A stretch of DNA of 63,982 nt, the filler included, from Candidatus Hydrogenedentota bacterium (GTDB taxonomy: Bacteria > JBFMHD01), in assembly GCA_040752395.1 (NCBI GenBank). It is 10 parts of 10 records of this genome, joined end to end, with 100 filler letters (N's around TTAATTAATTAA, not from the genome) between each part and the next. Parts side by side here need not be neighbours in the genome. Positions count along the whole stretch, not along the records: positions 1 to 20,268 come from JBFMHD010000020.1; positions 20,369 to 25,481 come from JBFMHD010000200.1; positions 25,582 to 30,685 come from JBFMHD010000201.1; positions 30,786 to 35,889 come from JBFMHD010000202.1; positions 35,990 to 41,057 come from JBFMHD010000203.1; positions 41,158 to 46,181 come from JBFMHD010000204.1; positions 46,282 to 51,265 come from JBFMHD010000205.1; positions 51,366 to 56,340 come from JBFMHD010000206.1; 2 more parts are not named here. One strand, 5' to 3'. This document shows positions 1 to 63,982 of this stretch, one piece after another (position 1 is the stretch's first letter; each line of letters starts with the position of its first letter). The notes under the pieces are model-generated. The model did not search any database. It was not told the DNA's origin and was given only the letters and a program-made list of their open reading frames with translations. The translations under genes were made by a program, and so were the position numbers.

Positions 1-235
1 TAATTCGGGCTACAGGCTACGGGCTACGGACTACAGCCGGCTGGAGCCCGAAGCCCGGAGCCTGAAGCCAACATATCATCTTTAGTTTTTCATATATTGT
101 GTAGAGCGCAAACCGCGCTCATGGGTACTCCTCTGAAAAACTTTGTAACTATAATAATATCAAGTAGAAGCAAGAGGCAAGAGGCAAGAAGCAAGATAAC
201 GGAAGAAGTGAGAGGTATCAGGACAGGCTACAGTC
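1..235 (-). repeat. Two tandem copies of the RBS-ending modular repeat (first cut by window edge)
   Basis: 1-132 matches the 154-bp unit at 45336-45494; 128-235 carries CTCCTCTGAAAAACTTTGTAACTATAATAAT plus GCAAGAG heptamers. Confidence 0.9.
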
Positions 236-472
236 AGAATACTGCACTAACCCACCCCTAACTGACTGATTGCAAAGTTAAAAGTTAAAAGGGAAAACTA
301 AAGAATATTATATCATTTCCTTAAATATTACTCAACAATTTTTTTAAGCCACAGCACATAACAAGTGGTTGGGTTTACTTTTTATGGCTGGATTTATCCA
401 TCTAAAAGGATAGTACATCGCTACTTCCTAATTGACAAGATTAATAAGTTAGTATTTATTGAGGGTTGATAA

Positions 473-546
473 TGGGGTGTCGCCAAACTGGCAAGGCACC
501 GGCCTTTGGAGCCGGTATTATGGAGGTTCGACTCCTCCCACCCCAG
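473..546 (+). tRNA. tRNA-Gln(TTG)
   Basis: Acceptor TGGGGTG/CACCCCA, anticodon arm CCGGC-CTTTGGA-GCCGG, T loop GGTTCGACTCC; CCA not encoded. Confidence 0.95.
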
Positions 547-558
547 CTGTTTACAATC

Positions 559-699
559 GGAGAGTCAGGATAGTAGCGAAGTAAAGAATGGCTGTCGGCC
601 CTGCCGACCGAACAGACATTTTGCGCAAAAGCGGATAGCGAGGAACAGCGAACAGGATGTGAGCGAAAGCAAAATGTCGCGCAGGAAGCGAGACGAGCA
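559..699 (+). repeat. tRNA-linked structured element, copy 1 (degenerate)
   Basis: Core GACATTTTGCGCAAAAGCGGATAGCGAGG...GCAAAATGTC nearly identical to 57918-57982 and to the minus-strand copy at 55743-55805. Confidence 0.85.
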
Positions 700-724
700 T
701 TAAAAGAGATCTGTAAAAAATACT

Positions 725-753
725 TTGACACTGTATTGGTTAATGAGTAAAAT
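725..753 (+). promoter_or_regulatory. Sigma70-type promoter for the MNT-HEPN pair
   Basis: TTGACA-17 bp-TAAAAT directly upstream of the ORF at 762. Confidence 0.65.
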
Positions 754-761
754 GAAAAAGG

Positions 762-1067
762 ATGAAATATATGAGTAAAGAAGAGATAATAGAAAAATTA
801 AAAGAATCTAAAATTCATCTTAAAGATAAATTTCATATAAAAAAAATAGCATTATTTGGTTCATGCTTAAGGAATAAAGATAGTGGTACAAGCGATATCG
901 ACCTGCTAATTGAACTAGATGAAAATATATCAAATGTCTATGAACTAAAAAAAGAGTTAAGGTTATATCTTACAGAGATATTTAAAATGGATGTTGACTT
1001 GGCTCGTGAAAAATACCTTAAAAATTATGTTAAAAATGATATATTAACTCAGGCAATATATGTTTAA
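762..1067 (+). CDS. Minimal nucleotidyltransferase (MNT) antitoxin
   Basis: LFGS...SDIDLLIE motif, ~100 aa, overlaps the HEPN gene. Confidence 0.9.
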   Translation: MKYMSKEEIIEKLKESKIHLKDKFHIKKIALFGSCLRNKDSGTSDIDLLIELDENISNVYELKKELRLYLTEIFKMDVDLAREKYLKNYVKNDILTQAIYV

Positions 1068-1407
1068 AAAAGACAGGGGAAATATACTTGGCATCATTGA
1101 AGCAATTGATAAAATAACAAAATATACTGCTAATATATCAAAAGGTGAGGAACTATTTGCAAATTCTCTTATCTTTGATGCTGTATTAATGAATTTTATT
1201 GTAATAGGTGAAATGATAGACAGGATTTCAGAAGAATTTAAAAGTAATTATCCTGAGATAAAGTGGAAAGAAATAAAAAATTTTAGAAATATTATTGCTC
1301 ACGACTATTTCGGTATAGATGCTGATGAGGTTTTTGATATTATAATTAATTATATCCCCAATTTTAAAAAGGATATCTTAAAAATATTAAGCAATATTTT
1401 AGAGTAG
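1060..1407 (+). CDS. HEPN/DUF86 (HepT-like) RNase toxin
   Basis: RNIIAHDY = Rx4HxY motif; IGE and PEIKW typical of DUF86. Confidence 0.9.
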   Translation: MFKKDRGNILGIIEAIDKITKYTANISKGEELFANSLIFDAVLMNFIVIGEMIDRISEEFKSNYPEIKWKEIKNFRNIIAHDYFGIDADEVFDIIINYIPNFKKDILKILSNILE

Positions 1408-1427
1408 CAATACTGGTTCAATCTAAA

Positions 1428-2345
1428 TTAACCAGAGAGCCTTACTTTAGTGAATAAAATGTTACAAACTGATCCTTTAATATAAATCTCAGTATCGACA
1501 CCTATGGGTATGATAATACGATTTTGTCTGTGACCAAAATAGGGAAAATTGATTATAGGGAAACCAGTATCTTTAAAGAGGTCTAACAAGGTCTGGTTTA
1601 CAGAGAGTGCGCCTCTGTTTTTAAAAGACGGTTTACATCCTTTAAAATCTATAAATAAACATTTTGTTTTGCTAAATACACCTGCGTTTTTTAAGTGCGT
1701 AAGCATACGGTCTATCCTGTACGGCTCTTCGTTCCAATCCTCGATAAACATTATGTTATCTGTTTCGTATTGTTTAAAAAATTTTGTTCCTGCTGATGCA
1801 GATATCAAAGATAAACACCCGGCTATTGATTTACCATTAAGTTCTGTTAATCCTGTGCCTCTCTTTATAATTTTAGCAGGCAGACAATAATGTAACTCTT
1901 TTTCAGATAAGATGGTTTTTAACAATTCTATCTGTCGTTTATATACTTTTTGATAAAAATCAGATATCAGCATATATCCATAAAATGTTGGTATTTTTGA
2001 TATCTGATTTATAGCTAAAAGTATAGCTGTAAAATCGCTATACCCTATAAACTTAATTTTATTTTTTTTTATCTTTTTATAATCGATATCATCAAGTAAC
2101 CGTGCTGACCCATAGCCGCCTTTTATTGCCATTACTAAATCAGGCTGTTTGTTAATAATATAATTTACATCTTTTATTCTCTCATAAGTTATGCCTGCGA
2201 ATAAACCATAACATTTAAAAATATTTTTCGGTATAATAATCTTCGCCTCTGGTAGATATTTTTGTAGATTTGTTTTAGCGGTATAAAATTTCTTTTTGGG
2301 AAAAGAATCCGCAGGTGCAATTAAACCGATTTTAATTTTTTTCAA
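1428..2345 (-). CDS. ldcA: LD-carboxypeptidase, peptidase S66 family
   Basis: KGGYGS, IGYSDFT, FIEDWNEEPYRIDRML and FGH motifs. Confidence 0.85.
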   Translation of the reverse strand: MKKIKIGLIAPADSFPKKKFYTAKTNLQKYLPEAKIIIPKNIFKCYGLFAGITYERIKDVNYIINKQPDLVMAIKGGYGSARLLDDIDYKKIKKNKIKFIGYSDFTAILLAINQISKIPTFYGYMLISDFYQKVYKRQIELLKTILSEKELHYCLPAKIIKRGTGLTELNGKSIAGCLSLISASAGTKFFKQYETDNIMFIEDWNEEPYRIDRMLTHLKNAGVFSKTKCLFIDFKGCKPSFKNRGALSVNQTLLDLFKDTGFPIINFPYFGHRQNRIIIPIGVDTEIYIKGSVCNILFTKVRLSG

Positions 2346-2348
2346 TTC

Positions 2349-2984
2349 TTACTCCTTTTGATTAATTCTTCTTACAGTGGCAACAATTTCTTCAAGCGAC
2401 TCATAAGGTGTTGGTGTATCATCAACACCGCCGTATATAGGGCTCAAGATAAGTGTTCTGTGTAATTCATTTTCTTTTGAGAGCCTGACTATATAAACAG
2501 GCCCAAATGGAGCGGTATCAAACTCGGTGGTCCATTCTTGTGGATAAAACTCACTATGTTCAAGGAAATAGAGTTCGTAAGCCTTAAGTTCATTATTATT
2601 CTGTATTTCTTTTACTTGTATAACTTCGCTGCAATATCTGCAGCCATCGGGTCCATCAGCCTGTCTCATATTTCTACATTTTTCATAAGCGAATTCTTCA
2701 AATGAATAACCTTCATAGAGCTCGCTAAACCCTTCTGTTGATTCATATTCAATATACCATTCGATGTTTTTACCGGCGATGGTTGGAGAGGGTATTGTCC
2801 CACGTATTTCAAAAGTGTCCGGGTAATCAAAAGCAAATCCAGAAGCTGTATCTTGATAAGTTCGCAATCCTTGTTTTGTTTCTTCTTTGTTTAACTGATT
2901 TTTATCAGAACTTTTGCTACAACTAAAAAGAGTTATCAAAATACAGATAATAATCAGATCAAAATAAGGGCTATCTTTTATCAT
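2349..2984 (-). CDS. Hypothetical lipoprotein
   Basis: Hydrophobic N-terminus with LFSC lipobox-like motif; packed in operon. Confidence 0.6.
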   Translation of the reverse strand: MIKDSPYFDLIIICILITLFSCSKSSDKNQLNKEETKQGLRTYQDTASGFAFDYPDTFEIRGTIPSPTIAGKNIEWYIEYESTEGFSELYEGYSFEEFAYEKCRNMRQADGPDGCRYCSEVIQVKEIQNNNELKAYELYFLEHSEFYPQEWTTEFDTAPFGPVYIVRLSKENELHRTLILSPIYGGVDDTPTPYESLEEIVATVRRINQKE

Positions 2985-3712
2985 AGGTTCATCCGTTTAA
3001 ATATAAATTCTGGTAAATGGATAACAATAAACATAATATATCGCCAGTACCATTTAGTATAAAGTATATCTCTATGCTTGATATAGGCATTAAAAATATC
3101 AGAGGCTACCTCTTCAGGTTCAGCTGTTAATAAATCTGGTATTTCTCTACCCTCGGTCATCTTTGTTCGGACAAAACCTGGTTTTACTGTCATAACGCGG
3201 ACGTTCTTTTGAAATAATCTATTTCTTAGTCCTGATAAATATGCACTAAACGCAGATTTGCTGCTACCATAAAAGCAATTCATTTTTCTTCCTCTATCTC
3301 CTGCAACAGAACTAATACCGATTATATACCCGTAACCACGTTTTTCAAAATCATCAGCTATAATATTTAAAATTGAAACACAGCCGGTATAATTTGTATC
3401 AATAATTTTTTTAGCTTCATTAAAATCTTTTTCTGCTAATCTCTGGTCGCCTAAATATCCAACTGCGCAGAGAACAGCAAATGGTTTTTCTTTGATAGAA
3501 TCGTAAAATTCTTTATGGGTTTCAGTTTTTAAAACATCAAATTCCAGAGACATTGCTTTTATCTTATATCTAACCTCTAAATCTTTTATTTCAATGTCTA
3601 AAAAATCGCTATTACGTGCTGCAAGATAAATATTAAACCCGGCTATTGCAAATCTCCGAGCAGTAGCTCTTGCTATATCGGACTTTGCACCTAAAACTAA
3701 TAACCATGACAT
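2981..3712 (-). CDS. SDR oxidoreductase, DprE2-like (start revised to MSWLLVLGAKS)
   Basis: GAxSDIA, SSVAGDRGR, YGSSK motifs; GAGGAG 8 nt before ATG 3712; the extra 51 codons in the ORF track come from the repeat. Confidence 0.85.
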   Translation of the reverse strand: MSWLLVLGAKSDIARATARRFAIAGFNIYLAARNSDFLDIEIKDLEVRYKIKAMSLEFDVLKTETHKEFYDSIKEKPFAVLCAVGYLGDQRLAEKDFNEAKKIIDTNYTGCVSILNIIADDFEKRGYGYIIGISSVAGDRGRKMNCFYGSSKSAFSAYLSGLRNRLFQKNVRVMTVKPGFVRTKMTEGREIPDLLTAEPEEVASDIFNAYIKHRDILYTKWYWRYIMFIVIHLPEFIFKRMNL

Positions 3713-3720
3713 ACAATTGA

Positions 3721-3885
3721 CTCCTCTTCTGAAAAACTTCGCAACTATAATAATATCAAGTAGAAGCAAGAGACAAGAGGCAAGAAGCAAGATAACGCAA
3801 AAACGCAAAAACGCAAGAACGCAATAACCCAATAACGCAATAGTGTAGAGCGTAAAATCGCTCATGACGACTCATATGAAAGACT
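3721..3885 (-). repeat. RBS-ending modular repeat
   Basis: ATGAGCG...CTCTACAC start, TTGCGTT octamers, TCTTGCT heptamers, ends TTTTTCAGAAGAGGAG before the SDR start. Confidence 0.9.
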
Positions 3886-3894
3886 TTGTTAGCT

Positions 3895-5202
3895 TTAGAA
3901 CATCAGTCTTCTTGATTGTAAAGATTGAAATTTCTTATACGGGTCATACTTATTCTTTATTTCAAGAAATTTTTGATACTGTGAATAACTGTTCACAAAC
4001 ATATTTTTACTCATTCTTACATCTTTTGCAAGATACAGTCTGCCGCCATAATCAAGCACAATTTTATCAAGTTCATTCAAAAACCATAGTACCTGATTTG
4101 AGATTGGAAAATCAAGTGCCAATGTATAACCCTCCATAGGAAAAGATAACGGGTTTTCATTAGATTTACCAAATAACTTCAAAACAGCCAGAAACGAACC
4201 CATCTTTCGACCGCTTATCTTTGTTAATATCTTTTTAAGTCCCTCTTTACTCGCTTCTTTAGGAATAACAAATTGATATTGTGTAAAACCACGTTTACCA
4301 TAAATTCTGTTCCAGTTATGAATACTATCAAGCGGATAAAAGAAAGCATCATAATCAATAATAGATTTAGCTGATTTATTCTTTTTATAATATAATTCAT
4401 TGAACAATTCTACTGTAAATTTGTTAAGAAAAAAGCCGGGAAATTCAAATAGTATATTTAATTTAAATTTGTTTTTTATACGGAGTGGATTTTTAGGTAT
4501 CGCTTCTTTTTTAGCAAATTCGCCGAGTATAAGTATACTTCTTCCAGTGTTATCTCCTTTTTTCAAGCAATCGATCCAGGCAACTGAGTAAGTATAATCT
4601 TTGGATTCTTCAAATTTTTCCATAATTACATCAATATTTTTACATTGTATGATTTCCTGATTTAGATAAGCAGTTTCAATTTTTTTAAGTTTGAAACTTG
4701 CATTTAATATTATACCGGTTAAACCCATCCCACCACAGGTAGCCAGAAATAAATCTTTATTCTCCTCTCTTGAGCATTTTATAATCTTCCCATTATATAA
4801 CATTATATCTATCGATAAAAGATGTTCTGAGAAACAGCCGTCTTTATGATGGTTTTTACCATGGACATCTGATGCTATAGCACCACCAACAGTGATAAAT
4901 TTAGTGCCTGGAGTAACAGATAGAAACCAGCCACGTGGTATAAATAAATCAAGTATTGTTTGTAGTGATACACCTGCCTCACAGGTTAAAACTCCACCTT
5001 CTTCATCAAACGAAATAAATCTATCAAGTTTAAGCATTGATACGATGTTTTTAGAGAGCGAAGAATCACCATAACATCGGCCAAGACCGCGGCTAATACA
5101 GAACCCGAGATCATCCAGATATTCTCTTATTCCCTGAACTGAGCGTGCTGTAATTATATCAGCTTCAATTAAAGGATATTTACCCCAGTTGGATAATTTC
5201 AT
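3895..5202 (-). CDS. FAD-binding oxidoreductase, DprE1-like
   Basis: RGLGRCYGD, VTPGTKFITVGGAIASDVHGKNHH, GGRLYLAKD; likely start MKLSNWG. Confidence 0.88.
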   Translation of the reverse strand: MKLSNWGKYPLIEADIITARSVQGIREYLDDLGFCISRGLGRCYGDSSLSKNIVSMLKLDRFISFDEEGGVLTCEAGVSLQTILDLFIPRGWFLSVTPGTKFITVGGAIASDVHGKNHHKDGCFSEHLLSIDIMLYNGKIIKCSREENKDLFLATCGGMGLTGIILNASFKLKKIETAYLNQEIIQCKNIDVIMEKFEESKDYTYSVAWIDCLKKGDNTGRSILILGEFAKKEAIPKNPLRIKNKFKLNILFEFPGFFLNKFTVELFNELYYKKNKSAKSIIDYDAFFYPLDSIHNWNRIYGKRGFTQYQFVIPKEASKEGLKKILTKISGRKMGSFLAVLKLFGKSNENPLSFPMEGYTLALDFPISNQVLWFLNELDKIVLDYGGRLYLAKDVRMSKNMFVNSYSQYQKFLEIKNKYDPYKKFQSLQSRRLMF

Positions 5203-5253
5203 TAATTTAACCCTCGAATTATTACTCTCAGAGTGTAAGTGAAACAAGTATTT

Positions 5254-6789
5254 TTATTTAAAAAGAAGGTTAAGCCCATTAAATATAGCATTTATATTGG
5301 CTTTGCGAGTATCTCGTGACATCCCACGACAGAGTATCTCGTGGTTGGTTTCTTTATTTTTCAGTTTTATAACGGTTATAGCATTAGCTCTTGCACCACT
5401 CTTTTCTTCATCTAAAGCCATCTGATGAAAGTGAACCAGAGATACAGGGAAACCTGCACGATTTATTGCGTCTATAACAGCCTCAATAGGTCCCTCACCT
5501 GTACCTGTTTCAACTATATGTCTATCTTTATAAATAAAATGTAATCTATATTTATGAATTTTACCTCCTTGTACTTCTTCAAATTTAATCAACTGAATTT
5601 TACCTTTTATATTAAAAAGTTTATCAAAATATATCTGTTCCATATCGTCGATACTTAATTCACCCTTTTTTTCAGCTAATGATTTCATAAATGGCTGTAG
5701 ATATACAGCCTCATGCATAGTAATAGGTAAACCGGCTTTAGTTAATAATTCATAGATTGCAGTTTTACCTGATTGGCTGGTAAACCCGATATAATCGCCA
5801 CTATCCCTTCCTATTAAAGTTGGATGTATGGGTCTATAAGCACCTTTTTTCATCATCATAGTTTTTATAGTACCATCCTGATGGATACCACTTCTATGAG
5901 CGAGTGCATCGGGTCCTATAAGTGGTGCTTTTTCATATATAGGAACTCCTGATATCTCAGATATAAACACAGCTGTCTCATAAATTTCTTGCATTCTTAA
6001 TGGAACTTTTACGCCGCTATTATGTAAAGAAACCGCGACCTCAAATAGGTTTGTATTACCAGCTCTTTCACCAAGCCCATTCAAACTCACCTCAAGCTGA
6101 GTTGCGCCGGCGAAAAAACTCTCTACAGTTGTAGCGGTACCCATCCCTAAATCATTATGACAATGAACTGCGATGGTGCAGTATTTGCCTATAACCCGAG
6201 CCACTTTCTTAACCATCTCAATAAAATCAGAGACTCGTGTTCTTTCAACTGTATTAGGAAGATTTATAACATCGGCTCCAGCTGAAATACATTTTTCAAA
6301 GGTTTCAATAACAAAATTTAGATTATTTTTAGAATCACCAAAATGTTCAGCACTAAACTGGACACTACCTTTTTTTCCTAAAAGTTCGCGAGCAAATGCA
6401 CAGGCTTCAACAGCTATTTTTTGTACATCTTTAGGCTGTCTTTTTAATACAAATTTCATAGAGAACGGGCTAAGGGCTATAAATGTGTGTATTCTTGGTT
6501 TTTTGGCATTTCGTATAGAATCATAGACTTTCTGTATATCTGATTCAAGAGTGCGTGCGAGCCCTGAAATAACAACATCGCCTGGCGCAATATTAGCGAG
6601 ATGCTCACACGCTTCAAAATCCATCTCGCTTGCACCTGAGAACCCAACTTCTATCCCCTGCACACCTAAATTCACAAGCTTCAAGAATACTTTCTCTTTC
6701 TCTCCTGTATTCCAGGGTTTCTTCAGTGCTTGATTCCCATCTCTTAAAGTAACATCATAAAAAAACGGGACCCCTTTCCCGGTAATCAT
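5254..6789 (-). CDS. leuA: 2-isopropylmalate synthase family (DRE-TIM) enzyme
   Basis: DVTLRDGNQ, HCHNDLG, GLGERAGN, SGIHQDG and a C-terminal regulatory domain (GxGPIEA). Confidence 0.8.
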   Translation of the reverse strand: MITGKGVPFFYDVTLRDGNQALKKPWNTGEKEKVFLKLVNLGVQGIEVGFSGASEMDFEACEHLANIAPGDVVISGLARTLESDIQKVYDSIRNAKKPRIHTFIALSPFSMKFVLKRQPKDVQKIAVEACAFARELLGKKGSVQFSAEHFGDSKNNLNFVIETFEKCISAGADVINLPNTVERTRVSDFIEMVKKVARVIGKYCTIAVHCHNDLGMGTATTVESFFAGATQLEVSLNGLGERAGNTNLFEVAVSLHNSGVKVPLRMQEIYETAVFISEISGVPIYEKAPLIGPDALAHRSGIHQDGTIKTMMMKKGAYRPIHPTLIGRDSGDYIGFTSQSGKTAIYELLTKAGLPITMHEAVYLQPFMKSLAEKKGELSIDDMEQIYFDKLFNIKGKIQLIKFEEVQGGKIHKYRLHFIYKDRHIVETGTGEGPIEAVIDAINRAGFPVSLVHFHQMALDEEKSGARANAITVIKLKNKETNHEILCRGMSRDTRKANINAIFNGLNLLFK

Positions 6790-6854
6790 AAAAAATCACC
6801 TCATAACTTAACTCTAATACTTATCAGATAATTTTACGAATTTATAAAAAATTG

Positions 6855-7949
6855 TTAAGTATTATTTTCCATCTGCTTTTTTAAAAAATCTACAATAGCA
6901 AGAGAAATAATATAATGTCCTTTCTCACTAAAATGACCCTCTGATTCTATATAAAATTCATTTGCCGGGTTTTGGGAAAGCTTCAAAAAAATATTGTAAA
7001 GATTAAGATACGGTATGTTATGACGTGAACAAATCTCTTCAAGAACTTTAATAGAATGATATTGTCTGAATTCACGCAATTGTTCTTTTGTCGGAATGAT
7101 TATAACAAAAAAACTCACACTATTTGTTGCTAATTCATCATTTAGATAGCAGAGAATAGCCTCTGTTATTTTTATAGAGTATTCTCTATCTTTTGTATCA
7201 TCAAAATCTGAGGTTACGATTAATTGTGGATTATTACCTGCTAACCACTTTCTACGTAATACTTCGATTCGTGGAAAAATCATCTCTTTTATATATCTAT
7301 ATGTCGAGGTATGTTCTCTTAAAAAATAGATTAACTGATTTATATCTTCTCTTGGCACCGGTACGTTTTTTAAAATTATTTTTCCTTCTTCAAGTATGAA
7401 ATATGGTTTATAATATGTTTTGGTTGCGATTTTATAATATTTTTCAAGATTGTTACCATAATCATTACCTACAAAGAATGCAATCCCCACAACTTTCCAG
7501 TGATATATTTTCATAGAATCAATAACATACAATGCCTCCTGATCAGTCCCGTAACCACTAACACCGTAAACATAAACATTAAAACCCATATCACAAAGTT
7601 TTTCACGCAAATATCGTTGTATATGGCTTGTATCAGCTACCTCGATCCCATCCATAAATGAATCACCAATGATTAGTAAATTATTATTATTTTCATTTAA
7701 TGGTCCGCCGGTCTCTCTAAAACCACCATTATCATAAGCATAAAAAATTTTATTATTAACACAAAGTTTTATGCCTTTTGTATTTGGATAGTTAGCCCAA
7801 CCAAGCCGTGAATGATATCCTGTTGTAGAACCAGGCGGAAGATATGTAATTCTATAAAATATCTCGATAATAATTAATCCTGCTATAAAACCTAAAAAAG
7901 CAGTGATAATTTTAGTTTTTTTATGAATTATCCACAATTTTATATACAC
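6855..7949 (-). CDS. Membrane-anchored SGNH/GDSL hydrolase family protein
   Basis: [27 protein letters not shown] blocks; N-terminal TM helix. Confidence 0.8.
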
Positions 7950-8886
7950 TCATCTTTCTGAATTTTTCATATCTTCTATTTATCAATTCATCAAGTGGTA
8001 TTCTTTCTAATTCCAGAAGAACAGACACTATGGTATCTTTAACATTATTAGCTGCCTCATCATAATTTCTATGAGCACCGCCCTCAGGTTCTTTAATTAT
8101 CCCATCAATAATACCTAATTTATAAATTTGGTCAGCACTTACTCTCATACTAAAAGCCGCGTCCTGAGCCCTCTGTGCATCACTGAATAATATAGCGGCA
8201 CAACCCTCAGGAGAGATAACAGAATAAATAGCATACTCAAGCATATAAATCCTGTCAGCTAACCCTATGCCAAGTGCACCCCCACTTCCTCCCTCGCCAA
8301 TTACTATACTTATAATAGGTGTTTTTAAAAGTGTCATTTCTTTTAAATTAACAGCTATAGCCTCAGCCTGGCCTCGTTCCTCAGCACCAATCCCGGGATA
8401 AGCACCTGGCGTATCAATAAAAGTAATAACAGGTATCTTGCACTTTTCAGCAAGTTTCATTAAACGCAATGCTTTTCTATATCCCTCGGGGTGAGCCATC
8501 CCAAAATTACGTATAAGATTCTCTTTTGTATCCCTGCCTTTTTGATGCCCTATAACCATTACTGATTTATTATTAACAAATCCTATGCCAGATTCTATGG
8601 CTAAATCATCACCAAAATGTCTATCTCCGGCTAACCTTGTAAAATTTGTAAATATTCTCTGGATATAATCAAGTGTATAGGGTCGTTTAGGATGTCTTGC
8701 GAGTTTTGTTTTTTGCCAGGGTGTAAGATTCTGAAATATTTCTTTTTTTAAGTCTCTGAGTTTCTTTTGTAAACTCATTATTTCTTCGTCTAATTTTACA
8801 TTTCCATCTTTAGTAATCTTTTTAAACTCTTCAATCTTTGATTCTATCTCTACAATAGGCATTTCAAAATCAAGATATTCAATCAT
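7921..8886 (-). CDS. accA: Acetyl-CoA carboxylase carboxyltransferase alpha subunit
   Basis: [54 protein letters not shown]. Confidence 0.97.
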
Positions 8887-8891
8887 TTAGT

Positions 8892-9290
8892 CTCCCTTGA
8901 AAAACTTCGCAACTATAATAATATCAAGTAGAAGCAAGATAACGGAAAAGAAAGATAACGAAAGAAGCAAGAGGCAAGAAGCAAGATAACGGAAGAAGTG
9001 AGAAGTATCAGGACAGGCTACAGGCTACGGACTACAGCCGTCTGGAGCCCGAAGCCTGAAGCCTGCTGAAAAGTCTTGAGTCTTGAGTCTTGAGTCTTGA
9101 GTCTCGAGTCCTGTTTTGACTCACGACTCTTTTCATATCATCTTTAGTTTTTCATCCTTTGTGTAGAGCGCAAACGCGCTCATCTTGACTCCTTCGAAAA
9201 AGTTCGGAGCTCGGAGCTATTATTACGAACTCCTAACTCCTATCTTTTCCATACTTTGTGTAGAACCCAAAAGCGCAATAACCCAATAGT
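8892..9290 (-). repeat. Long composite copy of the RBS-ending modular repeat
   Basis: Contains nearly all module types; ends TTTTTCAAGGGAG 5 nt before accA ATG. Confidence 0.9.
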
Positions 9291-9383
9291 GCTCCTGGCG
9301 ACTTCTATCACTCATTTTTCTACGTATATTTTTCAGTAATGTCAATTTAATTTTTTTATCGAGACTCACTATTTACAATTATC

Positions 9384-9917
9384 TTGTATTATAAATCAAT
9401 ATATGATAAAATATCTTTAAAATTTATGAAAATTTTGTCTTCACTTGTTTTCTGGATGTTTTTTATAGCATTTCTTGATGGTCTTTCTACTATAGTGATA
9501 TTATCATACGGCATTGGTTTTGAAATAAACAATGTGCTTAGAAAATATATTGCGGTCTCACCTTGTTTTGCTTTTCTTTATCTGCCTTTATTCTGTCTTG
9601 CTGTTCTTTTATATCCTAAAAAGGTAAAAAATTCTCTGTGTGTATATAAAATATTTCTTAATGGTGGCAATACCATAAATAATATTCTACTTGGCTTATT
9701 TGCTTACCCATTTATTACTAAATTGTTTCCGAAGTATTATATATGGCCACTTATATCTTTAATAATGGCTTTAACCTTTTATTTTATTAAAAATCATAAA
9801 GCAATAAGGTTTAAAGAAGTTTTCCTTATATTATTTCACTTTTTTATTATCGTCAAACAGATATCTATATTACTTGATAACATAATAATCTTTGCGTATC
9901 CACACATTTCTCTGTAA
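9384..9917 (+). CDS. Hypothetical membrane protein
   Basis: Several hydrophobic segments; start uncertain. Confidence 0.55.
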   Translation: MYYKSIYDKISLKFMKILSSLVFWMFFIAFLDGLSTIVILSYGIGFEINNVLRKYIAVSPCFAFLYLPLFCLAVLLYPKKVKNSLCVYKIFLNGGNTINNILLGLFAYPFITKLFPKYYIWPLISLIMALTFYFIKNHKAIRFKEVFLILFHFFIIVKQISILLDNIIIFAYPHISL

Positions 9918-10140
9918 GCCACCAGTTAAAAGTAAGAAGTGAGAGGTGAGAAGTATCAGAAAAAAGAAGCAAGCACCGTGCACCAATTGTCAGAAAACAA
10001 TAGTTATCTAATAAGCAATTGGTAATGGATAAAACGTGCAAAAGAATTAAAAAGCACTAAAGTTTTTTACTAAAGGGTCGATAATATTAATGAAAGCCAT
10101 AACACCTGAAAACCTTGAGGTTCTCTTAAGGTCTCATAAT

Positions 10141-10171
10141 TAAAAAAGAGCCGGGTTCGCCACCCGGCTCT
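10141..10171 (-). terminator. Intrinsic terminator after nfo
   Basis: AGAGCCGGGT/ACCCGGCTCT stem followed by a T run on the minus strand, just after the nfo stop. Confidence 0.8.
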
Positions 10172-10178
10172 AAATTTT

Positions 10179-11036
10179 TTAAATAAAACTTGATAAACTC
10201 TGGATTTTTATCTGGTTCTTTTTGTCATCACCTTTTTTATGTACAGGCGTTTCAAGTATCTTCGGTATATCCTCAAATTTTTTCATATTTATAATTGTTC
10301 TAAAACAGGTATCACCGATATTCCCTTCGCCGATATGCCAATGTCTGTCGATATTCGAAGCTAAGTCTACAGGCGAATCATTTAAATGTATGACTTTTAA
10401 TCTATCCAGGCCTATCTTATCATCCACTTCCTTTAGCCAATTCTTAACCCCTGTTTCTGTATCTATTTTATACCCGGCACCCCAGGCATGTGAGGTATCA
10501 AGACATATACCAAGCCGGGACGAATATTTACTCATTTCAATAATCCTCTGCATCTCTTCTATTTTAGTTCCCATCGAGTTCTTAGTACCTGCTGTGTTCT
10601 CAAGCAAAATTAAAACCTCATTATTTTTATTCTCTTTCATAGCAAATTCTATCGCTTCAAGTATACGCTTTAACCCATTCTCATAACCAGCTCCAAGATG
10701 GCTTCCGAGATGTGTTACAAGATAAGGGATGCCAAGCAAAGCACATCTTTTAAGTTCTTCTTTTAACGATAAGACTGACTTTTTGTAAAATTCCTGGTTA
10801 TTACCTGCTAAATTTGGTAGATAAGGCATATGAGCTACTGCAATTTTAATATTATTTATTTTAAGACTATCTTTGAATCTTAAAATCTCATCTTTTTGTA
10901 AAGGGGTATAATTCCAGCCACGCGGATTTCTTGTAAACATCTGAAAAGTCAAAAGCCCTTTACTTTGTGCTGACTCAGCAGCTTTATATAATCCGCCAGC
11001 AATGGATTCATGAAAACCAAATAATGGTGGCTTCAT
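10179..11036 (-). CDS. nfo: Endonuclease IV
   Basis: H-S-I-A-G-G, HMPYLPNL, HLGSH, LLENTAG, CLDTSH, HLNDS, DRHWHIG, ILETP. Confidence 0.95.
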   Translation of the reverse strand: MKPPLFGFHESIAGGLYKAAESAQSKGLLTFQMFTRNPRGWNYTPLQKDEILRFKDSLKINNIKIAVAHMPYLPNLAGNNQEFYKKSVLSLKEELKRCALLGIPYLVTHLGSHLGAGYENGLKRILEAIEFAMKENKNNEVLILLENTAGTKNSMGTKIEEMQRIIEMSKYSSRLGICLDTSHAWGAGYKIDTETGVKNWLKEVDDKIGLDRLKVIHLNDSPVDLASNIDRHWHIGEGNIGDTCFRTIINMKKFEDIPKILETPVHKKGDDKKNQIKIQSLSSFI

Positions 11037-11041
11037 TTCTA

Positions 11042-11857
11042 TTACACCATCTCTTGATGTGGTCTGTATATGAACCCCCCATCAAAATGTATCTCATCTT
11101 TTTTTACATTAGAAAAAAAATTGCTGATAAATTCTGAGAAAAACTGGTTAGCCATCTCAGTATATGTCGTAACTTCAGATAATGGTAACTTCTTTTCTGT
11201 TAACCCATTTATATAATTAATCCCGAAACCCAATAAAATTGAGGGTATCTCCATTTCACCTGATAAAATCACTTCAGGTATGCCGACAGTAGTAATAGCA
11301 GTGAGTCCCATACTATAAAAATACATAGCTTCAGATTTTGATGTACCCCGCAGGGAAGGGAAATATCCGCATATCCCTTCATAAAAATCATAGTCACATC
11401 TCTTTATTGTATCAGCTGCTACTTTTCTTACAGATGGTGCAAAGGGTTCGTCAAACACATAATTTCCTCGTTTAGGATCCCCTGGCTGGTTGAACATTGT
11501 ACAGACTACACCATCTGGCAATCTGTTTTCAGGGAAAAAAACATCAGTAAAAAGAAGTGGTTTTGCAATCCGCATCTCTGTATTACATAAATTTGCATAC
11601 ACAAATGATAATACCAATTTTATATTTCTTGCAGCTAAAGCCCAGACATATGCTCTATAATTTACTAAAAGCGGATTAAGCTTATTTGCTTTACCAAATC
11701 TATAAACAAGCGTAATCGTAGCGCTACCTATATCCCCTGTTATCAAAGTAGTTCTGCCAAAAGGTGTGTCTATATTTTCTTCGGTTACATCATAAAACAG
11801 ATCAAGAGAGAGGCTCGGGGAATCTATTATAATTGCGGCTTTAATTTTCTCATCCAT
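11042..11857 (-). CDS. Divergent MTAP/purine nucleoside phosphorylase-like protein
   Basis: IDTPFG, VNYRAYVWAL, PEVIL resemble MTAP; canonical GGSG and RHG motifs are altered. Confidence 0.6.
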   Translation of the reverse strand: MDEKIKAAIIIDSPSLSLDLFYDVTEENIDTPFGRTTLITGDIGSATITLVYRFGKANKLNPLLVNYRAYVWALAARNIKLVLSFVYANLCNTEMRIAKPLLFTDVFFPENRLPDGVVCTMFNQPGDPKRGNYVFDEPFAPSVRKVAADTIKRCDYDFYEGICGYFPSLRGTSKSEAMYFYSMGLTAITTVGIPEVILSGEMEIPSILLGFGINYINGLTEKKLPLSEVTTYTEMANQFFSEFISNFFSNVKKDEIHFDGGFIYRPHQEMV

Positions 11858-11948
11858 ATTTTGCCATTTGTATGAGGTGCTCGACACCTGCACACATGTC
11901 TGTTCATTAGTTTTACTGTTATCAAGCGTGGTTAGCTGGGCTACAACT

Positions 11949-12170
11949 TCAGAATTCAGCTTCTACAGATTTAACCTCAGGTATTTTTTCTTTGAGTATT
12001 TTTTCAATCCCCATCTTAAGTGTCATCTGTGCTCCGGGGCAACCCACACAAGCGCCTTTTAATTTAACCTTGACAACACCGTCTATAACACTTAAAAGTT
12101 CTACGTCTCCGCCGTCGATCTGTAAATTAGGCCTTATAGAATCGATAACTTCTTTAACTTTTTGCTCCAT
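11949..12170 (-). CDS. NifU/NfuA-like Fe-S carrier domain protein
   Basis: IRPNLQIDGGDVEL...GACVGCP motif. Confidence 0.9.
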   Translation of the reverse strand: MEQKVKEVIDSIRPNLQIDGGDVELLSVIDGVVKVKLKGACVGCPGAQMTLKMGIEKILKEKIPEVKSVEAEF

Positions 12171-12261
12171 ATCTACACCTCCTAATTATCTTTTAGAAAT
12201 AATAAACAAAAATGTCAATTTTTTTCTCGTCGTTTCTTGCTTCTTGCTTCTATACTATCAC

Positions 12262-13278
12262 CTATACCTGCGTGATTACACCATTATCAACCTTTTTTTT
12301 AAGAATACGTATTTCGTTCCAATTTATATTTAAATAGTTAAAAGATATTAACCCGAATATGAAAAGATTAATCATCGAAAACACTCTGTCGCAGGCAATT
12401 ATTACTATACAGGTATCAATCGGGACGTTGAGAATGAAATGGAAAATTGATAAATATACAGCCTCGAATGTCCCGATTTTTGCAGGTATCCCGGGAATAT
12501 TAGTGATTAACGCAACGCAAATATAAGCTGCGATACAAATTAAAAATGATATGTTATAGTCTAAAGCCATAAATAAAGTATAATGTCTTAACCCGTCAAA
12601 AAATAACTGAAGAAAGATTATTATAGATAAAACAAACAAAAATAAAGGTTTAAATATTATATCTGAGGTACTAAAGACATCTTCGATTTTATTCATATCG
12701 ACTCTTAATAAAGGGATCCTTTGAGTCAGCATATATATAAGAGGAATAAAATAATCTCTTTTAATAGATAATAGATATATAGCTGCAAACGAAACTATAA
12801 GAGTTAATAGAAAAAAGATAACATATATTTTATATTGAGATAAAGTATCCTGGATTTTAAAACCAGTTAAAACAGCTACGATAATAACAATAACAGGTAG
12901 TGTCATAAAGGTAAAAATTCTTTCAAATAAAAGAACGATTGTAGATTTAATAATTGAAAGTTCATATTTTTGTTTTAAATAAATGACTTTAAATATCTCT
13001 CCGATCCCTGGAAAAATAAAATTAATGTACGAGCCTGAAAATATAAGATTATAAATATCATAAAATTTTAACTTAATTATATTTGTGAAAAGATATACTA
13101 TTTTTTGTGAATATAATATATACGTAAGAATATATAGAAGAGTGAAATAAATAAAATAATACCATTTAAAATTTAATATCGTCTCTTTTAATGATTTTAT
13201 CTCAACCTTTATTGCTATTAAAATAAAGAGTAATGCGATAAAAAATAAAAAAATGATTTTAAATAAGTTTCTTTTCAT
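12262..13278 (-). CDS. Lysylphosphatidylglycerol-synthase TM domain / flippase-like membrane protein
   Basis: NFIFPGIGE, ERIF, PAKIGTFE motifs; multiple TM helices. Confidence 0.75.
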   Translation of the reverse strand: MKRNLFKIIFLFFIALLFILIAIKVEIKSLKETILNFKWYYFIYFTLLYILTYILYSQKIVYLFTNIIKLKFYDIYNLIFSGSYINFIFPGIGEIFKVIYLKQKYELSIIKSTIVLLFERIFTFMTLPVIVIIVAVLTGFKIQDTLSQYKIYVIFFLLTLIVSFAAIYLLSIKRDYFIPLIYMLTQRIPLLRVDMNKIEDVFSTSDIIFKPLFLFVLSIIIFLQLFFDGLRHYTLFMALDYNISFLICIAAYICVALITNIPGIPAKIGTFEAVYLSIFHFILNVPIDTCIVIIACDRVFSMINLFIFGLISFNYLNINWNEIRILKKKVDNGVITQV

Positions 13279-14350
13279 TTTTAAGTTTATAAAAAGTGTA
13301 TTCGTTGTATAGTTTCAAAATACCTGCTTTTTTGAGAAAATATAGTATATAAGAAAGATTACCCGAGATAAAGGAAAAATCCATTCTGTAAATATTCCCG
13401 AGGCCGCGTCTTATTAAAAACAGAAACCTCATAAAAGTTCCTAATAAATTATATTCTTTTATATCATCACAGCCGTATTTTAAAATTAAATTAAAAATCC
13501 TTTTCGCCGGTTTAATTATACTCAAAAGATAATGTGAGATATTAAAGACCGTCATTCTCAAATGAAGAAGATTTTTATCTCTGGACTTCGGGATATTTTC
13601 ACTGGTAATATTTTTAATATTTATCTCAAGCAAAGAAGCGGGGAATATTCTTAATGAATGGAGGTTGATAATAAATGGTCTTGGCATATTATAAACTTTT
13701 TCTAAATGTTCTCTTCTCTCGCTAATTGTCGAGAAGAAGTTATCAAGGATTATGTCATAACCAGGCGGTGTTATATATTCCCTGAATTTTGCTATTATCT
13801 CTACTGATTTATCTATCAGTTCAATCGATGTTTTACGGTTATATACCTGTAAAATTTTTTCACTAAAATTCTGTATCCCCATTCTGAAAAATATTGACCC
13901 TGATTTCACAAGCAAACGTATCTTTTCTTCTGTTATATAATTCGGATGGGTCCCATAAGTTAAAAAGGGAAGTTTGATCTCGTTTGCGTATAGTTCAGCA
14001 AACTCTCTAAGTTTCTCATAACTAATAGCCATCATCCCATCATCAATAAAAGAAATCCATGAAATCATAGGATAGATTTTTAAAACCGATTTTATTTCAT
14101 CAATAATATAATGTGGTGAAGGGTAACGTATTTTAGCGTTGTCTCTATGCTGTGATATAAAAGTAGAATTATAACAGTATGCGCATTTATTGGGGCATCC
14201 ACGTGTCCATATTATATTCAAGTTTAACCCTAACCATTGCATATAAGCTCTCTTATCAATTATCCTGAAAGAATTGCTTTTTATATCAAAATATTTATTA
14301 TTAATATCAAAATCTAAGAATGGCAATCTTTCTAGTTCTTCATTAGTCAT
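13259..14350 (-). CDS. Radical SAM protein, apparently lacking its N-terminal B12-binding domain
   Basis: TRGCPNKCAYC and FIDD; linker-like residues continue in frame upstream without a start codon. Confidence 0.7.
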   Translation of the reverse strand: MTNEELERLPFLDFDINNKYFDIKSNSFRIIDKRAYMQWLGLNLNIIWTRGCPNKCAYCYNSTFISQHRDNAKIRYPSPHYIIDEIKSVLKIYPMISWISFIDDGMMAISYEKLREFAELYANEIKLPFLTYGTHPNYITEEKIRLLVKSGSIFFRMGIQNFSEKILQVYNRKTSIELIDKSVEIIAKFREYITPPGYDIILDNFFSTISERREHLEKVYNMPRPFIINLHSLRIFPASLLEINIKNITSENIPKSRDKNLLHLRMTVFNISHYLLSIIKPAKRIFNLILKYGCDDIKEYNLLGTFMRFLFLIRRGLGNIYRMDFSFISGNLSYILYFLKKAGILKLYNEYTFYKLKNEKKLI

Positions 14351-14406
14351 CGGTCTCTGATAAGGATTTTTTTTCAGTCCATCTTTTATGTTAAAATATA
14401 AACCAT

Positions 14407-16587
14407 CTATATCATAATATTCTCTTCCACTAAAATAAAATATAAACCTGCTAAATATGAGATCAATGAGATAAAAAATGAGACCATAATAGGTATGGGT
14501 CTGTAAATAAACCTTACGATATTCTCTCCTTTATCAAGATAAACTGATTTTAACGCACCTTTATAAAGATTTATGCTAACCTCTTTTTCATTCACATAGG
14601 CTTCCCAACCGGGATAATAGTTCTCAGTAAAAACAAGCAGACCATTATCCTCAACAGAATCAGCTTTAATAACAATCTCTGTTATATCATCTTTAACTAT
14701 CTCTGTTTTCTCTCTCGAACCATTATTATAAATAAATGCTCTGCAGGAATATTTTAAGTTTTGTAATAAATAATATATTCCGTGGTCAAGTTTATATGCA
14801 CTGCTTACCCTGAAAATATCTCTATTAAAATTCTTAATATTATTAGAGTGAACCAATATCCATTCAATACCAAAATCAGCTAAAATATCGGCATTATTTG
14901 ATGCTGCATTAGGATACTGAAACTCCCAGAAATTCTCTAATATTTCTTTGTTTAATAAACCATTTTCTATATAAGACTTAATAACATAAGAAGGTGCATA
15001 GGTATTTGGGGTACAAAGAGTTCGCAAGTTTAATAATGGCAATTGGGCTGTGCCCAATACTGTTGTATGAAGAAATAAAACTTTCTCATAAAACAGGATT
15101 GATTGTAAATCTGTTTTATATTTTGAGTTTTTAACAGTATTTTGTTTTACTGAATCAAGAAATTGATGAATCCTTCTAAAGTCTCTAACTAAATTTTTTA
15201 TGTAACCATTAATAATAGAATAATCAATATTGATTGCTGAAGAGATTATTATCACACAAATAAATATGTGTTCCAGCCTAAAAAATGTCTTTCTATAAAA
15301 CAATAATAGATATAATAAACATAATATAATTAACATTGCGGAGAAAGAACTTGTTTTACCGGCGTAGATAACCGGTACATTGAATAATAAAAATACTACT
15401 ATGAGTATTATTTTTAATCTATTTAATTGAACATTTGGTGCGTTTTTTCCTGACCGGCCATCCTTTAGCCCTTCTTGTTGAATGGTCTTAAAAGAAAGTA
15501 ATTTATCCAGTAAATCTGAACCGCTTAATGTAAATATTATACTTAAAAGTAAGTTCAATCTAAAAGGGTCATAACCTGAAAATTTATATGATATAAAACT
15601 CAAAAGATAACCCGGGATTATGTGCAATAATACGATTAAACAAATAACAATATAAAAAATAGAATCAGTTTCATTCCTGAATTTTTTAAGAAATGATAAT
15701 ATAAAAAATATTATTATAATATGATTAAAATACAAATATAATGGGGGATAAGGTACTTCCCCAACTAAAGCAGGTCCCCAAAATAGTGATAGAATCAGTT
15801 GATTAAAAGAAAAAAGGAACGTTTCATTATATTTAACACCCAGCCTTGCTGTTGCAAGTATAGATTCAAGTAAAGGCATCCAGTTTACTGAAGCTACCAT
15901 AAATCCTAAAACCAAAATTGATACAGGATTTAAGAAACCATTCTTCACTCCTGATGCATATCTCCCCCAAAATAACCTGTCAAAAAATATGTAAATAACA
16001 AATGCAAGTGAATGGTGATAAGACATATCAAGAAAGTGTAATGCAACAAGTAGTAAATAGAAGAATAAATATTTTGACTCTTTCTTTTTATCATAAAGAT
16101 GTAGAACACATAATATCCATATAAAAGTTATAAAGCCATTCATAACAGGTGAATAACCATAAAAAAATATAACAGGTCCTGTACACATAAATAATACTGC
16201 GAATAAAATACTTGCAATAAAACTTCTTCCTAAGATGCGTAAAAATCTACACATTCCAAAGAGAAGTAAAAAGAATTGTATATAATTTACAGATGTTTCT
16301 GCTTTAGATATTGGAAGAAAAAAATAAGGGATGTTCCAGAGCGAGATCACACCGATACCTGCAGGCCACGGAACGCCACCATAATGATATGGGTCCCATA
16401 CAGGATATTGAAATCTCTTTAATAATTCTGCGGTTTGATGTCTAAATATAGCATAAACATTATATGCATCAGAAGGCTGAATCAATGGTTTAAAAAGAAC
16501 ATTTATGTGAAATATAATAGTTATGATGATTAAAATAATCACTTCATAATAAATAGATTTTGTAATAATATTAATATTTTTATTCAT
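14407..16587 (-). CDS. YfhO-like multi-pass membrane protein (GT-C-like)
   Basis: PVWDPYHYGGVP near N-terminus; ENYYPGWEAYVN...VRFIYRP at C-terminus. Confidence 0.75.
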   Translation of the reverse strand: MNKNINIITKSIYYEVIILIIITIIFHINVLFKPLIQPSDAYNVYAIFRHQTAELLKRFQYPVWDPYHYGGVPWPAGIGVISLWNIPYFFLPISKAETSVNYIQFFLLLFGMCRFLRILGRSFIASILFAVLFMCTGPVIFFYGYSPVMNGFITFIWILCVLHLYDKKKESKYLFFYLLLVALHFLDMSYHHSLAFVIYIFFDRLFWGRYASGVKNGFLNPVSILVLGFMVASVNWMPLLESILATARLGVKYNETFLFSFNQLILSLFWGPALVGEVPYPPLYLYFNHIIIIFFILSFLKKFRNETDSIFYIVICLIVLLHIIPGYLLSFISYKFSGYDPFRLNLLLSIIFTLSGSDLLDKLLSFKTIQQEGLKDGRSGKNAPNVQLNRLKIILIVVFLLFNVPVIYAGKTSSFSAMLIILCLLYLLLFYRKTFFRLEHIFICVIIISSAINIDYSIINGYIKNLVRDFRRIHQFLDSVKQNTVKNSKYKTDLQSILFYEKVLFLHTTVLGTAQLPLLNLRTLCTPNTYAPSYVIKSYIENGLLNKEILENFWEFQYPNAASNNADILADFGIEWILVHSNNIKNFNRDIFRVSSAYKLDHGIYYLLQNLKYSCRAFIYNNGSREKTEIVKDDITEIVIKADSVEDNGLLVFTENYYPGWEAYVNEKEVSINLYKGALKSVYLDKGENIVRFIYRPIPIMVSFFISLISYLAGLYFILVEENIMI

Positions 16588-16608
16588 ACTTATAGACCGA
16601 CCCGGTTG

Positions 16609-17313
16609 CTATAGTTTTTTAAAAACGCCGAGTGCGCAGCCGACGTGAATATAGGGAACATCTTGTACTAACAATGTCATAAAACCCGAGTCTTCGAGAT
16701 GTTTTTGAAGTTCCTCTTTTTTCCATCGCCATTCATCACGACGCTCCTTTCGCCTGGTTAATAAACAATATGGTATTCCCCAGGCAATAATCCATCTTAT
16801 GTCCCAGAAAGATTTAATAATACCATTCTTTTTAATATATCTCAGAAACCAATGTGAGAACGTTTCATTGCTCGAAGTAGTTGAGATAACTAAATATCCT
16901 CCTGGCTTTAATACTCTATAAAATTCTGATAAAGCAGTTTGATAATTTTTAATCTTCATAATTACATGAAGGGAAGTTATCAGAACAAAAGAATCATCAG
17001 GATATTTTAATGGGTTATTCAAATCGGCAAATTCAAAAATGATATTTTTAATCTGGAGTTTATCCTGTTTTATCTTTGCTCTTTTAAGCACAGCCTCCCC
17101 GAAATCGATAGCCACAACATCGAAGCCTCGTTTTGCGAGCGGGAACGTAATGTTTCCATCACCGCAACCGGCATCAAGTGCTCTGGTTCCAGGCTGGAGG
17201 TGTAGTTCATCGATTCTTTCTAAAAAAGCATTATGCACATTCTTTACAAAATGTGATTTACGTGCAAAGGCATAAAATATACCTGCTTTCTTCCACCAGA
17301 AATCCTCAGCCAC
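16609..17313 (-). CDS. Class I SAM-dependent methyltransferase
   Basis: ALDAGCGDG motif I; EFYRVLKPGG. Confidence 0.9.
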   Translation of the reverse strand: MAEDFWWKKAGIFYAFARKSHFVKNVHNAFLERIDELHLQPGTRALDAGCGDGNITFPLAKRGFDVVAIDFGEAVLKRAKIKQDKLQIKNIIFEFADLNNPLKYPDDSFVLITSLHVIMKIKNYQTALSEFYRVLKPGGYLVISTTSSNETFSHWFLRYIKKNGIIKSFWDIRWIIAWGIPYCLLTRRKERRDEWRWKKEELQKHLEDSGFMTLLVQDVPYIHVGCALGVFKKL

Positions 17314-17320
17314 TTTTATT

Positions 17321-17488
17321 CTCCTCTGAAAAACGTTGTAACTCTAATAATTCGGGGTACAGGCTACAGGCTACGGACTACCAGCCGGCTGGAGCTAAAA
17401 GCCAAAAGCCTGCTGAAAAGTCTTGAGTCACGAGTCCTGTTTTGACTCACGACTCTTTTCATATCATCTTTAGTTTTTCATACGTTGT
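17321..17488 (-). repeat. RBS-ending modular repeat
   Basis: Ends TTTTTCAGAGGAG 7 nt before the GTG start of the methyltransferase. Confidence 0.9.
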
Positions 17489-17490
17489 TT

Positions 17491-17550
17491 ACCCCGTTAG
17501 AGAACCTAAATCAACTTATATGTCAACAAAGTAACTTTCTCTAACAGGGT
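17491..17550. mobile_element. 60-bp MITE-like element
   Basis: Terminal inverted repeat ACCCCGTTAGAGAA / TTCTCTAACAGGGT (13 of 14 match); overlaps the stop of the radical SAM gene. Confidence 0.55.
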
Positions 17551-18907
17551 GTATAGTCCGAAGCACTAAAGTTATAAATTGTAAAAAAGAATATTTCAAA
17601 TCATGAAACGATTTTAATCTTTTTAACCATCTAAAAATAAATTTTGGGTTTAAATAATGTTCTCTAATTATTTTTTTATAGGTATTTAAAATGTAATTTG
17701 TTGTTAAATCTGATTGTAAAAACAATACATCATCACCATCGCAGGCTTCCCAATTATTCCACAATGTTTCGTTTATTTTATAATTATTTTTTACAAACTC
17801 GCGCATCTCGGTGCCTGGCCAGGGATATGTAATCTGAACATTGACAAGGTCAAGTTTCAATTTTTTGATAAATTTCAGAGTCTCTTCAGTTGTTAGCCTG
17901 TTATCGCCTGGCAGATTTAACATAAAAAATCCTCTTTTCTCAAGCCCGAGCTCCTGAGTCAGCCTTAGAGTCTTTTCGATCTGGTTCGTTGTAATGCCTT
18001 TATTGTTGAATTTTAGTATCTCATCGACACCGGATTCAATACCATAGCCGATGCTGTAAAGCCCTATCTCTTTTAATCCTTTTAATACTTCCTTATCCAC
18101 GGTATCGATACGTGAGCAAGCCCTGATGTATATTTTATTTTTTCTTTTTCTCATTAATTCTATAAATTTTAAAACCCTTTCTCTATCTGCGGTTAAATTA
18201 TCATCAACAAAATTTATCTCTCTTGCTTTATATTTACTCTGTAACTCATCTATCTCTTCAACAATATTTTCAGCTGATCGAAAGCGTATGCCTTTACCCC
18301 TCAAATTTGAGCAAAAAAAACACCGCCAGTTACATCCCCTTGAAGAAAGTATAGGAAATTGTGGTAAGACATAATATTTGCCAGGTGAAGGGAAATATCT
18401 TTTCAATTCAAATTTATCTCTGGAAGGGAATGGAAAGATATCAAGATTGGTCTCGTATTCACTCTGCAGGATGGTTCGCGACTCGGGATTGTGTCCAGAG
18501 GCTATACTGGTCACAAGCTTTAATACAGAATGCTCTTCTTCACCGTGAATCACAAAATCTATGTAATTACATTCCTCAAATATTATCTCTTTTAATACCG
18601 TATAAACTCCAAAAGCAAATATCAGGATTTGATATTTTTCTTTAATTAACTTAGCAAGCTGGTATGCAGAGTAAGTGCTCCCAAGGTCTGAATTTATACC
18701 GATTATCCTGTATTCATTGAAATTAATACTTTTTAATTTTTTAATAGGATTTTTATAAATCTGAAAATCTACAACATCAACTGGAATAAAATTTTTAGAA
18801 AGAAAAGAAGCGACATAGGCAACATTAAGTGGTAGCTCAAAATCATAAGCACCCCAGAGAGCACCTCTAAAAAATGGCCTTCCAACTGAAAGTAATAATG
18901 TCTTCAT
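17516..18907 (-). CDS. B12-binding domain radical SAM protein
   Basis: LPLNVAYVAS N-domain, SSRGCNWRCFFC, FVDDN, GIESG, PWPGT. Confidence 0.9.
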   Translation of the reverse strand: MKTLLLSVGRPFFRGALWGAYDFELPLNVAYVASFLSKNFIPVDVVDFQIYKNPIKKLKSINFNEYRIIGINSDLGSTYSAYQLAKLIKEKYQILIFAFGVYTVLKEIIFEECNYIDFVIHGEEEHSVLKLVTSIASGHNPESRTILQSEYETNLDIFPFPSRDKFELKRYFPSPGKYYVLPQFPILSSRGCNWRCFFCSNLRGKGIRFRSAENIVEEIDELQSKYKAREINFVDDNLTADRERVLKFIELMRKRKNKIYIRACSRIDTVDKEVLKGLKEIGLYSIGYGIESGVDEILKFNNKGITTNQIEKTLRLTQELGLEKRGFFMLNLPGDNRLTTEETLKFIKKLKLDLVNVQITYPWPGTEMREFVKNNYKINETLWNNWEACDGDDVLFLQSDLTTNYILNTYKKIIREHYLNPKFIFRWLKRLKSFHDLKYSFLQFITLVLRTIHPVRESYFVDI

Positions 18908-19959
18908 TATGTCAAATGCCTGTAAAGTTTGTCCGTCATCAGTTCAAATACTGATAACGGGATATATTTTATAAATTTTCTATATTTAATGAAAGATGTT
19001 TCTGCACTTATGTCTTTAAATTTTGAGTTATTAAAAGAGATAAAATAAAGATTTGGATTCGTTATACTGCTACCCCATCTCGTTTTATAAAATAAAAGGT
19101 TTTTGCTCTGTATCGAGGTGACGCCAAGGTCCATCTCCTTTATCCCTGAACTATGCAACTTCATTATAATATGGTTAAGTAAATATGTAGATACTGAATA
19201 TTCATCAAATTCTTCATCTGATGCGCTATAAGCATAGTATGCTTTATCCCTGAATAAATAAATGATTATCCCGGCTACAGCTTTTTTATCATATCTGATA
19301 AGATATAATCTATGGTTTTTTACATTATTTTTAAGATTAACAAAAAATCTATAAGGTGATGGCAACATATGATGTTTGTTTTTAAATAGTTTAAGGAGCA
19401 CACTATAAAAATCCTCATAATCCTTTAATTCACAACCTATCTGAATAGAAAATCTTTTATTAGCCTCAATTTTTTTTATAATAGCCCTTATATTAGTCCT
19501 GAACTGCTTTTTATAATTTCTAAATGTATCTTCATAACTTCCTTCTAAGTTAAGCACAGGTACTACCCTGATATTCATTTTTTTCAAATCGCAGATTGCC
19601 GGGAGGACATTATACAATCTTAATTCAATACTCTTTACATCTCTTTTTTTAGCAAAATCAAGAATAAAATCAATTATTTCTCTGCAATCAGTTTCATTAT
19701 TATAAATTATTGAGCTGTAAAGACTAAACGGGTTTGAGACGAATTTTCTCCCGAAAATTAGACTATCGGTCTCAATAATTGAGATACCTGACTTAATGGC
19801 GTTCCCTTCTTTTTTTACAATACAATAATATGGGAAACTGTACGTCTGATTAATCGTTTTGAGCCAAGGGGACGTATTAAAAAATGACCCATTTTTATTT
19901 CCAGCTACAAATTCATCCCATATTTCAAGTTCGCTATCTTTTAATATTTCGATATTCAT
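18907..19959 (-). CDS. FemAB-like / GNAT family acyltransferase
   Basis: WDEFV...FF...W, MDLG, LLFYKTRWG pattern. Confidence 0.75.
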   Translation of the reverse strand: MNIEILKDSELEIWDEFVAGNKNGSFFNTSPWLKTINQTYSFPYYCIVKKEGNAIKSGISIIETDSLIFGRKFVSNPFSLYSSIIYNNETDCREIIDFILDFAKKRDVKSIELRLYNVLPAICDLKKMNIRVVPVLNLEGSYEDTFRNYKKQFRTNIRAIIKKIEANKRFSIQIGCELKDYEDFYSVLLKLFKNKHHMLPSPYRFFVNLKNNVKNHRLYLIRYDKKAVAGIIIYLFRDKAYYAYSASDEEFDEYSVSTYLLNHIIMKLHSSGIKEMDLGVTSIQSKNLLFYKTRWGSSITNPNLYFISFNNSKFKDISAETSFIKYRKFIKYIPLSVFELMTDKLYRHLT

Positions 19960-20268
19960 CAGGATAATCCGAGTAATTCTATTATATTTTTTGAGAGGAT
20001 TCTTTCTAAAACTGAGTTGTCTTTAATGCTGGTTTTCAAAATATTTAATGTAGTTTCCTGTTTTACCAGTGGGAAATCGCTTCCGAATATAAGTCGCTCA
20101 CATCCTAAATTCTGTAATGCTTTTAATATTGTTTTTGGGGCTTGAAAACTCGTATCAAGATATATATTCTTAAATTTCAGTGCCATCTCTATTACGATAT
20201 TGTAATATTCAAGCCCCATATGTGCAAATATGAATTTCATTTTTGGAAACTTTTTTAATAGATTGATA
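19959..20268 (-). CDS. Amidohydrolase_2 family protein, 5' end lost at contig edge
   Basis: FIFAHMG, NIYLDTS, RLIFGSDFP. Confidence 0.8.
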
Positions 20269-20368
20269 NNNNNNNNNNNNNNNNNNNNNNNNNNNNNNNN
20301 NNNNNNNNNNNNTTAATTAATTAANNNNNNNNNNNNNNNNNNNNNNNNNNNNNNNNNNNNNNNNNNNN
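20269..20368. other. Artificial contig linker (also 25482-25581, 30686-30785, 35890-35989, 41058-41157, 46182-46281, 51266-51365, 56341-56440, 61403-61502)
   Basis: N runs around TTAATTAATTAA (stops in all six frames), identical each time. Confidence 0.98.
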
Positions 20369-20493
20369 AATATATGAAAAACTAAAGATGATATGTTGGC
20401 TTCAGGCTCCGGGCTTCGGGTTCCAGCCGGCTGTAGTCCGTAGCCCGTAGCCTGTAGCCCGAATTATTAGAGTTACAGCGTTTTTCAGAGGAG
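20369..20493 (+). repeat. RBS-ending modular repeat (154-bp unit type, cut by contig edge)
   Basis: ATGAAAAACTAAAGATGATATG...CAGCCGGCTG...GAATTATTAGAGTTACAGCGTTTTTCAGAGGAG just before ATG 20504. Confidence 0.92.
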
Positions 20494-20503
20494 GAGATGA
20501 GCT

Positions 20504-21904
20504 ATGTTAAAAAAATTATTAATAATTATCTTTATAGGAATTTTGTTTCCTGGTTTTATTTTTGCTCTAACACTTCAATATAATAATCCTCAGGCAAAAA
20601 AAGTATATGTTGCAGGCGATTGGAATAACTGGAGTCCGGACGCTGATTTGATGACAAAAAATAGCCAGGGGCTATGGGAGATAGATTTAGATTTAATGCC
20701 AGGAGAATACCAGTATAAATTTGTAGTTGATGGTGAATGGAAACAGGACCCGAGTAATCCTTTGAGTGCAGATGATGGTTTTGGTGGCAAAAACTCTGTA
20801 TTAAAAGTGGAGGGTAGTGATAGTAAAGAGAGTAGGTCTGCGGTTTCTACTTCAGGCACGACATTTAGATTTAAAGACGCCGAAGCCAAAACAGTTCATC
20901 TTGCAGGCGAGTTTAATAACTGGCTTGATAATGAACAGGGGAGAGTGAGGGGGAAGGAAGAATGGCTGATGAAGAAAGAGGGCGATGTATGGACAATAAC
21001 AGTGGATTTAAGGCCTGGTACATATAAATACAAATATGTAATCAATGGTGGCGAGACGTGGAAGAAGGACCCGAATGCGCCTGATTCAGGTGACGATAAT
21101 TCGCTTGTTACAGTTGGAGAGAAGAAAGGTACAATATCGACTCCACAAACAACAAAAAAGACTTTGTTTGAAGTAAAAGCATCAAACGCAACAAAAGTAA
21201 CATTAGCAGGTGAATTCAACAACTGGAATATGAATGAAATAGTAATGGAGAATGTTGAGGATGATGTATGGCGAAAAGAATTGGAGTTAAAACCCGGAAC
21301 ATATGAATATAAATTTATACAGGATGGTGATTGGGATATATTAAATAAAAGTAATAGAAAAATAACTGTAAAGCTTGAAACAGGAACCAGTGAAAAAACC
21401 GTATTTGAAGTCAAAGCACCTGGCGCTAAAAAGGTTACGCTCGCAGGTGAGTTCAATGACTGGAATACTGATGAATTAGTGCTTGAGAATGTAGGTGGCG
21501 ATATGTGGAGAATCGAGATTGAGCTGGAACCAGGGACATACAAATATAAGTTTTTACAGGATGGAGACTGGGATATACTAAATAAAGATGATCGTAGAAT
21601 TACTATTAGTGCTCAAACCCAAACCCAAACAAAAACTACTCCAGCCGCTAAAGGAATAACGATAACATATAATAACCCAATCGCAGATAAAGTATATATT
21701 GCGGGCGAGTTTAATAACTGGGACCCATTAAATGGTGAGATGACACAGGATGCTGATGGGAACTGGAGTATAGTTTTAGACCTGCCTCAGGGTAAATACC
21801 AGTATAAATTTGTAGTTGATGGTAAATGGATACAGGACCCGAAGTGCTCTGAGTCAGTTGATGATGGTTTTGGCGGCAAAAATTCAGTAATAATTATTGA
21901 GTAA
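20504..21904 (+). CDS. Secreted protein with five CBM48/AMPK-type glycogen-binding domains
   Basis: Signal peptide; five repeats of V.(V/L/I)AG(D/E)(W/F)N.W...W...L.PG.Y.YK(F/Y); no catalytic domain recognised. Confidence 0.85.
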   Translation: MLKKLLIIIFIGILFPGFIFALTLQYNNPQAKKVYVAGDWNNWSPDADLMTKNSQGLWEIDLDLMPGEYQYKFVVDGEWKQDPSNPLSADDGFGGKNSVLKVEGSDSKESRSAVSTSGTTFRFKDAEAKTVHLAGEFNNWLDNEQGRVRGKEEWLMKKEGDVWTITVDLRPGTYKYKYVINGGETWKKDPNAPDSGDDNSLVTVGEKKGTISTPQTTKKTLFEVKASNATKVTLAGEFNNWNMNEIVMENVEDDVWRKELELKPGTYEYKFIQDGDWDILNKSNRKITVKLETGTSEKTVFEVKAPGAKKVTLAGEFNDWNTDELVLENVGGDMWRIEIELEPGTYKYKFLQDGDWDILNKDDRRITISAQTQTQTKTTPAAKGITITYNNPIADKVYIAGEFNNWDPLNGEMTQDADGNWSIVLDLPQGKYQYKFVVDGKWIQDPKCSESVDDGFGGKNSVIIIE

Positions 21905-21933
21905 ACCCACATACCTGTTGAAGTAGAGAAAAT

Positions 21934-22323
21934 ATGAAAAAAAAAGAGAAGGTCGATTATTGGGTAAAATTAGCCGAAAATGATTGGACGGTTGCTCGTC
22001 ATCTCTTTGAAAAGGAAGACTACCCATATGCTTTATTTTTTGGACACATGACAATTGAAAAAATATTAAAAGCGATATTTGTTAATAAATTCAATGAAGC
22101 ACCGCCCCAGACTCATAGGTTAATTTACTTGGCAGAAAAGACAGGTTTAGAATTACAACCAGAAAGATTAGAATTATTTGAGATTATTACTGATTTTAAT
22201 ATTGAAGCAAGATACCCTGACGAAAAATTTTTGTTCTATAAAAAGTGTACAAAGGAATTTACCCGGCAATATATTGAAAAGATGGAGGAATTAAAGAGAT
22301 GGCTGATGAAACAGATTCAATAA
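21934..22323 (+). CDS. HEPN domain protein
   Basis: ALFFGH..IEK.LKA, THRL, EARYPD. Confidence 0.88.
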   Translation: MKKKEKVDYWVKLAENDWTVARHLFEKEDYPYALFFGHMTIEKILKAIFVNKFNEAPPQTHRLIYLAEKTGLELQPERLELFEIITDFNIEARYPDEKFLFYKKCTKEFTRQYIEKMEELKRWLMKQIQ

Positions 22324-22616
22324 TAGAGATAATAAAAAGATATATTGATGAACTAAATAAAAATAATATAAAAATTGAAAAAGCAATAATATTTGGATCT
22401 TATGTTAAAGGAAATATAAAAGAGGAAAGTGATATCGATGTAGCTCTGATTTCATCTACATTTACAGGAGACAGATTTGAAGACAGGAGACTGATTGTCC
22501 CATTCAGAAGAAAGATAGATAGCAGAATCGAACCCATTCCATTTAAACCTGAGGAATTCTATAATGGTGGAATTCTTAGCGATGAAATAAGAAAGACCGG
22601 GAAAATAATTTTTTAA
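22299..22616 (+). CDS. Minimal nucleotidyltransferase
   Basis: IIFGSYVKG...SDIDVALIS; overlaps the HEPN gene. Confidence 0.88.
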   Translation: MADETDSIIEIIKRYIDELNKNNIKIEKAIIFGSYVKGNIKEESDIDVALISSTFTGDRFEDRRLIVPFRRKIDSRIEPIPFKPEEFYNGGILSDEIRKTGKIIF

Positions 22617-22640
22617 TATTTAATATAGTTTAAATCATAT

Positions 22641-24110
22641 CTATCTATGTGCGCCGGTACCACGAATCTCTTTTACAGTTTTTTTATAATTTATCATTAA
22701 CTCTGATAATAATTGTACTTCTCGAAGTACAGCCTCTACATCAATTGTTTTAAATTGATAATTCTCTTTTAACACAATACCATTTGCTACAACATCTTTT
22801 ATCTCATCGCCATTTGATGCAAAGATTAAGTTAGAGACAAAATTATCGATTCTACTCGGAGTAAGATTAGGTTTTGTTAAATCTATAATTATAAAATCAG
22901 CATCTTTCTCTTTCTCAAGTGAGCCAGAGTTAAGCCGCAAAAATTCTGCTGGAACAACAGTAATCATTTCCATCAGTTGTTGTGCAGGTAGAACTCTTGC
23001 ATCTTTTAAGTATGCTTTTTGATAAGCTGAAGCCATTTTTGCAGCAATTAGAATGTTCTGGTTATCAGCTGAACCGGAGCCATCAGTTGATATGGCAACC
23101 GGGATACCCATAGCCATCATTTTAATAATAGGCGGCATACCCGAGCCAAGTATCGTATTAGCAAGCGGATTATGTACAATTTTGGTTTTGGTCTTTAGCA
23201 GGATTTCGAGGTCATTATCTGTTGAATTGACCTGGTGGGCAAGAATGGTATTCTCATCAAGAAAACCGATAGAATCAAAGTACTCCACAGGTGTCATTTT
23301 ATATGTTTCAGTGAACCATTTTGTTGTATTCGGCTCTTCGCAAGAGTGACAGTGAATAAATGTTTTATGTTTATCAGCCCATTTCTTCAGTAGTTTTAAG
23401 ATTTTAGGACCATTTGAGAAATCCTGGTCAGGACCAGGCACAATCGAAAATCGTTTTTCAGCCCCAAATTTTTCTAAATACTCATCAAGCCGTTTTACAG
23501 CTTGCTCTGGTTTATCAAGAACCCGTTTGTCATAGTTTCTATCCTGACTCCCAACAGCAACAATCATCGTTGTTCCCGCAATCTTATTAGCGTCAACTAT
23601 CTCCTTAAGTCTATATTTGCTATAATTACAATGGTGGACAAGACTTGAGGTAATACCATAATATATATCATCAACCCTGGCTTTTAAATACGTAATAAAT
23701 TCAGGGCTTTTACCGAATATCTTGAAGAGCTCTTCTCTTTTTTCATTCATAAATCCTGTGAATACATTCACAGCATGGTCAAGCCATTCAGTAAGTGGTT
23801 CATTTTTTGCGAGACCGATAATCGGGCTTTCGTGGTCATGACCATGGGCTTTAACAAATCCAGGCATCAATACGCCATTATGCTTTACTAAATCATTGAT
23901 AGAATATGATGATTTATAATTGATACCGATAATTTTCAGATTATGTGAATATTTTTTCAGTATTGTTTTACCGATATTTTCAGTATATTTACCAACCTCA
24001 ATGATTGATCTCCCTTGTGATAAAACATAGCCATCTTCTATACATTTTGATAGCCCAAGTTTTTTACTTAATGGATATAAAAATTTAGCTCTTGCAAAAA
24101 CATAACTCAT
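22641..24110 (-). CDS. Amidohydrolase family deaminase (MTA/SAH or guanine deaminase-like)
   Basis: MPGFVKAHGH, HCHSCE, LAHQV, HNPLAN, STDGSGS, GSLE..K.AD. Confidence 0.8.
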   Translation of the reverse strand: MSYVFARAKFLYPLSKKLGLSKCIEDGYVLSQGRSIIEVGKYTENIGKTILKKYSHNLKIIGINYKSSYSINDLVKHNGVLMPGFVKAHGHDHESPIIGLAKNEPLTEWLDHAVNVFTGFMNEKREELFKIFGKSPEFITYLKARVDDIYYGITSSLVHHCNYSKYRLKEIVDANKIAGTTMIVAVGSQDRNYDKRVLDKPEQAVKRLDEYLEKFGAEKRFSIVPGPDQDFSNGPKILKLLKKWADKHKTFIHCHSCEEPNTTKWFTETYKMTPVEYFDSIGFLDENTILAHQVNSTDNDLEILLKTKTKIVHNPLANTILGSGMPPIIKMMAMGIPVAISTDGSGSADNQNILIAAKMASAYQKAYLKDARVLPAQQLMEMITVVPAEFLRLNSGSLEKEKDADFIIIDLTKPNLTPSRIDNFVSNLIFASNGDEIKDVVANGIVLKENYQFKTIDVEAVLREVQLLSELMINYKKTVKEIRGTGAHR

Positions 24111-24117
24111 ACTAAAC

Positions 24118-24262
24118 CTCCTCTGAAAAACATTCTAACTCTAATAATATCAAGTAGAAGCAAGAGACAAGAGGCAAGAAGCAAGATAACGCAATAACGC
24201 AATAACCCAAGAACCCAAGAACACAATAGTGTAAAGCGCAAAAAGCGTTCATTACAAATCCT
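24118..24262 (-). repeat. RBS-ending modular repeat
   Basis: Ends TTTTTCAGAGGAG 7 nt before the amidohydrolase ATG; octamer and heptamer arrays as at 3721-3885. Confidence 0.9.
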
Positions 24263-24309
24263 ATGTAAAAATTGAAAATATAATGATAATTAGGAAATAG
24301 CAAGAAGAT

Positions 24310-24526
24310 AATGTATAAAGTTTAGTGCAAATTGAATATTGAAAAGAAATAAAAAAGGGCATATTCTTCCTTAATTAAGTATAAAAACTCTTAAAAAGGA
24401 GGAACATACCCTATGAAAAGCATTAGTAAGCCGTTAACAGCCTTAACAGAATCAGACTTATGGAAAGAAGTCAAGGTCGAAGAAGGAGGATATCTGGAAA
24501 GTATCCCGGACATCGTATATTATTAA
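24310..24526 (+). mobile_element. Possible IS left-end remnant (IS256-like) with 37-aa truncated ORF
   Basis: Imperfect inverted repeat GGGCATATTCTTCCTT/AAGGAGGAACATACCC occluding a strong RBS; ORF 24413-24526 (DLWKEVK) recalls a transposase N-terminus from memory only. Confidence 0.35.
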
Positions 24527-24649
24527 TATCTTTGCTCATTTTATTTGTTGTTTTTATCTATTATAGTTAGCATTACTTTAAAACTCTTTCGGATTCCACT
24601 GTGACTGATTACAAGCGAATTTAAATATTTTTTTAATTTATAATGTTAA

Positions 24650-24991
24650 CTATAGATTTAAATATATAACTATATTAAAATCATGCATCGGAATGCTAAT
24701 TTTAATTGCTGGCTCTATTCCTATTAAAAAAATTAATAGACAAAATGATAAAAAACTAACTATTATGATAATATTAATTCTTAATTTTCTTTTTTTATTT
24801 ACTAAAAGAATTATTATAAAGATAAAAGCTGTAATTATAAAAAAATAATGCATAAAAGGAGAGGGGCTTCTTACTATTCCATAATCCTGTCTAAAATAAA
24901 AGAAAGTTAAAAGGTCATATAATTCAAATAATAATAATACTGTGTTAGTAAGTATTAAAATATTTGATAAAGCGATTTTATATTTTTTCAT
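24650..24991 (-). CDS. Small hypothetical membrane protein
   Basis: Three hydrophobic segments in a very AT-rich stretch. Confidence 0.45.
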   Translation of the reverse strand: MKKYKIALSNILILTNTVLLLFELYDLLTFFYFRQDYGIVRSPSPFMHYFFIITAFIFIIILLVNKKRKLRINIIIIVSFLSFCLLIFLIGIEPAIKISIPMHDFNIVIYLNL

Positions 24992-25584
24992 TTTTTCGCT
25001 TTTCTGCTATGCCTTTAAAGTGCTATAATTAAATTTCTATTACACAAATAAATATCTCGAACAACAGTCCACAAAAAACTACTTAAATATACGGATAATA
25101 ATTTTTTTCTTAATAAACCAGGACGATGGTTTTATATTAGGTCTATTTAATATTCCTGGCCATTCTACTATACCATACGGCGTTTCATAATAAAAGGCTG
25201 CTATAATTGGGCCCGGAACTTTTGTTAATTCTTGCATTGACCCGTAAATTTTTAATGTTGGATCAAAAAGGGAGCTGATAGAAAAATTGTGTTTATTATA
25301 AAAGGTGAAAAAGATATATTATATTTTACAAAATTTTACAAAAAATTTGAGGATGTAGGAAAACCATGTCAAGAAAACCTAAAGACTGGGGAAGAGAAGT
25401 TTCTAGAACACTCAAAAATATAAGAGATATTCCAGATAGCCTCTCTTCACCTAAGCTTGTAAGCACTATTATACACTATTGNNNNNNNNNNNNNNNNNNN
25501 NNNNNNNNNNNNNNNNNNNNNNNNNTTAATTAATTAANNNNNNNNNNNNNNNNNNNNNNNNNNNNNNNNNNNNNNNNNNNNTTA

Positions 25585-26772
25585 ATGAACCGTCCACTTA
25601 CAGCAGAACTACCCGGTGACGGAAACGATGGTAAAAACAAAATTAATCATGACATAAAAGAATCAACTGAAACAACAAATATAGAAATATCAACAGATGT
25701 TCCTGTATATGAATACGTTCCCAAAGTAATTATTGAAGGCAAATGGGGAACAGAACCCTGTGAATTTGGAACATGGGGACGGATTGTGGATAGCGAACGA
25801 GAATCATATCAGCCGTCAAGCCTTGCAGTGGACAGCAAGGGAAATATTTATATTTTAGACCTTGTTAATGAGCGTATACAGAAATTTGATTCAAACGGAA
25901 AATATATAAAAAGTATTCCGGTAGAAAGTTTCAGTGGTAGAAGGCAAGAGGCAGAAACTATTGTAATGGTAGACAGAGATAATCCTGATATTGATGTCCC
26001 GCCAGATCATCCAAGAAGAATTGATATAAAACAGAAATTTATAGATGTAGAACCTGATTTTAAAATCCAAGGCATCAACATAGTGATAGATTCAAAGGAT
26101 AATCTGTATTATTATCTCAAGCGAAAGAAAGACAACAAAGAAACAGGTGAGGTCTGGCATTTTAAGAATGATAAACTGGTAAAAAAGATGAAACAGGGAG
26201 AGGAAAAAATAGAGAATGAGTTAAAAGAATACACTATAAAAGATATAGTGACAGACAGTAAGGATAATCTATATTACTATCTCAAGCAAAAGAAGAATGA
26301 CAAAGAAACCAGTGAAGTGTGGCGTTTCAAAGATGATAAACTAGTGAGGAAAATGAAACAAGGGGAAGACGAAATAGAGAAAGAATTAAAAGAATTTAGC
26401 AGAAAAGATATAAAAGACAACCATAAAAGAATAGAATTCAGAACCTCAAAAAAATCTTTCAAATTTGATTTTAAAACTTCAATTCCATTAAAGGATTCAA
26501 TGAGATTTTTAGTTATTGAACCAAGAATTAAAGGAGATTCTATCTTTATTTATACATCAGTAAGTACCGGCAAATATATTAAAAAAGGCGAGATATTTGA
26601 AAGTGAAACATTGGATGACAAAATCTATATTTTAAACCATAATGGAAATGTTGTCGGAATAATCAAAAGCGGTATTCCAGGATTGTTTGATGGTGAAGGG
26701 AATGCTTATGATATGAAAATTACTGAAACAGGGGTTGTTGTTACTAAATTTACAAAAGAGGTAATAAAATGA
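25585..26772 (+). CDS. NHL-repeat-like protein, probably 5' truncated
   Basis: PSSLAVDSKGNIYILD..N.RIQKFDSNGKY; 55-aa internal duplication; begins at contig edge. Confidence 0.7.
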   Translation: MNRPLTAELPGDGNDGKNKINHDIKESTETTNIEISTDVPVYEYVPKVIIEGKWGTEPCEFGTWGRIVDSERESYQPSSLAVDSKGNIYILDLVNERIQKFDSNGKYIKSIPVESFSGRRQEAETIVMVDRDNPDIDVPPDHPRRIDIKQKFIDVEPDFKIQGINIVIDSKDNLYYYLKRKKDNKETGEVWHFKNDKLVKKMKQGEEKIENELKEYTIKDIVTDSKDNLYYYLKQKKNDKETSEVWRFKDDKLVRKMKQGEDEIEKELKEFSRKDIKDNHKRIEFRTSKKSFKFDFKTSIPLKDSMRFLVIEPRIKGDSIFIYTSVSTGKYIKKGEIFESETLDDKIYILNHNGNVVGIIKSGIPGLFDGEGNAYDMKITETGVVVTKFTKEVIK

Positions 26773-29700
26773 ACAGCATAAGTAGAAAATATTTTTTATT
26801 ATTTTTAATTTTACTTATTCCTTCAATATCCACAGCAAGAACACGACAACAAGTCATTGATGATGCAACTGTTTATAGCAATTATCTTTGGATTCCCTTT
26901 AAAGATAATTTATTGGATAATGAAACATGTATTAGTGGAATTGGTAAAATTATCATTCCTGATGGTGATGAAATAGACGATAGGAGACAGGTATATAATA
27001 GCACAACGACCCTATGTAGTGAAGACCCCTCTCTGTGGCCCTTTGTAGCTAACTTTTCTGTAACTGGTGAAGCGTATGCGTGGGGGTATGGACATCATCT
27101 TACGCCTGCGATGAAAAATCCGCAATCAACTTATGTATATAAAAGTTTTCAGGAATATCTTGCAGAAGGCAGAATAGCAGGTGCACGCAAAGGCGAAAAA
27201 GACCGCAAAGGCAATGCAATAGGTGATTTGGGCAATAATGCTGATTTTACAGGTTTGGATTGTTCAGGATTTATTACAAGGGTATGGGGGATGAAAGGAT
27301 ATCATTTTGGCACCGGTTTGCTTCCCGATTATACAAGAGCGTTGGACATAGTTGAAAAATTAGAATCTGGTGACATATTGAATAAAATAGGCGTGCACAC
27401 GATTTTATTTGACCATTGGATAACTACATACACAAAAGCATCGGTTATACATGCAGCGACTTGGGATTTATTAGGTTCTACACATGTTCGCAGGGTAATC
27501 AATGATGAAATAAAATTTGAAGAAAAAGAGGGCAGAATTTACGCGTACATGAAAACATCCGATACAAAGGAAAGTCCATATGACAACTGGCATATATTTG
27601 ATTATCTTTCAGCGTTTCCGCAGGTAGAATGGGTAAGTCCCGCTCCTCTTCCACCAGGCACACAAACAGAATTAAGCACAGAACCAGTCAAAGAAATAAA
27701 ATTCACACTAAGGTCAAAAACATCAATAAGCACGAGCACTATAAAACTGGTAATAGACGAAGGTTTAACAAGTTCAAGAACGATTACCTCACAGGATTTA
27801 ACAATATCCGATAGAATAAATAATGAAGCATTCCCAGAGAACACCGGTCTAACAATAAGATGTGACATATTAGACAGTAAATTCAATGTTAAAGTAGGAA
27901 CGCACACTGTAACTGCTTATGCAAAAAATATTCTTAATCTTGAGGATTCTGATAAAGCAGGATTTTCTGTTCCCATAGACACAACACCACCAACAATTAT
28001 CTGGAGTGACTGGAAACGACCAATAGGTCAAATAATGACTGATTGCGTCACTCAACCATGTTATCCGAATAATGTAACAGGTGTAGTAGTAGGAAGTAAT
28101 AATATTGAAGATGCACCATGGTTACAATTAACCGGCAGTGAGATAACCACCTCATATTTTTTAATAGAAGACAGCACAAATGTGTGGTATTTTCAAACAT
28201 CATCAGAACCATTTTCCGCTGAATTCAGGTTTGAAGATTCAGGAACAGGCACAGAGTCATTTGCCATATATTTTCCGAATAAAACAGAACCTGAAATAGA
28301 AGGTTCAATAACAGATGGTGAAAAACTGATATTAACAAATATGATGTTAAAAGAAGATGGAACAGGATATATGCTTACAGCATCAGATAAATTTTTAAAT
28401 ACAACCACAATGTATTTTCATTTAGACAGACAATCGCCAAGACTTACAATATCCTCCATTACCATTAACAAAATTTCAAGCGATTTTACCGCTACTTTTA
28501 ACAGCGTAGCCACGGATAACATGTCCGGATTATCTGATGACGCAGGGTTGTGTTTGTTAGGGTCATGTGATTTTAAATATAAAGGACCTACATGGCCCCT
28601 TGGACCGCAAACAACAATATACATTATTACATTAGTGCCGGAACCAATTATAAAAGACTACTATTTTTATGCATTTGACCGTTCAGGGCTGTTAAATGTC
28701 TATGACATTAGGTCAATATATGGAAAGTATGAAACGTCATTATCCTGCATTGGTTTGTCAGGACCCTTTGATATCGTTGGAATGCTCAAAAACATCTGTC
28801 GTCCTCAGGAATTCCAGGACTTTGAAGCTTTTTATATCCTTGACAGGATAAATATTAATGTCGGCGAGCCTGATGCTCCTGGAGGTTGTAATTTTATAGA
28901 AGGATATAAGCCGACAGGAATGCATACAAAAGTTAAATTAGAATCTTACTCACCGACGATGGATGAATTAAAGTCGTATAATGCGTGGGTTTCCAGTCTT
29001 CCTGTGCCTATAATAAGAGATTACGAAACTATAAGTTTGCCTGCAAGCTGGGATGTCCAACTTGGCTCAAACACTATATCCGTTGATAAAGCGCTTCCCC
29101 TGTGGGGCGTGGTTCCTTATACAGAAAGGTATGGAAATACAAATAATGATGTGCGTGCGCAATGCACTAATCCTGATGGGAGCACCTATATCGCTACTTG
29201 GGGAGCTAACACTTTTGTTTATAAACATTTGCTTTCTTATGATATAAAAAGGTTTGTAGTGTCTATCTCAAGTAGACCAGCGGAAATATTGCTTGCACCT
29301 GGATTTAATGTGAAAGTAGCAATGGAAAATATTGAAATAATTTTCAGTTCAATAACAATAGGTGGACAGTTATTTGTAAGCAGGTCAAAATTTTATCCTG
29401 AAATACAAGGATATAAAGCATATGAAGATGGTTCATTTGACATAATAACAACAGCACAAGCAGAAAATATAACTATCAGGGTCAGGTTATCCCCTGACAC
29501 ATTTACTGAAAAACAGATTTCCACAGCCAGAATGTATCATTATGATGCAACAACCCAGACATGGACAGATATTACAAAAATGTGTGCACCAAATTGTGCG
29601 CAGAGTTCAATACCCAGAACTACTGGTTCCCCATTTGTAGTTATGGTTCCCATTGACGACATAACCCCACCTGAGACAACCCCCATGTTTTATGGTGAAG

Positions 29701-29843
29701 CATTCGGTCCTTATATTTCAACAGAAACATACATAGGTTTGTCAGCAGAAGACACGGCTGTTCAGGGGGATGCTTTAGGCGTAGCAAAAATAAACTATAT
29801 CCTGGACCCGCAGGTAGATGAATTAACATGCAGGGCAGTATGA
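26769..29843 (+). CDS. Large secreted protein with NlpC/P60-like domain and Ig-like repeats
   Basis: Signal peptide, YAWG, GLDCSGFITRVWG, L.SGDIL...HTILF; DTTPP/DITPP linkers. Confidence 0.7.
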   Translation: MNSISRKYFLLFLILLIPSISTARTRQQVIDDATVYSNYLWIPFKDNLLDNETCISGIGKIIIPDGDEIDDRRQVYNSTTTLCSEDPSLWPFVANFSVTGEAYAWGYGHHLTPAMKNPQSTYVYKSFQEYLAEGRIAGARKGEKDRKGNAIGDLGNNADFTGLDCSGFITRVWGMKGYHFGTGLLPDYTRALDIVEKLESGDILNKIGVHTILFDHWITTYTKASVIHAATWDLLGSTHVRRVINDEIKFEEKEGRIYAYMKTSDTKESPYDNWHIFDYLSAFPQVEWVSPAPLPPGTQTELSTEPVKEIKFTLRSKTSISTSTIKLVIDEGLTSSRTITSQDLTISDRINNEAFPENTGLTIRCDILDSKFNVKVGTHTVTAYAKNILNLEDSDKAGFSVPIDTTPPTIIWSDWKRPIGQIMTDCVTQPCYPNNVTGVVVGSNNIEDAPWLQLTGSEITTSYFLIEDSTNVWYFQTSSEPFSAEFRFEDSGTGTESFAIYFPNKTEPEIEGSITDGEKLILTNMMLKEDGTGYMLTASDKFLNTTTMYFHLDRQSPRLTISSITINKISSDFTATFNSVATDNMSGLSDDAGLCLLGSCDFKYKGPTWPLGPQTTIYIITLVPEPIIKDYYFYAFDRSGLLNVYDIRSIYGKYETSLSCIGLSGPFDIVGMLKNICRPQEFQDFEAFYILDRININVGEPDAPGGCNFIEGYKPTGMHTKVKLESYSPTMDELKSYNAWVSSLPVPIIRDYETISLPASWDVQLGSNTISVDKALPLWGVVPYTERYGNTNNDVRAQCTNPDGSTYIATWGANTFVYKHLLSYDIKRFVVSISSRPAEILLAPGFNVKVAMENIEIIFSSITIGGQLFVSRSKFYPEIQGYKAYEDGSFDIITTAQAENITIRVRLSPDTFTEKQISTARMYHYDATTQTWTDITKMCAPNCAQSSIPRTTGSPFVVMVPIDDITPPETTPMFYGEAFGPYISTETYIGLSAEDTAVQGDALGVAKINYILDPQVDELTCRAV

Positions 29844-29911
29844 AAGACAATTTTTTAAAAAATAAAACTAGTATAATTTTGAACAGAAAATAAATTATCA
29901 GGGAGAAAACC

Positions 29912-30685
29912 ATGAAAAAAACAATAATATTTGCGTTGATATTTTCTATTTTAACAGCATGTAAACCAACTATTAGAATAACAGGCAGGGTCATAGATTC
30001 AGAAACAGATATTTCTGTTTCAGAAGCCCGCATCCTTGCAATGTTCTGGATAGAAGAAAAAGACAAAGCAATTCCAAAACCTGATATTGAAGGACTTACA
30101 CAGGAAGAAATAAACAAAATCTTGGATAAAGACCAGAAACAAAGGGGTGCTCCTTTGGCATATGCCAGAACCATTGCTGACAAATATGGTGAATTTGAAC
30201 TTAATAAACTATATTTCAGTAAAGAAACAAAAACAAAACTCAAAACACTAAAGAACCCTGTCCTAACCCGCATAACCCTATCAATATTTGCAAGAGGATA
30301 CATAAAAGGTTTAAAAAGCGGTTTTCCTGCATTTGAAAAAGACCTCAAGCCCAATGTTTTAATAGCAATAAGAAAACCTGAAAACTGGAAGGAACTGGCA
30401 GATGACAGTTCATATGAAACACTCAGGCTGCCTGAATACTATGACGGGTATTCAAAGAAATTCGGAGCAACAAAGAAAGAAAAAGAGTGGTTCTGGAAAT
30501 ACACGCATTCAAACCTGTGGCAGGCATATGAAGACAGTAATGTCAAAGATAACAAAAAATATAAAGAAATATGCGGACGGGACTTTAGCAATATAATAGT
30601 ATCAACATCAGGTATTCAAAAGAACCCAGAACATGAAAGATGCGGTAAACTGCTCAGAGATATGAGTGTTCTGCGTGAATGGGAA
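29912..30685 (+). CDS. Hypothetical lipoprotein, 3' truncated
   Basis: LTAC lipobox; ITGRVIDSET resembles a carboxypeptidase-regulatory-like domain. Confidence 0.65.
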
Positions 30686-30785
30686 NNNNNNNNNNNNNNN
30701 NNNNNNNNNNNNNNNNNNNNNNNNNNNNNTTAATTAATTAANNNNNNNNNNNNNNNNNNNNNNNNNNNNNNNNNNNNNNNNNNNN

Positions 30786-31033
30786 TGGGTTCTTGGGTTA
30801 TTGCGTTATTGCGTTCTAAATTCTGGCTGTTGACTACAGATTTCAGCATTTTGCATTCTGATTTTTTTAAACGATGTTGGCTTTCGGCTCCGGGCTTCGG
30901 GCTCCAGCCGGCTGTAGTCCGTAGCCTGTAGCCTGTCCTGATACCTCTCACTTCTTCCGTTATCTTGCTTCTTGCCTCTTGCTTCTTTCGTTATCTTTCT
31001 TTCCGTTATCTTGCTTCTTGCCTCTTGCTTCTA
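30786..31033 (+). repeat. Modular repeat copy lacking the GGAG terminus
   Basis: Octamer array, CAGCCGGCTG hairpin and TCTTGCT arrays running up to the hemC ATG. Confidence 0.88.
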
Positions 31034-31035
31034 AT

Positions 31036-31932
31036 ATGATAAATAAAAGAGTGATTAAAATCGGGACAAGAAAAAGTAGACTTGCTGTAATACAAGCCCT
31101 GCTTGTTGCTGATGCGCTGAATAAAGGAGGTTATAATTGTGAATTAATAAAGATTACTACAAAAGGGGATAAATTTCTAAGAAAGCCGCTACAAAAGGTT
31201 GGCGGTAAAGCCCTGTTTGTTAAAGAGATAGAACAAGCTCTTCTAAAAAAAGAGATCGATATTGCTGTACATAGTTTAAAAGACGTCCCTTCAACGATAC
31301 CAGAAGAACTCGCTCTCGTCTCTTTCTTGAAACGAGATGACCCACAGGATGCATTTATATCACCTCGATTTGATGATATTAAAAAAATCTGTAAACCAAT
31401 TACAATCGGTACCACCAGTCTGCGCAGACAAACCCAATTAAAAATTGTTAATGATAACTTCTCTTTTAAAATATTACGTGGTAATATTGATACACGTTTA
31501 AAAAAACTCGATGATAAAGAGTTCGATGCCATAGTTATAGCTTATTGCGGTATAAAAAGACTGGGCATCAAACGAAACGATATATATTCAATAAGTGTGG
31601 ATGATGTAATTCCTGCCTGCGGACAGGGTGTTATAACAATTCAGAGTAGAAAAGATAACCCAATCAATGATGTGTTAGAAAAAATAAATGATTCTGAAAC
31701 TGAGATTTGCGTGTGTTTAGAAAGAGAATTGCAGAAGTTTATAGGAATCAGCTGTTTTATCCCTTTCGGTGCCTATTTTGAAAAGAATAAAGATGAAATT
31801 ATTGGTAGAATATTTCTTAAAATAGAAAATAAAAAAACGTATCTAAAAATCAAAAAACAAGATACCTGGGAAAATCGAAACAAATTACTTGATAATATAA
31901 AGAAAGACATTAAAAGATATCTCGAGAGTTGA
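31036..31932 (+). CDS. hemC: Hydroxymethylbilane synthase
   Basis: IGTRKSRLA, GGKALFVKEIE, AVHSLKD, LRGNIDTRL; start revised to MINKRV. Confidence 0.95.
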   Translation: MINKRVIKIGTRKSRLAVIQALLVADALNKGGYNCELIKITTKGDKFLRKPLQKVGGKALFVKEIEQALLKKEIDIAVHSLKDVPSTIPEELALVSFLKRDDPQDAFISPRFDDIKKICKPITIGTTSLRRQTQLKIVNDNFSFKILRGNIDTRLKKLDDKEFDAIVIAYCGIKRLGIKRNDIYSISVDDVIPACGQGVITIQSRKDNPINDVLEKINDSETEICVCLERELQKFIGISCFIPFGAYFEKNKDEIIGRIFLKIENKKTYLKIKKQDTWENRNKLLDNIKKDIKRYLES

Positions 31933-31935
31933 AAA

Positions 31936-33444
31936 ATGAAAGGTAAAGTTTATTTAATCGGTGCAGGACCCGGCGATAAAGGACTTATTACACAAAAAGC
32001 TGTAAAAATCTTAGAAAAAGCTGATGTAATTATTTATGACCGTCTTGTAAACCCGGACATTATTAAAGAGATACCTCAAAATATAGAAAAGATATATTCA
32101 GGTAAAAAAGGTTGGAAAAAACATACATCTCAAGAAAAGATAAATAAAATAATGGTAAATCTTGCAAAAAAAGGAAAAATCGTTGCAAGACTTAAAGGTG
32201 GAGACCCATTTGTCTTCGGTCGAGGTGCCGAAGAAACACTCTACCTAAAAAAATATAAAATACCGTTTGAGATAATACCAGGTATAACAAGCGCTCTATC
32301 TTGCCCTGTATATGCAGGTATCCCCATCACACATCGCGGTATATCATCTTCTATTACTATAATCACAGGTAATGAAGACCCGAGTAAAAAAGAATCGTCA
32401 ATAAACTGGAATGCTGTGGCACATACTCGTGGCACATTGATTATTTTGATGGGGATGATGAACCTGAATAAAATAACTGAGCGTTTGATAAAAGAGGGGA
32501 TGGCGCAGGAGACACCGGTTTGTATTGTAATGGAAGGAACACATAATCATCAAAAAACATTGATAACTAATTTGAAAGATGCTTATAGAGATTGCAAAAA
32601 ACAGGGTTTTAAACAACCAGCTGTTATTGTTATCGGTTCTGTAGTTAATTTTAAAAAAGACCTTGAGTGGTTCGAAACAAGACCACTACATCAAAAAAAA
32701 ATCATTATTACCCGAGCTCTTCATCAATCAGAAGAGATAAAAGATAGCTTAACAGATTTAGGTGCAGTTGTTTATGAGATACCGAGTATAGAAATTATAG
32801 ATTCGAATAAATCCCGAAAAAAGCTTTATAAGATTATAAAAAATTCTTCGAGTTATGATTTAATAATTTTTACAAGTGCTAATGGTATCGAAGTTTTTAA
32901 AAATCATTTAGATAGGATAGGATACGATTCTCGTTGGTTCGGCGATAAAAAGATTGCTGTAATCGGAGAAGCTACAAAAGATAAACTTTTAAACGAGTTC
33001 AAAATAAAAGCAGATATAATACCAGAAGATTACATATCCGAATCGCTTGCAAAAGAGATTATTAAACATAAACACTCAGTAAGAAAAGCAATCTTATTTT
33101 GTGCTGAGAGAACAGGTGAGATACTGACCCGGTTATTAAAGAAGAAAGGTATCGATATTGAAATACTACCCTTATATAGAATTAGAAAACCAAAACAGAC
33201 AAAAAAACTTTTTTACAGAATACGAAACGAAAAGATAGATTATATCATATTTACAAGTCCTTCTACGTTCATTAACTTTTTTAATATCAACGGCACCAGA
33301 CAATTTCTTAAAAAATTAAAAATTATTTCAATAGGTCCAATAACATCAAAAACTATACGCAGATATGGTTACAAAGTATATCTCGAGTCTAAGAAGCACT
33401 CTATCTCAGGTATATTGCAGTTCCTATGCAGAGGGATCGTCTGA
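31936..33444 (+). CDS. cobA: Uroporphyrinogen-III C-methyltransferase / synthase fusion (CobA-HemD)
   Basis: GAGPGD, RLKGGDPFVFGRG, then FTSANG, FTSPST, SIGPITS of HemD. Confidence 0.93.
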   Translation: MKGKVYLIGAGPGDKGLITQKAVKILEKADVIIYDRLVNPDIIKEIPQNIEKIYSGKKGWKKHTSQEKINKIMVNLAKKGKIVARLKGGDPFVFGRGAEETLYLKKYKIPFEIIPGITSALSCPVYAGIPITHRGISSSITIITGNEDPSKKESSINWNAVAHTRGTLIILMGMMNLNKITERLIKEGMAQETPVCIVMEGTHNHQKTLITNLKDAYRDCKKQGFKQPAVIVIGSVVNFKKDLEWFETRPLHQKKIIITRALHQSEEIKDSLTDLGAVVYEIPSIEIIDSNKSRKKLYKIIKNSSSYDLIIFTSANGIEVFKNHLDRIGYDSRWFGDKKIAVIGEATKDKLLNEFKIKADIIPEDYISESLAKEIIKHKHSVRKAILFCAERTGEILTRLLKKKGIDIEILPLYRIRKPKQTKKLFYRIRNEKIDYIIFTSPSTFINFFNINGTRQFLKKLKIISIGPITSKTIRRYGYKVYLESKKHSISGILQFLCRGIV

Positions 33445-33668
33445 TAGCTTCTCACTTATACTTTCTCCAAAAAATTCTTTTATTGCTGATGCAATATTTT
33501 TTGAGTTGCCCTTTTTCGTGATATATAAAAATCAATATCGTAAGTAAACCTCGGCTCTGCATGAAACGATACACCATAAGCTCCAGTAATACAGTACTCA
33601 ACCTTATGTTTATTCAGTATTCTAATAAAGTCTTCAAAATCAGGATTAGTAAGAAATTTTTTACTCAT
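33424..33668 (-). pseudogene. N-terminal half of a nucleotidyltransferase, frameshifted
   Basis: VEYCITGAYGVSFHAEPRFTYDIDF, continuing in another frame as NSKNIASAIKEFFG, then stop. Confidence 0.65.
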
Positions 33669-33738
33669 AGCAGATTATATATACAGAATTTTTCGTTATA
33701 CGTCAAATTTTTTAAGCTAATAAAGAAAAATGGTGTAG

Positions 33739-33766
33739 TTGACATACTTTAAGAAATTGTTATTAT
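33739..33766 (+). promoter_or_regulatory. Putative sigma70 promoter with extended -10
   Basis: TTGACA-16 bp-TATTAT with TG at the extended position, 7 nt before ATG 33774. Confidence 0.45.
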
Positions 33767-33773
33767 TAAAAAT

Positions 33774-34658
33774 ATGAAATATATAAAAATCGATAAAGAT
33801 TTTGATGATACTCGAATAGATAAATATCTACGAAAATTATTTCCCAACACCTCTTTGTCCATAATATATAAATTCATTAGAAAAGGATTGATTAAGGTTA
33901 ATAATAAAAGAGTAGGACATTCATACAGATTGGCTTTAAATGACATTGTTTCCTGGCCTGATTGGCTTTATAGTTTCTCAGAGATTAACAAGGAGAAGCT
34001 GTTTCGACAACGACTGGTTAAAAATAGTGATTACAAGCGGGATTTTCATTTCAAGGTATTATATGAGGATGAGAACCTTTGTATAATAAGTAAGCCTAAA
34101 AATATAACTGTTCATCAGGGTAATGATAAAAACAAGCCATCTATATCCTCGCTTCTTAAAATACCTGGTTGTTTGTATTCGCCGTCGCCGGTTCATAGGC
34201 TTGATTATGATACAACAGGTTGCTTGCTAATAGCCCGGGATAGAAATACAGCAAAGATATTAAGTTTATATTTCAAAGAAAATAAAATAGATAAATATTA
34301 TCTTGCAAAAGTAAGAGGTAGAATAACAGAAGAGAAAGAAATAGCTTATTCTCTTTCAAATAAATGTGCTATTACCCGGATCAAACCTTTTTATACAAAA
34401 GATGATTATTCTGTACTATTTATCAAACTAATTACAGGTAGAAAGCATCAGATAAAATATCATCTAAATAAGATAGGCCATCCTGTTTTAGAACTGCATT
34501 GTTTTTCACTTGGTTTTATACATCCTGAAACAAAAAAATATTTGTATATGGTCGATAAAAATATTGACTGGTTAGATAAAAAATTGGTTAACGCTATGGT
34601 TGTAGCTGAGAAAAAAATGAGAAGAAAGAGGGATGTTTTATGCGAGTCTGTGTCTTAG
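33774..34658 (+). CDS. RluA/RluC family pseudouridine synthase
   Basis: S4 domain RIDKYLRK, VHRLDYDTTG, TGRKHQI, LHCFSLGF.HP. Confidence 0.9.
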   Translation: MKYIKIDKDFDDTRIDKYLRKLFPNTSLSIIYKFIRKGLIKVNNKRVGHSYRLALNDIVSWPDWLYSFSEINKEKLFRQRLVKNSDYKRDFHFKVLYEDENLCIISKPKNITVHQGNDKNKPSISSLLKIPGCLYSPSPVHRLDYDTTGCLLIARDRNTAKILSLYFKENKIDKYYLAKVRGRITEEKEIAYSLSNKCAITRIKPFYTKDDYSVLFIKLITGRKHQIKYHLNKIGHPVLELHCFSLGFIHPETKKYLYMVDKNIDWLDKKLVNAMVVAEKKMRRKRDVLCESVS

Positions 34659-35551
34659 GCATAGGAGCTGTTGGCGGTTATTATGGGGGAAGACTTGCTT
34701 ATCATTCAGCATGGGATGTAATATTTATTGCTCGCGGTCCAGCGTTTTCCTATCTAAAGAACAATCCTTTAGAGGTTAAAAGTGTTAATGGTAATTTCAG
34801 TGTAAAAGTTCCTGTATTTGAAGAAGTACCTCCTGATTTTCACCCTGACATTATAATAATCTGTACAAAATCATATGATACTTTACAAGCAATAGAAACT
34901 CTTAAGAATTCTGATACTCCTTGTACTCGGATTCTGTGTATCCAGAATGGTATTGAGAACGAAAAAAAACTTGAGGATTATAAATTTAAAGGTTGGGTGT
35001 TAGGAGGGGTTGCATTTATAGCTTCGCAGGCTGTAGAGCCTGGTAAAATTGTTCATCAATCTGTTGGCGGCCTTGGGATCGGTGCTATGGATGAGCATAA
35101 TAAAGATTTTGCAAAATTATTAGTTGATGAGTTTAATAGATGTAAAGTTGAGACAAGATATCTTGAGAATGTGTTATTTCATAAATGGAAAAAACTTATG
35201 TGGAATGCTGCGTTTAATTCTCTAACAACAATTACAGGTAAAACCGTTATACAGCTGCTTAATAATAAAAAAACATTAGATATAATCAGGTCAACAATGG
35301 AAGAGGTAAAAATAGTTGCAAATAAAGAAGGGTATGATTTATGTGATAAAGATATAGAAGATATGATAAGCGCTTCTTATGATGTTGGAGATTATAAGAC
35401 ATCAATGTTACTTGACTTGGAACGTAAAAAACCAACTGAAAATGATGATATTTCAGGAGCTGTTGTAAGGTATGGTAAAAAACATAATATATCTACACCT
35501 TTTAATCTTGCGTTTTATTCTATTATCTCTTTATTAGAGCAGTCTGCCTGA
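34640..35551 (+). CDS. panE: 2-dehydropantoate 2-reductase
   Basis: GIGAVGGYYG, KSYD, QNG, WKKLMWN, KTSMLLD...TE. Confidence 0.92.
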   Translation: MRVCVLGIGAVGGYYGGRLAYHSAWDVIFIARGPAFSYLKNNPLEVKSVNGNFSVKVPVFEEVPPDFHPDIIIICTKSYDTLQAIETLKNSDTPCTRILCIQNGIENEKKLEDYKFKGWVLGGVAFIASQAVEPGKIVHQSVGGLGIGAMDEHNKDFAKLLVDEFNRCKVETRYLENVLFHKWKKLMWNAAFNSLTTITGKTVIQLLNNKKTLDIIRSTMEEVKIVANKEGYDLCDKDIEDMISASYDVGDYKTSMLLDLERKKPTENDDISGAVVRYGKKHNISTPFNLAFYSIISLLEQSA

Positions 35552-35767
35552 CATTACTACGATATTTTTCTTGCACACCAATCTATCCTTTACTATAGCC
35601 AGAGAAAAAATAAAGTAATCCTAGATGGTCGTTGAGAGCGTTAGAAAGTAAGAATAACAAACTCCACTCAAGACAGAGGAATTACAATAAAATAAAAAAT
35701 TATATTGCAAAGAACTAAAAAAACTATTAGACTTTCTAAAATAACATCTAATTTTTGCTGTGATAAG

Positions 35768-35889
35768 TGAGGCACTGCCTCATCCGTCTCTTTGTCAACA
35801 AAATTTATGCTTCTTACGGCCATAGTTCGCTGCCTCTATATGGCATAGCAGTTTCCAGATGGTAGAATGGCTTGAGGCACTGCCTCATC
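35768..35889. repeat. Two copies of REP-like palindrome TGAGGCACTGCCTCATC
   Basis: Identical 17-mers at 35768-35784 and 35873-35889; contig ends at the second. Confidence 0.7.
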
Positions 35890-35989
35890 NNNNNNNNNNN
35901 NNNNNNNNNNNNNNNNNNNNNNNNNNNNNNNNNTTAATTAATTAANNNNNNNNNNNNNNNNNNNNNNNNNNNNNNNNNNNNNNNNNNNN

Positions 35990-37320
35990 GTGATTATGGC
36001 AGGTCGCACTGGATTACAAAAGATGCATCAAGCGGTGAAGAAAATCCACAGCATTATATGGAAAACAGATTCTGGTTTGACGTTGCTCCTTCTGTATGGT
36101 CGTTCTTAAAAATGACTGTTAAAGGTGGGGGCAGCAGATTTGATGTTCAAATGCAAGAAGGCGCTCTTTGTATTGGAAAGTATGGCAAGGATAGTAAAGG
36201 TAAAGACTGGGGAGTTGAGTTGAAACCATTTAAAAACTGGGGTGAATATAATATCGGCCATAATATTGATTTAGTGTCAAATGACAGCAGTCGGTGGGAT
36301 TTCAATACTGGCGGAGTGAGGTTTAATGCATGGGGTAAAGACTTCTGGAGCCATTTTGTAACAGGGCCATCTGCTGATGGTCAGGATCAGCTGGCTGGTC
36401 GATGGGGTAAAAATTTTTTTAATGCGCAATTAACTTTAGCGAATTTTGGTGGTTATAAAAGATGGGATGCCGGGAGTAATTACAATTATTACTGGGGGTT
36501 TGAGATACGGGGTAATCACAAAAACTTTTTCTCACCTGCAAATGTATATTATCAGTTTAACTGGGCCACTTCCAATACTACTAATATTGTAAGAACATCT
36601 GACAATAATTTACTTGATTTTGAGATAAGAGACTTTCAGTTTTATGGATTAAAATTTGGGACACTGGGTTTTAATTTACGGTATGCAGATTATGACAAAG
36701 ATTTCAGAGACTATATATCAAATACATTTGGGGCGGTACCGGATAGAAAAGAATATTATGGCGAAACATACTATAATTTTCCTGCAAAAATGGCTACACT
36801 TGTTATAAGCGAGACATATCGTGAGAACCAGGCTGGTGTAAAACTAAACGAGGACTTTAATTCAAGATTAGAGATATCATTTATAAATAATTTTTCTACG
36901 AAATTTATCTATAAAAATTACAAAGACTCTAATGGTATTTATCCTAATTATATATTTTGGCTTAAAGCAGCAGATGAGATGGGGTTTATTCGAGCCGGAT
37001 TTAGAATAAGAGACCCTGAAACTATTTATAAAAAGCGATTTTTTGGCGTCGAAGGCAATTATAATATATCAAAACAACTGATGTTTTTTAGCCGTTTAAT
37101 CGTTTCTGAAGAGGTTCTGACAGAAAATTATAAACAGAGTTTATTTCTGCAATTGAGATATAACTGGGAAAATACAAGGTTTTATCTTGAGTACGGTCCT
37201 ACATGGATAGGTTCGAACTCGCTTGTAGAAGATGATAATACAGCTGACCTGTTATATGATGATGATTGGGAAAGAAAGAATCAGGACCGTATCCAATTTT
37301 TATTCCAGGCAGACTGGTAA
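35990..37320 (+). CDS. Putative outer-membrane beta-barrel protein, 5' truncated
   Basis: Frame open to the gap; aromatic/Gly/Asn-rich alternating strands; ends IQFLFQADW. Confidence 0.65.
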
Positions 37321-37326
37321 GATCAA

Positions 37327-37477
37327 GAGATGATATGAAATCAGTCTAAAAGTCAAAGAATCGTGAGTCGTGAGTTAGCAGCCTTTAGTCGTCAGTCTTT
37401 AGTCATTAGTCTTTGACTTATGACTGGCAACTTATTGACTGATTTTACGACTTGAGACTTAAGACTGTTTATAGGAG
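37327..37477 (+). repeat. Divergent copy of the RBS-ending repeat
   Basis: Starts GAGATGATATG, inverted AGTC/GACT heptamer arrays, ends TTTATAGGAG 6 nt before ATG. Confidence 0.7.
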
Positions 37478-37483
37478 TTATTT

Positions 37484-39664
37484 ATGAGAACCAAATTTAT
37501 TAAATTGGTGATTTTATTGATTATTATCTCGCTCTGGATAATAGATTATATTAAAGCACAGCCTTTGCCAGTTACTATTGAAGCAGGTGAGATAGTATTT
37601 CGGTATCAGGATGCGTTTGCTGATAAGGTTACTATAGCAGGTAATTTTAATAACTGGAACCCTGACCAATATAAATTACGCAAAGAAAAAGATGATATAT
37701 TTGTAATAAAACTTAAACTTGATGTAGGGATGTATGAATATAAATATATAATAGATGGTAACTGGATGAGTGGTGATAATATTAAACTCAAGGTGATACG
37801 AAATGAGAGAGGGGAGTTAGAGGTAAAAGAAAAAACAGCTCAATATAATATACTCTCGAATACAAAAGTTTATGTTAATGGTGGCTATTTTTTCAAAGGT
37901 GGAACAAAATTTGAAGACAAAAGTAATAATAATCGTTATTCCTGGCGGATTACAAAACCTGATAATGAGATGGACCTTAATATAGAACTCTCAATTAATC
38001 AGAATGTTTCAGTCTTTGCTAATCTGAACGCAAATTATACTGAGAGAGGGGATGCTCAATTTCGGATGGATGAAGCAAGTATGAGAGGGGAGCTCGGACC
38101 TGTATCTATAACTGGTTTTTTAAATCAGCGATTAGTTGATATTGATGACCCGCTTCGAATAATCGATTATTCTTACAGACTTTATACAGAGGATGATGCG
38201 TGGACCGAACACTGGCATTATATCCGTGCCGAAGACCCGTTCAGATATTATGGCAGTATCTCTAATTTAGCCACAAGAGAGATGTTTCTTATTGGTGAAC
38301 AAAGAACAGAAGATTGTTTATATGGTAAAGGTTTACAGGGCGGTATTTTACAATTCGAGCCCTGGGGGTTTAATAACACCTTCTTCTTTCTTGATTCTAT
38401 AAGGTCTGACAGAGTCTTTTTCGGGTATCGTGGTAAAAAATCCTGGGATATGTTTTATATCGGTGGTCTTTTCTATACTGATAGAATTGAAGACGGGTTA
38501 TGGGGAAATCTTGATTTTGGAGGCGACAGGTATGTAACTGTTGCTGAAAACGGGATGAATTATTCTAATGCTGGTGGTGCTGATAGATGGTGGAGATTGG
38601 ATTCACCTAATCTATGGGTACATAACTTCGATAATGTTATTATTCTTGATGCTGATGGCAGAAACCAGAACAGGCTCGCAGGCATTGATGCAGGTCTCCT
38701 GTTTGATTATGTCAAACTTTATTTTGAATACATAAATGAGCATCGGGAATCAGCCTATGTAGCGAGTCTCGATGGTGTAAATGACGCGTTCAATAATGCA
38801 ACTGAGTATTCAAGATATTTTTATGGTAGAAACGATGGCACCTATACAAGGGCTTTTGGGGCACAGGAATTTGGTGGTGACCATCGTGGCAATATCTTTC
38901 TTGTTGGGTGTAGATTTGATATTATAAAAAGTTTTGATGCTGATTTATTCGTATATTTTCACGATAGAGAATCAGTGCTTCTGCCTCTTTATGGCGATAC
39001 AGACACTCTTTTAAGAGTCTCACCGCAGAGAGACACTATAACTGGCAGATTAAGATATAAAGGCAAGCGATTTAATGCAGGGTTAGAATTATCATATACA
39101 AGAATCGATGATTATCCAGTGGTCACATTTGAGAACATTTATGATGAATACGGGTTTTACGGTCTCGAAATACTTGGTGCTAAAAAACGTAATACAGCCA
39201 CGCTTCTTATGAACTGGAAACCTATCGATAGAATAGATATCTTCTTTGGGGATAGATATAAAAACTTCAGATACTATGACAAGAAAGCTGATGTTAATTT
39301 TACTGATTTTGTATTCAAGTTTAAATGGACCAAAAGATTATATAATGATGCAGGGATCCGGTTAGTAAATTATGATGTTAATACAGTTGACCACACTTAT
39401 ACTTTCCCCCATCTTGGTATAGGATACCAATTTTTGAAGAATGTAAATTTAAGATTATACTACGGAATAGATTATCTATTTGATGATGATAAACTTGAGG
39501 GTGGTAGATATGATTTGTGGAGTAAATACGGTTATGGCGCTGAACGAGCCGTATACTCATATAACCCTAATATCGACCCTAATGTTAATGATTTATTCCA
39601 TGCTGAAGATTTACTGAAAAAAGAGAAACGAGTTGTTCTTGAAGCAAAAGTTATATTCGAATGA
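37484..39664 (+). CDS. CBM48 domain fused to putative outer-membrane beta-barrel
   Basis: Signal peptide, KVTIAGNFNNW...YEYKYIIDGNW, then ~600 aa of amphipathic strand pattern. Confidence 0.7.
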   Translation: MRTKFIKLVILLIIISLWIIDYIKAQPLPVTIEAGEIVFRYQDAFADKVTIAGNFNNWNPDQYKLRKEKDDIFVIKLKLDVGMYEYKYIIDGNWMSGDNIKLKVIRNERGELEVKEKTAQYNILSNTKVYVNGGYFFKGGTKFEDKSNNNRYSWRITKPDNEMDLNIELSINQNVSVFANLNANYTERGDAQFRMDEASMRGELGPVSITGFLNQRLVDIDDPLRIIDYSYRLYTEDDAWTEHWHYIRAEDPFRYYGSISNLATREMFLIGEQRTEDCLYGKGLQGGILQFEPWGFNNTFFFLDSIRSDRVFFGYRGKKSWDMFYIGGLFYTDRIEDGLWGNLDFGGDRYVTVAENGMNYSNAGGADRWWRLDSPNLWVHNFDNVIILDADGRNQNRLAGIDAGLLFDYVKLYFEYINEHRESAYVASLDGVNDAFNNATEYSRYFYGRNDGTYTRAFGAQEFGGDHRGNIFLVGCRFDIIKSFDADLFVYFHDRESVLLPLYGDTDTLLRVSPQRDTITGRLRYKGKRFNAGLELSYTRIDDYPVVTFENIYDEYGFYGLEILGAKKRNTATLLMNWKPIDRIDIFFGDRYKNFRYYDKKADVNFTDFVFKFKWTKRLYNDAGIRLVNYDVNTVDHTYTFPHLGIGYQFLKNVNLRLYYGIDYLFDDDKLEGGRYDLWSKYGYGAERAVYSYNPNIDPNVNDLFHAEDLLKKEKRVVLEAKVIFE

Positions 39665-39690
39665 CAATCTCATCGATGTTGTGAGGTTTA

Positions 39691-40635
39691 ATGTTTAAGA
39701 TTAGATTTATTATTTTTTTAGTTATGTTATATTATACAACCACTCTATTTGCAAACGGTGCTGGCTCAACCACGTGCGATTTCTTATTAATAGATTATTC
39801 TACAAAATCATCGGGTATGGGGTCATCTTATGCAGGATGCTTTAACCATCCTGATGCATTGATTTTTAATCCTGCAGGACTTGGTTTTATCAGACAGAAT
39901 ATATTTACAGCAAGCCATTTAGAATATCTTGCTGAGATGAGATATGAGTATATTGCTATGGTTCATAAATTATATGATGATTGGAACTGGGGTGCAAACA
40001 TTGTATATCGTGGATCAGATGAAGTGGCAAGAGACTCAAAAGGCAGAGATATCGGAGAATTTGTTAACAGAGATATATTTGCAACCTTTGGCGCAGGCTA
40101 CCCTGTGAATAAATATTTCTCGTTTGGGATCGCAGCAAAAGTGATTTATCAGCGACTCTTTGATAGGAATGGCTGGACTTTTGCAGTTGATGGCGGCATG
40201 CATTTACAGAAACAATGGAAAAATGTAAAATTTATAACAGGTCTGTCATTAATGAATCTGGGGCCTGATATAAGTTATGATGGTGCAGAAGGACCGCTAC
40301 CGATATTGTGGCGTGTCTCATTTGGTCTGGATTTTTCAATAAAAAAACATCAGTTCTTAATCACTCAGGATTCAAGAATAATAAAAAAGAATGAACCTGA
40401 TTTTTCGTTCGGGATTGAATACAAACCAAATAATTATTTCGGCTGCAGGATAGGTTTTGTTGGTGGTAAAGAGATGACAGATTTCAATTCACCGAGAATA
40501 GGGTTTTCATTTTATCAGAAATATGGCACTTTTGATTATAGTTTCAGGCGTCTCAAAGGGCTTGATGATATACACCAGATAAGTTATACTATACCATTTG
40601 GAAAAGGCAGGTGGCTAACAGAGATGGAAAAGTAA
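39691..40635 (+). CDS. PorV/PorQ-like (UPF0164) beta-barrel protein
   Basis: FL.I......GMG, FNPAGL, F..DGG, NLGP, H.IS motifs. Confidence 0.75.
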   Translation: MFKIRFIIFLVMLYYTTTLFANGAGSTTCDFLLIDYSTKSSGMGSSYAGCFNHPDALIFNPAGLGFIRQNIFTASHLEYLAEMRYEYIAMVHKLYDDWNWGANIVYRGSDEVARDSKGRDIGEFVNRDIFATFGAGYPVNKYFSFGIAAKVIYQRLFDRNGWTFAVDGGMHLQKQWKNVKFITGLSLMNLGPDISYDGAEGPLPILWRVSFGLDFSIKKHQFLITQDSRIIKKNEPDFSFGIEYKPNNYFGCRIGFVGGKEMTDFNSPRIGFSFYQKYGTFDYSFRRLKGLDDIHQISYTIPFGKGRWLTEMEK

Positions 40636-40677
40636 TATACTGCTCCCCTGAATTGAAAGATTATGAAGTCAAGTAGT

Positions 40678-40695
40678 GAGGGTCACAAGACCCGT
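40678..40695. repeat. Short hairpin repeat; second copy inverted at 46125-46142
   Basis: GAGGGTCACAAGACCCGT and its exact reverse complement. Confidence 0.6.
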
Positions 40696-40724
40696 AGTAT
40701 AGCCGGCTTTACCCATCCATAGAG

Positions 40725-41057
40725 AGGCACAAAGGCACAAAATTAAATTCAAAATTAAAAATTAAAAATTAGAAAACAGGAGACAGGAGACAGAAGTTAG
40801 GAGTTGAAGAGTTGAAGAGTTAAAGAATGTATTGAGTTTTTGGGTTATTGGGTTCTTGCGTTCTTGGGTTATTGGGTTATTGGGTTTTTGCGCTCTACAC
40901 AAGGTATGAAAAACTAAAGATGATATGTTGGCTTCAGGCTCCGGGCTTTTGGCTCCAGCCGGCTGTAGTCCGTAGCCTGTAGCCTGTCCTGATACCTCTC
41001 ACTTCTTCCGTTATCTTGCTTCTTGCTTCTACTTGATATCATTAGAGTTACAATGTT
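40725..41057 (+). repeat. Composite modular repeat cut by contig end inside the terminal module
   Basis: 7-8-mer arrays, GCGCTCTACAC, AAAACTAAAGATGATATG, CAGCCGGCTG, ends ATTAGAGTTACAATGTT at the gap. Confidence 0.9.
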
Positions 41058-41168
41058 NNNNNNNNNNNNNNNNNNNNNNNNNNNNNNNNNNNNNNNNNNN
41101 NTTAATTAATTAANNNNNNNNNNNNNNNNNNNNNNNNNNNNNNNNNNNNNNNNNNNNAATAATATAAT

Positions 41169-41513
41169 ATGGAATTTATTACAAAATGTATCAGATGTAA
41201 CACTGAAAATGATCCAAAAGAATCATTCGTATGCAAGAGATGCGGTGGAAACCTCGAGGTTATATTTGATTATAAAGAAAAAATGAGATTGTTCAACTTG
41301 GCATTGCACCTAATAGGATCGACATTTTATTGAATCTACCCGGCATCAGATTTAACACTGTTTGGGAAAAAAGAATAAGAAGCAAATATGGAGACGTAAC
41401 TGCAAATTGGATTGATATAGATAGTCTAATTAGTATTAAGAAAAAAAATTGATCACCCCAGACATCAGGATGACGCAAATATCTTAATGCAAGTTAAAAA
41501 GATAAAAAAATAA
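41169..41513 (+). pseudogene. Chimeric remnant: Zn-ribbon N-terminus (threonine-synthase-like) joined to a nucleotidyltransferase C-terminal half
   Basis: KCIRC...CKRCGGNLEVIFDY, then in another frame IVQLGIAPNRIDIL...SLISIK and after a frameshift HPRHQDD. Confidence 0.55.
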
Positions 41514-41528
41514 ACTGCCACGTGTCAT

Positions 41529-42518
41529 TTATTTAATAATAACAAAGTCTTTAATAATATTAAATGTTTCGTCGTTCATTTCAGGCACAATCTTCAATTC
41601 TTCAATCATTTCGAAATCGCTTATATTTTCCCGGTACCACACAATACCTTCAGCAACGCTTGGCTCGAGCCCGAGTTTTGCTTGTAGTTCATCAGCCGAG
41701 GCAGTATTAACATTGACCTTTTCTCTTTTTTTAGGCTCTTTAATCACGGTTTTTACGGTTTCGGTTTTTGGTTGTAGTTTTATTTCTGGTTTTCCTGTAT
41801 AAAGTCCTGGTTTTATCTCTTTAATTTTATCTGATATTTCTCTTTCTTGGATCTCTGCTTTAGATTTCAATAGAATCTGCTTAAGTGTTTGAATCCCCTG
41901 GAATGCGAGGTCTTCACTCTGAACTCTTTCACCCCGTTTTGCGAGTTCCACAGCACGGCTATATATCAGCTCAACACTTTCAATCTCTTGTGATTTTTTT
42001 AATTGAACATCAGTTATACCATCGAGTCGTTCCCTTAATTCAATAAGATTAGGTCCTGCGGTAATCCTGATGGTTTCTTTTAGTGGTTCTATTTTTGTCT
42101 CTTTGATCTTTATTTCTATAATCTCTTTAAGCAGTTTACTCATCTTATCATCAGCTTCCTTATATACCTTACTATTAATTACTTCCTCAATTTGCGGGAG
42201 AGTTTTACTTAATTTTTGAGTAATTTCATTATCCGGATATTTTTGAAGTAAATATTTCTGCAAATCTTTTAATTGATTATATGTAGAATAACAAGATACC
42301 TCAGCTTCGCGTTCAGCCTGCTCTTCTCTTAATTTTTCGTTTTCTTTTTGCAGAAGCTGTTTTTCTGTCTCCAGTGTCTGAACACGTAAAAGCAGTTGAG
42401 AGATCTGTTCGGGTTCCTCTTCCTTTTCTTTTTTCAGATTCCAGCCTTTGAATTCACACCCACTTGATAGAGTTATAACTACAAAAAAAATCAGATTATA
42501 AAAAACAATTTTTCTCAT
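41529..42518 (-). CDS. Lipoprotein with coiled coil and C-terminal ComEA-like helix-hairpin-helix domain
   Basis: LSSGC lipobox; KVNVNTASADEL...AEGIVWYRE...F..IEEL..V. Confidence 0.75.
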   Translation of the reverse strand: MRKIVFYNLIFFVVITLSSGCEFKGWNLKKEKEEEPEQISQLLLRVQTLETEKQLLQKENEKLREEQAEREAEVSCYSTYNQLKDLQKYLLQKYPDNEITQKLSKTLPQIEEVINSKVYKEADDKMSKLLKEIIEIKIKETKIEPLKETIRITAGPNLIELRERLDGITDVQLKKSQEIESVELIYSRAVELAKRGERVQSEDLAFQGIQTLKQILLKSKAEIQEREISDKIKEIKPGLYTGKPEIKLQPKTETVKTVIKEPKKREKVNVNTASADELQAKLGLEPSVAEGIVWYRENISDFEMIEELKIVPEMNDETFNIIKDFVIIK

Positions 42519-43244
42519 CTATTCTTTCCTCCCGTGATATACTAATCTTGCTAAAAATATACCTAAAAGATACAGAAAAATCAAAGGAATGGCAAGAAAA
42601 ATTTGACTTATAATATCAGGCGGTGTGAGTACCGCAGCAATAATAAATATAAGAACAATAGCATAGCGAAATTTATTTAAAAGTTGTTTATAGGTAACAA
42701 CCCCCATTTTTGCTAAAAAAAATAATACCCATGGTAATTCAAACCCCAATCCGAAGGCAAGAAAGAGCTTTAAACTGAAATCCGTATAAAATTTGTATGA
42801 CCAGTTTGGTACAAGAAAATTTCTATGCTCTTTTAGAAAAAAATTAATAACAAAAGGAAGAACGTATTTAAATGAGAAGATTACACCTGTATAGAACATT
42901 ACAATCATACCGATCAAACAAGGTAAAACAACTTTCTTCTCGCGTTTATATAATCCAGCTGCTATAAACTGCCATATTTCATAAAGCCAGTGCGGACAGG
43001 ATATAATCAATGCGGTGTAAAGACAAATTTTAAAATTATATAAAAATGCTTCTGCAGGCGATAATGATACTAAGTTCAAGCCAAATGTTGTAAGCGGATA
43101 AAATATTATTTTTAACAATTGTTCTCTAAAAAAAGAATATAAAAGAATAAAAACTATTAACAAAACAACGAGTATTTTTAAAATTCGTGTCCGTAATTCC
43201 TCGAGATGTCCAAGAAATGACATCTCTTTTAGTTCCTGATTCAT
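42519..43244 (-). CDS. tatC: Twin-arginine translocase TatC
   Basis: MSFLGHLEELR, GLYKREK, FELP, AAVLTPPD. Confidence 0.96.
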   Translation of the reverse strand: MNQELKEMSFLGHLEELRTRILKILVVLLIVFILLYSFFREQLLKIIFYPLTTFGLNLVSLSPAEAFLYNFKICLYTALIISCPHWLYEIWQFIAAGLYKREKKVVLPCLIGMIVMFYTGVIFSFKYVLPFVINFFLKEHRNFLVPNWSYKFYTDFSLKLFLAFGLGFELPWVLFFLAKMGVVTYKQLLNKFRYAIVLIFIIAAVLTPPDIISQIFLAIPLIFLYLLGIFLARLVYHGRKE

Positions 43245-43250
43245 TATTAA

Positions 43251-44444
43251 TTATACGAATTTTCCTACGGTTTCAGCTATTCTTGATACCCCTTTCTCAA
43301 TCTGCTCCATAGATAATGCATACGATAATCTAATAAAATTATCGTCACCAAACGGTTCCCCGGGAACAACAGCAGAAAGCGCATCAGTAAGAAAGACCTC
43401 AGCTATATCATACGAATTTTTTATTACTTTATCTTTATATCTTTTACCATATAAACGAGAAACATCCGGGAATACATAGAAAGCACCCTTCGGCATATTA
43501 CAGGAGATGCCATCAATAGAATTCAGCATCTCAACAATACGCTTCCTCCTTTTATCAAATGCTTCTCTCATTTTAATAACCTCATCTTCAGGAGCTGAAA
43601 AAGCAGCGAGCGATGCGTATTGAGTAATAGAATTAGGATTAGAGGTTGATTGGTCCTGGAGTTCTATAACTTTTTTCATTATTTCAAGCGGCCCGGCAGC
43701 ATACCCCATCCTCCATCCTGTCATTGAATGACTTTTAGATAGACCATTAACCGTAATAGTCAATCTTTTAATCTCTTCAGAAAAAGTCCCGATACTATAA
43801 TGTTTTTCGTTGTCATAAATAAGTTTTTCATAAACCTCATCTGAGATAACAACAATGTCGTTTTCACAAGCAACTTTTGCTACTATTTCAAGTGATGTTT
43901 TATTAAGAACAGCGCCTGTGGGATTACAGGGACTATTTAAAATTATGCCCCTTGTTTTAGGGGTTATTAGTTTTCTTAATTCTTTTTCTTCAATCTGAAA
44001 ATCATTTTCTGCACTTGTCCTGAGATATACAGGCGTAGCACCGGAAATCTCAACCTGCGCAGGATAAGTTACCCAATATGGCAGCGGGATAATAACTTCA
44101 TCACCATAATCAAATAGAACAAGTATTACATTAAAAAGCGAATGTTTGGCTCCGCAGGATACAACAACCTGTTCAGGTTTATATTCAAGCCCATTATCTT
44201 TTAATAATTTTTTACATATAGCTTGTTTTAGTTCCGGGATACCTGAAGAAGGTGTATATTTAGTTTTTCCTTCCTTTAATGCTTTATTAGCAGCTTCTTT
44301 AATAAACTCCGGGGTATCAAAATCAGGTTCACCCGCACCAAATCCTACGACATCTACGCCTCTGGCTTTTAGTTCTTTAGCTTTAGCTGTGATAGCAAGT
44401 GTTGCAGACGGCTTTAATACATCTGTTCTCTTTGAAAGCTTCAT
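43251..44444 (-). CDS. aspC: PLP-dependent aspartate aminotransferase, class I
   Basis: GEPDF, NSPCNPTG, SDEVY, SKSHSMTGWRMGY, GAFY. Confidence 0.9.
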   Translation of the reverse strand: MKLSKRTDVLKPSATLAITAKAKELKARGVDVVGFGAGEPDFDTPEFIKEAANKALKEGKTKYTPSSGIPELKQAICKKLLKDNGLEYKPEQVVVSCGAKHSLFNVILVLFDYGDEVIIPLPYWVTYPAQVEISGATPVYLRTSAENDFQIEEKELRKLITPKTRGIILNSPCNPTGAVLNKTSLEIVAKVACENDIVVISDEVYEKLIYDNEKHYSIGTFSEEIKRLTITVNGLSKSHSMTGWRMGYAAGPLEIMKKVIELQDQSTSNPNSITQYASLAAFSAPEDEVIKMREAFDKRRKRIVEMLNSIDGISCNMPKGAFYVFPDVSRLYGKRYKDKVIKNSYDIAEVFLTDALSAVVPGEPFGDDNFIRLSYALSMEQIEKGVSRIAETVGKFV

Positions 44445-44450
44445 TAGTAC

Positions 44451-44563
44451 CTCCTCTGAAAAACATTGTAACTATAATAATATCAAGTAGAAGCAAGAAA
44501 TAACGGCATCCTGTATCTTGCCTCTTGCTTCTTTCGTTATCTTGCTTCTACATATCATCTCCT
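44451..44563 (-). repeat. Compact RBS-ending repeat bounded by AGGAG direct repeats
   Basis: AGGAG at 44559-44563 and 44451-44455; internal TAGAAGCAAGA/TCTTGCTTCTA inverted repeat. Confidence 0.9.
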
Positions 44564-44575
44564 ATAATGATTTAT

Positions 44576-44752
44576 CTACATTTTTTTATTATCTTCTTTT
44601 TCTGTTTGGTTTTTATCTTCTTTTAAGCCCTTTTTAAACTCAGTAATACTTCGGCCAATCTGGCGCATAAGATCAGGTATGCGTTTAGCGCCAAATAATA
44701 ATATAACAATCACTATAATCAGTAAAACTTCATCAAAACGAATATTACCCAT
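44576..44752 (-). CDS. tatA: TatA/TatE family subunit (58 aa, below ORF-track cutoff)
   Basis: My translation MGNIRFDEVLLIIVIVILLFGAKRIPDLMRQIGRSITEFKKG; GGAG RBS. Confidence 0.9.
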   Translation of the reverse strand: MGNIRFDEVLLIIVIVILLFGAKRIPDLMRQIGRSITEFKKGLKEDKNQTEKEDNKKM

Positions 44753-44948
44753 AATTCTCCGAGTCCTTCTTTATTTCTTCTTCAAATTCAGAAGCCTCAA
44801 TCTCGTCCTGAAACTCGCGTGCACCTCGTTGAAATTCTTTTAATCCTTTGCCTAAGGAACGTGCCAATTCAGGTAATTTTTTAGGGCCTATAAATATAAG
44901 CGCTACAATAAATATGACAATAATCTCTCCAAAATTAAGGTTAAACAT
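44745..44948 (-). CDS. TatA/TatB family subunit
   Basis: GEIIVIFIVALIFIGPKKLPELARSLGK. Confidence 0.9.
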   Translation of the reverse strand: MFNLNFGEIIVIFIVALIFIGPKKLPELARSLGKGLKEFQRGAREFQDEIEASEFEEEIKKDSENYG

Positions 44949-45330
44949 TTTCTTCTTCCTCTCTGGAAGAATAAAATCTTATATATGTCTGTAGATTCAA
45001 TTCATCCAAGTCAGAAATCTGTATAAATCTCACAGCTATAAAATAATCTTTAGTAGGGTCTTTTCTGCTTTTTTCGACCCTTAATATTTTGCAGGTAATA
45101 TCTGAAAACTCTACACCTTCTATCTGAAACATAACTTTAAATGCATCTCTCATAAGCATCTGCAAAGTAGCACAATTCAAGACAGGGTCGCTTGACCGAA
45201 GCCCCATACCATGAACACTCAAGCCAACAGCAACCCCTTCAAAACTGAATTGTTCCTGATGAACGGCAGTCAACCTGACAAGAACTTCCCTTTTTAATCG
45301 TTCAGCTGATCTTATACCGGGCTCTTCCAT
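44941..45330 (-). CDS. PilZ-like domain protein
   Basis: RSAER (RxxxR), LSVHG, C-terminal ILRVE...AVRF. Confidence 0.7.
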   Translation of the reverse strand: MEEPGIRSAERLKREVLVRLTAVHQEQFSFEGVAVGLSVHGMGLRSSDPVLNCATLQMLMRDAFKVMFQIEGVEFSDITCKILRVEKSRKDPTKDYFIAVRFIQISDLDELNLQTYIRFYSSREEEENV

Positions 45331-45335
45331 TGTAT

Positions 45336-45528
45336 CTCCTCTGAAAAACGCTGTAACTCTAATAATTCGGGCTACAGACTACGGGCTACGGACTACAGCC
45401 GGCTGGAGCCTGAAGCCCGGAGCCTGAAGCCAACATATCATCTTTAGTTTTTCATATATTGTGTAGAGCGCAAACCGCGCTCATGACGACTCCTATGAAA
45501 AAAAGCAAGAGATGAAGAAGCAAGACTT
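45336..45528 (-). repeat. 154-bp unit of the RBS-ending repeat plus an upstream module
   Basis: AGGAG at 45490-45494 and 45336-45340; near-identical to 59278-59436 and 1-132. Confidence 0.92.
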
Positions 45529-45601
45529 GTCTAATAGAATCTTCTATAGCATAAATTGTCAAGATTTATTTTGACATAGTTAATAGTTAATGGATTAAAT
45601 A

Positions 45602-46072
45602 TTGTATATGAAAGCAGAGATATTTATTCTTTGTATTGGAAAATGTAAAAAATCTGAATATAATCCTGTTATTGAGATGTATCTAAACAGGATAAACAGA
45701 TTCATAAAAATAACTCAGTTTGAAATCCCTGCTATGAATTATAAAGATATTAATCAGACTATAAAAAAAGAATCTGAGATGCTTATTGAAAAATCGAAAG
45801 ATATGTTCAGAATACTTTTAGATAGTAACGGCAAAAAAATTGATACCGAATCTTTTGTAAGAATACTTAATAAAATATTTTTTACAGGGTCGAAACGGGT
45901 CTGTTTTATTATTGGCGGGCCATACGGGGTCTCTGATTATTTAAAAAGTCTTGTGGATTTAACTATATCTTTATCCTGTTTAAATCTCCCATATCTTCTC
46001 GCAAGAACTATTCTATTTGAACAAATCTACAGGTCTTTAACAATTATTAAAAACGTACCGTACCAGCATTAG
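45602..46072 (+). CDS. rlmH: 23S rRNA pseudouridine-1915 N3-methyltransferase
   Basis: IGK, FIIGGPYG, ISLS, L.EQIYR..TI....PY. Confidence 0.9.
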   Translation: MYMKAEIFILCIGKCKKSEYNPVIEMYLNRINRFIKITQFEIPAMNYKDINQTIKKESEMLIEKSKDMFRILLDSNGKKIDTESFVRILNKIFFTGSKRVCFIIGGPYGVSDYLKSLVDLTISLSCLNLPYLLARTILFEQIYRSLTIIKNVPYQH

Positions 46073-46281
46073 GTAGTGTCAACCCACGGTTATGAGGTCT
46101 CTTTTAAAACCTCATTTTTTAAAGACGGGTCTTGTGACCCTCTTTACATTATATTGAAATTACAAAAAATAAAAAATGTAGNNNNNNNNNNNNNNNNNNN
46201 NNNNNNNNNNNNNNNNNNNNNNNNNTTAATTAATTAANNNNNNNNNNNNNNNNNNNNNNNNNNNNNNNNNNNNNNNNNNNN

Positions 46282-48451
46282 CTTCGATATTATAGCCAAA
46301 ATTCGTTCCATCGCTGTCAACAAGTTTTATCTCGATACGGTTTTTCTCACCTTGCATAGCAACCTTAAGTTTGATTGAAGTATATTCTTTCAGGTTCAGG
46401 TTTTTATCCTGCCATACCTGTACCCAGAACCCTGTGCCGAGGTCGTAATCCATCTCAAAACCATCTTTTATTTTATTTATTTTTAAAGATGAGCCATTAT
46501 CAGTAGATATTTGCAATGAATTTGGCTCTAACTCTAATTGTTCACTTAGCTTCTGGGCAACGATATCTTTAATAGTTTCCTGTTTTAGATAAATCGTTGC
46601 AAGTTTAGCAGGCGTACCTTTGAAATGCCAGTTAAGTTTGCCTTCAGTATTGCTGTCTAAATCATGTACTGCTATGCTTAAACCGAATTTATCTTTATTC
46701 TGTAGCTTAAAATTAGCGAATGGCAGTTCAACTTCTAAAATGTAGCCATCACTTAATTCTTTTATAATGTAATTTAGTTTTGATGATGGGTCTTCGTTTT
46801 GGAACCAGGCGTATGGTGTTTTTGATGGAGAAAACCCAAGTTGATATTCATTAGGATCTCCCCAAACAAGTCCATCAGCGTCAGGGTCGATGTATATCTC
46901 TACACAATCATTAGTATAAATCTCTTGAGCAGTAGCAGGTGCAAGAAGTTCGTCATCATAGACTCTTAAACCCACATAAAAAGAAGCATTGCTTTTTTTG
47001 AGATATACGTCACAAGAAAGGTCATTATCGTTCTCGATATCTCCTTGTTCAATACTATTCTCTGAAGATAAAAATAAGGTTTTTTGACCCTCAAGTGTAC
47101 CGTCAATACTGATTACTTCTTCTCTGTCAATAGTCACAGAAGCTGGTAATTTCATTTTGAATACCTGGTTTCTGTATTGTTTTGCTATAGCTTTCTTATC
47201 CTGTCTTGAGAGGTCGGTTAGATACTGCTCGAATTCTTTTATCTCGTCCATTGATGGGTTAAGTTCATTGATTCGTTTATAACCATTTTGTGAAATCGGG
47301 TCTTTTTTAAATGTTTTGATAACATATTTATCGTCCAGGAAATTAACAAGTGATAAAAATATCATCATCTGGTCAAGACAGAGGAAGTCCTCACTAACCT
47401 TACCTGATGTCATATTAACTGCATCGCGGAACCCGAACCGCCTAATTTTACCTTCATTAACAACTGATTTTCTTATTCCAAGTGCTTCGAGATTTTTTAG
47501 ATTTTCTATACATTCTTTTGGGAAAAATCTTACAGGTAAAATAGCAGCATGCGGGGTTATAACTTCATCTTTAATTCCGCCCCAGCCAAGATAACCGCCA
47601 TCAGGGTCTACTGATGCGGACCAGCCCCAGACATCATATCCGATAACTTCTGCGTGAATCATCTGAGCATAAGCAAAATTAACAGCGGATTTACCGATAT
47701 TAGTTCCCCACTCATCAAGGAAGATACCCGGGAGGTACTGCATAAATAAACCACCGCTCGTCCAGCTCGGTAAATAATATTCTACCCCATACTTTTTCTC
47801 TCTACCTCTTTTTAAATTATCCCAGTAATCAGACGGAACGATACCTAATGCGGTAACAAAAAATAAAGCGAGTAAGCTGTCAGAAGCAAGATATTCGTAA
47901 TACCAGTTTCCGTATTCATTCTTCTTTGTGTTATAACCTCCGTAGAGTGCATTCTTCTTGTTATCAAAGAGCGATTCCCATCTCATTTCATTTATATGTC
48001 TCGTAATACGGTCATAAAGTTCAGGGAACTCGCCTCTTGCAACAAGTAACCCCGCGTAATAATTGCCTAAATCTACTGTTGAGACAAAGGCTTCATCGTG
48101 TATCTTAAAAGTTCGGGTATGGTTCCAGGAATGCGGAAACCCGTTCCATTTTTGAAATTGCTCTATACAATCAAACACCTTAGAAATTCTGTTTATCGCA
48201 TTCTCCCTTGTTATATATTTCATATCCGAAGCTGACGCAACTGAGGCTAAATATAAACCGATATTTGTAACTGAGGTATAGGCATCAAGGGATAAACTGT
48301 TATCAATCGGCAGGCCTGATTCTGTGACATAAAACGATATGCCGTTCCATGTTTCTTTACAGAGCGTGGCTAAATATTCTCTGTCAATCTCATCTGCTTT
48401 AAAAGACACATTAAAAAGAAAGAACAAAAAGATAATAAAAAGATATCTCAT
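46282..48451 (-). CDS. Secreted glucoamylase-family (GH144-like) hydrolase with CBM9-like domain, 3' truncated
   Basis: YTSVTNIGLY, VSTVDLGN, SWTSGGLFMQYLP, WGWSAS, VITPHA, FGFRDA, LDQ; DCVEIYID...YILEVELPF; start revised to MRYLFII. Confidence 0.75.
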
Positions 48452-48460
48452 TTTATAATC

Positions 48461-48503
48461 CTCCTCTGAAAAACATTTAGAAGCAAGATGCAAGAAGCAA
48501 GAC
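48461..48503 (-). repeat. Short copy of the RBS-ending repeat overlapping the upstream stop codon
   Basis: TCTTGCT heptamers then ATGTTTTTCAGAGGAGG. Confidence 0.8.
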
Positions 48504-50522
48504 AGTTCCGTCTTTGGCTGGAACATAAACTGTGAGTTCTCCGGATTCTGTAATTTCAAGTTTTTCATCAGTCATTAAATTTACAGCTTGTTTCGTATTT
48601 TTTAGAATCTCTTTATGTAGCATAATCTTTACAAATTTATTTTCAAGATTATTGTTTGTTACAATTAAAAAATATTTTTTATCACGTGATAAAATTGATG
48701 TGATTACGGCTTTGATAAGGCTTCTTGAATATATCTTGATTCCAAGATATCTATGTATTGCTACGATTAAGGAAGGAGATGGGATAACACCAAGCACGAT
48801 TATCCTGCCGTTACCCTTCTTCTCTATATAACCAATAACATTCTTTTTACCCTCTATTAATTTTTCAAATGATATATCTTCTTCAAGACTGCAGGATGAA
48901 GAAAGAGTATATTCAGCTATGATGGGGATACCAGGAACTTTATTATAGACAAAAAGCGGAGAATCTATTTTAACCTTTTCATTACCAAGTTCAATAACAC
49001 ACTCGTGCGGTTCCAGAATTTTATCAAGCTCTTTAATATTGAGGATATTCAGAGGGTTAAAATATTCATCCTGTCGTGGAAAGTTCTGAAAGATAACAAG
49101 GTTACCGCCACTTTCAACGTACTTAAGTAAAGCCTTTTGACCTTGTTCTGAGAGGTATTGTTCATTTGCATAAAAGAGAAGTTTTTTGCTTATTTTACCT
49201 GTAGAAACATCAAAGAATTCATAATTAATATCAGCATCATATAACGCATTATAAACAAGGTTTTTAACAAAATAGTCAGGGAACGAGGCGGTCTGTAACA
49301 TATCATAAGAGGCCGCTGTCTCAGTTAATTTTTCGCAATCTGTGGGTTTTATCTGATTAAATAGACTTACTATCTTTTGGAACACAGGATACAATTCCAG
49401 CCGTTTCCGACCCCATTCATTTATCGGACACATATACCAGTTGTCACGGTTAACTATCATATACCAGTTCCAGCCAGCTGCACCTGCTTGCAAAAGACTG
49501 AAACATACAAGTCTGTAGTGATTAGGGGTTAAAATACCGAGATTATAATGAGCCCCCTGCCAGATACCTGATTCCAGTTCTGCGATATAGGGGATTGTAG
49601 AAAAAGTATAAACATATCGAACCATATCTAAATAATATCTATGCTCTGTTTCTTGGGATCTGAACTCGTTTACAGGATATATGTCTATACCAACGATATC
49701 AGCTATATTTTGGAATTCCGCAAGGTGCTGGATTTCTACAGAGGGGTAAGCGTTTAAATAGATAGGGACGTTGATTCTATTTTTTCTATACTCAGAAACC
49801 ATCCATTTTGCATTTTCGATTCCATACCAGTGTCGGAACTCACAGAAATCAATATATCTGCGTTTATATGAGAGATCATCAATGATATTCTTGGTAATGG
49901 GCTTTACCTCATCGAAATTTTTATAATTTGTTCTGCAGCACCTGTTAAGATTATCAATGCTCTTATATTTTACTTTTAAGAATTTTTGGAACACACCTTT
50001 TTTATTAAGAAAACCCATATCTTCTTCGTAATACCGAGACCATACGTCTATCTCGTTATCAGCCTGCACCAGGATTATATTGCCTTTATTTGTAGCGAGA
50101 TAAGGCTTTATGGCCTTACATAAGTTTTTGATATACCATTTTGATTTTTTTAAAAATTCAGGATAGTTACGGTGATATTTTATTAGATACAAAGGCACAC
50201 CTTTATTTACCCATTCGGTATATAGATAGGGTCCTGCTCTTATAATTAACCAGATGTTTTTTTGTTTTAGTAGTTTGATAAATTTAAGGAGGTTGCGTTG
50301 AGGAGCGGTTTTACCTTCAAAATCAAGTTTATCTTTTGCGTACTCATGATATTCCCATGGTACATAACTTGCTATAATATTTAACCCCAATTCCTTAACT
50401 CTATCAACTATTTTCTCCCAGCAATCAGGATTTAATCTCCAGTAATGAACCTCACCACTTAAAAGTGGTAGTTCTTTTTTATTTAGAATCAATTTTCTGT
50501 TTTTGATTTTTATTTTATTCAT
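48477..50522 (-). CDS. Beta-galactosidase-like glycoside hydrolase (GH35/GH42-like)
   Basis: SGEVHYWR, GLN....YVPW..HE, IIRAGPY...EW..GVP, QADNE. Confidence 0.82.
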   Translation of the reverse strand: MNKIKIKNRKLILNKKELPLLSGEVHYWRLNPDCWEKIVDRVKELGLNIIASYVPWEYHEYAKDKLDFEGKTAPQRNLLKFIKLLKQKNIWLIIRAGPYLYTEWVNKGVPLYLIKYHRNYPEFLKKSKWYIKNLCKAIKPYLATNKGNIILVQADNEIDVWSRYYEEDMGFLNKKGVFQKFLKVKYKSIDNLNRCCRTNYKNFDEVKPITKNIIDDLSYKRRYIDFCEFRHWYGIENAKWMVSEYRKNRINVPIYLNAYPSVEIQHLAEFQNIADIVGIDIYPVNEFRSQETEHRYYLDMVRYVYTFSTIPYIAELESGIWQGAHYNLGILTPNHYRLVCFSLLQAGAAGWNWYMIVNRDNWYMCPINEWGRKRLELYPVFQKIVSLFNQIKPTDCEKLTETAASYDMLQTASFPDYFVKNLVYNALYDADINYEFFDVSTGKISKKLLFYANEQYLSEQGQKALLKYVESGGNLVIFQNFPRQDEYFNPLNILNIKELDKILEPHECVIELGNEKVKIDSPLFVYNKVPGIPIIAEYTLSSSCSLEEDISFEKLIEGKKNVIGYIEKKGNGRIIVLGVIPSPSLIVAIHRYLGIKIYSRSLIKAVITSILSRDKKYFLIVTNNNLENKFVKIMLHKEILKNTKQAVNLMTDEKLEITESGELTVYVPAKDGTVLLLASCF

Positions 50523-50528
50523 ATAGAA

Positions 50529-50564
50529 CTCCTCTGAAAAACATTGTAACTCTAATAATTCGGG
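50529..50564 (-). repeat. Minimal 36-bp terminal module of the RBS-ending repeat
   Basis: CCCGAATTATTAGAGTTACAATGTTTTTCAGAGGAG between a stop codon and a 6-nt spacer plus ATG. Confidence 0.88.
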
Positions 50565-51265
50565 TTATCTTACAATATTAACATCTTTAATCGTTGCTGT
50601 CATATAATAAACATCTTCCCAGGCTTTTTCTTTTGAGATAAAAGCAGCTAATATTCTGCATTTCTCTGCTTGTATGTTTAAGGGGATATCGAGAGTAAAG
50701 ATTTGTTTTCCGTTAGATTCAAAAGAAAAAATGTCTTTAGTAAAACATATGCCAGGTTTTATGTCCCAGTTTTCAAGCTGTAGCAATAATTTATAATCCG
50801 ATTGAGATGGTGCATTATTCCACTTGACTTCAACCCCAATTTTGCTGCCTGCTTTTATTTTTTTAGGATAGTTCAGTATCAGGAGTATAGGTTTTATAGA
50901 CCTATCTTTTTCGATCTCGGTTTTGTATGATTGAGTTTGGCTAGTCTGTCCAAAAAGATACGTTTCCCAGAGAGAATTACCCCATTCTGTTTTACGCTTT
51001 TTAAAGTTTATTTTGAGATATTGACATTCTACTGAATCGAAAATATAGTCTTCTTTACCGCCTTTACCATCATTGGTTGCAAATATTTCTTTCCAGTTTA
51101 AATTGTCAGTTGATACAGCAAAGTTATAAGATTTAGCAAACGCTGTTTCCCATAAAAGCACAACTCTTTTTAATTCTATTAATTTGCCAAAATCAAAGGT
51201 TAAGGATTGAATATCAGAGTGGTCACTTGCCCATCTTGTAGTTTCGTTTCCATCGATTAAAAATA
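50565..51265 (-). CDS. F5/8 type C (discoidin/CBM32) domain protein, 5' truncated
   Basis: Frame open to the gap: IDGNETTRWAS...FDFG...LLWETAFAKSY...WGNSLWE. Confidence 0.8.
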
Positions 51266-51392
51266 NNNNNNNNNNNNNNNNNNNNNNNNNNNNNNNNNNN
51301 NNNNNNNNNTTAATTAATTAANNNNNNNNNNNNNNNNNNNNNNNNNNNNNNNNNNNNNNNNNNNNAAGCTAAGGAGCAAGAAACAAAAAGAA

Positions 51393-52361
51393 TTATATTC
51401 TCAAATTTTTTAATACTTTTGGCTCATATTTATCCTGTATCTCCTTAATTATTTCACCATCAAGCACCCTCCTTAATTTTTTATACATCTCGGCTCTATT
51501 TTTGTTTTGCAAAAAATAGAAGATTAAAGATTTTACATAAGTTTCAAGATAGATAATAAATTTAAATATATTGTATTTTATCTTTCCAAAATATTTTTTA
51601 ACATAGATGAGTTCACTCAATCTTATATGTAAAAGTATCTCATCAGATACTTTACTTACAGATTTAGACCAGTGATGAATAATCTTCGTTTCGCTTGTAT
51701 AAAATATTTTCCAGCCCGATTCTATCAGTCTTCTCTGAAATTCCATTTCTTCAAAATAAAGAAAAAAATCAGGATCAAATCCTGATACCGAATTAAATGC
51801 CTCTCGTCTTATCATCATACAGGAACCACCTATCCATCCTACATATCTATCAGTCGAATATCTGTTATTTACATATTGTCTTAGAATTTTTGAGTTCTCA
51901 ATTTTGATTATTAAACTCTGGATATAAAACAATTTTTCCAGGATAAGATCAAAATAGTTTAAGAATCTCAATGAATAATTAGGCTGCTGGGTTTTATCTG
52001 GGTTAAGATATCTGCAACTAACAAGTCCTATGCTACCATCAGATTTAATTTTAGCCAGCAATACCGATAGAGTATTTCTTTCTAATACTACATCGCTATT
52101 TAATACAAGCACAAATTCCGAATCTGTTATCTCAAATATTTTATTAATCGCTTTTGCATATCCTATATTTTGGGGGCTATGATAGAATTCCGTTTCTTTA
52201 TAAAGTCTTTTAAATCTGTCTCGATTATCAGTCTCACTATTATCCCAGACAATGTTTCTTCCTGTAAAACCAGTTTCTTTTATACTATTTAAACAATCTA
52301 TCAATTCTTCGCCGGGATTATATGTAACAATTCCTATGGCAACTTCGTTTATTTTATTCAT
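51393..52361 (-). CDS. Glycosyltransferase family 2 (WbbL-like)
   Basis: [34 protein letters not shown]. Confidence 0.9.
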
Positions 52362-53494
52362 TTAAAAAATTTCATTACCCTGTTCCAGAAATCAGTGATA
52401 TTATTATAATTTTTTTTATTATCAGAGATTCGTTTAAATTCAGTTAATAATCTTTTCTGTTCATCGGATAATTTATTCGGGACTTCTATCTGAACCTCAA
52501 CGAGCTGGTCTCCGCTTGTGCCATAATCAAGTCTCTGGAATCCAAGTCCTCTTAATCTGAATATTTTACCATTCTGTGTGCCTGGCGGGATAACAAGTTT
52601 AGCTTTCCCTTTCATTGTTGGTACGTCTATCTCAGAGCCGAGTGTAAGCTCTGGAAAAGTCACAGGAACGACTACATAGATATCATCTTCATTACGTTTA
52701 AATATCTCATGCTCTAAAACGTGAATCACAATAAGTAAATCACCTGCTGATCCACCATTTATACCTGCTTCTCCCTCATTTCTTAATCTTAAAACAGAGC
52801 CTGTATCTACTCCTTTAGGTACCTTTACCTGAAGAACTTTGCTCTTTTTTTCTCTGCCTGAGCCATAACATATTTTACAGGGTCTCTCAAGTATCTCACC
52901 GTGACCATGACATTTAGGACAGGTCGTGCCTATGGAGAAAAACCCTCTGCTCATATATACCGTACCCTGTCCCCTACATTCAGGACATTGTTTTCTTCCA
53001 TAACCGGATTCAGAACCCGTTCCCTTACAGGAAGAACAGGTTTCAAGTCTTGGAACTCTAATACTTTTTTCAGTACCTTTATAAGCATCTTCAAAACTTA
53101 TTTCAATATCATATCTTAAATCAGACCCGCGTTGGCTACGTGTTCTCCTTGTGGTACCGGTTCTTGTCCTGCCAAATCCAAATAGCTCATCGAATATAGA
53201 GCCAAAAAAACTCTCACCGAATATATCGCTAAACTCACTAAAGATACTTGGGTCAAACCCTGTGAACCCGCCTTCAAAAGCCGCAGAACCAAATTTGTCA
53301 TACCTTGCCCGTTTTTCGTCATCAGCAAGAACAGCATAAGCCTCGCTTATCTCTTTAAATTTTTCTTCAGCCTCTTTATTACCTGGATTTTTGTCCGGGT
53401 GATATTTCATTGCGAGTTTTCTATATGCTTTCTTAATCTCGTCTTTAGGTGCATCTTTAGCTACACCTAAAATTTGATAATAATCTTTAGCCAC
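52358..53494 (-). CDS. dnaJ: Chaperone DnaJ
   Basis: J domain with HPD, G/F region, four CxxCxGxG repeats. Confidence 0.97.
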
Positions 53495-54062
53495 ATTCTT
53501 TTTCCTCGTTATTACTTTTCACATCTTCTATCCTGGCTCTTTGTTTTCTATTAATAATCACGCGTGCAGGTCTTATAACCCTGCTTTTGTACAGATACCC
53601 CTGTAAAAGAACCTTTAAACATATATTATCCTCTTTTGTTTCGTCGGTCTCAAAACCTAAAGCTTCATGAAATAGCGGGTCATACTCTTTATCAAGCGGA
53701 TTAATAATCTCAAGTCCTCTCTCTGTAAATACTTTTATAAGTTCATCAAAAATCAATAACAATCCTTTGATACCATTATCTTTTATGCCTTCGAGATTTA
53801 ATTTTGCAGTATTTACGCTGTCAAATATAGGTATCAAGGCTTTGACCAACGATGTTTCGATGTATTTTTCTTTTTCACTAAATTCTCTATCAAGTCTTTT
53901 TGTATAGTTCTGGAATTCAGCCTGTAATCTTATGTGCAGTTCTTTAAGCTCGTTATTCTCGTTCTGCATCTCTTCGATCAGCTTTTTCATATTCTCTAAT
54001 TCTTGTTTTAATTTCTCTTCCTCTGAAACCTCTTCTTTTATTTCTTCTTTTTCTTCTTTCAT
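53487..54062 (-). CDS. grpE: Nucleotide exchange factor GrpE
   Basis: [21 protein letters not shown]....RVIRPARV. Confidence 0.95.
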
Positions 54063-54138
54063 AATAAAACCACCTTTCCCAATTTTATAATATACTTATT
54101 TTTAAATCAAGATTTTCTAGTATTCGGGATTACATTTT

Positions 54139-55620
54139 CTATAATCTTAAGATATGCTTTAATAAATTTAGGTCATCCTTTCTAAATAAATTAAGTAACA
54201 TACCACCAAAAATAAGTAAAAATAAATATATTAAACCAATATAAATTATACTTATAGAGTTTTTTAAAAACAGAAAAATAAAAAAAAGAATAGAATTTAT
54301 AATAATAACTTTTAAAAAAACAGCTATCTCAAGAGTGATAAACTTGACTTTTTTAATGTAACTAAAAAATATCCCTGCATTGGCGATTAATTGAGATGTA
54401 GAGTATGCTATCGCGCAACCGGTATATGAGAAAAGCGGGATTAAAATAACATCTAAACCGATGTTGATTATAACAAGTAAAATGCACCAGCGTGCAATTA
54501 TATAATGTTCAGCTCTGCCAAACATAATCGTTGTTAAAGGTATCATCAAAGCATAAGGGATTAAGCCATACATAAAAGCACTAACACAGGTGGCAGATCT
54601 CAAGGCGAGTTCAAACCCTACCCATAACCTTAATATATTAACAGGATATATCATTATAAAAAGTAATACCGGTATCATAATAACACCAATAAATCTCGAA
54701 CCACTCTTTAGAAATCTTATTATAACATCGATTGAATTTTCTTTGTTCCAGCGTGATATCGCAGGTACGACAGCCGATGTAATACTCTTTAATATTGCAT
54801 ACGCTATCTGGATAGCTTTTCTACCAATTTCATAATAAGTTATATAAGCAAGATTTCCCGTAAAAAATTGAAGTAATATTTTATCAGTATAATCAGTTAT
54901 TATAGTAGATAAATTTATAACGAAAGAATTCAATCCATAAGTGTAAAGTTTTTTTATTAAGTTTATATCCACTTTATAAAAACCAAATTTGAATGCCGGT
55001 ATAATTTTTTTTATGGTTCTATAAGCAAGAAGTTTAAAACCAGCGGTTACAAGAATATACATCACCATTATTTCAATAAGCCCGAAACCAGAAAGAACCA
55101 TTCCCGCACATAACATAGTCTTAACCATTTCAGAAACAGCAGAAATCTTGAAAGCTTGACCCAATCTTTCAAGCCCGACTAATGCACCATCAAGCGGACT
55201 TAATACTATCTGTATAAAAAAAAGCAGTATCCCAAATCTCAATAATATCACTGATTGAGATATATATTCACTTTTTATATTAAGAAGATTAACAATCTCA
55301 TTTGAGAAAAGAACAAGGAAAAAACAAAAAGGTAAAATAATAAAAAACAGAACGATTATTGTTTGAGATACCATTTCTGAAATCTTTTGCGGAAATTCAG
55401 CTATATATTTTACAACAGCGCTATTAATACCGAACTCCAGCAAAGGTAGGTATCCAATAATACTGAATATTAAAGCCCATAATCCGAATTTTTCGTGGCC
55501 CATTGCTAAGACTATAACAGGGAAAAAGACAAAGCTAATGATTCTTGTTGAGAACTGAGCTATTGTATTATAAATAATATTTTTAAATACTGGAAATCTA
55601 TGTTCACTCGAACCCATCAC
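54139..55620 (-). CDS. Wzx-like oligosaccharide flippase
   Basis: KNIIYN, FGLWAL, many TM helices, TDKILL; start uncertain. Confidence 0.8.
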   Translation of the reverse strand: MMGSSEHRFPVFKNIIYNTIAQFSTRIISFVFFPVIVLAMGHEKFGLWALIFSIIGYLPLLEFGINSAVVKYIAEFPQKISEMVSQTIIVLFFIILPFCFFLVLFSNEIVNLLNIKSEYISQSVILLRFGILLFFIQIVLSPLDGALVGLERLGQAFKISAVSEMVKTMLCAGMVLSGFGLIEIMVMYILVTAGFKLLAYRTIKKIIPAFKFGFYKVDINLIKKLYTYGLNSFVINLSTIITDYTDKILLQFFTGNLAYITYYEIGRKAIQIAYAILKSITSAVVPAISRWNKENSIDVIIRFLKSGSRFIGVIMIPVLLFIMIYPVNILRLWVGFELALRSATCVSAFMYGLIPYALMIPLTTIMFGRAEHYIIARWCILLVIINIGLDVILIPLFSYTGCAIAYSTSQLIANAGIFFSYIKKVKFITLEIAVFLKVIIINSILFFIFLFLKNSISIIYIGLIYLFLLIFGGMLLNLFRKDDLNLLKHILRL

Positions 55621-55639
55621 GAGTTTTCCCTCGGCTCGC

Positions 55640-55830
55640 TCGGCGAAAAAATCCTGTTCAATTCCCTATTAGTTCCACTGGTAGCGCATAGGGGAATTGA
55701 CCTTCCGCTCATCTCGCTTCACGCTCGTCTCGCTCCAGGCACGGCATTTTGCTTCCGCTCACATCCTGTTCGCTCATCCTCGCTATCCGCTCGGCGCAAA
55801 ATGCCCGTTCAATTCCTAATCAGTTACAAA
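55640..55830 (-). repeat. tRNA-linked structured element downstream of tRNA-Glu (one full unit plus start of a second)
   Basis: 22-bp tRNA 3' end repeated at 55679-55700; antisense T-arm at 55807-55816 and 55656-55666; shared core. Confidence 0.88.
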
Positions 55831-55905
55831 TGGTAGCGCATAGGGGAATTGAACCCCTGTTTGCGGATTGAGAGCCCGCTGTCCTAACCGTTAGACGAAT
55901 GCGCC
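55831..55905 (-). tRNA. tRNA-Glu(CTC)
   Basis: GGCGCAT/ATGCGCT acceptor plus ACCA, anticodon loop CTCTCAA, T loop GGTTCAATTCC. Confidence 0.93.
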
Positions 55906-55911
55906 ACATAT

Positions 55912-56065
55912 TCTGGCTCCAGACTTCAGGTTCTTCAGGTTTCAGACTACAGACTACAGCCGGCTGGAGCCAAAAGCCCGGAGCCTGCTGAAAAGTCTTG
56001 AGTCCTGTTTTGACTCACGACTTGCGACTTGTGACTCACGACTCTTTTTATATCATCTCCTATGA
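55912..56065 (-). repeat. Modular repeat copy upstream of tRNA-Glu, no GGAG terminus
   Basis: Starts AGGAGATGATAT, GAGTC/GACTC hairpin, CAGCCGGCTG hairpin. Confidence 0.85.
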
Positions 56066-56579
56066 CAAGTTAAAAGTAAAGAAAGCGAAAATATACACTT
56101 CCTTGCCGTATCTTTCAATCTTTGTGCCTTTGCCTGCCTGCCGCGGCAAAGTGCGGCGCAGGCAGGTGCCTCTGTGCCTTTGAAAGTAAGAAGTAAGAAG
56201 TATCAGAAAATGCAGGATGCAAAAATAATCTTTGAACATCTGAACTCTTTTTATGGCCAGTTGAGGTAATCCGCGGATAGGATTTTTTTATATATTTCTA
56301 TTTTGTCTTTAATAAATGAGGTATCGATATTTAAATAATTNNNNNNNNNNNNNNNNNNNNNNNNNNNNNNNNNNNNNNNNNNNNTTAATTAATTAANNNN
56401 NNNNNNNNNNNNNNNNNNNNNNNNNNNNNNNNNNNNNNNNTTACGGTCTGTTTGTTTGTTTCGCACGCTATACGTGCTTTGTCAGGTGGCTTCAACTTTA
56501 CAGATTACTCCATAAGTTGCACCTCAAACTAAATCGTTTACAGACTTTTACGATTACTGACACCTTGCAGTCAGTTAGA

Positions 56580-56591
56580 TTTCAAAGAGCT
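56580..56591 (-). promoter_or_regulatory. boxA-like motif, possible rRNA operon leader
   Basis: GCTCTTTGAAA on the minus strand in a non-coding stretch running into a contig end. Confidence 0.3.
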
Positions 56592-56641
56592 TATCTTGGC
56601 ACGCTTCAATCTTTCAAAATTCTTCTTATCTTTTTCATACT

Positions 56642-56989
56642 TTAATCAGCCACTTGATGTTGTTCTATAAATTTTGTTATTTTATTTTTGTCTTCAGTTG
56701 CAACTTTTACAAATTGTACACCTATCCCATAAGGCAGAGAATCAATTCTTTTCCACCTAACTACACCGACTATCTTTAACTTATATCTATCTCCTGGCAA
56801 ATACAGATCGAATGTAACAAGTTCACCTACGGAGAATGGCACCATTGTCTCAATAAAAACGCCGCCTGCTGATATATTTTTTATTATTATTTCTTTGGTT
56901 ATCTGAGATTCCTGTGTGGTGGTTTTTTTTAGATTTGCAAGGAGGTGCGTCGGAATACGTTTAAATTTACGTTGATCTCTGCCATCCAT
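56642..56989 (-). CDS. PilZ domain protein
   Basis: QRKFKR and NISAGG motifs; GIGVQF. Confidence 0.9.
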   Translation of the reverse strand: MDGRDQRKFKRIPTHLLANLKKTTTQESQITKEIIIKNISAGGVFIETMVPFSVGELVTFDLYLPGDRYKLKIVGVVRWKRIDSLPYGIGVQFVKVATEDKNKITKFIEQHQVAD

Positions 56990-56995
56990 AAATTT

Positions 56996-57685
56996 TTATC
57001 TCACCCAGCTTTTAAGATTCTCCATATTTTTTATGTAAATATATCCCCTTTTATAATCGATCGCCTCATTCTTTTTAAAGTTTGAAATAAGTTTAGTAAC
57101 ACTTTCGCGTGCGGTACCAAGCATACCAGCGAGCTCATAATGGCTTATTTTCAAATTTATATAGTGTTCTCCATCTTTTTCAGCATAAAATTTTTTATAT
57201 AAAGAGATAAGTATAATAGCTAATCTACCTGCAAGGTCATAGAAAGTAAAACTTTTTATCTCTTCATTTGCTTCTCTTAGCCTTTTAGTTAGGGTCTTCA
57301 TTATTTTCAAAGCAATTTCAGAATCAGTTCTTACAAAGTCAAGAAAATTTTTACTTGTAAGCATAATGGCTTCACAATCTTCATACACGGTAGCGGTTGC
57401 TGATCTGTATTCTGTATCGAGTATAGCCATTTCTCCGAGAAAATCGCCCTCCTTTAAAATTCCTAAAATCTTAACCCGCCCCTTTTTATCGTTAATCGTT
57501 ATTTTTATTTTACCTTTAATTAAAAGATAAACTTCCTCACCATAAGAACCCTCTTCAAATATCTTATCACCCTTTTTAAAAGATACATTACTGCTTCTTT
57601 TTAGAATTTCTTTTAATTCTTTATCAGTCAATTCAGATAAAAATGGGATACTTTTTAAATATTTAATTTTTTCTAATATTGTCAT
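56996..57685 (-). CDS. Crp/Fnr family transcriptional regulator
   Basis: GDFLGEMA...RSATA cNMP site; ELAGMLGTARESVT HTH. Confidence 0.93.
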   Translation of the reverse strand: MTILEKIKYLKSIPFLSELTDKELKEILKRSSNVSFKKGDKIFEEGSYGEEVYLLIKGKIKITINDKKGRVKILGILKEGDFLGEMAILDTEYRSATATVYEDCEAIMLTSKNFLDFVRTDSEIALKIMKTLTKRLREANEEIKSFTFYDLAGRLAIILISLYKKFYAEKDGEHYINLKISHYELAGMLGTARESVTKLISNFKKNEAIDYKRGYIYIKNMENLKSWVR

Positions 57686-57814
57686 AAGTTTAACTCCAGA
57701 TACATCACTCTATGACTAAAATATAAAGGTATTTATCTTAAAAGGTCAAGAAAAAAGATTTGACAAAGTCGGGTTATTAAATTATTGGGGTTTTAATTCA
57801 TTTGAATTTTTTAT

Positions 57815-57888
57815 GCGCCTGTGGCTCAGTTGGATAGAGCAACGGATTTCTAATCCGTAGGTCGGGGGTTCGAATCCCTCCAGGCGCG
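57815..57888 (+). tRNA. tRNA-Arg(TCT)
   Basis: GCGCCTG/CAGGCGC acceptor, ACGGA-TTTCTAA-TCCGT anticodon arm, GGTTCGAATCC. Confidence 0.95.
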
Positions 57889-58042
57889 CATTGATAACAA
57901 CGTCAGGGATTCGAACAGACATTTTGCGCAAAAGCGGATAGCGAGGATGAGCGAACAGGAAGTGAGCGGAAGCAAAATGTCGTGCCTGAAGCGAAACGAG
58001 CGTGATGCGAGTTGATCGGAAGTTCGAATCCCTCCAGGCGCG
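57889..58042 (+). repeat. tRNA-linked structured element downstream of tRNA-Arg
   Basis: 21-bp tRNA 3' end repeated at 58022-58042; antisense T-arm AGGGATTCGAAC at 57905-57916; shared core. Confidence 0.9.
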
Positions 58043-58045
58043 TAC

Positions 58046-58147
58046 AAGTTAAAGAGTTCAGGTGTTCAGGAGTTCAAGAGTTAGAGTATTTAAAGATTCG
58101 TAACTCTTCAACTCCTGAACTCATCAACTCTTGAACTCTTCAAACTT
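58046..58147. repeat. Inverted octamer array (long imperfect hairpin)
   Basis: (GAGTTCAR)n followed by (YTGAACTC)n. Confidence 0.8.
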
Positions 58148-58153
58148 TTTTAT

Positions 58154-58228
58154 GGTGGATGTAGCTCAATCGGCTAGAGTACTGGACTGTGGCTCCAGTC
58201 GCTGCGGGTTCAAATCCCGTCATCCACC
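58154..58228 (+). tRNA. tRNA-His(GTG)
   Basis: G-1 plus GTGGATG/CATCCAC acceptor with C discriminator; CTGGA-CTGTGGC-TCCAG anticodon arm. Confidence 0.95.
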
Positions 58229-58234
58229 CTGATC

Positions 58235-59257
58235 TTATATCACCTTACTCACCCTCTGCCATTCTGCGATTCTTCTTTTTAAATGTAAATTATAATTTTC
58301 AAGTATACCCATCTTTTGGGCTGTCTCTATTAAGGATATTTTATTTATATCTTTATCCCTGTTGCTCCATCTTAATTCAAATAGCATCCTATCAAGATTA
58401 CGCTTCTTTTCCCGTATGCTCTCTATTCTCCCGTAACAAAATTTATCAAGAAACGCCCTCATAATAAGATTTTCTCTCTCGAGATAAGGCAAAATCTCTT
58501 CCAGCTCAATTATATCACTCTCTATCTTTTGTATATTTGCGCCTTCGTAACTCACAAGTCGTTTACTAAGCTCAACTATTTTTGAAGCAATTATTTTTAA
58601 ATATTCCATACCTTCAACTATAGATACAAAATCAACACTGTACTCAGGCATATAAGTACGCAAATCCAGAGGTTTATAACTAGGGAACCTTTTCTTCATA
58701 GATCTGTCAAATTCTTTATATATTCTCTGTTCTCTTGCGAATTGATACAGAACTTGATAATTATGCTCCATATTGTCTTTTCCCATTTTATCGAGGATTA
58801 CTCTTTTAGCCGTATCTTTATATTCAGCGAGTTTTCCAAAATTACCACCAAATTTAGGAGACTCAACTGTTATCAATTCATATAAAAATATCTTTATAAA
58901 TTCTTCTAATATCCATTCCTCATATTTAAGAACTCTATTATACGTTACTTCAAGTCTTGAAAACAAAATATTTACTAAATCCTGTAAGAAGCCGGGTGAT
59001 GATGAGATAATATTTTCAATTGGAGCCGGTACAACGAGCATTCTTGAAGTTCTTGCAACCTTAACAGTGGCTGTGCGTGGCATATTAAGTATTAGACCTA
59101 ACTCACCTACAAAAGTATCAAGTTCTTCTAATTCTGCTATTAACTGTTCGTTCTTATATACTTTCAATCTGCCTTCTTTTAAAATGTATGCGCAATCTGA
59201 TTCTTCACCTTCCATAAATAAAGTAGTGTTTTCTTCAAAAATTCTTTCTTGTAACAT
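58235..59257 (-). CDS. Cyclic-nucleotide-binding domain protein with unknown helical C-terminus
   Basis: LFMEGE, FVGELGL...PRTATV. Confidence 0.8.
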   Translation of the reverse strand: MLQERIFEENTTLFMEGEESDCAYILKEGRLKVYKNEQLIAELEELDTFVGELGLILNMPRTATVKVARTSRMLVVPAPIENIISSSPGFLQDLVNILFSRLEVTYNRVLKYEEWILEEFIKIFLYELITVESPKFGGNFGKLAEYKDTAKRVILDKMGKDNMEHNYQVLYQFAREQRIYKEFDRSMKKRFPSYKPLDLRTYMPEYSVDFVSIVEGMEYLKIIASKIVELSKRLVSYEGANIQKIESDIIELEEILPYLERENLIMRAFLDKFCYGRIESIREKKRNLDRMLFELRWSNRDKDINKISLIETAQKMGILENYNLHLKRRIAEWQRVSKVI

Positions 59258-59277
59258 AAAGTTATCCTTATAAAAAA

Positions 59278-59436
59278 CTCCTTCGAAAAACGCTGTAACT
59301 CTAATAATTCGGGGTACAGGCTACGGGCTACGGACTACAGCCGGCTGAAGCCCGAAGCCCGGAGCCTGAAGCCAACATATCATCTTTAGTTTTTTATACC
59401 TTGTGTAGAGCGCAAACCGCGCTCATGACTACTCCT
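59278..59436 (-). repeat. 154-bp unit of the RBS-ending repeat
   Basis: AGGAGT direct repeats at 59431-59436 and 59277-59282; near-identical to 45336-45494. Confidence 0.92.
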
Positions 59437-61297
59437 CCGAGTGCTCAAATATTCTATCCAATAAAGACGATTGAAAAGGTACGAATTCAACCATATCCTT
59501 ACCTCCTTTGAAAGTCACGTATTGATATTCCTGCTTTGATACAATGAAGGGTAACTTATTGATTTCCATATGTGCCCCTATATGTATTTTATCCATCGCA
59601 CTTATGCTTGCATCTTTTTCTTTGCCGATTTTCTCTTTAGATTGATATATTAAATTATGTAAATCTTTTTCTCTTTTTTTCAGTTCAATAAGCGATTTAT
59701 TAATTTCATCATATTCACGTTCAAACGTTTTATCCCATCGACTACTATTTTTTAGTTTCTCAAGTCTTGATAATCCTTCTTCCAATTTTTTAATCAAATC
59801 TATTGTTTCAATAAACTTTAATTGATAATTCTGAAGTTCATCAAAAAAAGATGGGTCTATACCTACAGCGATCTTTGTATGTGGTGAACCGGCTGCACCT
59901 ATCTCTTTTGAAATAACATGTTTCGCAGCGCGTATTACACCACCAATAATCTGACCCCGTTTCCCTGGTAGAACAACACTATATCCACTATCAATATGCG
60001 AATGAAAACACAACTCTGTTATAACAATATTCCTCTTAGCTGTAAGAATTGCCTGTTCAACAAATTTTGCAAAAATATCTCTCTCTGCTTGAACCACACC
60101 TTTTTCTTTACCTATTATACCGCCTATCACTTTCACATCTTGTCCTGCTTTCACAAAAGAGTTCCCTATATTTTTCTTTACTATTACATCACCTTTTGCT
60201 GTGACTCTAAAATTATCTTCTATATTTCCATTAACGATAACCGTACCTATAAAATCTATGTTACCCGTAGAATAATTCACATCCCCTTTTATGGTTAACA
60301 ATTCTTCAATTTCTATCTTTCCATTTTTAATAATCGGTTGGCCATCTTTATCTGCAATAAATTTATTAGTATTTTTATCAAAGACAATGCCATCGCCATG
60401 CTTTATTGGTATCTCTATCCCGTCTTTTGCAGGGAGCATTCGGCCATCAATTTTTTTCCCCGGGATACCTTTTTGTGCACTTATTTTTTCTGCAACAGGG
60501 TCTCCTTTTTTCACCACCTCGATAAGATTCATTTCCCGTAAATCGATTCTCCCAAATTTGTCCTGTCTAAATTTAGGTAATGTTTTATCGGACTCAAACC
60601 TTAACTCGATTTTTGCATTCACACCATTAATCGGCAGCGTTCCCTCTGCAATAAGTGTTCTTGTATTATAAACCTTCTCTTTTAATAAATCATCTATAAC
60701 ATCTTCTTTTATACCAAAAATTACACCTTCTCTGTGTAAAGTATTTATTATATCAACTTTTGTTAAATCTTTGCCAGCGCCCTCAGGCGGGATGACTGTT
60801 ATATAAGCCTGCATATGATCAGCTGATAACTCTATTTTAGCATAAGAATCAGCATCAGGTATAATCTTTCTTTTCCCCACCAGAACAGGTCTTTCAAGAT
60901 TAAATAATACAGCTTTTGATACCGCATCATTATCGACCTCTTCTACTTCTATCCCTTTCAGATAATGCAATATCGCCTGAGCATTTACTTCTTTGCCCAT
61001 GCCTTTTGCAGGATATACTGTCGCATAAATATTAACGCCTTCAAATTTTATATCAAAATATCCATCAAGATTCCTTGCTGTCTCTAAAGCTTTTGACACC
61101 CCTCGTAAATCATGAAGTTCTATCTCTTTCTCATATACAAGGATCTTCCAGCTCTTTTTAAAAAAGCCGAGAAACCCGTTTCTCCCACGTTCTATTATTT
61201 TATAATCAAGATATCTTGAGGCTATACCAAATTTTTCAGCCCCTTTTTTTAATGCCTCTTTTATGCTCTCTGCTTCAATTACTATTTCGCTACCCAA
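59429..61297 (-). CDS. FapA/DUF342 family protein with N-terminal Jag-like domain
   Basis: IEAESIKEAL...GFLG (Jag_N-like); GDVNYSTGNIDFIGTV, IIGG repeats. Confidence 0.85.
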   Translation of the reverse strand: MGSEIVIEAESIKEALKKGAEKFGIASRYLDYKIIERGRNGFLGFFKKSWKILVYEKEIELHDLRGVSKALETARNLDGYFDIKFEGVNIYATVYPAKGMGKEVNAQAILHYLKGIEVEEVDNDAVSKAVLFNLERPVLVGKRKIIPDADSYAKIELSADHMQAYITVIPPEGAGKDLTKVDIINTLHREGVIFGIKEDVIDDLLKEKVYNTRTLIAEGTLPINGVNAKIELRFESDKTLPKFRQDKFGRIDLREMNLIEVVKKGDPVAEKISAQKGIPGKKIDGRMLPAKDGIEIPIKHGDGIVFDKNTNKFIADKDGQPIIKNGKIEIEELLTIKGDVNYSTGNIDFIGTVIVNGNIEDNFRVTAKGDVIVKKNIGNSFVKAGQDVKVIGGIIGKEKGVVQAERDIFAKFVEQAILTAKRNIVITELCFHSHIDSGYSVVLPGKRGQIIGGVIRAAKHVISKEIGAAGSPHTKIAVGIDPSFFDELQNYQLKFIETIDLIKKLEEGLSRLEKLKNSSRWDKTFEREYDEINKSLIELKKREKDLHNLIYQSKEKIGKEKDASISAMDKIHIGAHMEINKLPFIVSKQEYQYVTFKGGKDMVEFVPFQSSLLDRIFEHSEE

Positions 61298-61308
61298 TTG
61301 GATAAATC

Positions 61309-61402
61309 CTCCTCTGAAAAACGCTGTAACTCTAATAATTCGGGGTACAGGCTACAGGCTACGGACTACAGCCGGCTGGAGCCAAAAGCCAAAAGCCTGC
61401 TG
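61309..61402 (-). repeat. RBS-ending modular repeat cut by contig end
   Basis: Ends TTTTTCAGAGGAGG before the TTG start of the FapA gene. Confidence 0.9.
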
Positions 61403-61502
61403 NNNNNNNNNNNNNNNNNNNNNNNNNNNNNNNNNNNNNNNNNNNNTTAATTAATTAANNNNNNNNNNNNNNNNNNNNNNNNNNNNNNNNNNNNNNNNNN
61501 NN

Positions 61503-61598
61503 TATCTCACCTGTATTTACATCAATTACAAGTTTAGCATTTTTGTTATTCTCTTTTATTATTACTGCCCTATTTTTATCTCTTTTGATAATCTCCAT
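61503..61598 (-). CDS. Start of a hypothetical protein, truncated by contig end
   Basis: MEIIKRDKNRAVIIKENNKNAKLVIDVNTGEI preceded by AGGAG. Confidence 0.55.
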
Positions 61599-61605
61599 AG
61601 ATAGT

Positions 61606-61775
61606 CTCCTATGAAAAGTCTTGAGTCTCGAGTCCTGTTTTGACTCACGACTTGCGACTTGTGACTCTTTTCATATCATCTTTAGTTTTTCATACTTTGT
61701 GTAGAGCGCAAGAACGCAAAAACGCAATAACCCAATTATCTTGCATCTTGCATCTTTTGTTATCTTGCTTCTAAT
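61606..61775 (-). repeat. RBS-ending modular repeat, TTTTCATAGGAG terminus
   Basis: Octamers, GCGCTCTACAC, AAAACTAAAGATGATATG, GAGTC/GACTC hairpin, ends 7 nt before ATG 61598. Confidence 0.88.
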
Positions 61776-61884
61776 AATATTATCGGCATATTTTATTATT
61801 TTCTTGATAGATTATGTAAACCACGAAAGTGGTAATCTATATAAAAGTGTTGCATTAACGCGACACATTCCACAGCGTGTAAAC

Positions 61885-63060
61885 TTATAAATAATTTTTT
61901 AATGTGTATTTATATTGAGTTTCAAGTTTACCAAATGCTTTCCCGCTCCTTGTAAGATTTGAAAACCATCTGAATATATCTCTCTCAAGTTTGCTTGGTC
62001 TCTTTTTATAGAGTTCTGTGCCGGGCAATGGCATATAATAATGGCAATGTATCTTTACTCCCAGATTAACCATCTTCTCACAAAATAATATTGTTTCTTC
62101 CCTGTCTTTTCGTGTCTCATCCGGGAAACCAAATATTATATCCACTGCAACTTTAAAACCGGCTTTTAAAAATATCTGGACTGACTCTTTTACATCCTCT
62201 TTTGTATGTTTTCTATTTATCTTTTCTAAAATATTTTTACTTGCATTCTGTAAACCTATGACAATCAATTTTGTATCAGTATATTCTTTTAATATTTTAA
62301 CTTTATCAAGTGTGACAGAATCGGGCCTTATTTCAGAGGGGAAGGTACCGAAAAATAAATTAATTCTTTTTCCGAACTCATTTCTTATGCTTTTTAATAA
62401 CCCTTCGATACAACCAGTATTATCTTCGTTATTTATGCGACCATAATTAAATGCATCAGGCGCAATCATTCTTAAATCTCTCATCCCTACCCGAACCATC
62501 ACTTTAAATGACTCAACAATATTTTCAATGCTTCTGTGTCTTACTTTGTGCTGGAATAAAGATGGTACCTGACAGAAATAGCAGTTGTGGCTGCACCCTC
62601 TTGTTATTTCCACAGGCCCATATAATCCATATTTTTCTGAAGATGATTTATATTTATCTAAATCAACAGGGACCCCATAATAAAATTTTTTTAACCCTGA
62701 ACTTAAGTAATCATTTATAATTTCCTTTATAACTCCTTCACCTTCACCGACACAAACAGAATCAGCTCCATAGTTAAGCACTTCATCAGGTGCTCCACTC
62801 GTATGAGGTCCTCCAGCAACAATTTTAATATTTTTCCGTTTATTTTTTAAATTACATATAATTTCTTTATAAAATTCTTTATGATATGTTAGAAATGATA
62901 AAAATAAGAGACCTTCATTTACAAAGCAACTGCCAGCATCGTTTATGATGCAGAGTGGCGCTGGAAAAGTTAAATCGTCTATCGCACTAACCAGACTTTT
63001 TATGCTATATTTGTTCTTCTCTGTTATAAGAAAATAAAGGTTGGTTTCTTTTTTATTCAT
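61885..63060 (-). CDS. B12-binding domain radical SAM protein (TIGR04013-like)
   Basis: VAGGPH, VGEGE, EITRGCSHNCYFCQ, FFGTFPSEIRPD, HYYMPLPGT. Confidence 0.85.
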   Translation of the reverse strand: MNKKETNLYFLITEKNKYSIKSLVSAIDDLTFPAPLCIINDAGSCFVNEGLLFLSFLTYHKEFYKEIICNLKNKRKNIKIVAGGPHTSGAPDEVLNYGADSVCVGEGEGVIKEIINDYLSSGLKKFYYGVPVDLDKYKSSSEKYGLYGPVEITRGCSHNCYFCQVPSLFQHKVRHRSIENIVESFKVMVRVGMRDLRMIAPDAFNYGRINNEDNTGCIEGLLKSIRNEFGKRINLFFGTFPSEIRPDSVTLDKVKILKEYTDTKLIVIGLQNASKNILEKINRKHTKEDVKESVQIFLKAGFKVAVDIIFGFPDETRKDREETILFCEKMVNLGVKIHCHYYMPLPGTELYKKRPSKLERDIFRWFSNLTRSGKAFGKLETQYKYTLKNYL

Positions 63061-63740
63061 ACATACTCTTTCAATCCCATAATGTTCTTTAGTACTATTA
63101 ACCCCCCTTTCTCAAATCCGGTTTGCTCTATTGACCAGGTATGATTATGAGGAATATAAAACGCTTTTAATCCAAGATATAATCCTGGATTTATATCAGA
63201 TGAGATACTATCACCAACTATCGCTATTGTTTCTATATCGAGGTTTAATGATTCAACAATTTTTTTAAGATTTTCTGTGTTTTTCTCATCAACAATAAAA
63301 TACCTCTCAAAATAATGTATGATACCTGATTTCTTAATCTTTAATCCCTGGTGTATTTCTTCACCCTTAGTATATATAAATAGCCTGATCCTTTTATTAA
63401 AAAGATACTCGACTGTCTCAAAAACCCCATCTAAAAGCTCCATCGGATGATTATAATGTTCATCCTGTATTTTTTTCAATCTCTTTTTAGCTCTTGTATC
63501 AGCATCAGGAAATAGTTCATTAAATACTATTGTCAGTGTCTCATTATAAGGAACAACCCCATAGCCAGTGAGCGTTAGTCTTTCAATATCTCGTTTATTA
63601 AGAAGAGTTTTTGCATATCCTTTATCAACTCCCTGCGCTGCACAGAGATTCAAAAACTCGTTTTCAGCTTTAATAAAAAATTTACCACTCTCCCATAACG
63701 TATCATCAGCATCAAATATTATAGCTTTTATCAGCCCCAT
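63057..63740 (-). CDS. HAD family hydrolase
   Basis: FDADDTLW, TKG, VGDSISSDI; likely start MGLIKA. Confidence 0.88.
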   Translation of the reverse strand: MGLIKAIIFDADDTLWESGKFFIKAENEFLNLCAAQGVDKGYAKTLLNKRDIERLTLTGYGVVPYNETLTIVFNELFPDADTRAKKRLKKIQDEHYNHPMELLDGVFETVEYLFNKRIRLFIYTKGEEIHQGLKIKKSGIIHYFERYFIVDEKNTENLKKIVESLNLDIETIAIVGDSISSDINPGLYLGLKAFYIPHNHTWSIEQTGFEKGGLIVLKNIMGLKEYV

Positions 63741-63844
63741 TTTATAACTCCTGACCGTTACCCCCTCACACCAATACATGCGGAATACATACATTTTATC
63801 TTTACAATTTCTTTTATTTATATAAATTATAAAAATCAGTCAAT

Positions 63845-63935
63845 GTTGAAAGATTGAAAGATTCAAGATTAAAAGATTAAAAAATTCAAAATTAGTAGAC
63901 AGAAGACAGAAGACAGGAGGGGAAGGCACAAAGGA
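63845..63935. repeat. Low-complexity 7-8-mer arrays
   Basis: GATTGAAA, GACAGAA and GGCACAAAG units, similar to 40725-40830. Confidence 0.6.
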
Positions 63936-63982
63936 TATTAGGGGATGGGTCATAGGGGATGGGGTATATTAGGGGGCGGCGG

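Follow-up and report, generated by a model that had tools for sequence, protein, structure and literature searches.

A dispersed modular repeat family whose copies end in Shine-Dalgarno sequences of unrelated genes in an uncultured Candidatus Hydrogenedentota bacterium

Repeats that supply translation signals to the genes behind them are already known. [quoted passage not shown] The original prediction for the DNA studied here, which proposed a repeat family ending in the RBS of the downstream gene, was aware of no repeat that does so; the examples above correct it on this point. What is new here is the very high density and the modular build of the family.

We analyzed a window of 63,982 nucleotides (about 63 kb of the genome are visible), consisting of 10 contigs of one uncultured bacterium joined by N44-TTAATTAATTAA-N44 linkers.

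The repeat family and its modules

The family is real and far beyond chance. The motif TTTTTCRRAGGAG, allowing at most one mismatch, has 15 matches in the window, compared with a mean of 0.87 in shuffled sequences (largest 4; at least 15 in 0 of 100 shuffles), and the full 31-mer, allowing up to three mismatches, has 9 matches where 0 are expected. About 17 intergenic loci with common modules had been predicted. Our count is 16 clear loci plus a fragment in a convergent spacer, a diverged copy and a relic (see the table), which occupy 4.6% of the window and 34% of its non-coding DNA. Over stretches of 92-138 nt, copies from unrelated loci show 89-100% identity, and they fall into two subfamilies with common diagnostic variants. 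The data support a family that is polar and has been recently amplified or homogenised.

Every copy draws a co-linear set from modules of fixed order: an octamer array (TATTGCGT); a short GC hairpin starting with ATGAGCGC; an AT-rich pad (ATGAAAAACTAAAGATGATATG) in which all three frames have stops; optionally, a GAGTC/GACTC hairpin; a pair of mirror heptamer arrays (GGCTYYR and GTAGYCY) that flank CAGCCGGCTG and give a long bulged hairpin; a linker; and a CTTGCYT array. The usual end is T1, a terminal module of 31 nt. It closes with the GGAG(G) Shine-Dalgarno (SD) that the next gene uses, and its variation is limited to one pentamer between two invariant blocks. A second type of SD end, T2, reads TTTTCATAGGAG. 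The family is used by 10 of the 56 listed protein genes of the 63-kb window; the number becomes 12 with the two T2-type ends at 37477 and 61551, the latter serving a partial ORF outside the 56-gene list. The element is a mosaic whose length varies from 36 to about 290 nt, with short direct repeats (TTTTCAG, CTGA, GGAG) at module junctions and, as terminal inverted repeats, only the 8-9-nt pair TGAAAAAC/GTTTTTCA. No hairpin was found within 35 nt of its 3' end, and it has no conserved reading frame, the 7-nt arrays shifting the frame and one copy having a 1-nt deletion. The window contains no TAACTGA array. Many unrelated arrays of 7-8-nt units are also present in it.

Copies of the repeat family in the window, with strand, composition and context
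Position	Strand	Unit	Context and junctions
1..122	-	hairpin ATGAGCGC..., AT-rich pad, mirror heptamer hairpin, start of T1	gene-proximal, cut by contig end; 100% identity over 111 nt to start of contig L007
128..233	-	linker, CTTGCYT array, T1	distal, stacked; next unit 5 nt past its GGAG
3724..3873	-	degenerate hairpin, TATTGCGT octamer array, CTTGCYT array, T1	before SDR gene (start 3712)
6799..6820	-	decayed T1-like relic (GTATTAGAGTTAAG...GAGG), read by eye	before LeuA-like gene
8892..9183	-	longest unit, all modules	before accA (start 8886)
9189..9290	-	ends in TTTTTCGAAGGAG	distal, stacked; next unit 5 nt later
9934..9963	-	linker-type fragment	convergent spacer; sole piece not preceding a gene
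17321..17483	-		before methyltransferase gene (start 17313)
20369..20493	+		before CBM48 protein gene (start 20504); starts at contig end
24118..24255	-	degenerate hairpin, octamer array, CTTGCYT array, T1	before amidohydrolase gene (start 24110)
30786..31035	+	no T1	before hemC (ATG 31036), no SD; CTTGCYT array reaches to 5 nt before ATG
37321..37477	+	diverged relative, ends in GTTTATAGGAG	6 nt before second CBM48 gene (start 37484)
40678..41057	+	long unit	cut within T1 by contig end
44451..44565	-	inverted and direct CTTGCYT arrays, T1	tatA-aspC (aspC start 44444); 5' side abuts TATAGGAG
45336..45484	-	complete	proximal, before PilZ gene (start 45330)
45490..45530	-	degenerate (CTTGCTT-like, TTTTTCATAGGAG)	distal; next unit 5 nt later
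48461..48502	-	short: CTTGCYT array, shortened T1	before GH gene (start 48451); array encodes last 8 codons and stop codon of beta-galactosidase gene
50529..50564	-	minimal, T1 alone (36 nt)	before beta-galactosidase (start 50522); fills whole spacer from upstream stop codon
55933..56123	-	no T1	sense to and upstream of tRNA-Glu (55831-55905)
59278..59431	-	complete	directly behind GGAGGAG in last FapA codons, FapA stop codon TAG inside 5-nt junction; T1 ends 20 nt before next gene
61309..61402	-		before FapA (TTG start 61297); cut by contig end
61551..61776	-	ends in TTTTCATAGGAG	7 nt before ORF running off contig

Junctions, placement and polarity

As predicted, the terminus lies 5-11 nt before the starts of ten unrelated genes, as 10 of the 15 motif matches do (SDR 11 nt, with its GAGGAG at 8; accA 5; methyltransferase 7; CBM48 10; amidohydrolase 7; aspC 6; PilZ 5; GH 9; beta-galactosidase 6; FapA 11), and the start codons of these genes agree with the positions of Pfam domains. 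Three further matches are internal and have a ATGAGCGC module exactly 5 nt later, and another precedes the cNMP-binding gene at 59257 by 20 nt, this gene retaining an AAGGA of its own. The match at 37889, with 1 mismatch, is inside a gene and looks like chance. Among the 11 gene-proximal copies, 10 have their GGAG at 5-11 nt from the start. The similarity was said to stop right after GGAG. It does stop there, and the DNA 3' of GGAG is unique at every locus, although a further G follows in 6 of the 12 gene-proximal copies. The SD is of the GGAG type in all 12 genes served by T1, compared with 6 of the 12 others whose SD can be recognised (Fisher p = 0.014), showing that GGAG is either part of the element or its required target. 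These observations support a 3' junction that always lies in the Shine-Dalgarno.

The readable 5' boundaries also abut GGAG: four ATGAGCGC-type units begin at +5 nt (two more are degenerate) and two ATGATATG-type units at 0 nt. Head-to-tail stacks behind the GGAG of an earlier unit occur at 1-233, 8892-9290 and 45336-45530. From the upstream GGAG to ATGAGCGC there are 5 nt that vary between units (TCGTC, TAGTC, TACCC, TCAAG), while the remainder of the units is 95-100% identical. This combination agrees neither with a simple cut-and-paste boundary nor with recency alone. Together with the variable T1 pentamer, it suggests that the conserved blocks may be under selection or homogenisation. No target duplication beyond GGAG was found at the copy boundaries, and the distal SD ends of the stacks are not significantly more decayed than the proximal ones (p = 0.1-0.5). 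The element contains or adjoins upstream stop codons in the case of the beta-galactosidase, FapA and F5/8 genes.

The copies being related, the counts of orientations and of folds are not fully independent. As anticipated, the copies are sense to the downstream gene or tRNA in all 15 loci where one is visible (2 x 0.5^15 = 6e-5). In the hairpin region, 8 of 9 distinct loci favour the fold of the sense strand by more than 2 kcal/mol, the two strands being equal within 0.3 in the ninth. The sense strand gives -47.4 kcal/mol (z -2.4) versus -37.6 (z -0.7) for the antisense strand; for octamer/CTTGCYT-type copies the z-scores are not significant (-0.4 and +0.2). The copies at 20369..20493 (20481, +) and 24118..24255 (24118, -) have opposite orientations in the same 5-kb contig and each matches its own gene, so the polarity follows the gene and not replication.

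Spread of the copies and alternative explanations

Our preferred reading, to which we give about an even chance, is that of a lineage-specific family of non-coding, modular gene-start cassettes that spread by duplicative insertion or ectopic joining. New copies would form with their junctions in the interval between SD and start codon, an incoming unit joining behind an existing GGAG and carrying a new one, so that the target gene would keep a working RBS. As GGAG is non-palindromic, a fixed polarity of insertion would make all copies sense to their genes. The non-coding DNA beyond the family blocks has only 26 GGAG (both strands), versus 170 in coding DNA, where an insertion would be lethal; GGAG targeting combined with purifying selection would thus concentrate the copies on SDs. 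The element would be transcribed as a leader or intercistronic RNA in which its hairpins fold, and the AU/U-rich stretch with the SD could form a standardised initiation region. The promoter-like TTGAGT-17-TGATATAAT at 335-307, upstream of the stack at 1-233, fits such a 5'-UTR position.

The predicted insertion at GGAG with regeneration of the RBS is therefore borne out in part. GGAG on both sides, the stacking and the unit at the FapA end agree with it, while no empty site or polymorphism was found (no relative came closer than 64% in accA identity), nor any duplication beyond GGAG. The lack of T1 in the copies at hemC and tRNA-Glu and the fragment in a convergent spacer also count against the preferred reading. 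The prediction was right that the window has no mobilising enzyme: its 54 ORFs include no transposase, recombinase or reverse transcriptase.

It is possible, though we consider it unlikely, that T1 is instead a REP2/CREN-like cis-regulatory cassette (an operator, or a promoter plus RBS) kept alike by selection, its spread being rare and old, and that one protein or RNA regulator binding ATTATTAKAGTT...GTTTTTC or the heptamer arrays controls many unrelated genes. Confinement of T1 variation to the pentamer and a varying 5-nt spacer before ATGAGCGC, with SD, ATG and spacing kept, form the pattern of a constrained site, and REP2, described upstream of 14 co-regulated genes (PMC3184786), and TAACTGA heptamers near start codons, proposed as sites of a post-transcriptional regulator (PMC4679880), provide precedents. 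However, the served genes have no common theme, the high identity spans whole units including hairpin arms and pads, and there are stacked units and decayed relics. Nor does a sigma-70 consensus scan of the window single out T1. It gave 112 sites versus 99.6 in shuffles, none of the best 60 of the 112 is in T1, and the only T1-overlapping hit has its -10 on the PilZ start codon; a promoter within the element is not supported.

HUH transposases of the IS200/IS605 TnpA or REP-associated RAYT kind recognise subterminal hairpins and insert 3' of a fixed tetranucleotide. A more specific mechanism of spread, in which the units are non-autonomous partners of such a single-strand enzyme encoded elsewhere and GGAG is the tetranucleotide, would account for the lack of long terminal inverted repeats, the hairpin beginning 7 nt behind the 5' GGAG, the presence of this tetranucleotide at the left flank and right end, and the strict polarity. 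We regard this as improbable: no such gene is among the window ORFs, the 3' end lacks a nearby hairpin, the 5' hairpin is missing from many copies, and the opposite copies in one contig argue against a simple lagging-strand bias.

Still less probable is an origin without transposition, in which gene conversion and template switching among heptamer arrays made native leaders alike, slippage built the arrays, and the SD is merely the last common microhomology. The mosaic copies with modules present or absent, the direct repeats at module junctions and the abundance of unrelated short arrays would fit. Conversion, however, needs homology on both sides, while the DNA 3' of GGAG is unique everywhere, and the arrival of the first copy at no fewer than 12 unrelated genes is left unexplained.

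An assembly or binning artefact that misjoined repeats to unrelated contigs is scarcely credible: five contig ends do lie within copies (20369, 30786, 41057 and 61402, as had been noticed, and position 1), and the sole hit outside the window, the 2.2-kb contig L007, was binned with a genome that has 58% accA identity to the window and no other copy, but nine copies with T1 lie inside contigs, flanked on either side by unique coding DNA whose reading frames are intact to the junctions, and therefore are not contig-end artefacts, and the copies show differences of a few bases among themselves.

Relation to known repeats

Like REP2 and IR-A/IR-B as described in PMC3184786, the family is dispersed and non-coding, has internal stem-loops and no long terminal inverted repeats, and lies directly upstream of unrelated ORFs in a fixed orientation, supplying their RBS. 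REP2 is described there as a single 120-150-bp unit with ~26 copies per genome, promoter and ATG included. In the family the similarity stops before the start codon, a promoter finds no support, and the copies are stacking mosaics of heptamer and octamer arrays of widely varying length. With MIRUs it shares apparent mobility, an intergenic location sense to flanking genes, and a placement at gene starts that preserves translation of the target gene, which MIRUs are reported to achieve through an internal ORF with coupling to the gene at -4 nt (PMC12548453). The family, having no conserved frame, does so by its terminal SD.

BIME/REP elements of enterobacteria are mosaic, with a variable number of internal units and hairpin potential, and are co-transcribed with neighbouring genes. 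Pneumococcal BOX is described in the same terms, modular or mosaic, with variable internal unit number, hairpin potential and co-transcription with neighbours, features that our family shares, with co-transcription as a prediction, and pneumococcal repeats are reported to be over-represented between convergent genes (PMC3049150). Unlike these, the family has a strict polarity, a position 5' of genes and an SD at its end.

Cyanobacterial STRR are tandem heptamers in intergenic DNA. So are the TAACTGA repeats, which, like the family, lie mostly a few nucleotides upstream of the starts of unrelated genes (MacGregor 2015, PMC4679880); a canonical RBS is described as rare beside them (PMC4679880). 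The heptamers of the family differ and sit in a larger mosaic with the unique 31-nt T1 and a canonical SD. The family is a relative of the rare gene-start repeats of Neisseria and Borrelia, but much denser than these and more modular.

Recurrence, make-up and polarity of the repeat family

The window is made up of one contig of 20,268 nt, eight of about 5 kb and a tenth ended by the window edge, joined by N44-TTAATTAATTAA-N44 linkers, and has a GC content of 28-37%. The original prediction described a dispersed repeat terminus placed 5-11 nt before the starts of ten unrelated genes, and the counts agree with it. The motif TTTTTCRRAGGAG (at most one mismatch) was found 15 times against 0.87 expected, a number reached in none of 100 shuffles, and the full 31-mer of the terminal module, T1 (at most three mismatches), nine times against none expected. 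At the ten start codons ten matches end within that distance, and these starts agree with the positions of Pfam domains. One match ends 20 nt before a gene for a cNMP-binding protein, a gene that has an AAGGA of its own; another three are internal, each followed after exactly 5 nt by a module beginning ATGAGCGC; and that at 37889, inside a gene and with one mismatch, is probably due to chance.

The family amounts to 2,897 nt, making up 4.6% of the sequence overall and 34% of the non-coding DNA, with clear copies in 16 of the 38 non-coding stretches that measure 30 nt or more. Nine T1-bearing copies sit internal to contigs. The contig ends predicted to fall inside copies do so, as does position 1.

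When each locus is read in the direction of its downstream gene, it shows a co-linear choice of modules taken from a single series (see the table). The smallest copy consists of T1 alone (36 nt, 50529-50564) and the largest measures about 290 nt (8892-9183). The mirror arrays of module 4 pair as 6-bp blocks with single unpaired bases between them, and unit variants correspond across the stem, for example CAGGCT/AGCCTG and CGGGCT/AGCCCG. A second, rarer SD end, TTT(T)CATAGGAG (T2), closes some units, two of them gene-proximal (61551 and the diverged 37470) and five internal. A coding role for the units, by way of a 10-codon ORF from ATGAGCGC, was rejected, since the accA copy interrupts this frame and other copies leave it open.

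Make-up and positions of the repeat modules, of copies compared with the outside contig L007, and of other features
Feature	Position	Strand	Details
Module 1			(TATTGCGT)n array ending GCGCTCTACAC; alternatively the short hairpin ATGAGCGCGGTTTGCGCTCTACAC
Module 2			AT-rich pad ATGAAAAACTAAAGATGATATG; stop codons in all three frames
Module 3			Optional GAGTCGTGAGTC...GACTCGTGACTC hairpin with (GACTCAA)n
Module 4			(GGCTYYR)n, CAGCCGGCTG and (GTAGYCY)n; mirror arrays
Module 5			Either CCCGA, or linker (TCCTGATACCTCTCAC...) then (CTTGCYT)n and CTACTTGAT
Module 6 (T1)			ATTATTAKAGTT-N5-GTTTTTCAGAGGAG
Copy	111-1		111 nt; 100% identity to L007
Copy	17412-17321		92 nt; 89.1% identity to L007
Copy	20369-20494		126 nt; 99.2% identity to L007
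Copy	45473-45336		138 nt; 98.6% identity to L007
Copy	59415-59278		138 nt; 94.9% identity to L007
Copy	61399-61308		92 nt; 92.4% identity to L007
Nucleotidyltransferase/HEPN (HepT-like) gene pairs	762-1407; 21934-22616	+; +	Toxin-antitoxin type
Group II intron D1-D4 RNA fragment	56441-56569	-	RF02003, 67.9 bits; at contig start
Second repeat family	609-700; 55690-55800; 57905-58012	+; -; +	Directly 3' of tRNA-Gln, tRNA-Glu and tRNA-Arg
Unrelated tandem arrays	9204-9242; 40725-40826; 58045-58143; 63849-63975		Units of 7-8 nt

As had been proposed, all 15 loci with a visible downstream gene or tRNA carry the repeat in the sense orientation to it (6e-5). Where the spacer is divergent (accA/9384, PilZ/SPOUT, contig start/tRNA-Gln), each copy is tied to one gene only, which it abuts, and the copies are therefore 5' elements rather than 3' tails; convergent spacers hold a single 30-nt linker fragment of the family. 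One 5-kb contig has two opposite copies (20481, +, and 24118, -), each in the orientation of its own gene, so that polarity follows the gene and not the replication fork. GGAG(G) forms the final bases of the shared sequence, and the repeat thus carries the ribosome-binding site (RBS). Exceptions are the hemC copy, in which the CTTGCYT array runs to 5 nt before the ATG and there is no SD, the tRNA-Glu copy, which lacks T1, and the convergent linker fragment.

Boundaries, stacking and relationships of the copies

Similarity ends at GGAG, in keeping with the original prediction. Each locus has a spacer and start codon of its own, the start codon lying outside the repeat. In 6 of 12 copies a further G follows GGAG (p = 0.012 at 18% G). 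A GGAG-type SD is found in 12 of 12 genes served by T1; of 12 other genes whose SD can be recognised, 6 have this type (p = 0.014). GGAG therefore either belongs to the element or is a target that it cannot do without.

The same tetramer recurs on the upstream side. Four ATGAGCGC-type units begin 5 nt behind GGAG (positions 122, 9183, 45484 and 59426), two degenerate ones (3865, 24255) begin behind TGAG/AGGA, and two units open with ATGATATG immediately behind GGAG (44560, 56100). At three loci this upstream GGAG itself closes a preceding unit, hence the units are stacked head to tail. The copy at 59278 is the one case in which the flank is demonstrably not element DNA: the GGAGGAG before it is formed by the end of the FapA reading frame (gene end at 59424-59440), the TAG stop of which lies in the five junction bases, and T1 ends 20 nt before the next gene, which retains its own AAGGA. 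This case fits joining behind GGAG better than selection for SD function. A CTTGCYT array (48477-48503) provides the final eight codons of the beta-galactosidase gene along with its TAA stop.

Two observations count against a simple insertion model: nothing beyond GGAG is duplicated at the copy boundaries, and the five junction bases differ (TCGTC, TAGTC, TACCC, TCAAG) while the units behind them are 95-100% alike. Conservation is uneven, in the variable pentamer of T1 as at these junctions, and this suggests an additional action of selection or homogenisation.

Two subfamilies can be told apart by diagnostic variants, one with GGCTTCA/GGCTCCG arms and GTAGCCCGA, the other with GGCTTTT arms and GTACCCCGA. 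Gains and losses of modules are common to subsets of copies, the accA and hemC copies, for instance, having the same extra block, and a decayed T1 relic lies upstream of a LeuA-like gene. When distal stacked copies were compared with proximal ones, a greater age of the former was not significant.

L007, a 2,198-nt contig binned in genome G001, served as the yardstick for copy identities. A scan of genome contigs with the T1 pattern returned at least 17 stretches; among the matches listed, 16 were single chance matches in unrelated taxa and L007 was the one true outside copy. It begins inside a copy identical to the first 111 bases of the window and may therefore continue the first window contig. 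Its T1 ends 9 nt before a 23-codon ORF, which is followed by a GH39-like gene. No further copy was found in G001, whose accA is 58% identical to that of the window and has a plain upstream region, and the 25 genomes of its phylum gave no other family match and no accA identity above 58%. L007 is probably a mis-binned contig of the window's own organism. Metagenome contigs yielded 0 matches with either the hairpin or the T1 probe, viral contigs 0 matches, and plasmids and phages no blastn match. Among 5.8 billion proteins no relative of the accA protein exceeds 64% identity, the best named ones being Omnitrophota MAGs (60-63%), and the host is therefore an uncultured, deeply branching organism with no close relative available. 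No paper on intergenic repeats in Omnitrophota was found in a literature search judged by titles and abstracts.

The expectation that the window holds no mobilising enzyme was upheld by a Pfam scan of its 54 ORFs and one ORF of L007, in which no transposase, recombinase or reverse transcriptase appeared; no RAYT gene is among the 54. The scanned ORFs are housekeeping and carbohydrate genes, plus two HEPN/nucleotidyltransferase pairs. The remainder of the group II intron, and any reverse-transcriptase gene, would lie beyond the contig end.

Other repeats were also observed in the window. In the tRNA-adjacent family, CATTTTGC/GCAAAATG arms close a core that measures about 60-100 nt, and at tRNA-Arg and tRNA-Glu a duplicate of the tRNA 3' end (T-arm and acceptor) comes next. 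The family resembles a small element that has integrated at the 3' end of the tRNA and left an att-like duplication, and it had no Rfam match at E up to 0.1. The unrelated tandem arrays are built of ACAGGAG, GAGTTGAA, GAGTTCAG/AACTCTTC, AGGAGTT/AACTCCT and AAAGATTA, often as mirror pairs capable of forming hairpins; the genome seems generally prone to building short tandem arrays in spacers.

Folding and promoter analysis

A complete unit folds with a predicted energy of -47.4 kcal/mol in the sense strand (z -2.4) versus -37.6 in the antisense strand (z -0.7). In the predicted fold the pad GAAAAAC pairs with GUUUUUC of T1, leaving AGAGGAG free, and this 8-9-nt inverted pair between pad and T1 was found in both copies tested. 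For the hairpin region, eight of nine distinct loci fold more stably in the sense strand, by more than 2 kcal/mol, and in the other the two strands are equal within 0.3 (ten rows, one locus having been entered twice); the difference reflects G-U pairs on the sense strand. For copies of the octamer/CTTGCYT type, pairing of CCUCU (CTTGCCT) with the SD AGAGG is predicted, and the overall fold z-scores are not significant (-0.4, +0.2). At 45494-45502, 45448-45456 and 45342-45349 alternative pad stems were noted, in which AUGAAAAAC pairs either with the upstream UUUUUCAUA, belonging to the older SD end, or with the downstream GUUUUUCA, belonging to T1; they surround the 10-codon ORF, whose stop overlaps the pad. 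This arrangement suggests a possible leader-type switch, seen only in near-identical copies, which are too alike to display covariation.

T1 as a sigma-70 promoter was not supported by consensus scans, with the reservation that this consensus may not be that of the host lineage. There were 112 sites in the window against 99.6 in shuffles, T1 was not singled out among the 60 sites listed, and in the sole match overlapping T1 the -10 element falls on the PilZ start codon. A good sigma-70-like site, TTGAGT-17-TGATATAAT, is present upstream of the stack at 1-233. No intrinsic terminator was predicted on the element strand at two loci scanned separately. From the RNA and promoter results, the elements most likely sit in leaders and intercistronic RNA. 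Rfam covariance models gave no family at gathering score on any element, and at E up to 1 there were 0 matches at 44400-45650 and one chance miRNA match at 9012-9067.

Probable mode of spread and relation to known systems

The best-supported account is a principle like that of REP2, in which a repeat brings a translation start signal, here in the form of a dense, modular and stackable cassette with its junctions in the interval from SD to start codon. Its way of spread would most likely be duplicative joining behind GGAG. This one rule would explain the strict polarity, the exact position of the SD, the GGAG flanks, the stacking and the FapA case, and because GGAG is scarce in other non-coding DNA (26 sites), the copies that survive would be concentrated at SDs. 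That T1 has a regulatory role is a serious rival, compatible with the account of spread by joining and not exclusive of it.

A more far-reaching reading, which we put forward tentatively and consider rather doubtful, would make the family a mobile element that uses the SD itself as integration site. By joining behind a sense-strand GGAG and bringing a replacement GGAG and an AU-rich landing pad, such an element could colonise operons, stack on its own copies and supply the start signal of about one-fifth of the genes seen. Bolder still, the SD end could stem from copying primed or guided at the SD-anti-SD duplex, i.e. from RNA-level copying of leaders; the sole observations in its favour are that the 3' end is anchored in the SD and that the 5' extent varies, and nothing observed here speaks against it.

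If at least one-fifth of an organism's genes share one repeat-borne initiation region, a selfish or domesticated element would have standardised its translation starts, much as insulated RBS parts do in synthetic biology, of which it is a natural counterpart. Such standardised starts would, if real, bear on the evolution of gene expression and on how genes are called in uncultured lineages. With its stacked units, subfamilies and relics the family has a readable internal stratigraphy, and its SD junction is sharply defined, which makes landing at translation starts testable given a complete genome or population data.

For pneumococcal BOX, RUP and SPRITE, discussion centres on positions between convergent genes (PMC3049150). 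Unlike the short palindromic units of REP/BIME, which mainly occupy 3' ends or convergent spacers, the family lies 5' of genes, with one convergent fragment. Unlike MITEs, it has no terminal inverted repeats, its sole inverted pair (8-9 nt, pad/T1) not being terminal, and no target-site duplication beyond GGAG; a 2024 MITE review contains 0 occurrences of RBS, Shine or ribosome-binding. IS200/IS605-derived elements have subterminal hairpins at both ends and insert 3' of a fixed tetranucleotide; in the family, four to six copies show a 5' hairpin together with a flanking GGAG, and near the 3' end there is no hairpin. TAACTGA heptamer repeats are reported mostly a few nt upstream of start codons (MacGregor 2015, PMC4679880); no TAACTGA array is present in the window. 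MIRUs appear to insert at start codons, with an internal ORF coupled at -4 nt, as stated in a 2025 review (PMC12548453). Like them, the family is sense-oriented within co-directional gene strings, but no conserved frame runs through its units, and stop/start overlaps occur only by chance, at 3865 and 24255.

The closest parallel is Neisseria REP2, described in Delihas's review (PMC3184786) as 120-150 bp long, without terminal inverted repeats, with two internal stem-loops, and carrying a promoter, an RBS and an ATG immediately 5' of ORFs. The Borrelia repeats IR-A and IR-B are described there as similar, and the origin and proliferation of such repeats are posed as a question. Like these, the family adjoins unrelated ORFs in a fixed orientation and brings an RBS; unlike them, it has no ATG. 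As for a promoter, T1 was not singled out by a sigma-70 scan, the consensus of which may not be the host's. The likeness is one of description, sequence homology not being expected since the taxa are unrelated. Repeats carrying an RBS are known in a few cases, REP2 and Borrelia IR, and here the same principle is seen at a far higher density.

Follow-up and report, generated by a model that had tools for sequence, protein, structure and literature searches.

A 154-bp stretch at the 3' end of a tRNA-Arg gene is, on balance, probably an intact unit of a family of protein-less, structured cassettes inserted site-specifically at the T-loop of tRNA genes. It lies in DNA of a Candidatus Hydrogenedentota bacterium; the whole stretch that we analyzed (63,982 nucleotides, called the window below) consists of MAG contigs (5-kb) joined by N44-TTAATTAATTAA-N44 linkers, and the Arg, Glu, and Gln loci described here are therefore on three different contigs. 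Besides the anatomy of this unit, we observed its membership in a wider family, an antisense arm that tracks the host tRNA, covarying helices in the core, a sharp left boundary of the insertion, and serial and partial units with turnover between related loci.

A complete unit at tRNA-Arg and related loci in the window

The complete unit and its host tRNA gene comprise the following features.

57815 to 57888, plus strand: tRNA-Arg(TCT), host of the complete unit, without encoded CCA (ARAGORN; Rfam tRNA, 74.6 bits)
57868 to 57888, plus strand: first copy of the direct repeat (B1), 21 nt, from tRNA-Arg G53 (T-loop) to the discriminator (exact string present twice in the window)
57889 to 57904, plus strand: spacer or 3' trailer, 16 nt (read by eye)
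57905 to 57916, plus strand: arm AGGGATTCGAAC, 12 nt, exact reverse complement of 57868-57879 (inverted match)
57917 to 58021, plus strand: core, 105 nt, 51% GC, 69% purine (covariance model R1, 85.5 bits over 57905-58033)
58022 to 58042, plus strand: displaced tRNA-Arg 3' end, second copy of the direct repeat (B2), exact match to B1

The sequence-only reading had described this layout as a repeat, 16 nt, the reverse complement, a purine-rich core, and the repeat again, and every boundary that it gave was confirmed. The last 21 nt of tRNA-Arg (57868-57888), GTTCGAATCCCTCCAGGCGCG, recur exactly at 58022-58042 with no CCA after them, and the repeat grows to 27 nt once two mismatches are allowed (E 9e-6 within the window). 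The arm is antisense to tRNA positions 53-64, that is, to the T-loop plus part of the 3' strand of the T-stem. This succession of sense, antisense, and sense T-loop sequences had one match in the window, with 0.00 expected from 100 shuffles. The core stands out in composition (51% GC vs. 33.8% for the whole window) and contains a hairpin, P1, in which 57918-57927 pairs with 57972-57981; as modeled, it would form a three-way junction closed by a stem between the arm and the displaced copy. The spacer is probably carried by the element because it resembles the spacers of the Glu units (TGNTAAC-like; by eye).

Run with filters off, the R1 model gave four significant matches in the window, all of them 3' of tRNA genes and on the tRNA strand: one full copy at tRNA-Arg, one full and one truncated copy at tRNA-Glu, and a degenerate copy without the duplicate at tRNA-Gln. 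Three of the four tRNA genes in the window are thus occupied, and the fourth, tRNA-His, had no element. The sequence-only reading correctly described the core as common to the Glu and Gln loci; the Arg locus is 85% identical to the Glu locus over 141 nt (E 2e-36) and 91% identical to the Gln locus over 90 nt (E 9e-31).

55831 to 55905, minus strand: tRNA-Glu(CTC), CCA encoded, with its B1 (T55 to CCA, 22 nt) at 55831-55852 (ARAGORN; Rfam)
55807 to 55830, minus strand: Glu unit 1 spacer (13 nt, 55818-55830) and arm AGGAATTGAAC (55807-55817) (sequence reading)
55701 to 55806, minus strand: Glu unit 1 core (R1, 92.5 bits over 55691-55818)
55679 to 55700, minus strand: displaced tRNA-Glu 3' end (T55 to CCA), 22/22 identical to B1 (string match)
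55621 to 55678, minus strand: Glu unit 2, truncated (R1, 22.1 bits, E 0.0017 over 55549-55667)
473 to 546, plus strand: tRNA-Gln(TTG), host of degenerate units (ARAGORN; Rfam)
547 to 734, plus strand: Gln locus with spacer, arm remnant, deleted first core, CCGAAC (608-613), and second core (R1, 38.5 bits over 607-734)

At the Glu locus, the arm of unit 1 matches the T-arm of its own tRNA at 10 of 11 positions, and its P1 helix (55796-55805 with 55743-55752) carries a compensatory change from A-T to G-C relative to Arg and Gln. Behind it, unit 2 consists of an 11-nt spacer (55668-55678), an arm AGGGAATTGAAC (55656-55667), and about 35 nt of a diverged 5' part of the core, and it stops at the start codon of a flippase-like ORF (55620). 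Unit 2 appears to be the older of the two. A displaced copy identical at 22/22 positions, with a diverged and truncated unit behind it, fits a recent tRNA-adjacent insertion that pushed an older unit outward.

The Gln locus is degenerate. P1 is retained in its second core (615-624 with 669-678), of the Gln-specific arm only the remnant GGAGAGTC (559-566) survives, and the tRNA-Gln 3' end has no second copy anywhere in the window. The claim that the core is constant while the flanks follow the adjacent tRNA holds in the window for Arg and Glu. An MNT/HepT toxin-antitoxin pair follows the Gln locus.

The unit gave no sign of encoding a protein. The purine-rich sense strand alone explains why every one of the three antisense frames is open, and we rejected coding potential on the grounds that the antisense ORF frames differ between Arg and both Glu and Gln and that the copies are separated by an indel. 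The ORFs of the unit had no Pfam match, and the 154-bp Arg unit contains no integrase, only ORFs that are artefacts of composition. An integrase gene was found neither near the three window loci nor among 50 metagenome loci (272 kb), and these 50 loci likewise yielded no recombinase common to their neighborhoods and no parent insertion sequence with the same ends. The early suggestion of a miniature element rather than a conventional integrase island accordingly stands; the long, ORF-bearing versions envisaged with it did not appear among the 50 loci.

Metagenome relatives, arm tracking, and core structure

Relatives were sought on metagenome contigs with an architecture pattern made up of a tRNA-like T-loop, an arm, and a second T-loop piece, which identified at least 120 loci. 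Thirty-nine of 130 matches (35 distinct) had the full series of tRNA, arm, core of about 100 nt, and displaced tRNA 3' end; selection was for a host tRNA, the absence of a convergent tRNA, and a direct repeat of 14 nt or more. Because the pattern itself demands T-loops and an arm, it cannot be concluded from this sample that cores are confined to tRNAs. The host tRNAs include Ser, Pro, Arg, Glu, Cys, Leu, Met, Gly, Trp, Ala, and Val, and a homologous core is present on at least nine tRNA species. Unit length ranges from 137 to 170 nt across the 35 elements, and the window cores cluster and align with the largest metagenome family (17 members). Elements were always oriented like the tRNA, and one copy lies within an rRNA operon, with a tRNA on one side and the 5S gene on the other. 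The family is widespread among environmental bacteria.

Close relatives of the window itself were scarce. Its LeuA had a single relative at 57% identity (111 candidate stretches), and a FapA-like neighbor had one at 53% with all others at or below 37%; the lineage of the window is therefore nearly absent from the collections. In 401 genomes from the phylum of the LeuA relative, which may differ from the phylum of the window, there was no match to the window core by blastn or to the architecture pattern (one match for a control pattern). A pattern of 21 conserved core bases had no match in genome, metagenome, and viral contig collections, and blastn of the Arg unit and of the unit at locus L030 found nothing in phages and plasmids. 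The locus was absent from 24 sequencing runs, in which the 0.04 of sampled words that were present were taken as the tRNA itself. Viral contigs had no match to the three-part pattern. A two-part pattern (T-arm plus antisense arm) gave 12 viral loci that we judged near chance, of which four matched on both strands (at least two of these four being convergent tRNA genes), with the other arms mostly mismatching their own tRNA. Seven viral loci with an 18-mer from the GC-rich cores were also set aside, none of them matching the covariance model. Against Rfam 15, the window matches that reached the gathering score were limited to tRNA, rRNA, and a single piece of a group II intron, and 16 metagenome loci gave nothing over the cores at E up to 0.1. 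We found no description of such elements in the titles and abstract openings returned by a full-text literature search.

We evaluated whether arms follow their host at the six positions left free by the search pattern. Across the 35 distinct elements, the arm matched its own tRNA at a mean of 3.77 of these positions, compared with 2.21 (sd 0.17) after shuffling, and none of 10,000 shuffles reached the observed value. The proposed match between antisense arm and host tRNA is thereby borne out statistically beyond the window.

The insertion boundary is sharp on one side only. In 23 of the 35 elements the repeat begins exactly at T55, and the remaining 12 have its left end at positions 51-54. Repeat length varies from 12 to 106 nt; the left end is fixed, whereas the right end is variable and runs beyond the tRNA into the trailer, arm, or core in 15/35. 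Since the copy lacks T54 in 23/35 elements, the arm fits the real tRNA better than it fits its supposed partner. GAAC stands at the end of the arm and GTTC at or near the start of the copy, and two helices are separated by a bubble. In GC-rich members the arm is also antisense to the acceptor 3' strand up to the discriminator, leaving CCA unpaired, whereas the window copies have no acceptor antisense and their arms pair with positions 53-64 only. The arm could equally be a retargeting device or the second strand of a folded recombination site, and it could equally be kept by selection for the closing stem instead of retargeting.

In 28 aligned sequences, 94.6% of cells were paired, compared with 76.9% after shuffling, and the covariation score was 0.402 (0.119 shuffled, with 0 of 500 shuffles as high; at most 0.069 with the helix partners slid). 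A 16-sequence alignment gave a similar covariation result. Single-sequence folding energies were no better than those of shuffles (z -0.15 to -1.8). Two asymmetries in the aligned sequences point to the sense strand as the strand that would fold: the non-Watson-Crick pairs in the core helices, read on that strand, are G.T in eight cases and A.C in one, and GAGCG is found in 15 of 25 family representatives, its reverse complement in none. The loop sequence is strongly conserved between the 33% GC genome and genomes of 66-76% GC, which could indicate an RNA function rather than a mobility function.

Comparison of related loci showed how units come and go. The orthologous loci L026, L127, and L109 have a unit at the same site and differ by unit-derived indels. 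In a conserved tRNA-Ser(tga)-Ser(gct)-Ser(gga) cluster, one position is filled in L088 and empty in L132, and another has a full unit in L132 and the trailer and arm alone in L088. The trailer, arm, and 5' part of the core also occur without a displaced copy at the Glu locus of the window and in L082, L111, L127, L132, and L088. Arrays hold one to three units, often with copies that are truncated, nested, or composite. Neither an excised form, nor a mobilizing enzyme, nor an exactly matched empty site in a close relative was observed. Presence, absence, and unit number thus vary between related loci, as expected of something mobile.

A cassette model and competing explanations

From these observations we infer mobility of the cassette as a discrete unit, together with an intermediate, an enzyme, and transcription. 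Insertion would most often take place between T54 and T55. The resulting gene would run from the tRNA 5' part through an intact 3' end, trailer, arm (antisense to 53-63), and core of about 100 nt to the displaced 3' end; as the insertion would supply an intact tRNA 3' end, the tRNA would stay whole and the old 3' end would become the downstream repeat. The arm would pair with this displaced copy and close the three-way-junction core, folding on the sense strand, and the inserted cassette would be read through with the tRNA operon. Having no encoded enzyme, the cassette must therefore be moved in trans. Among sub-mechanisms we tentatively favor one, itself less likely than not, in which it would travel as a small, single-stranded, self-folded molecule and enter by single strand exchange at the T54-T55 junction. 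The arm:copy stem would then mimic the target gene's double-stranded T-arm and acceptor portion, and strand exchange would proceed in the manner of integron attC cassettes or CTX-phi.

It is a rather speculative idea that the cassette is a naturally programmable insertion element, its target specified by arm and sense copy, with a transcript that mimics a tRNA acceptor stem. An arm of 11-20 nt and the sense copy would pair with both strands of the T-arm/acceptor region, so that a dozen base changes might be enough to aim a gene-less 150-nt molecule at any tRNA. An enzyme acting in trans, from the host or a mobile element, would give the chemistry only, and the transcript would borrow tRNA-processing enzymes. 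Several observations sit uneasily with the cassette model. A move to a new tRNA needs a change of both the carried 3' end and the arm, and near-identical cores on Arg, Glu, and Gln in one genome are awkward for any integrase-like model. Repeats that overrun the tRNA end must be accounted for as well, and units without a displaced copy must be explained as deletions.

An unlikely alternative is that the element is mainly a host-level RNA module, in which a structured RNA of roughly 130 nt would be transcribed together with the tRNA and its spread among tRNAs would be secondary. Pairing of the arm with the duplicated end, or for a short time with the T-arm of the tRNA itself, would give a processing stem or an acceptor-stem mimic, leading to excision by tRNA-processing enzymes or to modulated maturation of the upstream tRNA. 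The strong covariation of the core helices, the fold on the sense strand with its strand-asymmetric motifs, the conserved loops, the constant orientation with the tRNA, and the copy in the tRNA-5S interval all agree with an RNA of this kind. So does the position of tRNA-His, which begins 10 nt after the preceding T-run and thus lacks space for its own promoter. Scans for promoters and terminators around Arg-His and Glu gave nothing on the relevant strand, and on these grounds tRNA and element may be co-transcribed. Orthologous loci keep the unit, and the GC-rich arms antisense to the acceptor 3' strand leave CCA unpaired as it is in a tRNA. The window copies, however, lack this acceptor antisense, and with T54 missing from the copy in 23/35 elements the arm is better suited to the real tRNA. 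In L127, L109, and L057 the displaced copy decays at its 3' end while the core is retained, and the many truncated, nested, and composite copies are what one would expect of selfish DNA. A pure RNA function also leaves the matching of arm and copy to each new tRNA unexplained.

We consider it improbable that the units arose by an RNA route, in which a reverse transcriptase copies the transcript and switches to, or primes from, the abundant tRNA 3' part, and the hybrid cDNA recombines with the tRNA gene. Neurospora mitochondrial retroplasmids and retroviral tRNA primer sites offer parallels. The repeat does stop where the mature tRNA stops (at CCA in Glu and at the discriminator in Arg), and the arrays, which look like a full unit followed by part of another and have a constant start but a varying end, are what rolling or repeated copying would give. 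The window includes a group II intron fragment (Rfam), and a reverse transcriptase is for this reason probably present in the genome. Encoded CCA, however, is not enriched among host tRNAs (27/38, compared with 17/30 for the other tRNAs in the same loci), and in L082 and L114 the host tRNA lacks CCA although its neighbors encode it. The Arg copy is followed by no CCA, and the window arm complements positions 53-64 and not the 3'-terminal nucleotides that a primer site needs.

Remnants of tyrosine-integrase islands or prophages, that is, attL/attR scars in the T-loop with nearly all of the intervening DNA lost, are a highly improbable source, and we regard this explanation as already largely refuted. 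In topology the units do match an integrated island, the tRNA being regenerated and its 3' fragment displaced as a direct repeat; a toxin-antitoxin pair stands behind the Gln locus, and crossover in the T-loop is known for some integrases (PMC1762012). Independent deletions, however, would not give one unit length of 137-170 nt in 35 elements, nor would scars be expected to share a homologous core on at least nine tRNA species with covarying helices and a tRNA-tracking arm, and no integrase fragment was found at the window loci or the 50 metagenome loci. Chance similarity or misassembly of a fragmented MAG is already refuted, even though the contigs are 5-kb ones and repeats often break or misjoin assemblies, by the 0.00 matches expected in 100 shuffles, by the core at three loci on three contigs, and by homologous units in independent metagenome assemblies.

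Relation to known systems and significance

The proposed cassettes share several traits with tRNA-gene islands and prophages that use a T-loop crossover, such as mycobacteriophage Ms6 in tRNA-Ala and Islander-type islands (PMC1762012 and PMC4383910). In both, insertion lies within the tRNA gene, which is regenerated, one tRNA can receive several insertions in series, a direct repeat from the T-loop onward is made by the displaced 3' fragment (exact over 21 nt in Arg and 22 nt in Glu), and the crossover falls in a symmetric loop (the T-loop, at T55 in 23/35). Unlike these islands, the units measure 137-170 nt rather than kilobases, contain no integrase and no gene, place one core on many tRNA species, and add an inverted T-arm copy; their covarying core helices also point to a single-stranded fold.

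A second comparison is with ORF-less integron cassettes and with recombination sites that act as folded single strands. Integron attC sites have R''/L''...L'/R' boxes with RYYYAAC and GTTRRRY and fold as a single strand with an unpaired central spacer, and CTX-phi has a folded single-stranded attP that is used by XerCD. The units resemble both in being imperfect palindromes with two paired segments, an unpaired bubble, and a variable structured loop, in that one strand seems to matter and no enzyme is encoded, and in insertion beside a GTT triplet, here G53-T54-T55. Unlike in these systems, no integron integrase, attI platform, or dif-like site was seen near the loci. In contrast to attC, the stem is copied from the target tRNA instead of consisting of conserved R and L boxes, arrays have one to three units, and the target is a tRNA gene. 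The likeness is best taken as one of logic, by analogy.

MITEs, REP/REPIN sequences, and PATEs are miniature derivatives of insertion sequences, including IS200/IS605 elements moved by Y1 HUH enzymes; among these, IS608 picks its target by DNA-DNA pairing with a short guide beside a hairpin. Like them, the units are small, non-coding, hairpin-forming, and multi-copy, and would be mobilized in trans. Unlike them, the units have an inverted repeat that is derived from the target and changes with the host tRNA, and a duplication of 21-46 nt with a fixed left and a variable right end in place of a short fixed target-site duplication or none. CIMEs are att-flanked, integrase-less, kilobase-sized deletion derivatives of integrative conjugative elements. 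The flanking att-type repeats, the lack of an integrase, the dependence on an enzyme in trans, and the tandem accretion at a tRNA-type site would be common to both, but the units have no known parent and form a conserved structured module. The primer-binding site of a retroelement is the complement of about 18 3'-terminal tRNA nucleotides, including CCA; the window arms differ in pairing with positions 53-64 only, and the GC-rich complement stops at the discriminator.

In practice, the units give rise to pseudo-tRNA fragments and to repeats at which metagenome assemblies break, and island finders built on displaced tRNA fragments can be misled by them. If the core is a working RNA, it would represent a widespread, uncatalogued RNA class in tRNA and rRNA operons of mostly uncultured bacteria. 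If mobile, the units would rank with the smallest known elements of site-specific insertion, with tRNA-gene targeting written in a short nucleic-acid arm rather than in a protein. They would then make testable how integrative elements switch between tRNA targets, and could suggest compact, guide-defined insertion tools.

Units at the tRNA genes of the window

The sequence-only reading had described the tRNA-Arg 3' end as duplicated around a spacer, an antisense arm and a purine-rich core, and we recovered each of these parts. The spacer (or trailer), the arm antisense to the tRNA T-arm, the core and the displaced tRNA 3' end (the copy) are together called a unit here.

57815-57888, tRNA-Arg(TCT)
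57868-57888, first repeat copy, the last 21 nt of tRNA-Arg, from G53 (T-loop) to the discriminator
57889-57904, spacer, 16 nt
57905-57916, arm AGGGATTCGAAC, 12 nt, exact reverse complement of 57868-57879
57917-58021, Arg core, 105 nt
58022-58042, second repeat copy, exact, 21 nt

The Arg core has a GC content of 51% (33.8% for the window), is 69% purine and contains six AGCG motifs. The sense, antisense and sense pattern of T-loop segments had one match in the window against an expectation of 0.00 from 100 shuffles. Between the Arg unit and tRNA-His, 58045-58139 contains a long imperfect hairpin and, after it, a T-run; the hairpin consists of GAGTTCA-like repeats of 7-8 nt and draws spurious microRNA matches only. 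tRNA-His begins 10 nt past this stretch.

R1, a covariance model built from the element family, was searched against the whole window with filters off and gave four matches at E < 0.01:

55691-55818, minus strand, Glu unit 1, 92.5 bits
57905-58033, Arg unit, 85.5 bits
607-734, Gln unit, 38.5 bits
55549-55667, minus strand, Glu unit 2, 22.1 bits

The earlier placing of the element downstream of tRNAs held for all four of these matches, each of which lies directly 3' of a tRNA and on the same strand. Three of the four tRNAs in the window are occupied, and tRNA-His is empty.

At the Glu locus, tRNA-Glu with its encoded CCA is followed by a 13-nt spacer, the arm AGGAATTGAAC, the core and a displaced copy running from T55 to CCA (22/22 identical). 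Beyond it, an 11-nt spacer leads to a second arm AGGGAATTGAAC and to about 35 nt from the 5' part of another, diverged core; this outer remnant stops at the start codon of the flippase gene. The perfect copy, together with the score of the outer unit (22 versus 92 bits), fits a recent insertion beside the tRNA, which would give a newer unit adjoining tRNA-Glu and an older, decaying unit pushed outward. In Glu, A-T has also become G-C in the first core hairpin, a compensatory change. At the degenerate Gln locus there remain an arm remnant GGAGAGTC and two cores, the first of them internally deleted, and the tRNA-Gln 3' end has no copy there. The proposal that arm and flanks follow the adjacent tRNA stood at the Arg and Glu loci, where the arms are Arg-specific and Glu-specific, respectively.

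Truncation of outer units at downstream start codons was seen at 55621-55655 (minus strand) and, after tRNA-Ser(gga), in two metagenome loci (L132 and L136). The purine-rich core start there forms a Shine-Dalgarno-like GAGG/GGAGG 8-12 nt upstream of the start codon of the flippase (55620) or of a lipoprotein-like ORF (L132 and L136). Separately, 24 nt at 20843-20866 (minus strand) match a piece of the core (AATGTCGTGCCTGAAG...) with 92% identity (E 0.001 for a search inside the window). This stretch sits in a coding region with no tRNA near, R1 gives only 8.5 bits nearby, and it is too short to be called a core copy.

The MAG contigs in the window, most of them about 5 kb, are joined by N44-TTAATTAATTAA-N44 linkers, so apparent neighbourhood across the linkers is artificial. 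Because they lie on separate contigs, the Gln, Glu and Arg loci are physically unlinked.

1-20268, contig of the Gln locus
51366-56340, contig of the Glu locus
56441-61402, contig of the Arg locus
20269-20368, 25482-25581, 30686-30785, 35890-35989, 41058-41157, linkers
46182-46281, 51266-51365, 56341-56440, 61403-61502, linkers

The organism has almost no relatives in the sequence collections searched, and the locus was absent from all sequencing runs compared. The best identity of its LeuA to any relative there was 57%, and its FapA-like protein had one relative at 53% and others at 37% or less. Genes bordering the loci are ordinary in kind: Crp-like and PilZ proteins upstream of tRNA-Arg, a cNMP-binding protein and the FapA-like protein downstream of tRNA-His, a polysaccharide flippase, GrpE and DnaJ beyond the Glu units and, directly beyond the Gln units (762-1407, plus strand), an MNT/HepT toxin-antitoxin pair (NTP_transf_2 nucleotidyltransferase and HepT-like RNase). 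No tRNA-Gln fragment closing an island was found at this pair. A group II intron D1-D4 piece (RF02003, 67.9 bits; 56436-56569, minus strand) lies at the contig end after the PilZ gene, with the remainder of the intron and any reverse transcriptase beyond that end.

Relatives, arm specificity and turnover

No match to a 21-base pattern common to the three window cores occurred in genome_contigs, metagenome_contigs or viral_contigs. A pattern for the architecture (GTTCRAWTCC, 22-38 nt, GGAWTYGAAC, 86-116 nt, TCRAWTCC) matched nothing in viral contigs and none of 401 genomes of one phylum (a control pattern gave one match there), and found at least 120 loci in metagenome contigs. We sorted 130 of the metagenome matches by tRNA context. 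In 51 of those listed, a host tRNA was present, the arm lay outside any convergent tRNA and the third part was distinct from any second tRNA. A convergent tRNA was involved in 25 (19 without a called host tRNA, 6 with one), a real second tRNA and no convergent one ended 10 (8 with a called host, 2 without), and 44 had no called tRNA at all, many of them at contig ends or part of other repeats. For 39 of these 51 listed matches (35 distinct sequences), the first and third parts could be lengthened into a direct repeat, 14 nt or longer, running from the T-loop towards the tRNA end. Host tRNAs among them were Ser (four anticodons), Pro, Arg (three), Glu (two), Cys, Leu (two), Met, Gly (three), Trp, Ala and Val. 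The metagenome search thus shows this architecture to be widespread.

One locus without a called tRNA (L064) is a tandem satellite of 54-nt period whose unit contains GGATTCGAAC-TA-GTTCGAATCC, a palindrome of the T-loop in antisense and then sense orientation. On two related phage contigs (L006 and L017), tRNA-Ser is followed by 18 nt, AGGAATTGAAC-AGAG and an ORF that, by impression from its sequence, looks Cys-rich and possibly HNH-like; the arm mismatches the tRNA-Ser T-loop there.

Arm specificity was evaluated at the six positions left free by the search pattern (57, 59 and 63-66) in the 35 distinct elements. Arms matched their own tRNA at a mean of 3.77 positions, compared with 2.21 (sd 0.17) after shuffling, and none of 10000 shuffles was as high; positions 57 and 59 agreed in 33 of 35 elements. 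This confirmed, in metagenome elements, the predicted tracking of the host tRNA by the arm. In GC-rich members the trailer also bears a segment antisense to the acceptor 3' strand; it extends as far as the discriminator and is parted from the T-arm antisense by a 2-5-nt bubble at the acceptor/T-stem junction. This acceptor antisense is absent from the window copies.

The left end of the repeat is sharp, falling at T55 in 23 of the 35 elements, where T54 is replaced by G (16) or C (7); the others begin at T54 (2), G53 (4), G52 (3) or G51 (3). The window copies begin at G53 (Arg) and T55 (Glu). The right end is variable: it lies inside the tRNA 3' part in 20/35 and 4-22 nt into the trailer in 11/35, and in 4/35 it falls in the arm or core and a second partial unit comes after it. 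Units measure 137-170 nt.

Related loci recorded turnover. Three orthologous tRNA-Ser(cga) loci (L026, L127 and L109), 86% identical on the tRNA side including the unit, all carry a full unit in the same position. A further partial unit and a third tRNA-end copy are present in L026. L127, whose downstream gene is 94% identical to that of L026, has an orphan arm and core start beside that gene. We also compared a conserved tRNA-Ser(tga)-Ser(gct)-Ser(gga) cluster across loci. Ser(tga) is followed by an 18-nt space in L132 and a full unit in L088. Behind Ser(gct) there is a full unit in L132 and trailer and arm alone in L088; in L136 this position is taken by an insert of unrelated sequence, about 115-150 nt long, whose homologue lies behind Ser(tga) in L042. 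The stretch following Ser(gga) in L088 (1911-2290) is a composite, about 390 nt long, in which three modules resembling P1, the first core hairpin, share a single arm-to-copy frame; this suggests that the P1 module can multiply or recombine alone. The L042/L136 inserts start directly after CCA (CCCTYCTTCGC...), have no tRNA-end copy and sit where related loci bear structured units.

Core family and fold

When cores were clustered by blastn, the three from the window joined the largest family, with 17 metagenome members, and the window units align with that family over the whole unit length. R1 gave 34 matches (E up to 0.001) on 100 loci: 26 with a same-strand tRNA 8-23 nt upstream, three second units, three at contig starts and two without a called tRNA. 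Since the pattern that selected these loci depends on a tRNA, only the window search is an unbiased test of tRNA linkage. One family member adjoins a gene whose closest named relatives are from Deltaproteobacteria or Deferrimicrobium-type MAGs (87-89% identity), which extends the family's range from 33% to about 70% GC genomes.

Units matched no Rfam family (window and 16 related loci) and nothing in the phage and plasmid collections, and 50 element-bearing loci (272 kb) had no common protein family besides ordinary neighbours. A protein-coding element was rejected because ORF frames differ among copies, an indel separates copies and no Pfam match was obtained; all three antisense frames stay open solely through the lack of pyrimidine-rich stop complements on the sense strand.

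The consensus fold comprises a closing stem that pairs the arm with the copy, a short extension using the CGG directly before the copy, and two hairpin domains. The first of these, P1, contains two inner hairpins, and its purine-rich loops are conserved. The P1 loop consensus is roughly CGC-CGA-N-CG-NNN-AG-N-GAGGA-NN-AGC. Across 28 sequences, in an alignment fitted to the model and thus favouring structure, 94.6% of cells paired versus 76.9% when shuffled, and the covariation score was 0.402 versus 0.119 (0/500 shuffles), with slid partners at 0.069 or less. A MAFFT alignment of 16 sequences gave 93.2% versus 78.8% and 0.352 versus 0.109, respectively. Folding energies of single sequences were not significant. 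On the sense strand, non-Watson-Crick pairs in the core helices are G.T eight times and A.C once, and GAGCG occurs in 15/25 family representatives and its reverse complement in 0/25. From these two biases, the folding strand is the one carrying the tRNA, as RNA or single-stranded DNA.

Mechanism and standing among known elements

On balance, we lean towards site-specific integration in the T-loop as the topology, given the intact gene, the displaced 3' fragment, the serial units and the sharp T54|T55 boundary. A classic double-stranded attP circle is an unlikely intermediate because the unit is short, there is no integrase, covarying helices form on one strand and one core family serves many tRNAs. 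The bending persistence length of DNA is about as long as one unit. Single-stranded, self-folded attachment sites are used by integron attC cassettes and by CTX-phi, in its attP hairpin. The element resembles them in layout, with two segments that pair, a bubble in the middle and a structured loop that varies. The arm could likewise serve as the second strand of the attachment site within a single-stranded, self-folded intermediate, or alternatively as a guide pairing with the target; the folded single-strand version is a tentative proposal. A mobile cassette explains poorly how arm and carried tRNA end would change jointly on retargeting, and why units of trailer, arm and core start recur without a displaced copy.

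A role at the RNA level could instead be the main reason that the element exists, and would be compatible with mobility. The strand bias, the loops conserved across very different genomes and the position within tRNA and rRNA operons speak for such a role, which we nonetheless consider rather unlikely as the main reason. That the copies arose through RNA is less probable again: arrays of one unit plus a fraction fit this origin, but the CCA data do not, as CCA was encoded in 27/38 host tRNAs versus 17/30 other tRNAs in the same loci, and so was not commoner at hosts, and two host tRNAs lack it though neighbouring tRNAs encode it. The family evidence excludes both plain scars, a very improbable source, and chance, to which we give practically no weight.

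Among known systems, the nearest are tRNA islands with T-loop crossover, folded sites of the attC/CTX-phi type, MITE/REP/PATE hairpin elements and CIMEs. The element shares the att-repeat and T-loop features of tRNA-integrated islands but fails their integrase and size features, and it differs from a MITE in having neither a parent's inverted repeats nor a fixed short duplication. No description of such units emerged from the literature searched, and supplementary island lists might include such mini 'islands'. The unit is a genuine feature and represents a variant among tRNA-targeted insertion elements, with a targeting principle that is possibly novel.
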